In this document: piece by piece, positions 1 to 37,277 of the stretch
How positions within the stretch are numbered: the first letter of the stretch is position 1
Layout of the letters: each line of letters starts with the position of its first letter
Origin: Octopus bimaculoides
Lineage: Eukaryota
NCBI RefSeq assembly: GCF_001194135.2
Contig: NC_068983.1
Coordinates: 36,112,772-36,150,048 of the forward strand
Reading direction: 5' to 3'
Length of the DNA: 37,277 nucleotides
Translations under genes and position numbers: made by a program
Notes under the pieces: model-generated
What the model saw: only the letters and a program-made list of their open reading frames with translations
Told to the model about the DNA's origin: nothing
The model's database searches: none

Positions 1-282
1 TATTAATGCAAAAATATATTATTCACTGAAGATAACTGATTATCGTTGAAATGTTAATATTTTAGATTAGGAAACTGATAAGAATATGAAGTCTTCATCA
101 TGAAGTCTACTGAGACCGGGAAATTGGGCAGCAATCAATTTATAAGTAAACGCAATGGAAACAAAGATGTCTAAAATCTGCAGCCAAGTCTTACAGGAAT
201 GTGGTTTGGATCTAGATTTTAAAAAAGCAGAAAGAAAAAAACTAAGGAGTATCACATGTCCAATAATTGAGATGTATTCTTT

Positions 283-672
283 TATATTTTACTTGTTTCA
301 GTCATTAAACTGTGGCCATGCTGGGGCACCACCTTGAAGAATTTATAGTTGAATGAATGGACTAATACTTATTTTTGTTTTTTTAAGCCTGGTCTCCATC
401 AGTCTCTTTTGCTGAACTGTTAAGTTACATGAACATAAACACACCAACGCTGGTTGTCAAGTGGTGGTGGGGGACCAACACAGACACGCACACACATATA
501 TATTTATATATGATGTGACAGCATTCTTTCAGTTTCCTTCTACCAAATCCATTCACAAGATTTTCATTGGTCCAAGGCTGTAGTAGAAGAATCTTGCCCA
601 AGGTACCATGCAGTGGGACAGAACCCAGAACCATGTAGTTGAAAAGCAAACTTCTTAACACACAGCTATGCC
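283..672 (-). mobile_element. tRNA-derived SINE, main family
   Basis: Shares head (..gctgtgtg(g)ttaagaagtttgct...catggttctgggttctgtcccactgc) and tail (actgaaacaagtaaaa) with copies at 6073, 8922, 28385 and 36077. Confidence 0.8.
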
Positions 673-719
673 TGTGCCTATATTGTAGATTGTTAAATAC
701 CTACGGTATGTTAGAATCT

Positions 720-945
720 TCAACCCATCAGCATTTAAACCAGCCACATCTAGCCCAAATACTATACCTGTTTTATGTTCAAATTGACCATATTCAGCCT
801 CTCACACCTACCCTACAATGTCACATTAAAAATAAACAAGTACATCATCAAAATCTCAATGCAAAAATGATGCATGAGTAATTCAAAACAGTGTGGATAA
901 ATAAACATTACATTTGATACGGTAATCTGAATTCTAAAGGATTAA
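720..945. mobile_element. Degenerate TTAA MITE, same family as 15195-15627, opposite orientation
   Basis: Ends aacccatcagcatttaaac ... attctaaaggattaa; shared interior (ctctcacacctaccctacaatgtca). Confidence 0.7.
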
Positions 946-985
946 GTTATCACTGAAGAAAGAAGATCTCTGATTGAAATATTAC

Positions 986-1227
986 CTTTTAAGATTAGCA
1001 TCCACACTGGCATTAGCTCTGCTCTCATTTGAAGCTTCTTGACAAGTGACTGGTTGCAGGTCTTTGTTCAACAGAGCTTGTGGTGAGCCACAGCTAGAAA
1101 CTGCAGCAGGTTTTGCATCTTTGACAGCTGGGTCGTCTGTTATGCTGGTGTTAGCAAGGAGCTGTTCAATACCGTCATTATCATCAGACTCTGATGTAAA
1201 ATTTGAATCCATTTCTTTCTTATTTAC
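986..1227 (-). CDS. DIS3L2: DIS3L2-like exon, acidic/low-complexity insertion following the WK of CSD1 (VNKKEMDSNFTSESDDNDG...DANLK)
   Basis: Acceptor tttattttgaag|GTAAAT, donor AAAAG|gtaat; 242 nt, phase 0 to 2; open frame joins the 2006-2107 exon; DIS3L2 carries a variable acidic insertion at this position. Confidence 0.85.
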
Positions 1228-1306
1228 CTTCAAAATAAATAAATAAATAGTCTTTAATTCAGTATCACACAACAAATCCTCCTCATCATCATCATCATCA
1301 TCACCA

Positions 1307-1725
1307 CCATCATCATCATTTAACATCCATTTTCCATGCTGATATGGGTTGGACAGTTTGGCAGGAGCTGCACCAGGCTCCAATTGTCTGTTTTGGCACG
1401 GTTTCAATGGTTGGATGCCCTTCCTAACGTCTACCCCTTTACAGAGTGTACTGAATGCATTTTATATAGTACCATCACCAGTGCTTTATATGTGGTACCA
1501 GTATGGGTGTTTTATACGTGGAACCAGCATGGGTGCTGGCAGATACTGGTGTCATGCAAATGGCACCGTGCCGGTGGCATCTAAAAGCACCCATTACACT
1601 CTCGGAGTGGTTGGCATTAGGAAGGGCATTTAGCTGTAGAAAACCATGCCAAATCAGACTGGTGCCTGGCGCAGCCTTCCAGCATGCCAGCATGGATAAC
1701 GGACATTAAATGATGATGATGATGA
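1307..1725. repeat. Two oppositely oriented RTE 3'-end copies forming an inverted repeat
   Basis: (CAT)n-tailed copy at about 1307-1500 and (GAT)n-tailed copy at about 1545-1725. Confidence 0.8.
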
Positions 1726-2005
1726 CTGGCAAAGATGCTTTTTACATGGCACCAGTATAGGTGCTTTTTACGAGGCACCAGAATGAGTACTAAGGATGTT
1801 ACACAATTAGTTACAAATGTCTGAACTTTACAGAAGTATATTGCAGAGAACATTAATCTCTTTGTTACTAACCTACCTAGCGGGATGCCACTTTGTTTTC
1901 TATGATAAAAATTATCAAACTGACTCCATGATGGAATCCCACCCCCACCTCAAACCACTAAAATATAAAAGATAACAAATGATGATGATCATTAAAGAGA
2001 ATTAC

Positions 2006-2107
2006 CTTCCATTTAGTTTTGTCATTGATGAGAACAAGGACGAGGTCTCCATTAAGAGCTGAGTTACGATTCTTTGTGCCACAGATGTAGATATCAGAGT
2101 GTCCATC
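2006..2107 (-). CDS. DIS3L2: DIS3L2-like exon, CSD1 core (DGHSDIYICGTKNRNSALNGDLVLVLINDKTKWK)
   Basis: Acceptor ccaatttctttag|GAT, donor AAG|gtaatt; 102 nt, phase 0-0; matches the DIS3-family motif D..DI.I.G...RNRALNGD.V.V...WK. Confidence 0.93.
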
Positions 2108-3149
2108 CTAAAGAAATTGGTTTAAAGAGAATGAAATAACAATGTTTTAATTTTTCAAGTAATATGCACAGATTGATTGAAGAACATATTTTCAGGCATG
2201 TCTTTAAAATCACTAGGATTTACTTTTGTTATTTACTACTGCACATATCCCTCCTATATGTCCATATTTAACTTAAGAAAACAGAAAAATTATAGCCATC
2301 ATATAGAAGAAAGCCTTCTCACTCTCGATCCAGCAGAATACTGAGCATGTGGCAGCTGGAGGATGAGTGGGATGTATTAGCACTCAGCTGGTACTCATTT
2401 CAACTGTGTAATGTGAAATGAAATAATCTTTGTAGGCTCTCTCAAATAAATGGACTCAATGTCATAGACATTTAGCTTGCATTTTTATACACAGTGTTTG
2501 TAAAGATATCATAATTAGCGACAGACATAAATGAAGCTCTGAGTCTGAGGCAGAAAGATAGGGAAGAGTGATTAGTGATAGACCTAGAAATGATGCACAA
2601 AATGTGTGGCCAGTGGAAGAGAGAGCCGAAGCTTTGAGTGGGTATAGTACACAGTTTGCTAGTTCAGAAGAATAAAAGACATTATGTTTGTAGTGAAGAC
2701 ATAATGCATGATAGTTGAGTCTATACAGATTCATGAAGGCACTGCAGGATATATACTTTACCATTTTGAACAGTGTTAGCACTGTAGAAATGACAAACAT
2801 TCTGTTGGCTGAATGCACCAAGTTCACTTTCTTAAATTGTGGAAAGCTTTTGCAATGGACTGCCATCCTTATCGCTTATCTACTTAATATTATGGAATCT
2901 ATAGAGAAGAACCAACTTTATGGATGTCTGTGACTCAGGTTTAGCTTAAAACGACATTCTACATGCCACAGTCAACTGAGTAAGGAATAGATTCTAAATC
3001 TTCTGAGGACAATACTGGTAACATTGGTTGGGTATTATTTTAAAATTGGTGCTAAACATTGGGGTCTATGAGCCTTTGAGGGATTTTGTAGAGGTTTCTG
3101 TTAATATTTGACAAAAATAAACTAAAATGAAAGAAAGAAATAAACTCAC

Positions 3150-3203
3150 TGGGTGTGGTACATAGCAATCTTTGTAGTCCTTAGGGTTGATTCGAATTTC
3201 ACC
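3150..3203 (-). CDS. DIS3L2: DIS3L2-like exon (GEIRINPKDYKDCYVPHP)
   Basis: Acceptor tttctcctccttcag|GGT, donor CCA|gtgagt; 54 nt, phase 0-0; matches the G.LRINP...EA(F/Y)VP.P motif that starts CSD1. Confidence 0.93.
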
Positions 3204-3509
3204 CTGAAGGAGGAGAAATTGAAAAAAATTAGTGAGAAAAAGGATAAATAAGAAAGGATAAATAAGACAAAGAATAGTTTTCTATACTTTGATGTAATGA
3301 TTAACAAGATAAATGTTTAAAATAAACCTTGAGTAATACAGGTAAGGAGTTGGGTAAAATATGTATGATGATATCAATGAATGAAAACAAAGAGAGAAGA
3401 TATATTACCTTACATAGGGTGTTTAAAGATTTTATAATATTTCAGGAAAAAATTCCCCTTTTCAAATGGAACAAAGAAAATAAAGAGTTCAGAGAGAGGT
3501 GTTGTTATT

Positions 3510-3795
3510 AGCAGGCCCTCCGAGTGTAAATTACTATAATTACTATAACTGGGTTAGTCCACATTACTCTGTAAGGAGCATAGGGCTGGTTTCCTGGCTT
3601 CTCTAGCATATATATTCCTCTCTGGATGGGATGCTGGTTCATAGCAGGATTACTCATTTTTACCAACTGAGAAGACTGGAGCAATATGATATGGACTGTT
3701 TTGCTCAAGGACACAGTGCATTGGTTGGTCCAGGAATTTAAGCCACAGTCTTACAATCACAAGTCCAACACCTTAACAACTAAGCCATGTGCCCC
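3510..3795 (-). mobile_element. Degenerate tRNA-derived SINE
   Basis: Reverse head ggcacatggcttagttgttaaggtgttgg...; tgtccttgagcaaaac segment also seen at about 11150-11400. Confidence 0.55.
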
Positions 3796-4171
3796 CAATT
3801 ACTATAAATTATAAATTATTTTGATTATCATTGTCATTAATGGATTGGAAGAATTGTAAGTATTGGGTAAAATGCCTTGTGGCATTTAGTTATGGTTCTT
3901 TACATTCTGAATTAAAATCCTGTCAGAATCATCAGTTTTTCATGAAATAAATCACTCATCAAGTATTAAAAGGTCTGAAAGCAAACTTAACAAAGAGCAA
4001 AATTTTAGTGAGCTTGAAAGTAGACAGGACCTTGCAGCCATCAGGGAAATAGCCATAGTAGAAGATACTTTCTCAATGTGTCACACAGTGGGACTGAACC
4101 CAAACCCATATAGTTGCAAAACAAACTTCTTAACCGCACAACCACCCCCACCTCATTCCCCACTCTATACA

Positions 4172-4234
<63 letters not shown>

Positions 4235-4439
4235 TTTTTTTTTACTGTGCTGGTTTTTTGTCAAGCAGCATTAATTTTTACAATTCTATAAAAAATAATA
4301 ATTATAAGCTTAAAGCTTATAAGCAATCACCGTGCAATGACTAAAGACAGTAGTCTAATAAATGGGGCATATAAGCCCTCGATGGAAAAAAGTAGGTTTT
4401 CCCATGTGGGACTCAAACCCATACCTCTTTGTTTTCATG

Positions 4440-4842
4440 ACAAGTATGCTTATATATCATCATTTTAAAGCCCACTTTCCATGCTCACACAGGTCAGGCA
4501 GAATTCATCAAGACAGATTTTTTACAGTCAAATGCCCTTTCCCACATAACCAAACATGTTTATATGGAAGACTGAAAATGAATGGCACTGCTTGTATGAT
4601 GGTAGCACTTGTTTACAGCTATTATACAATGTCAAGACAAAAAAGACACAAACACGCATGCATGCATGCCCACACAGGCACACATACACACAATGGGCTT
4701 TTTCCAGTTTCCATCAACCAAATCCACCCATAAAGCTTGGGGCTGTAATATATGATACTTGCCCAAGGTGTCCTGCAATGGAATTGACCACAAGACCACA
4801 TGGTTGGCAAGCAAATTTCTTAACTACAAAGCCATACCTGCA
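4440..4842 (-). mobile_element. Composite SINE, same type as 27583-28030
   Basis: atcatcattttaaagcccactttccatgc tail on the left, tRNA-like head on the right. Confidence 0.65.
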
Positions 4843-5076
4843 CAGAAGTGTGGAATAAAATGTATAAAGAATTCAGGACACAATAACAAACCCTCGCAAC
4901 ATGATGGTTAATCTTACATAAGGACCACCGTGTGAGCAACAGCTTTCACAATGTGCAAAGGCTTGGCATTTTCTGAAACCCTTTTAACATCATTGCTGCT
5001 ATAGGAAACACACAATACTAAAACACTGTGCGGAAAATAGAATTATGATAAATAGATTTGAAAGGAAAATTCTTAC

Positions 5077-5127
5077 TATTATTAGGTTGGGATTATTTTT
5101 AACTTGTTCTTCGATGTCTTCGATTTT
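5077..5127 (-). CDS. DIS3L2: DIS3L2-like exon preceding CSD1 (KIEDIEEQVKNNPNLII)
   Basis: Acceptor poly-T + cag|AAA, donor ATA|gtaaga; 51 nt, phase 0-0; aligns loosely with the KEDVSEGLKRGTLIQ segment that precedes GVLRINP in vertebrate DIS3L2. Confidence 0.8.
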
Positions 5128-5523
5128 CTGAAAAAAAAAAAACCAAATGTTTATAAAAAAAAATTTGACGAAATTTCAATAGTCATTCTATAAATAAATA
5201 TATACAGATTCACACATACATATATATAAATATCTACGCATATATATAAATACATACATGCTTTATACACACAGCATTCATATGCATATATACATATATG
5301 TGTTATGTGTATATGTATGGACATGTATATGTGTGTATATGTGTCGCCATGACTGATTGCTAAATCCACAAGTTTTTCATTCTCTCTCTGTTTATTTCCT
5401 CATATTCCATTGAAGAGCATAGGCCCGAAATGTAAAAGACTTTCTCACTTTCCTAGGCATCAAACTAATATACCTGCTTGTTCATACACCTGTCTTCGTC
5501 TTTTGTTTTTCTGTAAATTTCAA

Positions 5524-5555
<32 letters not shown>

Positions 5556-6072
5556 ACAGACAAAATGATAGATGTTATTTCTAATTTAGGTGCAGCCAGC
5601 AATTTTGAAGGAAGGGGTCAGTTGATGCTACTGACCCCAGTACTAACAAATACTGCACTTATATATTTTTTCTTCCTTTTCATGTTTTGCACACCTTTCC
5701 CTCTTTACTTCCTATCTTTCTATCTACATTTCTATTTATCCATCTGCCCTCTCTTTCTCTTTGCTTATCTTTCTATTACCTCCCCCTGTCTACTTTTGTT
5801 TCCCTTCTTCTTCACACATTCCTTTTTTCATATCTGTATTTTTGTCTCTAACTTTCTATCTACTCCTCTCTGCATTTCCTCTATTCCTATTCTATCTTCT
5901 CTCTGTATAACCATTCTCTTTCTCCCACTCTCTACCCACAATTACCCTTTCTTTCTCTCACTTCCCCCATCCTCAAATGATCATCCTGTTTCTAAAACAT
6001 TTTGGTCATTTCATTTTTTTTAGCTCCTGTATAAAATTTTTAATTTACTGTCAGCTCAGGGTTTGCCTATTC

Positions 6073-6468
6073 TTTTACTTGTTTCAGTCATTAGATTATG
6101 GCCATACTAGAGCACCACCTTGGAGAATTTTTGCAGAATGAATCAACCCCACTCCAATGCTTATTTGCAAGTCTGGTACTTATTACATTGATCTCTTTTG
6201 CCAAACCGCTAATTTATGGGGACGTAAACTGACCAACATTGGTTGTCAAGCGATGGCGGGGGGACAAACACAGACACACACACACACATATATATATACA
6301 TACATACGATGGGCTTTTATCAGTTTCCATCTACCAAATCCATTCACAAGGCTTTGGTTGGCCTGAGGCTATAGTAGAAGACACTTGCCCAAGGTGCCAC
6401 ACAGTGGGACTGAACCCGGAACCATGTGGTTGGGAAGCAAGCTTTTTACCACACAGCCACTCCTGCGC
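6073..6468 (-). mobile_element. tRNA-derived SINE, main family
   Basis: Head ggcgcaggagtggctgtgtggtaaaaagcttgcttcccaaccacatggttccgggttcagtccc with Pol III A/B-box-like motifs; internal (TA)/(TG) microsatellite. Confidence 0.85.
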
Positions 6469-6514
6469 CTAAGATGTATATATGGAACGATGATGATGAT
6501 GATGATGATGATGA

Positions 6515-6553
<39 letters not shown>

Positions 6554-6911
6554 ATGGACTCTCCTGTTGTTAGACGACGTATGAGAGTTTGACAATTTCT
6601 TACTGAACAACCACAAAGATGATTTGTTTATAGTGATCAAATGTTTGTGTAGACATAAACTCATAACCTCCATCAGATCGACATTACCTGTACAGGTGCA
6701 ATGAGTGCCACATGTCAGATGTTGAAATGATTGCAGAGCAACATGAAATGAAGTGCTTTGCTCAAGAACACCTGGGCTGGGAATTGAATCCACAATCTCA
6801 CAATCGTGAGTGCTACACTAAGCCATATATATATATTGTCCCACCCATGCCAGTATGGAAGGCAGACGTTAAACGATGATGACAATAGATACATACACAC
6901 ATACATGTATA

Positions 6912-7785
6912 TCTTTTACTTGTTTCAGTCATTAGACTGCAGCCATGCTGGGGCAATGCTTTGAAGTATTTTTAGTTGAATGTATTTACCCCAGGACTAA
7001 TTTTTTAAAGCCTAGTACTTATTCTATTACTTTCTTTTGCTGAACCACTAGGTTACGAGGATATAAAGACACCAGCACCAGTTGTCAAGAGTGATCGGGA
7101 GACAAACACAGACACACACACATCATCATCATCGTTTAACGTCCACTTTCCATGCTGGCATGGGTTGGACAGTTTGACTGAGGACTGGCAAGCCAGAGGG
7201 CTGCACCAGGCTCCAATCTGATCTGGCAAGGTTTCTACAGCTGGATGCCCTTCCTAACACCAACCACTTTGAGAGTGTAGTGGACACTTTTTATGTGCCA
7301 CTGGCAGAAGGGTCAGTCAGGCAGTACTGGCATCGACAACGCTTGAATGGTGCTTTTTACATGCCAGCGGCACGGGAGCTAGTCAGGCAGTACTGACATC
7401 AACCAGGCTTGAATGGGGCTTTTTATGTGCCAGCGGCATAAGAGCCAGTCATGCGGCACTGGCAATGATCACGCTTGAATGGTGCTTTTTACGTGCCACG
7501 GGCATGGGAGCCAGTCAGGCAGCACTGGCAACGACCCACGCTCGAATGGTGCTTCTTACGTGCCACCGGCAAAGGGGCCAGTCAGGCGGTACTGGCAACG
7601 ACCACACAATACACACACACACACACACACATATATATACAATGGGCTTTTTTCAATTTCCATCTACCAAATCCACTCACAAGGCTTTGGTTGGCCTGAG
7701 GCTATAGTAGAAGACACTTGCCCAAGGTATCATGCAGTGGGACTAAACCTGGTACCATGTGGTTGGGAAGCAAACTTCTTACCAC
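6912..7785 (-). mobile_element. Main-family SINE interrupted at its (CA)n by an RTE 3'-UTR insertion (about 7121-7600) with several ~66-bp monomers
   Basis: SINE tail 6912-7120 and body/head 7606-7785 flank a (CAT)n-tailed insert containing repeated gaatggtgcttttta..gtgcca units. Confidence 0.8.
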
Positions 7786-8035
7786 ACACACACACACATA
7801 TACATTTACTGTGTGTGTGTGTGTGCGTGTGTGTGTGTGTGTATGACACAAAAACATCATAGCCATGTGAAGGTTTAATAGATAAATGCATAATCATGTA
7901 GTCAGGTGTATATAGTAGTTTAAAACCACCTGATATTTATGTCAGTAGAGCTGATGAAAAGCATTACAAATGTGCTTTGCTGTCAGTAACATACAGAAAT
8001 ACTGAAATAGTAAGGACACAAATATTTTCAATTTG

Positions 8036-8711
8036 CTATGGCAGAGTTTCTACAGCTGGATGCCCTTCCTAACGCCAACCACTCAGAGAGTGTAGTGGGT
8101 GCTTTTACGTGTCACCCGCACAAAAACGGCCACGCTCAAAATGGTGTCTTTTATGTGCCACCCGCACAAGCCAGTCCAGGGGCACTGGCAACGATCTTAC
8201 TTGGCTTGCCGGGTCTTCTCACGCACAGCACATTTCCAAAGGTCTCGGTCAGTAGTCATCGCCTCGGTGAGGCCCAATGTACGAGGTCTTGCCTCACCAC
8301 CTCAGCCCAGGTCTTCCTGGGCCTACCTCTTCCNNNNNNNNNNNNNNNNNNNNNNNNNNNNNNNNNNNNNNNNNNNNNNNNNNNNNNNNNNNNNNNNNNN
8401 NNNNNNNNNNNNNNNNNNNNNNNNNNNNNNNNNNNNNNNNNNNNNNNNNNNNNNNNNNNNNNNNNNNNNNNNNNNNNNNNTACTTACACTCTGACGGGTA
8501 TTCACATTGATATTACACATCCAACGGAGCATACTGGCTTCATTCCTTGCGAGCTTACGTATGTCCTCAGCAGTTACAGCCCATGTTTCACTGCCATGTA
8601 GCATGGCTGTTCGTACGCATGCGTCATACAGTCTGCCTTTTACTCTGAGTGAGAGTCCCTTTGTCGCCAGCAGGGGTAAGAGCTCTCTAAACTTTGCCCA
8701 GGCTATTCTTA
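8036..8711 (-). mobile_element. RTE-clade LINE fragment: C-terminal part of the RT ORF plus 3' UTR
   Basis: Minus-strand translation RIAWAKFRELLPLLATKGLSLRVKGRLYDACVRTAMLHGSETW...RWMC, then after the gap GRGRPRKTWAEVVRQD (frameshift) ...DRDLWK...TAA at 8197-8199; these are typical RTE motifs. Confidence 0.9.
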
Positions 8712-8714
8712 TTC

Positions 8715-8747
<33 letters not shown>

Positions 8748-8920
8748 ATATATATTATGTATATGCATGCATGCATGTATGTATAAATGTGTGTATGTAT
8801 GCATGAATGCACATGTATGCATGTGTGTATGTATGCATGTATGTATGCATGTGTGCATGCATATATGCATGTATGCATGCATATATGTATGCATACAAGT
8901 ATGTATGTATATATGTATGT
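8715..8920. repeat. (TA)n / (ATGT,ATGC)n microsatellite complex
   Basis: Directly visible. Confidence 0.95.
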
Positions 8921-8921
8921 A

Positions 8922-9106
8922 TCTTTTAACTTGTTTCAGTCATCGGACAGCAACCATGCTGGGACCTTGAATTGATGCCAGAACTTATTTTTAAAATTCT
9001 GGTTCTTATTCCATTGGTCTCTTTTACTGAGCTGCTGAATTATGTAGACATAAACAAACCAGCACCAATTGTCAAGCTGTAGTTGGGGGACAAACAAAGA
9101 TACACT

Positions 9107-9187
<81 letters not shown>

Positions 9188-9352
9188 CTATGTATGTATA
9201 TATATATATATAACTATGATGGACTTCTTTCAGTTTCCATCTAGCAAATCCACTCACAAAGTTTTGATTGGTCTGGGACTATAGTAGAAAACACTTTCCC
9301 AAGGGTGCCACACAGTGGGACTGAACCCAAAACCATGTGGTTGAGAAACAAA
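8922..9352 (-). mobile_element. Main-family SINE with expanded internal (TA)n
   Basis: Same head/body/tail as 6073-6468; (TA)n at about 9110-9210. Confidence 0.8.
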
Positions 9353-9931
9353 AGCCATTTTAGAGCTCAAGGAATACAGATGAGATAAAACCATTTTCAG
9401 CAGAAACAAAAGTAAACAAATAAATAAAATTGAATCCTTCATTAATCTTAAGGATAACAAAGTGAACTTCAGTAATAACACAAAGTGTAGACTAACTCCA
9501 TTAAAAGAGAAACAGTAATTAATAATCATAATCTAGATGGCTTGACAGGAGCTGCCAAAGCCAGGGACTGCACCAGGTCCCGTAGTCTGTTTTGGCTTGG
9601 TTTCTACAGCTGGATGCCTTTCCTATCACCAACCACTTTACAGAGTGTGCAAGGTGCTTTTTGCATGGCATCATCACCAGTGGTTTTTAGATGGACCCAC
9701 CACCAGTGCTTTTTAAGTGGCACATACATTCACCAGTGTCTTTATGTGGCACCATCATCAGTACTTTTTGAATGTTAGGGGATGAAATGCATGGACAGTG
9801 TGTGTGTATGTATATATATATATATATATATGTGTGTACATCATGAAAAATAATTTTGGATACATTTCAGAAAAGTTCAGAAAATAGTCAACAATTCATT
9901 AGAAGAAAGATTTTAGAAGATCCTAACATAC

Positions 9932-10020
9932 ATAAGAGGTGTTGTTTGTCTGGTTATTCGGAGGAGGTTGAGCTTGATTTGACATTTTGTACATTGGTGT
10001 GAAGTTGTGAGGTGCATGAC
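9932..10020 (-). CDS. Probable upstream exon (HAPHNFTPMYKMSNQAQPPPNNQTNNTSY)
   Basis: Acceptor tttctgtctttaattctcacag|, donor TAT|gtatgt; 89 nt, open in the phase 1 to 0 reading and in frame with 5077-5127; no recognisable homology. Confidence 0.65.
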
Positions 10021-10310
10021 CTGTGAGAATTAAAGACAGAAACGAAAGTTGTGCATGAATTTGTGTGAAGCATGTTTCGAGAACAGAGATGAGTAGTTCT
10101 AGACTTTAAACATATTAAATACAAAAGCCAACATGTAAATAAGCCAGAAACAATTAAAACAATGATCTCAGTGTAAATCATTGAATTACTATTTTATTTG
10201 CTTCTTTACATAGCCTCGTAGTTTTAGAAACTTAGTGGAGTAGGAATAATAATACTAGAAGGGGTTTATGTCTTTTTATTTTAATAGGGTTTTATCAAAC
10301 AAAAAAAATA

Positions 10311-10865
10311 CTAGGTCTGATCTGATCCAAAAGCATCAGGACTGTTGCTATGGTAACAGAGCTCAAGTACACAGAGTGAAGCTGCTTGGCAGATTGACTT
10401 TGAACTCTATTGCATGTGCATACTAAGTTATAGCATTCTCACTCACTTCTGTTGTTTATATCAGTGCTTGGTAGTAAAGGGTGTAGAGGGCGGTTATTTC
10501 ACCACACCACAGAGGTTCCATCAGTGACCATGGTAGAGAAAATTGAGTAGAGAATCTGCATCAAATTTTGCCAAAAGCTTGGTCATACCTACACTTTTTA
10601 CCTCTTTTCCTCTTTCCAAAAATCAAATCCCACTTGAATGTGAAAAGATTTCAAGATGCTGAGGAAATCTAAGAGAATGTGATAAGGCAGCTGCTCCCTA
10701 TCCCAGAAAAGGAGTTCTGGGAATGCTTCCCTCAATAGAATCAACACTGGATAAAGTGTGTGGCTTCAGAAGGGGACATCTTCAAAGGAGATTAAATGCT
10801 GAATTGAAGTGTGTTGTAGTTTTCTTTTTATAGCACCAGTCTTGATAATTATAGATCAGACCTCA
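10311..10865 (+). mobile_element. Internally deleted mariner element
   Basis: TA flanks; TIRs aggtctgatc...caggactg / cagtcttgataattatagatcagacctc; remnants E*RICIKFCQKLGH (N-terminus) and FPKIKSHL..KRFQ..EEI...IPEKEF..CF....HWIKCVASEGD.FKGD* (C-terminus). Confidence 0.88.
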
Positions 10866-11416
10866 TATTGTTAAGAATGTACACAGAGTTAGATTTTGAT
10901 GTACTTCAACAATGGAAAAGGAGGAGATGTTGATAGCCATTGTGATGGACAGTGGAGAAAAAAAGGTGCTTGTTAACTTCCACCTTAAATGAGCCAATGA
11001 GGCTAGATCTCCTTCATATAACACTCTACCATCTTACAAAGGGGAAGTACACATAAAATAATGTAGTCTTGATAATTTTAAAGAGAGAGGATAATCACAG
11101 CTGGAGCATTTCTTGATTATGATGATGATCATCATCACTATCAAGTTGAAGCCATGGGCTAATTGGGATATCATGATAGACTTTCTATAGCAGACAATAA
11201 TGTTGGGCTCCACTACTGCTCCAGCCTCTTATGACTCCCACTAGGCAGGAAACCTTCCTGCTGCAAGGTTAACCCAAGCTGAGTGAACTGGAGCAACATG
11301 AAGTGAAGTACCTTGCTCAAGGAGACAACATACTGCTTGGGATGGGAATCAAAACGTATAGCTTTATGATCATGAACCCAACAACCTAGTCAATATGCCT
11401 TGTGCTTCCATAGATC

Positions 11417-11589
11417 CACTAGCGTAGCTAGAGTGTGTGCTACCTGAGGCGGCCCTTACATTTGCTTCTCCCAGATACCACAAAAAACATATTTTGCCTA
11501 CAGCAATAGCTTACAACATGATGAAAGGTGGCACCCCTTTAAAAGTGCTGCCTTGGGTGGACTGCCCCCCCTCCCAAGCTATGCTAGTG
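11417..11589. mobile_element. hAT-type MITE
   Basis: TIRs cactagcgtagct / agctatgctagtg; 8-bp TSD catagatc / cataggtc with one mismatch. Confidence 0.8.
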
Positions 11590-12337
11590 CATAGGTCTGC
11601 TACATTGGGACTCAACAGTTGCAATTGTTGTACATCATAGAACCACACACATTATAATTGACCTTATATGTCTTATAAGGGAAAATAGAATAAAATAAAA
11701 TAAAATAAAAATCTGTGGAGTACAGATTTTAACTGAGTGCCGCCATTGCAAAAATAACAAAATACTCATATTTGTTGCGTAAAAGAAGCAATGGACAGAT
11801 TCAGTTATATGAACTATCAAGGACTCTGGACTACTTATAATATTGAGTATAGTTCCAGTGTGCTGTAAGTAATATATAAACTTCAGACTGAAGACTGATG
11901 GTATTCTTTTGTAACAAAGCTCCTTTGTGTAGAAGAGAAAAGTTCATGTTTTTAATCATCATCATTTAACATCCGTTTTCCATGCTGGCGTGGGTTGGAT
12001 GGTTTGACAGGAGCTGGTAAGCAGGAGAGCTGCACCAGGCTCTAGTTGTATGTTTTGGCATGGTTTCTCTGACCGGATGCCCTTCCTAATGCCAACCACT
12101 TTATAGAGTCTACTGTGTGCCTTTTACATGGTGTCAGCATGGGTGAATGAGCTTATTGTATACAGTGCTTAAGTGTATTACAATTCAAAATTGCATATCA
12201 CATAGAAACCACTTTTATTTTTGAGGACATTGTGTAATGTTCCATTTGTCATGTCAAATCATTCCTCAAAATTCAAATACATAACTTCTAGCTTTTAACA
12301 TTGTTTTATAGCTTTGTCAAAAGAATGAGGTTGGTAC

Positions 12338-12407
12338 CTGTAATCCTTTTTAAGGCCTTCAAAAACTTGGCCAGAATGCTTGCTAGACTGGATTCCATTC
12401 AAGACAT
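12338..12407 (-). CDS. Candidate 70-nt cassette exon (VLNGIQSSKHSGQVFEGLKKDY); frameshifting relative to the DIS3L2 frame
   Basis: Acceptor gtttggtctttag|, donor CAG|gtacca; the only open reading is phase 1 to 2. Confidence 0.35.
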
Positions 12408-13247
12408 CTAAAGACCAAACATTAGTATTAAACTGGGTGATGGATTAAGTCTATCACCAAATCCTACTTAGAAATAAGTAGAAGGAAAATGTATTTAAAA
12501 TGAAATCTTTAATATTAAAGCAATATATAAATGCAGGGTTCATCTGTATCAGAGCATATCCTTGCTAATCTTGTATTATTTTGTCTGATTCTGTCAGGTT
12601 AAGGCAAATTGACAAAATAACGGAGTAGATAGAGGAAAGGAATACTATCAAGTCAAATTATATAATCACTAAAGAAGGTTGACATTAAATTATTCTATGT
12701 AGCCAACTAATATTCATTAGGATAAAAGAAGAAAATACATTATTTCAGGAAATCATTTAATTTTTACCATTTTATATTCATTTTTCCATTTCAGTAAATT
12801 ATTTTTTAAAATTTACTATTTTCCATCCCTGATTGAACAAGGAAATAGCTATTTGTTGATACAATTCCTTTACTGTTCTATGTTCTTCCTATTGTTAATA
12901 ATTCAACTCCCACAGTGAAACCAGTGAGTTTTATTTAATTAACAAGGCAGACTGGGACACATGTAACACAATGGCAGCAGTAAAATCTGGATTTATGACT
13001 AATGTGGTCAAAGGTCAACCATATTAACCAGATGACCATTATGAAGATAAGAAATAACCATTAATGGAAAAATAATCTGGTCCAATGACTAAGTGATTAA
13101 AGAAGCTAGACGACTGACCACAAAGTCATAAGATCAAACGTCTTTGTGTTATGCCTCCTACTCTGAGCAAAGTACTAAACTCAAAAACCTTTCCCTCTAT
13201 GGATACAAAGTATTAAATAGATAAACAGTATAGACTGTAGTATTTAC

Positions 13248-13317
13248 ATAGTTCAAACAACGTAAATTGTTTTATGCCATGAGGAAGAAGAGAAAGCTTT
13301 AACACTAGGGAGCTACA
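13248..13317 (-). CDS. Candidate exon (CSSLVLKLSLLPHGIKQFTLFEL)
   Basis: Acceptor ccttcatttgcag|, donor CTAT|gtaaat; 70 nt, phase 0 to 1; bridges 15718 (phase 0) and 10020 (phase 1). Confidence 0.5.
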
Positions 13318-13463
13318 CTGCAAATGAAGGTTTGTGATTTTGTATCCTAGTGTTACAATCTTTAGTCTTTTTTTTCTTCTCTTTCTGTTTCCAAAGAAGG
13401 ACAAATGTCTGAGACATTAGACATCTTCTTCACACCATAAAACATATTTCATTGTTTGAACTA

Positions 13464-13678
13464 CAGTAACCCCTTGACTATCACGGATGTTACGTTCCAA
13501 AACCCAATAGGTGAAAATCTGCGAAGGAAAAACAATACTGTACTATATATATTTTTAAAATTATTTTTATAGTATATATTTATTTTATTATAAATGGAAA
13601 ACAACACCGTGGAGGAATCGATGTAAGCTTAAATAATAAACCGCGATAAGTGAATCGCAATATGGCAAGGGATTACTG
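13464..13678. mobile_element. pogo/Tigger-type MITE
   Basis: TA|cagtaaccccttgactat ... atatggcaagggattactg|TA. Confidence 0.8.
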
Positions 13679-14639
13679 TATTTGTATTATGGTTTTTAAT
13701 GATGTAGAATATCTCTAGCTTATTAGGATTCTACTGTTTCACTAGTACTTGTATAGATATCTAGAAAATAAGTATTATTCAAGATAATATTAAGCAATTC
13801 AAAGCATTAAAAATATTATTAAGAATTACAGATATTTAACAATAATATAATAATATATATTTCAGTGAAACAAAACCATGTAAGAAGATTCTTTTGGAAA
13901 GTACATCTATCTTCATTTATCACAGGTGTTTGGTTAAAAACAAAAAACACCTTTTTAAAACAAATCAGTTATAAATGAATGATAGAACATATGGGAAAAA
14001 TTGGTTTTGTTCCTTGACCCCAGGTTTTCCTGAGCATTGTGGATGGTCACTGATGCATGCTTTTGTAGTCTAAACAGAATCTTTGATTGTCAACCACGTT
14101 GTTAAGCATAACATGACTCACAAGTGTATTATATTATCCCAGATCAGTAACAAATTAATTAGTGATAAACGAGGATAGATGTACTAGAAAACGGAATCTA
14201 CATAAAGGTTGTACAAAATTAGAGATAGTAATGAAAGGGAAAATATACATTATTTTCAAGAATTATAAAAAGAAACAATATTTAATTTAATTTTTGTTTG
14301 AATTTGCAAAATGTAATTTACCTAAAATTCCATTTGGTGGCTGAGGGTATGTCTGTTTAAACTGTGGTCTGTAGTTTTGTTTGTTGGGTGGCTACAATAA
14401 TAATAAAAAACCATAAACCTCATTGTTAAGTGAAAACGTCTAATACAAATGTATCAAATAACGGTGTTAATGAAGTTGCAACCAAAGGTGAAAGCCTTTC
14501 GCCTGGCAGGTGTCGTGTGTTCAAGTAGCACAGGCCCAGTTGTCATCTAGAGACTGCTTGTATACAAAACCAGAGGCAGAGAAGAAGGTGAGATAAAGAG
14601 GCAAACCAAACAGTAATTGAATGCTGGATCAGGAGTGAA

Positions 14640-14900
14640 GCCAGTAGAATGGGATTCCGACAGCAAATGAAAGTAAAATGGAATAAAATAGGACTCTTTG
14701 AAATAAATGAGAAGGTGCAGATAGTGCCAATTATTGTTGGGTCCTAGGGAACAGTATTGGAAGGCATTAAGGGGAATATAAAAGAAAAGGAGCATAATTT
14801 CGGCAATAAAATTGCATGCAGTTACAGCAATTTAGTATGGCACTGGAATCCTCAAGTGGACAGAGGAGGAACTAAAGGAGTGCCTGGTGTACCCTTGTCA
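14640..14900 (+). mobile_element. Highly degenerate non-LTR retrotransposon remnant
   Basis: Translates to EKVQIVPIIVGS*GTV (resembling restriction-like endonuclease C-termini of R2/R4/NeSL-type elements) and YG.GILKWTEEELK-like RT remnants. Confidence 0.4.
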
Positions 14901-15194
14901 GACTGGTAGTATATTGGGCTTCATACATTTGCACCTCAGAGTCACTTTGATGGCATGTGCTGCTCTCTCACTCAATAACACATAACATTTTGAAAATGGT
15001 GAATACCATCAGTTTTTTTTACATAAAGTAAATTCTTATTAAATTTCATTAAAACACAGTTTATATCATGGAACCCCAGATTTATTTTATGAAATTCTGG
15101 GACTACTTGGCATCCACTTTGAAAAACACTGATATATATGATACCATGTAGATTTATATGGTGGCTGTATTTGTCACCAAGTTTGGAACATTAA

Positions 15195-15627
15195 CCCTTT
15201 AGCATTCAAACTGGAATAATAATAGAAGAGACAGCATGAGGACAACACTTGTTGAGAAGTAAGTGATATTTCACTCGGTCTTTATATTGATTTTACTCGC
15301 CTGGTTGTTACAGTTCTTATTGAGATGAGGATCTATTGGGTTGGCACCACCCCTGTGCACCATTGACAACAATAGTAACACTATCTCATTAGCAGGTTGG
15401 GAAAATAATGGCTTCTCAACTTCTTCAAGAAGCTGCGAATATGAACCTTTTATTCATATTGTTTCGAATTAATCCTGAATTATCTGTGGCTTTGAGATTT
15501 CACTGATGTGATTGCTTATTTTCAGAATAACATTGTAAGATAGGTGTGAGAAGCCAGATCTAGCCAGTTTAAACATAAAACAAGTAGAATATTAAGGCCA
15601 GATATGGCCGGTTTAAATGCTAAAGGG
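15195..15627. mobile_element. TTAA-flanked piggyBac-like MITE carrying captured host sequence
   Basis: TTAA at 15191-15194 and 15628-15631; TIRs ccctttagcattcaaactgg / ccggtttaaatgctaaaggg; the right part matches family members at 720-945 and about 31540-31747. Confidence 0.85.
15210..15452 (-). pseudogene. Captured copy of 15637-15869 (most of exon 15718-15872 plus downstream intron) inside a MITE
   Basis: Direct repeat with about 9 substitutions across the exonic part; donor changed from gtaagt to gcgagt; native acceptor absent. Confidence 0.9.
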
Positions 15628-15717
15628 TTAATAATTACTGGAATAATGATAGAAGAGGACAACAGTTGTTGAGAAGCAAGTGATATTTCACTTGGTCTTT
15701 ATATTGATTTTACTTAC

Positions 15718-15872
15718 CTGGTTGTTACAGTTCTTATTGAGATGAGGATCCATCGGGTTGGAACCACCCCTGTGCGCCATTGACGACAATAGTAACACTA
15801 TCTCGTCAGCAGGTTGGTAAAATAATGGCTTCTCAACTTCTTCAAGAAGCTGTGAATATGAACCTTTTACTT
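15718..15872 (-). CDS. Probable exon (VKGSYSQLLEEVEKPLFYQPADEIVLLLSSMAHRGGSNPMDPHLNKNCNNQ)
   Basis: Acceptor tttgtttgttccgcag|, consensus donor CAG|gtaagt; 155 nt; only the phase 1 to 0 frame is open. Confidence 0.75.
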
Positions 15873-16315
15873 CTGCGGAACAAACAAATACTAGATAGAA
15901 AATTGCTCATGAAAATGTAGATGATGTTGGATGACATTCACATGGAAACAAAAATAATTTAAATGCTAATAAAATCACTAGAATTTGAAAAGACAAACAA
16001 ATGTCAGACAATGTCTGTAAGAAACAGTACATTTAGCAGCAGCAGCAGCAGCAATAATGATAATAATAATTGAGGTATGTCAGCAGACTGTGAGGAGAAG
16101 AAATATCAAACAGAAAATGAGTTTTATCACACCACACCATCTTTAAAAAGGGAAAGCCATAAAATAATATAATTCTTGATGCGTCTATAAAGACAGGGTG
16201 ATAATAACTGCATCATGAGTCAACTCAATCAGGGTTGACCTAGGGTTAAACAAAAACATTCACATGTTTAAAATAAATGAATATGAATTCAGTTATTTTC
16301 TTTTATAAATGATAC

Positions 16316-16451
16316 TATTTTCCTGCACCAACCAATGTACAATATTGTACATTTCCTTAATAATTCTTTCATCACTATTGCAACAATTATCGCAAAGTCT
16401 ATGGTTCATTAATGAAGTCAGAATAAGACTGAATATGTCTGGAGTTATTTC
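16316..16451 (-). CDS. Candidate exon (EITPDIFSLILTSLMNHRLCDNCCNSDERIIKEMYNIVHWLVQEN)
   Basis: Protein-like open frame; acceptor ...ctgacaaataagag| (an alternative AG lies 2 nt upstream), donor AATA|gtatca; phase 0 to 1 fits 15872. Confidence 0.5.
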
Positions 16452-16609
16452 CTCTTATTTGTCAGCAAAAATTATATTAGTCATTGAATAATATGCTGTT
16501 TTATTCTCTCATTTCTTTTAAATGCTCTATAATTCAAACAGCTACATACACACACATTGATAGATACACAGAAAGATATATTCATCACAAGGTCCAGCCC
16601 TTGTTGTAC

Positions 16610-16880
16610 AGTGGTAGCTTATGTGTGTGAATGACCCTGAGAGCTATGCCAGTGGAATACTAGCTCCTGGTAGGGCCTTCCATGACAGACAGGTCCAAGG
16701 ATAGAGGCTAGACGAATAGGCAGCATGTCTCCCCAGAAGTAAAAGGGCCAACAACCCTACCTAGAAAATAGCAAAGTTACAGGAGCATTGATTATAATTC
16801 AAAACCAACTCAAGAGAGGATAACCTAGAACCAAGAACAGTGGAGAAAAGTCATCGATGGCCAATGTTCCATAGAGATAT
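16610..16880 (+). mobile_element. Possible internally deleted RTE-type element (5' leader joined to a 3' end)
   Basis: ccctgagagctatgcc...agctcctggtagggc...acaggtccaaggatagaggctagacga resembles RTE 5' leaders, and cagtggagaaaagtcatcgatggccaatgttcc resembles RTE 3' ends; both comparisons are from memory. Confidence 0.45.
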
Positions 16881-17503
16881 ATATACATAACATATGGTAT
16901 AATTATAAATAGGGCAAATTTTAACCATTTCTCCTTAATCAATTTTCAAACCTTATTGGGTTCCCAGCCGAAGCATTCACATCATTTTGACAATCTCTAG
17001 AGAAACAAGCAGCCAAACTGTTTATATACTCAACAAATGCAGCAGTTACTCTATGAAGGAGTCCCTAATTTGCATACCAAAAGTGTTTAACACTCTATAA
17101 ATACCAGTGGCTTGTCAATGGGGATTTTAGTCCACACAGTATCAAAGTATGATATAATATATATGTAATATACAGTATATATATATGTATGTAAATATAT
17201 ATATATATATGTATATATATAAGCGAAAATGAAGAGTGGAAGTATATTCACATCCAAAACTTTTTATTAAAAAAGTTTTCTACAGTATAAATAAATAACA
17301 ATGACCAACATATGCTTCAATTGCAGCAACTACATATTGCTCTGTATGCAATTGTGCATCCTAGTCACTGTAATTTCATCAAAGGTCCATTACTTATGAC
17401 GTTTTCAAAGTGAACTAATTCAAACAAACTTCCTGTGTTGGTATTCAGTTGAAAGTGGTAGCATCACTTTTTAAATCAAATTGGATTCTGGTCTCAAAAT
17501 CAC

Positions 17504-17574
17504 CTCTACTGGTATTACAGTGGAATCATGGTTTATAAAATGTTCATTCATATTACAGTCACTCTTTGCTTCTG
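17504..17574 (-). CDS. Candidate exon (EAKSDCNMNEHFINHDSTVIPVE)
   Basis: NAGNAG acceptor atatttag|cag|, donor GAG|gtgatt; 71 nt, phase 1 to 0. Confidence 0.4.
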
Positions 17575-19107
17575 CTAAATATTACTAAAAAAAATATACA
17601 AATGAATATATATATATATGTAGTTTGCCTATTAAAACTGTGTACAGTGAAACCTGTACAATTTCAAATATACTAAGTTTCAATTAAGCAGAAGTTTGTA
17701 ACTAGATGCAAGGAAAATTCCAGTTATTTATCAATAAGATATCTGTTGAGTTGTTATTAAGTACAACCACCTGTTGTGCTAAAATTACAGACATAATCTC
17801 CATGTTATGGACTCCCATGAAGATCAAAACATACATAGTTATGACAAGATCAAGACTATTCCTTAAACACTGACAGCACTTCAATGAAGGATGCAACAGC
17901 AGTGGTAACAGGTGAATCACAACTGCTCCTACCTATACACTTTCTGTTCCCTCATCAGCTAGGGAACAACAGAAGTGGCACTATTTCATTGTCACAAAGC
18001 AGTGAGCTGGCAGAAATGTTAGCACGCTGGACAAAGTGCTTAGCAGTATTTCGCCCGTCGCTATGTTCTGAGTTGAAATTAGAATAAGTGAAGGGAGAGG
18101 AGAGAAAATAGTAATTCAGTGAAGAAGTAGTGAGAGTAATAGCCCTGACTAAGAGAGAAAGAGTGAGAGAAAGGAAGTGGCAAAGAGTGCATCATGTATA
18201 TTCTGTTTTTCTTTGTCACAACACATGAATGAGAAAGGAAGGGGTGAAAAAAATCAGTGTTTCAACTCTGTGTGAGTGTATGTGTGTGTGTGTATGTGTG
18301 TGCGTGTGTGTGTGTTTGTGTGCAGTGGAAATGGGATGGTGAATATTCAACGCTGAAAAGAAAAATCAAACAGCATTTCAACTCTGAGTTTATGCATGTA
18401 TATGTGTACATGTACAAGGGAAGTATGTGAATGCTTGTATCTGTGATTATTATGTACCTTATTTTGTACCTTATTTATATATAAAATACTACAATTAGCC
18501 GTCATTTTTGATGGCATGGTGCCAACTAGTATATTATAATTTATATTTAATTGAATCAGAGATGGTACATTTTTACTGACTCTAACTTCAAGACTCTTGA
18601 CTCCACAGATTTGCACACAATATACCATATATATCATCATCATCATCATTTAACATCCGCTTTCCATGCTAGCATAGGTAGGATGATTTGACTGAGGACT
18701 GGTGAACCAGATGGCTACACCAGGCTCCAATCTGATTTGGCAGAGTTTCTACAGCTGGATGCCCTTCCTAACGCCAACCACTCCGAGAGTGTAGTGGGTG
18801 CTTTTATGTGCCACCGGCACGAAGGCCAGTCTGGAGGTACTAGCAATACACACACACATATGAATATATAAAAATACAATGCCCATTATTATATTATAAT
18901 GTGTTAAAATTTCCAATTTCACAGATATTAATTTGATTATTTCCTTGCATTGAAAGAAATCAAATAGCTTAAGACATTCAAACTGAATAGAAGCACCATT
19001 GACGTAACAACATTTTTTTCTTATTGCTGGTTATGAATGACTGAATTTCAGTGTATATATTTATAAATGTATGCGCACGCACACACACACTCTCTCTGTC
19101 TCACAAT

Positions 19108-19145
<38 letters not shown>

Positions 19146-21529
19146 ATATATATATATATATATANNNNNNNNNNNNNNNNNNNNNNNNNNNNNNNNNNNN
19201 NNNNNNNNNNNNNNNNNNNNNNNNNNNNNNNNNNNNNTATATAGGGTTGAACAGACAGAACACAACAAAGAGAAAAAGTTAGACGAAAGCAGAGCAAATG
19301 GGAAACTAAATGAAAACTTAACAGATGGAAAATATAGACAAACACACGATACACAAAATATTTACAGCTGAGTTTTCCTCATCAGTCAATGACCTAAAAT
19401 ATCACAGTGGTTTTGTGCCATTACCATTGAGACCATTCAATCTTGGAGGTGCCAGAGCTGTTATTAAGCTACTGGGAAAAAGCTAACGAATTTATACTAA
19501 GACTGAAACAAACAAGACATTGTATAAATACAACATATGAAGAATTATGCATATATAATGGCACGAAGCCTTACGGCTATATACATCAGAAGAAAGAAAT
19601 AACACTTACACATACATACACACATAACCTCCTCATTGTCATTTTACATTCATTTTCCAAGCTGGCATGGGTTTGACAGGTCATGATGTTACAAGCATTT
19701 CTTATTGGGACCACTGTTCTCATAAAACTGGTGCTTGTATGCATCATTTATATGAACAGATGTATGCACATGTACACATGTTGTACATGTGCATACATCC
19801 ATTCATATAAGTGTGTATAAATATTCATACACACATATATACATTATATGAATATAATCTTCATTACTGTTTCCATTATCATCAGCACTATTTACATCAT
19901 CTTTCCTGTGATGTTCAATGCTCTCATGTTTGTCCCAGCCTGGTCGGCTTTAGGCTATATCTACAATAAATATCTGCCAATTCTCACCATCTCACAGTCT
20001 CTCTTCACCCAGCTTGTATCATCCATTTCCTTCAAATGTTAAAAACCAATAATGCAGTTGTCTCCCTTCTGAGTCAACAAGATCTTTATGAAATCATTCA
20101 ACCTGCTAGAAATAGCAACCAAATCTCAATATCCTTTTGTCTTAAATAAAAGGAAGAACTATTATCATCATTTAATGTCCATTTTTCATGCTGGCATGGG
20201 GGGAGGGGCGCTTGACAGGAACTGGCAAGGCCAGGGGTTGCACCAGGTTCCATAGTCTGTTTTTGCTTGGGTTTTACAGTTGGATACCCTTCCTAATGCC
20301 AACCACTTTATAAGATGTACAGGGTGCTTCTTATATGGCACTATCACCAGTGCTTTTTACGTGACACCATCACCAGTGTTTTTCATGTGGCAACAGCACT
20401 GGCACAAACGCTTTCTATGTGGCCAACACCAATGCTTAATGTAGTACTAGATATACAAAAAGATGGGACAGCTAAATTAGAACTGACCTAGGGCTATACA
20501 ACAAGTGACATACTCTGAAAATGCTGAACTTTGGAAAGATAAACTGGACACTTGCATAAAAATAAATGTTGTATGGCAAAATGACCAACAAATGATTCAA
20601 ACTGGGCTCAAATTTTCAAATTCTATAAGAATTTGGCTTTAATCCTTGAGCAAAATATGCTGTTACATATACTAAGAGTGAACATCTTGATTAAACTAAA
20701 CAACTGTTCAACCCATGCCAGCATGGGAAACAGACATTAAATGATGATGCCAACAATCTGACAACTGAAAGGGCTTATAGGTTCCATAGATAAGGCTATA
20801 TTTCATCATTAAATAATTACTCTATCTCTGTATTAACTAGTTCAAATCCTGCCACAGTCAACTTTGCCTTTCATCCCTCCTGGGTTAATAAAATTAATAA
20901 GTAGCAGTCATTTACTGGGGAGGGCAAGGGAATCAATTCCCCACTCCCCTGAAAATTGCTAGCCTTGTGCCTAACTCAGAATCAAAAGTTGGTGAGCAAA
21001 CAGTGTATGTTCCAGATCTTTACATTCTAAGTTCAATTCCTGCCAAGGTCAATACTGCCTTTTATCTCACCAGGATTAACAAAATCAAGCACCAGGTTTG
21101 GACTGAGGCCAATGGCATTGACTAACAAACTCCTTTCTAAACTACTGGCGTCTTTCTGCCTAAATAACAATTATTATTATTATATGTTTGACTTTTTCTT
21201 TGTATTTGTACAAGTTGGCTCCAAGTTTCACCCAGAAACTTTAAGAGACAATAAGTTAGAAGTTCAAGTTGGTGTTATGCCTAGGGTGTCATATATTTGG
21301 TTTTGCACATAGTATTGTTCTAGAGAATGTTTAAGAAAACATAAGAAAATTATAAGTTTGTTTTAACATTTGAGATTACATAGCCAGTATTTTATGTAGG
21401 TTATTATTGTTATTATAGATGTTGCACAGTATACAATAACTTGAGGTTATTGATTGAAGATGTTGTCTACTGGGGGTTGGTACTGTCTGTCAAGTCACAA
21501 CAAAGGCCTCAGATTATTATTATTATGTC

Positions 21530-22497
21530 AGGGTGCATGGCCTAGTGGTTAGGGTGTTGCATTCAAGACCACAAAATCATAGTTTCAATTCCTAGATCAG
21601 GTAGTGTATTGTGCTCATGAGCAAAACACTTTGACACCTGGTGCAAGGTACACTGTACACCCAATGTGTGGTACACAGTACACCTGTTCAGGCAATGTCA
21701 ATTTGATGGCAGGATAGAGCTAATGTGCAGCACATCCATTTGATCACTATAAACAAATCACCTGTACAGGTTGTTTGGTAAAAGCTGACCCCTCATATGT
21801 CACCTTCGATAGGAGAGTCTGTCATTATTAAGGCAATGAGCTGGCAGAATCATTAGCACACCTGGCAAAATGCTTAGCATTTCATTGGTCTTCATGTTCT
21901 GAGTTCAAATTCTACTGAGGTGGACTTTGCCTTTTGTCATAAATACTAGCTGAGTTAATGTAATTGACTTAACCCCACCACCCCAAAATTACTGACCATA
22001 TGCCAAAATTTGAAACCATAATTATTATTATTATTATTATTAAGGTAGTGAGCTGACAGAATTGTTAGCATGCTAGGCGAAATGCTTAGCGGTATTTTGC
22101 CTGTTGCTATGTTCTGAGTTCAAATTCCACCAAGGTCGACTTTGCCTTTCATCCTTTCATGGTCGATAAATGAAGTACCAGTCGAACACTGGGATCAATG
22201 TAATTGACACATCCCCTTCCCCAAAATGGCTGCCCTTGTGGCAAAATTTGAAAGCATTATTATTATTATTAAGGTGGTGAGCTGGCACAATTGTTAGCAC
22301 ACTGGACGAAATGCTTAGTAATATTTCGCCTGTTGCTACATTCTGAATTAAAATTCCACTAAGGTCAATTTTGCCTTTCATCCTTTCGGGGTCAATAAAT
22401 TAAGTACCAATGAAACACTAGGGTTGATGTAATCGAATAGTCACCTCCCCACAAATTTCAGGTCTTGTGCCTATAGTAGAAAGGATTATTATTATTA
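21530..22497 (+). mobile_element. Head-to-tail train of four SINEs (one of one family, three of another), separated by (ATT)n tails
   Basis: Units start at about 21530, 21831, 22042 and 22272; the last three share gagctggcagaa..gttagca...gttctgagttcaaattc..ccgaggtcgactttgcctttcatcc. Confidence 0.85.
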
Positions 22498-23411
22498 CTA
22501 TTATCTTTTAATATGCCTTAGAAATTTAATTGAGTCCATACTAGGTGCTCCCCCACTTATTTCCATCCATTCTTCTATAATGTGAGTAGACATGTAGCTC
22601 GGCAAAAAACCTGTTCTGCTCTGGTCCCTTCTACCATACTTTAAATTCTCATCTCCTAGCATAAAGTTGTCTCCCTTTCTACTGTAGCCATACTCAGTTG
22701 AAGAAGATCTTAGTCTTGCAAGCTACATGGTGACCTCACTAGAGCTGGTCCCATAAAATGAAAGCACCCAGTACACTCTATAAAGTGGTTGGCATTAGTA
22801 AGGACATCTAGCCATAGAAACCATGTCAAAGCAGGCAGAACTTGGCACAGAAGGCAGACCTTAGAACTGTTGGGTCCTGTTAAACTCTGCAACCCATGCT
22901 AGCATGGAACATGGATGATGGAGATGACGAAGATGATGGTGATGCTCTCCATCAAGTTACATAATCTTAGTGAATACCTTTTGCAAGATGTTGGCAGTTC
23001 TAAAAAGTGCCAGTTTCTGTAAAGAATATTAGGTGTTATATTTAGAATTTTGATGTTAGGAATAGAGCCAGAGGTATCCCATTACTTATTTAGACAAGTA
23101 TTTATTTTATCAATCTTCATCAAATGGCTGAGTAACCCTTGTATATAAAGAGCTGCGATCCACCACACTATTTAAAAGTGTTATGCCCAAACACATACAA
23201 TAAATGCTTCTGTACAGTTTCAGGCTACCAAATTCTATTGACAAGGAATTAATCAACCTAAGGTTAGAGTGGAAGACACTAGCTCAAAGTGCTGTGCAGT
23301 GGGTTCAAACCTCAAATCACATTGTGGCAAAGTAAAAATCTGCACTCCACAGCTACAGCTGAACCTGTCTTTGACTTATATTTTCTTTATACAAAACAAC
23401 AAACATGTAAC

Positions 23412-23651
23412 CATCTTGTCTTAATGTAATATTTTGGTTTACATTATCTGTGTCCTTGTTTTCAGATGATAGAATGTGATTTGAAGAAAATTTGATTGTT
23501 ATTTTTAGCAGGTCAAATGAGCATGTTGAGGCTACTTCACTGGCTTGAACTGAGAGAATATGTAAAAGGTCTTTCACTGGCTTGTTATTTGTAATTATTT
23601 GAAAAGAAGCTGAATGTTCTGTCTCATTGGTATCACACACCTCCCCATAAT
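23412..23651 (-). CDS. Probable exon (YGEVCDTNETEHSASFQIITNNKPVKDLL...NITLRQD)
   Basis: Lies within the 23353-23664 ORF; acceptor cttatttttggtttctgaag|, weak donor GATG|gttaca; 240 nt, phase 1-1. Confidence 0.55.
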
Positions 23652-23940
23652 CTTCAGAAACCAAAAATAAGTTCTGAAAGTTTTTTTCAGTTTAATATAG
23701 GTTAATAATGTGCTCTGTAGAGACAAATGTTTGTTTTTACTGACAACCATAATATCCTTTCCACTTAAGACACAAGGCCTGAAAGTTTTGGGGAAGGAGG
23801 TTAGTTGATTATACTCACCCTAATGCTTAACTGGTACTTATTTCATTGGCCTCAAAAAGATAAAAGGCAAAATCGACCTTGGCAGAATTTGCTCCATTTT
23901 AAATAAAAGTCCTTTCAAGTAAGAAAGTTATAAACATTAA

Positions 23941-24270
23941 AACTGGCTCCTGTACCGGTGGCACGTAAAAAGCACCACCCGAATGTGGCCAGTGCCAATG
24001 CACCCTGACTGGTTCCCATGCTGGTGGCATGTAAAAAGCACTATCCAAACCTGATTGATGCCAGGTCCGCCTGACTGGCTCCTGTGCTGCGGCATGTAAA
24101 ATGCACCTACTACACTCTTGGAGTGGTTGGTGTTAGGAAGGGCATCCAGCTATAGAAACATTGCCAGATCAAATTGGAGCCTGGTGCAGCCACTGGCTTT
24201 CCAGGACTCAGTCAAACTGTCCAACTCATGCCAGCATGGAAAACGGACGTTGAACGATGATGATGATGAT
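23941..24270 (+). mobile_element. RTE 3'-UTR insertion with about two monomers and (GAT)n tail
   Basis: Same terminus as 24806-25563, 26415-26652, 18635-18845 (minus), 9530-9775 (minus), 11955-12145 (minus), 20163-20430 (minus) and 22740-22940. Confidence 0.8.
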
Positions 24271-24803
24271 GGTGGTGATGGAAATGAGTAAGTGCTAGGT
24301 TAACCCTTTCGATACCATATTTCTGTTGAAATACACTGCTTTTGTTTTAATTAATTTTGAAAATAATGAAGAATTTAGTAAGTGGTTGAAAAAAAAGAAA
24401 GAACATCAGAGATGCTTTGCCCCACACAGAAACTACAGAAGCTACTCAGAGGTTTTGCAAGCTCTTATAAATCTGTTGCAATGCTGGAAACGCTTCTGTA
24501 TCATCAGCTGGTACCTCAGGGTCACAAGCATTTCACCCCTTAGCTTGTATGCTTCACCTGAGTTGGGCAGCAAGGAGTGAGCTGGTCTTCACCTACAGAA
24601 CGATTTCACTCGCAGTCTCTTACTGTCATTAACCCATTAACTCCCAGAGTACTTAAATTTCTGAATATTACTTTTAAATGTTTACAAATTATTGAAAATA
24701 GGTTAAAATGAAAAAAATAATTATTAAAACCCCTTTAGTTCAAGTAGAAATGGAAATTCTTGGTGTCCTATAAATAGGATACTGAGACAATGTGATATAG
24801 CTT

Positions 24804-25159
24804 AGGATTTTCGAGCGAGACCGTTGCTGGTTCCCCTGGACTGGCTCATGTGCAGGCGACACATGAAATCTTTCGAGTGAGATCGTTGCCAGTGCCCCTG
24901 GACTGGCTCTTGTACGGGTGACACAAGAAATTTTTCGAGCGAGATTGTTGCCAGTACCACTGGACTGGCTCTTGTGCGGGGCCGTTGTAGGATTTTCGAG
25001 CGAGATCGTTGCTGGTTCCCCTGGACTGGCTCATGTGCGGGCGACACATGAAATCTTTCGAGTGAGATCGTTGCCAGTGCCCTTGGACTGGCTCTTGTGC
25101 GGGTGACACAAGAAATTTTTCGAGCGAGATTGTTGCCAGTACCACTGGACTGGCTCTTG
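24804..25159 (+). repeat. Higher-order tandem repeat: 185-bp period made of three 61-62 bp monomers (ABC-ABC), running into an N-gap
   Basis: Monomer A (aggattttcgagcgaga.cgttgctggttcccctgg) recurs at 24804 and 24989; the B and C variants recur with the same spacing. Confidence 0.9.
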
Positions 25160-25532
25160 NNNNNNNNNNNNNNNNNNNNNNNNNNNNNNNNNNNNNNNNN
25201 NNNNNNNNNNNNNNNNNNNNNNNNNNNNNNNNNNNNNNNNNNNNNNNNNNNNNNNNNNNNNNNNNNNNNNNNNNNNNNNNNNNNNNNNNNNNNNNNNNNN
25301 NNNNNNNNNNNNNNNNNNNNNNNNNNNNNNNNNNNNNNNNNNNNNNNNNNNNNNNNNNNNNNNNNNNNNNNNNGTAAAAGCACCCACTACACTCTCTGAG
25401 TGGTTGGCGTTAGGAAGGGCATCCAGCTGTAGAAACTCTGCCAAATCAGATTGGAGCCTGGTGTAGCCATCTGGTTTCACCAGTCCTCAGTCAAATCGTC
25501 CAACCCATGCTAGCATGGAAAGCGGACGTTAA

Positions 25533-25563
<31 letters not shown>
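24806..25563 (+). mobile_element. 5'-truncated RTE LINE 3' UTR with an expanded minisatellite and a (GAC)n tail
   Basis: Monomer identical in type to the sequence after the RTE stop codon at 8197; conserved terminus ...gcatggaaagcggacgttaaac(gac)n; possible TTAG TSD at 24802-24805 and 25565-25568. Confidence 0.85.
25160..25373. other. Assembly gap (N run); other gaps at 8334-8480, 19165-19237 and 30828-30837
   Basis: N runs, all within or beside repeats. Confidence 1.
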
Positions 25564-26100
25564 TTTAGTGTCCTATTTATAGGACAGTGGGACTTAATGG
25601 GTTAAGCTGGTGTTTGGAACATTTATTAACATGAAGTTTTGATGGAAGGTTTTTATTTAAATCACTTCAAACAGTAAGTTTCCATTACAGAAGCAAGAGT
25701 CTTCTCAGGTCAGTAGGTGCCAAGGGGGTTGAATGGGTTGAGATATTTAGTTACCCCCACTTTACAACTTAAGTTCAATTTCCACTGTGGATAGCTTTGT
25801 ATTTAATTTGGTGGTGGTGGAGGGGGACTTATCTGATTGTATTAATTATTCTGAGGTCAACTTTACCTTCCGTCCTTTCCAGGTCAAGGGTCAATGTAAT
25901 CAACTTCCCCACCCTTGCCAGTACAAGAAAGAGTTATTATAGTTCTGCGGAGGTCAACCTTGCCTTTTATCCTTTCCAGGTCTGTAAAATAAGTAACAGT
26001 TGAACACTGGGGTTGATGTAATCAACTATCCCCTTCCCGTTAAAATTACTGGTTTTGTGCCAAAAATTATAATTTTTGCACCCTAACCACTAGGCCATTT

Positions 26101-26390
26101 GCCTAGTGGTTAGGGTGTTGCACTCACAATCACAAGATCGTGGTTTCAATTCCTAGACCGGGTGGTGCATTGTGTTCCTGAGCAAAACACTTCATCTCAC
26201 ATTACTCTGCAATCACTTCCACACCTGACGCATGGTACACTATGCACCTGATCAGGCAACATTGATTTGATGGAGAGAGGGAGCTAAAGTGCAGCATGAA
26301 CATTTGATCATTATAAACAAATCATTTGTACAGGTTGTTTCACAAAAGCTGAGCACTCACGCATCATCTGTGATGGGAAAGTCCATTGTT
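26101..26390 (+). mobile_element. tRNA-derived SINE (family of 21530-21830 and of the minus-strand copy at about 6550-6820)
   Basis: gcctagtggttagggtgttgcactcac...ggtttcaattcc head; shared body ...catttgatca.tataaacaaatca. Confidence 0.8.
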
Positions 26391-26414
26391 ATTATTATAT
26401 GCACATAAAATACA

Positions 26415-26652
26415 CCATTTTGAGCGTGGTCGTTGCCAGTACCGCCTGACTGGCCTTCGTGCGGGTGACACATAAAAGCACCCACTACACTCTGAGTGGT
26501 TGGCGTTAGGAAGGGCATCCAGCTGTAGAAACTCTGCCAAATCAGATTGGAGCCTGGTGTTGCCATCCGGTTTCACCAGTCCTCAGTCAAATCGTCCAAC
26601 CCATGCTAGCATGGAAAGCAGACGTTAAACGATGATGATGATGATGATGATG
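26415..26652 (+). mobile_element. Young RTE 3'-UTR insertion with a single monomer
   Basis: Nearly identical to 25374-25540 and to the reverse complement of 18635-18845. Confidence 0.85.
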
Positions 26653-26954
26653 ATTTATTTATATCCTGTTACCAATCTAAGAAATACAGGATGTATACTG
26701 CATCAGGTGATTCTTTAATAGGTCTCCAGTGACATTAATTGATTAAAAATAACAATTAAAAATTTTGTAAAGGTTGTATCTATTGGATATATTGAACAAT
26801 AATTGTGCAGCAATAATATAACACAGAAAGATAATAGGACAGTTTAGTAAGTAATACAATACAATTAAGTTTCTGTATTATATATCATACTAGCTGGTCC
26901 TGTGCTGTAAAAAAATGATGGCTAATTGTAGTACTTTATATATAAACATGGTAC

Positions 26955-27310
26955 ATAATAATCACAGATACAAACATTCACATACTTCCCTTGTACATGC
27001 ACACACATACACAGATATACTCACACAGAGTTGAAACGCTGTTTGATTTTTCTTTTCAGCGTTGAATGTTCACCATCCCACTTCCATTGCATACACACAC
27101 ACACAAACATTCACATGACTCCCTTTTACACACACACACACACACACACACTGAGTTGAAACGCTGTTTGATTTCTATTTTTTCACTGTAGAACTTCCAT
27201 CATCCCACTACCAAGTTCACCATCACCCCTTCCTTCCTTATTCATCTATCACTCCCTCCTTATTCATTTATCACCTCTTCTTTCTCATTCATGTGATGTA
27301 ACAGAGAAAT
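26955..27310. repeat. Interspersed repeat, inverted relative to the copy at about 18130-18450
   Basis: gagttgaaacgctgtttgatttttcttttcagcgttgaatgttcaccatcccacttccattgc is the reverse complement of about 18320-18385. Confidence 0.8.
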
Positions 27311-27582
27311 ACACAAGAGTATTGTTATAGTAGATACCTTGGTCTGCTCAGTGGGAAAAGGCTAAGGCACAAGAGAAACCAAATCTAGCATCCTGGAGTT
27401 CAGTGTCCAACTACTTACTTAAGAATATTATTTTTTTACTTCAGAGAGCTAAAAGCTAAGCTTACTAAGACAGGTTTAGTACAGTAGTAAGTTACTAAAG
27501 AGACCATTGTCTATAAAGACTGGTGATGTACTACACAGTCAGACTATCTCTTAATTTGACATACTGATATTTGTAGGTGTAT

Positions 27583-28030
27583 ATGTGATTGTGTGGTTAA
27601 GAAGCTTGCGTCCCAACCACATAGTTTCAGGTTCAGTCTCACAGCATGGCACCTTGGGCAACTGTCTTCTCTTATGGTTCCAAAGCCTTGTAAGAGTGGA
27701 TTGGCAGAGGGAAACTGAAAGAAGATCGTAGTGTGTGCATGTAGGTGTGTATGTATGCAATAACGCATGTAGATGCAAGTGTGTGTGTGTGTGTGTGTGT
27801 GTATTTGTTTGGGACTCATTGCGTTGACATTGTGTGATTGTTGTAAATAAATGTTTTTCATTTCCAACATTCTGTGAAAACATGTCTGGCCACGGAGAAA
27901 CATTTCCTTGCTTACAAACAGTTAAAGTTTGACATCAGGAAAGGCATCTAGCTATAGAAAATCTGCCTCAATAAATTCCATCTGACCCGTGCAAGCATGG
28001 AAAAGTGGATGTTAAACACTGATGATGATA
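27583..28030 (+). mobile_element. Composite SINE: main-family tRNA head + (TG)n + RTE-like (GAT)n tail
   Basis: Head gtggttaagaagcttgcgtcccaaccac...; tail ...gcaagcatggaaaagtggatgttaaa..gatgatgat; the same arrangement occurs inverted at 4440-4842. Confidence 0.7.
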
Positions 28031-28100
28031 TTAAATTTAATGAAGAATTATAGTTACAACTTTGTATGCCCTACAGGATCAGGAAAAGGATCTTTGGCTA

Positions 28101-28228
28101 TGAATTTCTGAAACTCTCCTGATAAGTTCTTCAAATGATTTATCGGAGAAAAGAGATCGAGGATTCTTTTGGTTACTTTTGGAAATGGTTGTTTGATTGC
28201 ATCTTGTGCAAGATTTCTTTGATATTTT
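28101..28228 (-). pseudogene. Degenerate partial duplicate of the 5' part of the 29280-30003 exon
   Basis: Aligns with 29837-29989 (gaatttctgaaactctcctgataagttcttc...atcggagaaaagag...ggattcttttggttacttttggaaa...gcatcttgtgca); carries a 22-nt deletion and a 3-nt deletion, so the frame is shifted. Confidence 0.85.
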
Positions 28229-28384
28229 GGGAGAATTTTAAAGGGATGATTTTACTTGTATGCTAGAAAATGACCCTTAGAAATTCACTCAACAGTCCAA
28301 CCTGAATAACACAATTTGGTTTTGGATTGAAAAAGACATTTAAATAAATTCTTAACTATTTTATTGTTTATCTTGCATCTTTTG

Positions 28385-28695
28385 CTCACTTCAGTTATTG
28401 GACTGCAGCCATGCTAGAGCATCGCCTTGAAGGGCTTAGCTGAATACATTGACCCTGGTACTTATATTTTTTAAGTCTGATACTTATTTTGGTGGTGGTG
28501 GTTGCAGTGGGTGGGTGGGTGACAAACACGAACATACACAATGGGCTACATCACAGTTTCCATCTACCATACTCAATCACAAGGCATTGGTCTGCTAGGG
28601 GCTATAATAGAAAACATTTGCCCAAGGTGTTGCACAGTGGGACTGAACCCAAAACCATGTGGTTGCAAAGTGAGCTTCTTAATCACACAGCCACG
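28385..28695 (-). mobile_element. Main-family SINE, degenerate
   Basis: Similarity to 6073-6468. Confidence 0.7.
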
Positions 28696-28812
28696 AGACA
28701 ATAAAAGACATGCAGGCTATTCCAACAACAACAAAACAAAACACCACCACCATTGCTGCTATCACCATTTTGATGGAGATATTTTATATTGAATACACCT
28801 GTATTTTCTCTT

Positions 28813-28830
28813 AATAATAATAATAATAAC

Positions 28831-28862
<32 letters not shown>
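28813..28862. repeat. (AAT)n microsatellite
   Basis: Directly visible. Confidence 0.95.
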
Positions 28863-28863
<1 letters not shown>

Positions 28864-29279
28864 CGTCATTCAACACAAAACATCCCTACAAGAATATGGA
28901 TCTTTGAAAATAACTTAATGGTCGATGAAACCATTCCAAACAAAGTTAAAAAAATGATTCAACAGAAGCTTTATTTTTTTTGCTATCTTCTTAAGAAAAT
29001 CCAACTGTCAATGCATATAAACAGTAAAACTAGATATATCTCTAAGCAACCTTTGGACTTGCTACATCTGTTCTGTTGAGTGTTCTATATTCACATAACT
29101 AGGTTTTTGTGAGAAAGTTAAAGTATGTAAACGAAAAAGGATAAACACAAGCATTTCCAAAACGTGAAACAGAATGAGAAAGAATTTGTTATGAAAAGAA
29201 CCAATAAATGAATGAATAATGCTATAATATCAGCAGAAAAATGGTCTTTCAGTGAGCAAGAACTGAAAGACACACATAC

Positions 29280-30003
29280 CTTTAGTCTTAGCCACAATAC
29301 ATTTATCGGATGATTTTTGCCCATTGTCCAATTCACTGGACTTTTTCTTTTTCAGTTTTTTCCCTGTACACAGAGTAGAAGAAACTTGTTTAAGGTCTAA
29401 ATTTGAGAGCTGTTTTACAGATTGTCCTTCAACTATATACATTTTATCATCATTGATTTCCAAATCTGTTGCTACACTTTCACCAATTCCTGAGCATTTT
29501 ATTATTGCTGTGTCAAGTAATTCTGTTTCTATACTCAATGTTTTTTTCCTGGATTTTTTAACCCGTCGTCTCCTACGTTTTTGTTTCAAAGAAGTCTGAC
29601 TACCTTCCTCGGAGTGTTCACATTCACAGCTTTCATTATCAGAGTCACTGCTACCTTTCAGTTCACAAAAGTCATCTTTCTCCCTAGAAATATTTTTCAA
29701 TTTGTTTCTTTCTTCAAATTCTTTTGGAATTGTTTTCTCTGCATCAGAGTTTTTCTGAGAATTTATACTTTTATGAGATCTAGATTTTTTGTTTTTTCTC
29801 TTAGTTTTAATTGCTGATAAATTTTCTCTGACTAATTGAATTTCTGAAACTCTCCTGATAAGTTCTTCTTCAAATGATTTATCGGAGAAAAGAGGTTGAG
29901 GATTCTTTTGGTTACTTTTGGAAACGGTTGCTAGAACAGGCAGCTCACCTTGTTCAATTGCATCTTGTGCAGGATTTCTTTCAATTTTACAAGACTCCAT
30001 CAT
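29280..30003 (-). CDS. Large K/S/E-rich coding exon with basic NLS-like tracts (KQKRRRRRVKKSRKK, KKLKKKK); probably the first or near-first coding exon
   Basis: Longest ORF in the window (257 aa); strong donor AAAG|gtatgt at 29279 (phase 1); ATG ATG at 30003 with an in-frame TAA just upstream. Linkage to the DIS3L2-like exons is inferred from phases only. Confidence 0.75.
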
Positions 30004-31539
30004 AAAAATAATAAAATCTATTTACACTTTATTTCTTTAAAAATGCTATATTTGTCCATTATATTTATGTAGAAATAAAAGAAGAAAGAATTTCAAATTC
30101 ATATGAATTGAAATATATATATATATGGTTAAATTTTCAATATAACTGTTTTTCTAATTATTTTATGAGACTGAGTTAATAGAAATTTGAATGAACATGT
30201 TAAGCCGAATTTAAAAGTTAGGTTAATGTTGAAATAAAAACAAATGTTAGAGATCTTTCATTATAATTTCTGATGTATTTTTTAAAAAGGATATGTTGAT
30301 ATAAGGCAGATTTTGATTCTTGACACCAAAGGGATGTATATGGCATATAAATTGTGTGCCTTCAGTTGATACGCAAAACAAATCTGGTAGCCACAGTAGA
30401 GTAGACGCAATGCTGACAATGGCGGTGATAGAAAATATAACCCAGTCTTATTGTACGGTGACCAAGGATGGCATATATTTGTCTTTTTTCCTAGATACTT
30501 TTCTTCTCAATAATTCCCCAAAAACCTTTCCACTAACAGAGACGATGCCTAGGAATAAAGAAAATATTACAAAATAGTTTCCCAGAAATAAGAGTATTTA
30601 CAAAAGTAGCGAGGACAAAAATAGTTTACTGGAATTTTTGCGAAAGCAGGGAAGAGAGAGAAACTTTGGTAGTTATGAAAGTTTATGACCAGTTAGGACA
30701 AATTGTGGAAACTCAAGGAAGGCAAGCAAGAAGACTTGTAGTGAGCAATTATAGAAGCATTAAACAAGGCTTGTAAACAGCTGGTCAGTATTAGATTCAA
30801 AAATGAAGTTAAACAAAAAAAAAAAAANNNNNNNNNNAAAAAAAAAAAAAAAAAGAAAAGAAAAAAAGAAAGAAAACTGTCAGTTTATTTGAAATTAAAA
30901 CATGAAATGACTTTTGAGAGCTGATGATAAGAGATTATTGTGGCCATGCTTCTACATCGATTGCATTCTGATGAACAGCTTTTCCACAGGTTTTAAATTG
31001 CCATTGTTATCATCAGTAAGTATTTACATATTAGATATAAAGTTCATATTAGGGGCTGTATATTTAGACATTTTTTGTTTTCATCCATTTTACAATTCTA
31101 GAGCAGATGGGTTAATTTAAATATTTAGATATTTTCATATCACCAAAGTAATTATTTCAATGCAGGCACAGTCAATTGGTTATCATATAATTGTCGATGA
31201 ATAACCAATTAAGACAAGAAATTAATAATGCTATTCATCAGTTAAATTGCCAGTCAGAGATATAATCACAATCAAATGTTGAAAAGGCAGCAAAATGAAA
31301 GGAGGAGGGAATCAGATCAGAAAAAAACATGCAAAATTAGGGAAAATGTAGAAATTCGGGCTTTGAGGCTTTAAGGATAGAGAAAATATTGATGAAATAT
31401 AAGAAAATTACTTCAATGCTGCTTGTAATCCCTATTTGCAATCAAAATGGATACAAATATAAAGGAAGACAGCAGGATTAAAATATAGAGCAGCATAGCA
31501 TTGAGATATTTACTTCAGAATTATGGTGCAGCTGTAATA

Positions 31540-31747
31540 TAAGATAGGTCTTGGATTATTCAGTCAAGTGTAATGCTTATTTATTCATTGTTTTAGGTTA
31601 ATTATGCATTACCTCATAGCTTTGATATTTCAATAATGTGATTGTTCATTTTTAGAATGACAGTGTAGGGAAGGAGTGAGAAGCTAAATCTGCTGGTTTT
31701 AACAGAAAACAGGCAGAATATGGTTGGTTTAAATGCTAAAGAGTTAA
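31540..31747. mobile_element. Degenerate TTAA MITE, same family
   Basis: Right end ggtttaaatgctaaagagttaa; interior aligns with 15453-15627. Confidence 0.65.
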
Positions 31748-33419
31748 AGCTTTAGGCTTAACTTTCATTTTAATTAATGATTTCTTTGAAAAAGTGGAAT
31801 AAGAACATACACAAAAACATAGAGAGAGAGAGAGAGAGAGAGAGGGGGGGAGAGGGAATAGGGAGAAGGAGGTAAGGAGAAAGTAATCTTTAACACTAAA
31901 ATGTAACAAATGGCAGGAATCATTACAAAATCTGTTCAAGATGTACAAAAAAAAAAGGGCTTCCATCAATCAGGATTGATCTTATATCTGCACCTGCAGG
32001 AGTTTTTGTTTGTTTTTTAGTTGCTTTTATATCTTTTGAACTTGTTTTGAATATTATCAGCTGCCTGTGCCTGCAAGTCTTCATCTCCATTCCATTGATG
32101 TTGGTAAAAAGAGAAGCCACTGCTTTAGGGCCAAAACAGCTCAATGCCAGATTTAGCTACTTAAGCTACACAATGGTAACTTTACCCACATGCAATATGT
32201 GACTGGTAAATAAATTACAATCCATGTGATTGGTAAATAAAACTCCCTCTAGTATGTGCTTAAAAATCTATAAACAAGGGATTGTCTCTTAGATGAGTTT
32301 GTTTAGAACCTCTACACAGAGTTTTGTCTATTGCACAATTAATCCCAACATATCAATATTTTTCAACTCAGTTTGACATACATGAGTCTTTGCCATGTTT
32401 GTATTTAGTATACAGACAACTATCCTGAGGGATTTTTATTTTTGTTACCTCAGCCATATTATTATAATTAGCTACTCTAATTCTGGTGTGACCAGTGGCT
32501 AACACTCGGTCATAGGTTAAAAGTCCAAGCTAAACAAAGTATGCTAACGAAAACAGCATATTATATTTAGCTTGAAAATGATGACTATCTTTGCACAGGA
32601 AATGTTTACAGCATATAAAACTCAAAAGAGAAATTACCTCTATTTTATTCTATGTTCCTTGACCTTCAGAAATATTTTGTCTGCATAAAGTGATTAAATG
32701 ATTAATATATTCCTGTATATAGTCCAAGGAAGGAGGTTTTTAAAAAAAACTTTTACTGTTTCACATGGAATTTTTTTAATAAATTAATACATTAGTACAA
32801 GTGAGGGAGCTTTTTTTTTAATGATTTGGGACAATTTGAATATTGTAAGAGCAGTTCAGATGTTACAAAAGAGATATTTAGAGAGTAACTGGGAGAGAAA
32901 GACAGGTCACAGTTGATTTGGAGTTACTTTTATCAGATCTATATTATTACATTTGATGGATAATATTATGAAAACAAAGGGTAATGGAAAACTTCTCAAT
33001 TACACCTGTCTAAACTATGTCAAAATAGTATGGCAGAAATTAAATTCATTATAAATGATGATGACAATGATGGTGATGTTTTACATGGTGATGATGATGA
33101 TGAAATTGAATTTAGAATGTTAAATCTTTTTTCTTTGATGCTAAAATAAAAACTGAAATGAAGTATGATTGATGCTAAATAGCAAACACACATACACTAG
33201 ACACACACATACAAGTAGCAAAAAAAAAAAAGAACCAACTTTGCTAGCTGGTCACTGCAACCAGCTGTGAAATGTATCCAATGAAATTACCATAGTATAA
33301 AATATCAAAACTGACATATTTGTCATATTATTGTGATATTGTGAAAATGGCATTCAACGTCAACTTTCACCAAACACTAATTAAAAATAAATTGAATAAA
33401 CATCTATATAATTAATAAT

Positions 33420-34230
33420 CATTACCGTTGTTTAATGTCTGTTTTTTATACTGGCATAGGTTGGATGGTTTGACTGAGGACTGGCAAGCCAAGAGGCTGC
33501 ACCAGGCTCCAGTCTGATCTGGTAAGGTTTCTACAGCTGGATGCCCCTCCTAATGCCAACCACTCTGAGTGTAGTGGGTGCATTTTACATACCACCTGCA
33601 CAGGAGCCACTCAGGCAGCACTGGCATCGGCCATGTTCATCCAATATATTTAACAACATTCTACATTTAGTAACCAAATAAAACAGGTGAGCCAAATTAT
33701 AATCATAATAAACAAGAAGGATTTATCTTTTCATAAAAAAGCACAATTCAAGCATGGCTGATGCCAGTGCCACCTGACTGGCAACTGTGCCAGTGGCACG
33801 TAAAGAGCACCATTCAAGCATGGTTGATACCAGTGCTGCCTGATTGGCACCCATGCCGGTGGCACGTAAAAAGCACCATTTGAACATGGCCGATACCAGT
33901 GCTGTGTAATTGGCACCTGTGCCAGTGGCATATAAAATGCACTATTCAAGCATGGCTGATACCAGTGCTGCCTGATTGGCACCCATGCTGGTGGCACGTA
34001 AAAAGCACCATTCGAGCATGACCAATGCCAGTGCTGCCTGACTAGCTCTTGTGCTCTTTAAAAAGCACCCACTACACTCTCGGAGTGGTTGCTGTTAGGA
34101 AGGGCATCCAGCTGTAGAAACCTTGCCAAATCAGATTGGAGCCTGGTGCAGCCCCCAGGCTTGCCAGTTCTCAGTCAAACCGTCCAACCCATGCCAGCAT
34201 GGAAAGCAAACATTAAACGATGATGATGAT
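33420..34230. repeat. Inverted pair of RTE 3'-end copies; the plus copy has about five ~66-bp monomers
   Basis: Minus copy 33420-33640; plus copy 33735-34230 with repeated aagcaccattcaagcatggttgataccagtgctgcctgattggcacccatg units. Confidence 0.8.
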
Positions 34231-35451
34231 GACTTATAACTATTTTGTAAACTAAAATAAAAAAAAATATTGGCCACACAATCACAGGAAATATACAATG
34301 AAAATTTTTTAATTTTCTTAAATTAAACAACAGGGATGAAAATTGTTTATTCTGAAGTAAGAGAAGTTGTAGCAGATCTAGCAAAATGTCTTTGCATTAG
34401 TGTTGTGATGAAATATCACTGGTTGTCAGATAACCTTTGAGTATAACAGAAGATCCTCATTAATGAATCAGTCATATATATGTTCTGAGTTCAAATTACA
34501 CTAGTAATCAACTTTGCACTTCACCACTTCAGCTCACTATAATTAGTACTAGATGTATACTGGTATCAGCTTATCAACTATACTGCCTTTCTACAAATTT
34601 GTGGCCTTGTGCCAATGTAAGAAATACTTATTATGAGGGTTGTTGGCAGAAATGTTAGAGTGTCACATTCTACAATATGTAACTACAGATCTTTATGTTC
34701 AGAGTTCAAACGATACTAAGTTCGACTTTGCCTTCCATCCTTCTGGGGTTGATAAAATAAAGTGTCAGTCAAATACTTGATTTGATTCCAATCGATTACA
34801 TCAGCCACCAAAATGTATGGCTTTGTGCCAATGAGAAAAATCATCATCACGACATAGGAAAGGTTGTGCACCATATTTAGATACTGACATGGAACTGTTC
34901 ATGTCTTAAAATAAACTAATAACAATGGTAAAAGTAAAACTTGCCCTAAAGCTAACTCAGAAAGAGCAAGATGCCTGGTGATAGGAGGTTCTTGGGAAGA
35001 CATGCTCACATCAGTAAACTGAGTTCTAGAAGCGCTGTGTGTTCCACTCACACATAAGAAAACTTTCCATACTCCCTACCCCAACAAACCAAACTACATC
35101 TCCACATCTCTTCTCTTCCTCACATGTCTACTTCATGCTCTATGCTTACGTCCCACTCCCCAATCTTGTCCTCTTGGCCCTGTTTCACTGTATCATTGCT
35201 ATCCACTAACTCCCACCCCCACCAACCTGTGTGTTCCACCCACACGTAACAAAAAAACTTTTCACACACCCTACCCCAACAAACCACTCATGTGTAGCAA
35301 GAAAACTTCTCACACACCCTACCCCAAAAAACCAAACTACATATCTACATCTCTTCTCTTCCTCACATTTCCTCCTTCATGCACAATGTACACAAACTGA
35401 AGGAAGCCTGTCGTATATGTATGTATTTGTGCATGTATACTCTTCTCTGGA

Positions 35452-35845
35452 TGTGGAGGCGCAATGGCCCAGTGGTTAGGGCAGCGGACTCGCGGTCATA
35501 GGATCGCGGTTTTGATTCCCAGACCGGGTGTTGTGAGTGTTTATTGAGCGAAAACACCTAAAGCTCCACGAGGCTCCGGCAGGGGATGGTGGTGAACCCT
35601 GCTGTACTCTTTCACCACAACTTTCTCTCACTCTTACTTCCTGTTTCTGTTGTGCCTGCAATTCAAAGGGTCAGCCTATTCACACTGTGTCACGCTGAAT
35701 ATCCCCGAGAACTACGTTAAGGGTACACGTGTCTGTGGAGTGCTCAGCCACTTGCATGTTAATTTCACGAGTAGGCTGTTCCATTGATCGGATCAACTGG
35801 AACCCTCGACGTCGTAAGCGACGGAGTGCCAGCAACAACAACAAC
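35452..35845 (+). mobile_element. Young full-length tRNA-derived SINE with (AAC)n tail
   Basis: A-box-like tggcccagtgg, B-box-like ggttttgattcc; CpGs retained; 13-bp TSD actcttctctgga at 35439-35451 and 35844-35856. Confidence 0.88.
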
Positions 35846-36076
35846 TCTTCTCTGGACATCACATGATGGTTGTAAATAAATATCATCATCATACAAGCTG
35901 GCTTGTTCATTTTCAGTCTGCCATGAAAAACATGCCTGGCCATTGGGAAATATTTGCTTTCTTGGAAATAGCTGTAGAAAATCTGACTCAACAAATTCTG
36001 TTTGATCTATGCAAGCATGGAAAAGTAGACATTAAATGATGATGATGATCTGTTTAAATTGCAATGATGTTTATAT

Positions 36077-36465
36077 ACTCTTTTACTTGTTTCAGCCATT
36101 TGACTGCAGCCATGCTGGAGCACCACCTTTAGTAAAGCAAATTGACCCCAGGACTTATTCTTTGGAAGCCTAGTACTTATTCTATTGGTCTCTTTCGCCG
36201 AACCACTAAGTTACAGGGACGTAAACACACCACCATTGGTTGTCAAGCAATGCTGGGGGGACAAACACAGACACACAAACATACATATATATACACATAT
36301 ATACGACGGGCTTCTTTCAGTTTCCATCTACCAAATCCACTCACAAGGTTTTGGTTGGCCCGAGGCTATAGTAAAAGACACTCGCCCAAGGTGCCATGCA
36401 CTGGGAATGAACCTGGAACCGTGTGGTTGGTAAGCAAGCTATTTACCACACAGCCACTCCTGCAC
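36077..36465 (-). mobile_element. Main-family SINE
   Basis: Near-complete similarity to 6073-6468. Confidence 0.85.
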
Positions 36466-36717
36466 CTATATCTTGATATTTAATGATTGTGATGAAGAAA
36501 GAAACCTTGACCATGCCAGTTAGATAAGACTGGAACTTGTACGAGACAAAATACTTTCATTTTAAGCCTATTGTTGTTTAGTGTCAAGTTAGCTCAGATC
36601 AAGTCAAGTAAAGTTACAATCAAAAACATTCAAGGCCATAAATCACTCCATCTTATTTTTGAGAAGAGAGATCCAATGGGTACTTTATTCAGTGTGTTCC
36701 TTTTGTTCCAGTGTGCA

Positions 36718-36901
36718 CAAGGGGGTACTGAAAAGTTCCTGGCTTTAAGGGTATCGTGAAAGGCCAGGACTTAGAAAAACTGAAGGACTGCTGCAGCAGT
36801 TATGTGAATCTGAGAAGGGAATATGTTGAATAGAATCATAATTAACTGATCTGCCTGTATTTTCTTTTACTCAAAGCCAGGAACTTTTTAGTACCCCCTT
36901 G
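36718..36901. mobile_element. mariner-derived MITE
   Basis: 29-bp TIRs caagggggtactgaaaagttcctggcttt / aaagccaggaactttttagtacccccttg; TA on the right, CA on the left. Confidence 0.85.
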
Positions 36902-37164
36902 TATAAGGGAGATGTAGCATCTGTCTCTAGCAGGTTCGGTCTATGCAGAGGCTCCCTCATCAAAACAGTTTTCTCTATGATGATGATTTCATCATTGTCA
37001 TCTTTTAATGTCCACTTTTCCATGCTTGCATGGGTCAGATGAATTTTGTTGAGGCGGATATTCTATGACAAGACACATTGTCACAGAATATTGGAAATTA
37101 ATGACACTGCTTGTATGACAATGACACTCATTTACAACTATTACACAATGTCAAGACAAGGAGA

Positions 37165-37235
37165 CACAAACACACACACACTATGTATGTATGTATATAC
37201 ATATATATATATATGTATGTATGTATATACATATA

Positions 37236-37277
<42 letters not shown>
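37165..37277. repeat. (CA)/(TATG)/(TA)n microsatellite running to the window end
   Basis: Directly visible. Confidence 0.95.

What the first reader, a model, noticed from the sequence alone, without database searches (positions are those of the whole stretch)
986..30003. DIS3L2-like exoribonuclease with a predicted ~500-aa novel N-terminal region
Seen in sequence: exons 29280-30003, 23412-23651, 17504-17574, 16316-16451, 15718-15872, 13248-13317, 9932-10020 and 5077-5127 have GT-AG ends with matching phases and total 1536 nt (512 codons) ahead of GEIRINP. Established: DIS3 and DIS3L have an N-terminal PIN domain, whereas vertebrate DIS3L2 has only about 70 residues before CSD1 and is cytoplasmic. 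Here no PIN motif is evident; instead there is a basic/acidic disordered region with NLS-like tracts followed by a possibly helical Cys-containing segment (IFSLILTSLMNHRLCDNCC...MYNIVHWLVQ...LLEEVEKPLF). Inference: a lineage-specific extension or gene fusion that could redirect a uridylation-dependent nuclease to the nucleus or to new partners.
Basis: partly seen in the sequence, partly recalled or inferred. Interest (0 to 1): 0.7.

Follow-up and report, generated by a model that had tools for sequence, protein, structure and literature searches.

The report
DIS3L2 gene start, unproven long extension
The window holds the first exons of an ordinary DIS3L2 RNA-degrading enzyme gene and, upstream on the same strand, real coding exons for a mostly disordered orphan protein, but nothing here shows the two are joined into one protein.

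Summary
They have GT..AG ends and matching phases, and they give 1536 nt of open frame ahead of GEIRINP. All assembly gaps lie in proposed introns, at least 1.4 kb from any exon. DIS3L2 homology is real but starts only at exon 5077-5127, which aligns from about human residue 54 (E 2e-15).

Exon 1 (29280-30003) is a genuine coding ORF (P about 6e-13). Exon 15718-15872 has the best splice pair on the strand.

The two exons that hold the frame together are 16316-16451 and 13248-13317. They are no better than chance in splice signals, composition or codon periodicity. Every simulated sequence offers an equally good linking exon.

The strong sites instead lead from 15718 to an unlisted exon at 13518, which stops at 13417. 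Exon 9932-10020 carries in-frame ATGs that give a normal short DIS3L2 N-terminus.

Best reading (0.45): a separate upstream orphan gene next to a conventional DIS3L2. A true fusion through other exons remains possible (about 0.33). No outside sequence could be found, so transcript data are needed.

The parts
29280..30003 (-). Exon 1: ATG-initiated coding exon of 241 codons. It encodes a basic/acidic, S-rich, mostly disordered peptide.
   Evidence: 0 stops in frame against 16 and 37 in the other frames; P(open) about 6e-13. Donor AAG|GTATGT at the 99.4th percentile. Top amino-acid composition score. AF2 mean pLDDT 50.6 with one confident helix at 42-73. No homologue in 1.84 billion representative proteins.
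28090..28230 (-). Degenerate partial copy of exon 1 (about codons 10-60), with indels and stops, inside intron 1.
   Evidence: Self-BLAST 29837-29930 against 28101-28191, 93.6% identity; alignment and translations.
23412..23651 (-). Probable coding exon with an uncertain 3' boundary.
   Evidence: 112-codon open frame with 8 and 10 stops in the other frames. G1 periodicity at the 100th percentile. Acceptor 93rd percentile, but donor only 55th and no better donor nearby. Ranks 48 of 448 frame-compatible candidates.
17504..17574 (-). Possible short coding exon.
   Evidence: Donor 98.5th percentile, acceptor 73rd. G1 periodicity 98th percentile. Ranks 11 of 229.
16316..16451 (-).
   Evidence: Acceptor 25th and donor 30th percentile. 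Composition 57th percentile. G1 periodicity 52nd percentile. Ranks 31 of 35 alternatives.
15718..15872 (-). Best-supported internal exon; open in one frame only, and that frame is in phase with the exon 1 donor.
   Evidence: Acceptor 10.4 and donor CAG|GTAAGT 12.8, the best pair on the strand; 1 of 60 simulations reach it. Composition 94.5th percentile. A direct exon 1 join stays in frame.
15238..15455 (-). Tandem duplicate of exon 15718-15872 plus about 90 nt of its 3' intron, with the donor changed from GT to GC; a likely pseudo-exon.
   Evidence: 93% identity over 219 nt; alignment.
13417..13518 (-). It could be the terminal coding exon of a separate upstream gene.
   Evidence: Acceptor score 11.9, which ties the best on the strand. 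Open in phase 0, the phase left by exon 15718-15872 (model A). G1 periodicity 96.7th percentile. AATAAA/ATTAAA at 12935-12939 downstream.
13248..13317 (-).
   Evidence: Acceptor 87th and donor 73rd percentile. Composition 46th percentile. G1 periodicity 31st percentile. Ranks 23 of 174. Every simulation yields an equal or better linker.
9932..10020 (-). Exon with a strong acceptor and in-frame ATGs at 9994-9992 and 9985-9983 (AAAATGT); the most defensible DIS3L2 start.
   Evidence: Acceptor 99.6th and donor 85th percentile. Sequence. MSNQAQPPPNNQTNNTSY joins KIEDIEEQ, leaving 35 residues before GEIRINP.
5077..5127 (-). First exon with detectable DIS3L2 homology (KIEDIEEQVKNNPNLII, aligning with human residues about 54-70).
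   Evidence: phmmer against PDB: human DIS3L2 residues 51-146, E 2e-15. Acceptor 99.9th percentile.
3150..3203 (-). DIS3L2 exon GEIRINPKDYKDCYVPHP (start of CSD1).
   Evidence: splice sites at the 100th and 98th percentile.
2006..2107 (-). DIS3L2 exon DGHSDIYICGTKNRNSALNGDLVLVLINDKTKWK (CSD1).
   Evidence: Pfam Rrp44_CSD1 E 5.8e-6.
986..1227 (-). DIS3L2 exon encoding the acidic, low-complexity insert after the first CSD1 strands. The gene continues beyond the window.
   Evidence: top composition and G1 periodicity.
8334..8480 (.). Assembly gap inside a proposed intron, within a LINE-like RT remnant.
   Evidence: RT-like peptide on both sides in the same orientation. 1452 nt from the nearest exon.
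19165..19237 (.). Assembly gap inside a proposed intron, within a (TG)n/(TA)n microsatellite.
   Evidence: 1591 nt from the nearest exon.
25160..25373 (.). Assembly gap inside proposed intron 1, between a 62-nt tandem array and the SINE part that follows comparable units in other copies.
   Evidence: (families D8, D10, D12); 1509 nt from the nearest exon.

Best explanation
Two things lie in tandem on the minus strand.

(1) The 5' part of a conventional DIS3L2 orthologue, a PIN-less RNase II-family 3'-5' exoribonuclease. Recognisable homology begins at exon 5077-5127. Translation most likely starts at an ATG in exon 9932-10020 (9985 or 9994), leaving 35-38 residues before GEIRINP. At least one non-coding 5' exon should lie upstream, because exon 9932-10020 has a strong acceptor.

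(2) Upstream, a separate orphan gene encoding a mostly disordered, basic/acidic, NLS-like protein. It starts at the ATG at 30003 and includes exon 15718-15872, probably also 23412-23651 and 17504-17574. It ends in an exon entered at 13518, with a stop at 13417-13419, giving roughly 330-410 aa.

Shown: DIS3L2 homology and where it starts; the coding nature of exon 1; the strength of the splice sites; the phase relations.
Inferred: which sites are actually joined, and therefore that these are two genes rather than one.
For: - DIS3L2 identity and the start of homology.
- Exon 1 is a real ORF.
- The strongest splice sites form the chain donor 29280 -> acceptor 15872 / donor 15718 -> acceptor 13518. 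This chain stays in one frame and reaches a stop after 33 coding-like codons (models A and A2). Poly(A) signals follow at 12935-12939.
- Joining exon 15718-15872 directly to exon 9932-10020 misses the DIS3L2 frame and stops in exon 5077-5127 (model B).
- Exon 9932-10020 has in-frame ATGs, one with A at -3. The resulting N-terminus is as short as in vertebrate DIS3L2, where homology starts at about residue 51-54.
Against: - No transcript, orthologue or annotation could be consulted, so all joins are inferred from generic splice matrices written from memory.
- No promoter-like or CpG-rich stretch and no convincing non-coding first exon was found between 13.4 and 10.0 kb. CpG o/e there is 0-0.24.
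- A gene ending only about 3.4 kb upstream of the next gene's first coding exon, on the same strand, seems tight for a repeat-rich region with multi-kb introns (my own expectation, not tested).
- The donor of exon 15718-15872 could equally skip to a downstream acceptor.
- A weak donor at 13434 (score 1.8) or an alternative donor at 15768 (score 4.6) would restore the DIS3L2 frame (models C and E).
- If exon 17504-17574 is real, at least one more exon is needed that I could not identify.
Confidence: 0.45

Rival explanations
1. The reader is right in substance. Exon 1 and the following coding exons are the N-terminal part of at least one DIS3L2 isoform: a lineage-specific, largely disordered extension of roughly 370-520 aa, from a fused or captured upstream gene. 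Some intermediate exons would differ from those listed.
For: - Same strand and close spacing, with intron sizes like those of the DIS3L2 part.
- Exon 9932-10020 has a 99.6th-percentile acceptor, so some upstream exon belongs to the DIS3L2 transcript.
- Exon 15718-15872 has the best donor in the window, so it is not a last exon.
- No clear promoter signal lies between the two parts.
- Long, poorly conserved, disordered N-terminal regions with regulatory motifs are known in fungal Dis3L2/Ssd1 homologues (PMC8097288).
Against: - Every in-frame path needs at least one weak site or a chance-level exon.
- In-frame linkers of that quality occur in all simulated sequences.
- The stronger donor at 13436 (score 5.5), 2 nt from 13434, gives a frameshift and a stop inside exon 9932-10020 (model D).
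- No homology links the extension to any DIS3L2.
Confidence: 0.33
2. Exactly the reader's eight-exon, 512-codon model is the real mRNA.
For: The frame is open and all ends are GT..AG. Five of the eight exons have at least one strong signal.
Against: - Exon 16316-16451 is at chance level on all three measures (splice sites, composition, periodicity) and ranks 31 of 35.
- Exon 13248-13317 ranks 23 of 174 and has non-coding-like periodicity.
- The donor of 23412-23651 is at the 55th percentile.
Confidence: 0.06
3. The upstream ORF is not part of any functional gene here. It would be a remnant of a duplicated or transposed coding fragment or a young pseudogene, and the remaining upstream 'exons' would be non-coding 5' exons of DIS3L2 or chance open frames.
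For: - Part of exon 1 has a degenerate copy 1.7 kb away, and exon 15718-15872 is tandemly duplicated. This coding-like sequence therefore does get copied locally.
- No homologue was found anywhere that could be searched.
Against: - A 241-codon ORF with an ATG, coding-type codon-position composition and a top-percentile donor at its end is intact.
- A 5'UTR carrying a 241-codon upstream ORF would be a poor DIS3L2 mRNA.
- The protein libraries searched also failed to find any DIS3L2 for the CSD1 part, so they look blind to this animal group. Their silence says little.
Confidence: 0.12

Closest known systems
Vertebrate DIS3L2 (human and mouse; PDB 8E27/8E29, 4PMW)
   Same: Exons 5077-5127, 3150-3203, 2006-2107 and 986-1227 align with human residues 51-146 (E 2e-15) and mouse residues 18-95. 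This covers the stretch before and into CSD1, followed by an acidic, low-complexity insert. No PIN domain is detectable upstream.
   Different: Only the first 150 or so residues of the conserved part lie in the window, so CSD2, RNB and S1 cannot be seen.
Fungal Dis3L2/Ssd1/Sts5 homologues with a long disordered N-terminal regulatory region (PMC8097288)
   Same: These are a precedent in the same family branch for a poorly conserved, disordered region ahead of CSD1 that carries short regulatory motifs. The exon 1 peptide is likewise mostly low confidence in AF2 and rich in K/R, D/E and S.
   Different: There is no sequence similarity. Only two Hxxxx[ST] strings occur, neither with a basic residue in the central positions. 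Whether the region is attached to DIS3L2 at all is unproven here.
DIS3 and DIS3L1 (exosome-bound, N-terminal PIN domain)
   Same: Same RNase II family, with weak CSD1 similarity (E 1e-3 for DIS3, 0.35 for DIS3L1).
   Different: No PIN match in any upstream peptide. The CSD1 region is far closer to DIS3L2.

Membership tests
DIS3L2 (Dis3L2 branch of the RNase II/RNB family) | N-terminal cold-shock domain (CSD1) most similar to DIS3L2 rather than DIS3 or DIS3L1 | tested here: met
   PDB phmmer: DIS3L2 E 2e-15 and 4e-14; Ssd1 1e-7; DIS3 about 1e-3; DIS3L1 0.35. Pfam Rrp44_CSD1 26.5 bits against a cut-off of 22.
DIS3L2 (Dis3L2 branch of the RNase II/RNB family) | No PIN domain ahead of CSD1 | tested here: inconclusive
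   No Pfam hit at E<=1 and no PDB hit in the 495 modelled upstream residues. The upstream exon set itself is uncertain, and a domain split over short exons could be missed.
DIS3L2 (Dis3L2 branch of the RNase II/RNB family) | CSD2, RNB catalytic domain with the DxxxxxDxDD magnesium-binding motif, and C-terminal S1 domain | not testable with these tools
   The gene runs off the low-coordinate end of the window after exon 986-1227. No flanking sequence or annotated protein could be retrieved.
DIS3L2 (Dis3L2 branch of the RNase II/RNB family) | Exosome-independent, cytoplasmic, uridylation-stimulated 3'-5' decay | not testable with these tools
   Biochemical and cell-biological properties; known for the yeast and mammalian enzymes (PMC8097288).
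Ssd1/Sts5-type Dis3L2 homologues with a regulated disordered N-terminus | Long disordered region on the same polypeptide, N-terminal to CSD1 | tested here: inconclusive
   The disordered character of exon 1 is supported. Physical linkage to the DIS3L2 frame depends on chance-level exons.
Ssd1/Sts5-type Dis3L2 homologues with a regulated disordered N-terminus | Multiple Hxxxx[ST] NDR/LATS (Cbk1) sites with a central basic residue, plus a docking motif | tested here: not met
   Only HKSINS and HSEEGS occur, neither with K/R in the central two positions.

The most novel reading that the evidence does not exclude
At least one isoform would then carry a lineage-specific N-terminal region of roughly 370-520 aa that is mostly disordered and rich in NLS-like tracts. 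Such a region could send a normally cytoplasmic, uridylation-dependent nuclease to the nucleus or nucleolus, or to new partners.
Probability: 0.3. Interest if true: 0.45.

Novelty: new member of a known kind. Interest (0 to 1): 0.2.

Why it matters
If the join were real, it would be an unusually long add-on to an enzyme whose cytoplasmic location and lack of exosome contact define its pathway, and it would suggest a testable relocalisation. As it stands, the secure content is an ordinary DIS3L2 orthologue plus an uncharacterised upstream ORF. The practical value is as a warning for gene models. In AT-rich DNA with long introns, an open GT..AG exon chain with matching phases can always be built, so it is not evidence of a fusion.

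Tried and rejected
- **Protein homology.** Two homologous-protein searches, on the whole 644-aa model and on the 403-aa part without low complexity, returned nothing. They did not even find the CSD1 part, which hits human DIS3L2 in PDB. I therefore treat that database as blind to this lineage and give its silence no weight.
- **Exhaustive HMMER search of exon 1** against 1.84 billion representatives: 0 hits.
- **The look-up of encoding contigs** for the 257-aa read-through ORF: not on record.
- **Two metagenome scans,** with exon 1 and with the DIS3L2 part: nothing.
- **Pfam and PDB** on the upstream peptides and on alternative joins: nothing.
- **Rfam** on the window: nothing.
- **Literature:** no paper on cephalopod DIS3L2.
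- **CpG o/e as a promoter marker:** the whole window is depleted, at about 0.2. The only non-repeat rises are at 13.25-14.0 kb and 5.0-5.5 kb and rest on 6-9 CpGs, too few to use.
- **Better exon between 17503 and 15873:** none found to replace 16316-16451.
- **Better donor for 23412-23651:** none found.
- **Alternative first coding exon 5636-5683** (MKRKKKYISAVFVSTG, donor score 7.0): considered, then set aside. It sits in A/GA-rich low-complexity sequence and has a rare C at donor position +3.
- **Six-frame Pfam scan of the minus strand:** the tool rejects translations with stops. I dropped the idea because short exons would give little sensitivity.

Full report
**What was claimed and what is there.** The finding proposes a minus-strand gene. 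Eight upstream exons, 1536 nt in total, would precede the DIS3L2-like peptide GEIRINP and give a novel N-terminal region of about 500 aa. I re-derived this from the sequence.
- Every listed segment has AG before it and GT after it. Exon 1 begins at an ATG at 30003.
- The lengths add to 1536 nt and the concatenate translates without a stop into exactly the quoted peptides.
- With the donor of the next exon placed after CCA (exon 3150-3203), the frame continues through 2006-2107 and 986-1227, where the gene leaves the window.

**Gaps first, as the scan's program asked.** The window has N runs at 8334-8480, 19165-19237, 25160-25373 and 30828-30837.
- The first three lie inside proposed introns, 1452, 1591 and 1509 nt from the nearest exon edge. 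No reading frame crosses a gap.
- The flanks are repeats that match across each gap:
  - LINE-type RT-like peptides in the same orientation on both sides of 8334-8480. At the nominal length of 147 nt the two frames are offset by one base, so the length estimate is not exact or the remnant is frameshifted. The LINE identification rests on my memory of LINE motifs; Pfam gave nothing.
  - (TG)n/(TA)n on both sides of 19165-19237.
  - A 62-nt tandem array before 25160-25373 and, after it, the SINE segment that follows comparable 60-66-nt units in three other copies in the window (families D8, D10 and D12).
- This favours continuity and makes a hidden exon unlikely. It does not prove that the scaffold is correctly joined between 30 kb and 5 kb.

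**The DIS3L2 part.** A phmmer search of the peptide from exon 9932-10020 onward against PDB gave these matches:

| Protein | E-value | Residues aligned |
|---|---|---|
| Human DIS3L2 | 2e-15 | 51-146 |
| Mouse DIS3L2 | 4e-14 | 18-95 |
| Ssd1 | 1e-7 | |
| DIS3 | about 1e-3 | |
| DIS3L1 | 0.35 | |

- Pfam finds Rrp44_CSD1 above its cut-off.
- Homology begins at exon 5077-5127, where KIEDIEEQVKNNPNLII aligns with SKEDVSEGLKRGTLIQ. Nothing upstream of that exon resembles any DIS3L2.
- Only the beginning of CSD1 and the following acidic insert lie in the window. The catalytic RNB domain cannot be checked.

**The upstream part: which pieces exceed chance.** I scored all GT and AG sites on the minus strand with generic metazoan donor and acceptor matrices, written from memory (a limitation), and expressed each site as a percentile. 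I also scored two other properties, using the four secure DIS3L2 exons as positive controls: amino-acid composition against the window's own non-exon open frames, and the excess of G at codon position 1. The controls score 82-100% on composition and 91-100% on periodicity.

| Exon | Acceptor pct | Donor pct | Composition pct | G1 periodicity pct | Reading |
|---|---|---|---|---|---|
| 29280-30003 (exon 1) | starts at ATG | 99.4 | top | 97 | genuine coding |
| 23412-23651 | 93 | 55 | 85 | 100 | probable exon, 3' end unclear |
| 17504-17574 | 73 | 98.5 | 85 | 98 | possible exon |
| 16316-16451 | 25 | 30 | 57 | 52 | chance level |
| 15718-15872 | 99.5 | 100 | 94.5 | 86 | well supported |
| 13248-13317 | 87 | 73 | 46 | 31 | chance level |

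- Exon 1 has no stop in frame against 16 and 37 in the other two frames, which gives P of about 6e-13 for staying open. Its codon-position composition is of coding type.
- Exon 15718-15872 has the best acceptor+donor pair on the strand between 5.1 and 29.3 kb, a value reached in 1 of 60 simulated sequences. It is open in only one frame.
- For exon 23412-23651 there is no better donor nearby.

**Why matching phases prove nothing here.**
- Between 15717 and 10021 there are 174 AG..GT segments that are open in the right phase and of the right length class to link exon 15718-15872 to exon 9932-10020.
Every simulation has at least one. The opposite strand gives 141.
- The other weak exons rank 48 of 448, 11 of 229 and 31 of 35 among frame-compatible alternatives.

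**What the strong signals say.**
- Exon 1 leaves phase 1 and exon 15718-15872 needs phase 1, so they join in frame directly or through 23412-23651.
- Exon 15718-15872 leaves phase 0. Joined directly to exon 9932-10020, it reads a frame that stops in exon 5077-5127, not the DIS3L2 frame (model B).
- The next strong acceptor downstream of 15718 is at 13518 (score 11.9, which ties the best on the strand).
- In phase 0 it opens 33 codons, IFTYWVLERNIRDSQGVTVVQTMKYVLWCEEDV, with coding-type periodicity (97th percentile). They end in TAA at 13417-13419, and AATAAA/ATTAAA follow at 12935-12939.
- That chain gives a self-contained ORF of 326 aa, or 406 aa with 23412-23651 (models A and A2).
- Exon 9932-10020 has a 99.6th-percentile acceptor and in-frame ATGs at 9994 and 9985, the latter in AAAATGT context. 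MSNQAQPPPNNQTNNTSY then joins KIEDIEEQ, leaving 35 residues before GEIRINP. That is comparable to, and shorter than, the 70 or so in human.

**What keeps the fusion alive.**
- The strong acceptor at 10020 means some upstream exon belongs to the DIS3L2 transcript. I found neither a convincing non-coding first exon nor a promoter-like stretch between 13.4 and 10.0 kb.
- The window is CpG-depleted almost throughout (o/e about 0.2). The small rises at 13.25-14.0 kb and 5.0-5.5 kb rest on 6-9 CpGs.
- In-frame routes exist. One runs through 13434-13518, using a weak donor (score 1.8) 2 nt from a stronger out-of-frame donor (score 5.5). Another uses an alternative donor at 15768 (score 4.6).
- A separate gene ending 3.4 kb upstream of the next gene's first coding exon seems tight for this kind of genome. 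That is my expectation and was not tested.

**Nature of the upstream peptide.**
- Exon 1 is 21% K+R, 17% D+E and 13% S, with KRRRRR and KKKK runs.
- A single-sequence AlphaFold model has mean pLDDT 50.6 and 157 of 240 residues below 50. Its only confident element is a helix at residues 42-73.
- The upstream peptide has no Pfam or PDB match, and exon 1 has no match among 1.84 billion representative proteins.
- The word-indexed protein database also failed to find any DIS3L2 for the CSD1 segment. The absence of hits therefore reflects what the libraries cover and is not evidence of novelty.
- Metagenome scans and an exact-product look-up were also empty.

**Comparison with what is known.**
- DIS3 and DIS3L1 carry an N-terminal PIN domain. 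The RNase II family is defined by two CSDs, the RNB domain and S1. Dis3L2 degrades uridylated RNAs in fission yeast and mammals (PMC8097288).
- In the fungal Dis3L2/Ssd1 branch the region ahead of CSD1 is poorly aligned and disordered and carries conserved kinase motifs. A long disordered N-terminus in this family would therefore not be unprecedented.
- The motif pattern of that fungal region is not present here.

**Verdict.**
- The DIS3L2 assignment is sound.
- There is real coding sequence upstream on the same strand. The claim that it forms one protein with DIS3L2 rests on two exons that look like noise.

| Reading | Probability |
|---|---|
| Separate upstream orphan gene next to a conventional DIS3L2 | about 0.45 |
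| True extension through partly different exons | about 0.33 |
| Non-functional remnant | about 0.12 |

Transcript evidence would settle it in one experiment.

Noticed in passing
window 15238-15455 versus 15655-15873 (minus strand): Exon 15718-15872 together with about 90 nt of its downstream intron is tandemly duplicated 417 nt away at 93% identity. The copy keeps the open frame, but its donor is GC instead of GT and its acceptor region is damaged. It could be a pseudo-exon or a decayed mutually exclusive exon.
   Followed up: partly
window about 28090-28230 versus 29837-29975 (minus strand): A degenerate copy of about codons 10-60 of exon 1, with indels and stops, lies 1.7 kb downstream in the proposed first intron.
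   Followed up: partly
window 13417-13518 (minus strand): An exon-like segment not in the finding. It has a top-scoring acceptor, 33 coding-like codons in the phase left by exon 15718-15872, and ends in TAA.
   Followed up: yes
window about 8230-8700 (minus strand), around gap 8334-8480: LINE-like reverse-transcriptase C-terminal remnant (..LHGSETWAVTAEDIRKLARNEASMLRWM..[gap]..GRGRPRKTWAEVVRQDL..). I identified it from memory of LINE motifs; Pfam gave no hit.
   Followed up: partly
window 524-690, 6161-6481, 7494-7814, 28554-28694, 36158-36478; also 1309-1523, 7121-7291, 9540-9722, 11955-12139, 18635-18805, 20161-20392, 33417-33587: Several SINE-like interspersed repeat families in both orientations. 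About 30% of the window matches another part of itself.
   Followed up: no
window 24741-25159 and 33736-34065: Tandem arrays of 62-nt and 66-nt related units, each followed by the same SINE-like segment. The first array runs into gap 25160-25373.
   Followed up: partly
whole window: Strong CpG depletion almost everywhere (o/e about 0.0-0.3), including upstream of exon 1. The highest non-repeat values are at 13251-14000 (0.72-0.79) and 5001-5500 (0.77). This fits heavy historical methylation, and no clear CpG-rich promoter is visible.
   Followed up: partly
window 5636-5683 (minus strand): An ATG-initiated open segment, MKRKKKYISAVFVSTG, with a phase-0 donor (score 7.0) could also splice to exon 5077-5127. 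It sits in A/GA-rich low-complexity sequence and has C at donor position +3, so it is probably chance.
   Followed up: partly
window 30400-30470 (minus strand): About 400 nt upstream of the exon 1 ATG there is a slightly less CpG-depleted stretch containing caccgccattgtc (reverse complement AATGGCGG, YY1-like from memory). It is a possible promoter for the upstream ORF.
   Followed up: no

Follow-up and report, generated by a model that had tools for sequence, protein, structure and literature searches.

A piggyBac-type MITE of Octopus bimaculoides that holds a copy of its own flanking DIS3L2 exon, probably acquired by templated repair

Introduction

How does a short relic of a DNA transposon come to hold a piece of the host exon beside which it lies, and is transposition of the element necessary for this? 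The question is raised by a locus in a 37,277-nucleotide stretch of Octopus bimaculoides DNA (NCBI RefSeq assembly GCF_001194135.2, contig NC_068983.1; referred to as the window), in which a TTAA-flanked element contains, between its two ends, a second copy of the sequence adjoining its right end. The locus is a clean case of a resident DNA-transposon relic gaining host coding sequence: one sequence suffices to read both junctions, the source at a distance of only 6 bp, the direction in which copying went, and the decay that followed. An original prediction, which had been made from the same DNA, attributed the structure to template switching onto the adjacent flank during gap repair. We herein describe the element, its insert, and the source exon, and weigh the readings by which the present arrangement may have arisen.

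Results and Discussion

Structure of the TTAA element and its family

The focal element spans 15195-15627, with TTAA on both sides and 20-nt inverted ends (Table 1). Its two terminal inverted repeats (TIRs), CCCTTTAGCATTCAAACTGG and CCGGTTTAAATGCTAAAGGG, matched at 18 of 20 positions, and the element starts with 5'-CCC and ends with GGG-3', as is typical of the piggyBac type (terminal sequence: CCCTTTAGCATT). Being small and without coding capacity, and having TTAA duplications and CCC...GGG termini, the element behaves as a putative non-autonomous piggyBac-type (TTAA) MITE, in agreement with the original prediction of a piggyBac-like MITE with intact TIRs. Pfam searches with minus-strand translations gave no match for the MITE family, which is short and non-coding; no autonomous piggyBac with the same termini was present within the window; and scans of metagenome and viral contigs with the TIR pattern yielded a single chance hit, which fell within a bacterial gene for a membrane protein.

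Table 1. Features of the focal element, its family, and the DIS3L2 gene in the window
Feature	Coordinates	Strand	Evidence or remark
Left TTAA target-site duplication	15191..15194		Read directly from sequence
Left TIR, CCCTTTAGCATTCAAACTGG	15195..15214	+	Inverted-repeat search
Left-junction microhomology, ACTGG	15210-15214		Last 5 nt of TIR = first 5 nt of duplicated segment
Captured copy A, 243 bp	15210..15452	-	blastn, alignment
Right-junction microhomology, TTTA	15449..15452		Common to captured-segment end and MITE interior
Retained MITE interior, right-hand ~4/5 of plain element	15453..15607	+	Aligns to 901-722 (75.7%) and 31580-31747 (72.8%)
Right TIR	15608..15627	-	
Right TTAA target-site duplication	15628..15631		
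Parental segment B, 233 bp	15637..15869	-	81 nt of intron (15637-15717) and 152/155 exon nt
DIS3L2-like coding exon, 155 nt (2 nt + 51 codons)	15718..15872	-	Translation, phmmer, tblastn
Plain family copy, 218 bp	724..941	-	Flanks TCAA and TTAA; degenerate TIRs
Plain family copy	~31532..31743	+	Degenerate left end; TTAA at 31744-31747
Upstream DIS3L2 coding exon, 257-codon open frame	29230..30003	-	Residues 36-82 align weakly
tblastn match, cuttlefish residues 36-82	29880-29728	-	Weak
tblastn match, cuttlefish residues 309-359	15873-15721	-	Whole exon, end to end; E 3e-9
tblastn match, cuttlefish residues 428-454	3230-3150	-	63% identity; CSD1 exon, downstream
tblastn match, cuttlefish residues 455-489	2107-2003	-	63% identity; CSD1 exon, downstream
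tblastn match, cuttlefish residues 488-514	1230-1150	-	

Three copies of the family, with differing flanks, were found in the window by blastn and an nhmmer profile, and there were no further copies. The TIRs and target-site duplications (TSDs) of the focal element were much better preserved than those of the two others. In DNA folding, the z-score was -4.1 for the focal element and +0.6 for a degenerate family copy, a result that shows the ability of intact TIRs to pair and nothing further. Alignment of the other two copies was confined to the left TIR of the focal element and 15449-15631 (76% and 73%), and both carried approximately 24 nt (CGTATCAAATGTAATGTTTATTTA in the 724-941 copy) at the site of the 243-bp focal segment, where approximately 25 bp had been predicted. 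The plain element is approximately 212-218 bp long, and the reconstructed pre-capture element approximately 219 bp. Since the other copies do not contain the segment, the insert is not ordinary MITE interior.

Duplicated segment

The approximately 240-bp duplication of the flank, which was predicted to start 6 bp outside the right end of the element, was recovered at the same positions (copies A and B in Table 1). A and B were in direct orientation (blastn E value of 5e-93) and differed by 15 substitutions in 233 aligned bases (6.4%; K2P, 6.8%) plus one 10-bp indel; identity was 93.6% when only substitutions were considered and 89.7% with the indel counted, and the length ratio was 104%. Twelve substitutions were transitions and three were transversions, and eight of the 15 lay at CpG sites, as expected from the CpG-type differences noted previously. 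The 10-bp indel at 15231-15240, ACAGCATGAG, is present in A and absent from B; a GAG direct repeat occurs at its bounds, and it looks like slippage after the duplication. Copy B begins 6 bp past the right TTAA, has no TIRs of its own, and is the only parental sequence in the window; a second copy of the exon-bearing element was not found within the window by blastn.

An assembly artefact, in which only one exon copy exists and reads or haplotypes were mis-joined in the scaffold, is very improbable. The sequence is a draft scaffold with four N gaps in the window, which leaves some room for such errors; however, the closest gap is more than 3 kb from the focal locus, and the two copies differ by the substitutions and indel described above, in a pattern dominated by CpG decay. 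Furthermore, the junctions between the left TIR and the exon copy and between the exon copy and the MITE interior are unique, and haplotype collapse would not create them.

Source exon and host gene

The exon in the flank (15872..15718) has a pyrimidine tract and a CAG acceptor upstream, and its donor, CAG/GTAAGT, is the sole GGTAAGT on either strand of the window. The duplicate holds 152 nt of this exon (15869..15718) together with the donor, so that the flank does include a coding exon and its donor, as claimed. A phmmer search with the exon against 1.84 billion representative proteins gave three single-stretch matches at 56% identity: P0004, P0005, and P0006. P0006 (1239 aa) contains Rrp44-CSD1, Dis3-CSD2, RNB, and Dis3l2 C-terminal (Dis3l2_C_term) domains, and its 90% cluster includes DIS3L2 of the cuttlefish Acanthosepion pharaonis; P0004 is a neighbouring gene model in the same species. 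When P0006 was compared with the window by tblastn, five colinear minus-strand matches were obtained, with 51-63% identity across the well-matched exons (Table 1). These colinear matches place the 5' portion of a cephalopod DIS3L2 gene in the window and, since further exons of the gene lie downstream at 3230-3150 and 2107-2003, indicate that the MITE sits in the intron right after the source exon. The insert is host-derived: its source is a genuine coding exon of DIS3L2, copied together with the donor and 81 intron nt. Other searches were less productive: a word-indexed protein search with the 52-aa exon gave no match, Pfam gave only a sub-threshold DUF7797 for the exon, and neither this family nor any other was found when every open segment of the minus strand between 9.5 kb and 33 kb was scanned.

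That the duplicated segment might instead be the ordinary interior of a MITE subfamily, with the "exon" itself being MITE-derived, can be almost completely dismissed. Only three family members were examined, which is the sole point in its favour. Against it, the exon and its boundary are conserved in cuttlefish DIS3L2 mRNA-derived proteins, the other family copies do not contain the segment, and parental copy B lacks TIRs; the comparison of the three copies agreed with the host origin that had been predicted.

The upstream 257-codon frame (29230-30003) is the N-terminal exon of DIS3L2 and is rich in K, S, and E. It was also open in Logan contigs of a related species (L001/L002; SRR11869390/91), which encode 269 aa at 85% amino-acid identity. 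The DNA of these contigs was 85.6% identical to 28977-31068 of the window, a range outside which the focal site lies. Since amino-acid identity (85%) was similar to that of the surrounding DNA (85.6%), this exon is under weak constraint only. A six-frame query of 14400-16700 against Logan contigs, for orthologous loci and other MITE copies, gave no match.

Direction of copying and fate of the copy

On the minus strand, copy A comprises an exon-derived part (15452..15301, 152 nt), a GC donor (15300-15299), and an intron-derived part (15298..15215). It lacks the acceptor and the first 3 exon nt, and its donor is GC (cag/gcgagt) in place of the GT kept in B, as the original prediction had recognized. 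Identity with the cuttlefish protein was 61% for B and 53% for A; by tblastn, cuttlefish DIS3L2 matched copy A at 15453-15340 with 50-53% identity (E value of 3e-6). Among the six amino-acid differences between A and B, the cuttlefish sequence was able to polarise three (Y/S, S/L, and A/V), and at all three B carried the cuttlefish residue and A the derived one. When CpG was taken as ancestral, four CpG losses in the exon part were assigned to A and one, synonymous, to B. The cuttlefish residues and CpG losses, together with the acceptor, pyrimidine tract, and GT donor of B and the start of A 3 nt inside the exon, identify B as the source and A as derived; on these sequence grounds, copying evidently proceeded from B to A.

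The exon differences between A and B comprised six non-synonymous and three synonymous changes, and the probability of six or fewer amino-acid changes under random substitution was 0.61, so that this test is uninformative on selection. The frame of copy A is indeed free of stops, as previously noted, but this carries no weight: 79% of random sets of nine substitutions kept the frame open in a simulation. Judged from its changes, copy A is a decaying pseudo-exon in the downstream intron and probably has no function, while the parental exon stays conserved. Gene models of DIS3L2 should leave out the pseudo-exon at 15301-15452. It is improbable that the element is instead a multicopy Pack-piggyBac, transposase-competent now or until recently and with the DIS3L2 fragment at other TTAA sites, or that splicing includes the intronic copy in DIS3L2 transcripts as a poison or alternative exon; such splicing would use the near-consensus GC donor and an AG supplied by the MITE.

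Junctions and a single-event mechanism

Both junctions of the insert are internal to the element and not at its termini, which excludes joints made by transposase, including alternative transposition and end-bypass transduction. The predicted microhomology at the left junction (actgg) was present, and the right junction added a second, TTTA. For random breakpoints, the simulated chance of microhomology was 0.007 for at least 5 nt and 0.023 for at least 4 nt (approximately 3e-4 jointly), where the 5-nt value presumes that the original left TIR read ACTGG; the right TIR reads ACCGG. That both junctions carry microhomology suggests a single event guided by it, either templated repair or a template switch.

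A plausible course would be as follows. A MITE of approximately 219 bp would have resided in the DIS3L2 intron, 86 nt downstream of the exon donor on the transcribed minus strand. After a break or a stalled fork inside the MITE, a 3' end terminating in ACTGG may have annealed to the ACTGG of the flank 427 bp further on, in the sister chromatid or in the same duplex; synthesis would then have crossed the 81 intron nt and the donor and entered the exon for 152 of its 155 nt, and the new strand would have re-annealed through TTTA at the other side of the break. By this route, approximately 24 nt just inside the left TIR would have given way to 233 bp copied from the right flank of the element itself, giving a cis "Pack-TIR" that keeps both TIRs and both TTAA sites and is single-copy within the window. 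We consider that the resident MITE probably, though by no means certainly, captured its own flank in this manner, by one microhomology-guided templated repair and without transposition.

The same sequence, with the same two microhomology junctions, would be given exactly by two successive events: a 417-bp tandem duplication of 15453-15869 with a TTTA junction, followed by a microhomology-mediated deletion of approximately 205-210 bp between the left-TIR ACTGG and the ACTGG with which the first exon copy begins. This route is unlikely, as it requires two rare events with breakpoints that happen to leave a clean replacement; no intermediate is visible, and a single templated insertion is more economical.

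Several other candidates were rejected. A simple tandem duplication does not account for the locus because the sequence past copy B does not run on into the MITE. Insertion of the MITE into a pre-existing duplication would require the element to insert in two pieces, which it cannot do. Alternative or sister-chromatid transposition and end-bypass transduction conflict with the internal junctions and with the order of parts, namely, left TIR, flank copy, interior, and right TIR. Formation elsewhere and re-insertion beside the parent would be an implausible coincidence.

Was transposition involved?

The loss from the element was small: only approximately 24 nt (~11%), with approximately 80% retained intact. 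Non-CpG divergence since the duplication was approximately 1.6% per lineage; in contrast, the focal MITE had approximately 12 private non-CpG differences from the other copies in 166 columns (7%), a comparison of three family copies only, in which the focal value may have been raised by divergence between subfamilies. From these values, the MITE appears to be older than the duplication.

A second duplicate of a DIS3L2 exon fragment was found in the window: 28091-28225 is approximately 91% identical to 29825-29985 in direct orientation. The repeated fragment, from the 257-codon first coding exon, lies in the intron 1.7 kb downstream of its source; the two copies differ by indels of 3 bp and 22 bp, and inverted repeats were absent around the duplicate. 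Since this duplicate has no TIRs and is similar in age to the MITE capture, short cis duplications seem to occur here without any transposon.

In the excision reading, the element would have been excised by piggyBac activity and the whole-element gap repaired from the sister chromatid, with the strand from the left end switching to the right flank and back. This reading predicts the same junction microhomologies, and the well-preserved TIRs and TSDs suggest that the focal element may have been transposase-competent recently. The left breakpoint lies exactly at the inner edge of the TIR; by the criterion that Tan et al. 2021 (PMC8277862) apply, breakpoints near a terminus tend to favour excision. 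The gap-repair model itself has been demonstrated for P elements (cited in PMC8277862). On the other hand, the animal-wide survey attributed single-copy cis Pack-TIRs with microhomology and small deletions mostly to transposition-independent events (Tan et al. 2021, PMC8277862). Excision would also require two template switches and synthesis completed across the rest of the element, and is difficult to reconcile with an element that is approximately 80% intact, has lost only approximately 24 nt, and seems older than the duplication. Finally, a piggyBac donor site is normally sealed by direct ligation of its TTAA overhangs, with no synthesis. In 2008, Mitra, Fain-Thornton and Craig reportedly found that piggyBac excision is seamless and proceeds without gap-filling synthesis.

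The small loss, the age of the MITE, the second duplicate without TIRs, the seamless excision of piggyBac, and the conclusion of Tan et al. 2021 together make a transposition-independent trigger somewhat more likely than repair of an excision gap, and we regard the latter as possible but doubtful. With respect to the template switching during gap repair proposed in the original prediction, the switching is consistent with the microhomology at both junctions; the excision gap was not specifically favoured, because a transposition-independent break or fork stall fits equally well.

Comparison with known captures

Tan et al. 2021 (Nat Commun 12:4280, PMC8277862) surveyed 100 animal genomes and catalogued 370 Pack-TIRs in 55 of them; almost every one is single-copy. 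The parent was located within 15 kb in 56.9%, mostly within 5 kb, and the parents listed include some as near as 119-191 bp (e.g., entries 206, 257, and 284); microhomology at one or both breakpoints was found in 67.6%, exonic capture in 13.4%, and the medians were 224 bp for the insert and 4.6% for TE loss (PMC8277862). PiggyBac non-autonomous captors are also listed, e.g., medaka piggyBAC-N1_OL (PMC8277862). The original prediction had regarded local capture from an adjacent source as unusual for a TTAA element in an animal, a view that does not hold in light of 370 animal Pack-TIRs, many near their parent and with piggyBac captors among them.

A Pack-TIR in that survey has a non-TE insert of 100-5000 bp between TIR-bearing parts that each include at least 10 bp of the terminus (Tan et al. 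2021); here, 243 bp lie between a 20-nt left terminus and a 175-nt right part. The parent is to be at least 90% identical at a length ratio of 80-120% (Tan et al. 2021), and the present values are 93.6% (89.7% with the indel counted) and 104%. The survey pipeline also discarded parents with a TE within 100 bp, as a filter against segmental duplication (PMC8277862). Since the focal parent starts 6 bp from the TTAA of the element, such a case would have been dropped; however, this filter is a pipeline step and not a biological definition, and segmental duplication is excluded here because both junctions are inside the element. Captures from an element's own flank were filtered out of the published survey in this way, and may be under-counted.

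The focal capture is therefore an ordinary example of the animal Pack-TIR captures already catalogued: a short and degenerate TIR element, a nearby parent on the same chromosome, breakpoint microhomology, small TE loss, exonic capture, and an insert (233-243 bp) close to the survey median of 224 bp. It differs from the surveyed cases in its parent, just 6 bp from the element's own end, and in its host, a cephalopod mollusc; neither "octopus" nor "mollus" occurs in the main text of Tan et al. 2021, and "octopus" is absent from its supplements (PMC8277862). What is new here is the cephalopod host, the unusually short source distance, and capture from the element's own flank; no new mechanism is added, and neither function nor mobility is indicated.

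Plant Pack-MULE and Pack-CACTA elements likewise carry gene fragments between intact TIRs, and template switching or gap filling is favoured for their capture. Their superfamilies are different ones, in which the TSD is 9 bp or 3 bp long, and they are often multicopy, with trans capture from other chromosomes, whereas the focal element is of the TTAA/piggyBac type, with cis capture and no amplification evident in the window. Assignment to Pack-MULE itself (long Mutator-type TIRs and a 9-bp TSD) was rejected, as the focal element has 20-nt TIRs and a TTAA TSD.

Rubin and Levy, in 1997, reportedly described Ds derivatives with "filler DNA" from abortive gap repair. As in the filler DNA of Ds and P elements, an internal segment of a TIR element was replaced here by nearby sequence with short junction homologies; however, the Ds and P cases followed documented excision by an active transposase, usually with most of the interior deleted, and only approximately 24 nt were lost in the present case. 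Similarity was also seen to microhomology-mediated templated insertions (FoSTeS/MMBIR, polymerase-theta/synthesis-dependent MMEJ), which share junction microhomology of 4-5 nt and a small deletion, and which are general outcomes of repair or replication that do not need a transposon. An insert of 233 bp is long for templated insertions by end joining, and replicative template switching fits better.

Sequence context of the window

Two abundant families of SINE-like repeats were present, one with 12 or more copies and the other with 8 or more, at 70-94% identity. Examples are located at 1305-1465, 7121-7300, 11955-12130, 18633-18845, 24059-24270, 25375-25548, 26433-26645, 33415-33630, and 34061-34232, with further sites at 287-680, 6068-6502, 7606-7788, and 36076-36498. 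Most of the long "ORFs" in the window are fortuitous frames of these repeats, and neither Rfam nor ARAGORN reported anything over the window, the SINE-like families included. Tandem arrays with periods of approximately 66 bp and approximately 62 bp (7287-7604, 33736-34054, and 24803-25159) are attached to SINE-like repeats. Four N runs (8334-8480, 19165-19237, 25160-25373, and 30828-30837) indicate a draft scaffold; the third abuts the array at 24803-25159, the copy number of which is probably unreliable for this reason. The G+C content of the window is 36%, and the CpG observed/expected ratio is 0.28, as would be expected of a methylated animal genome.
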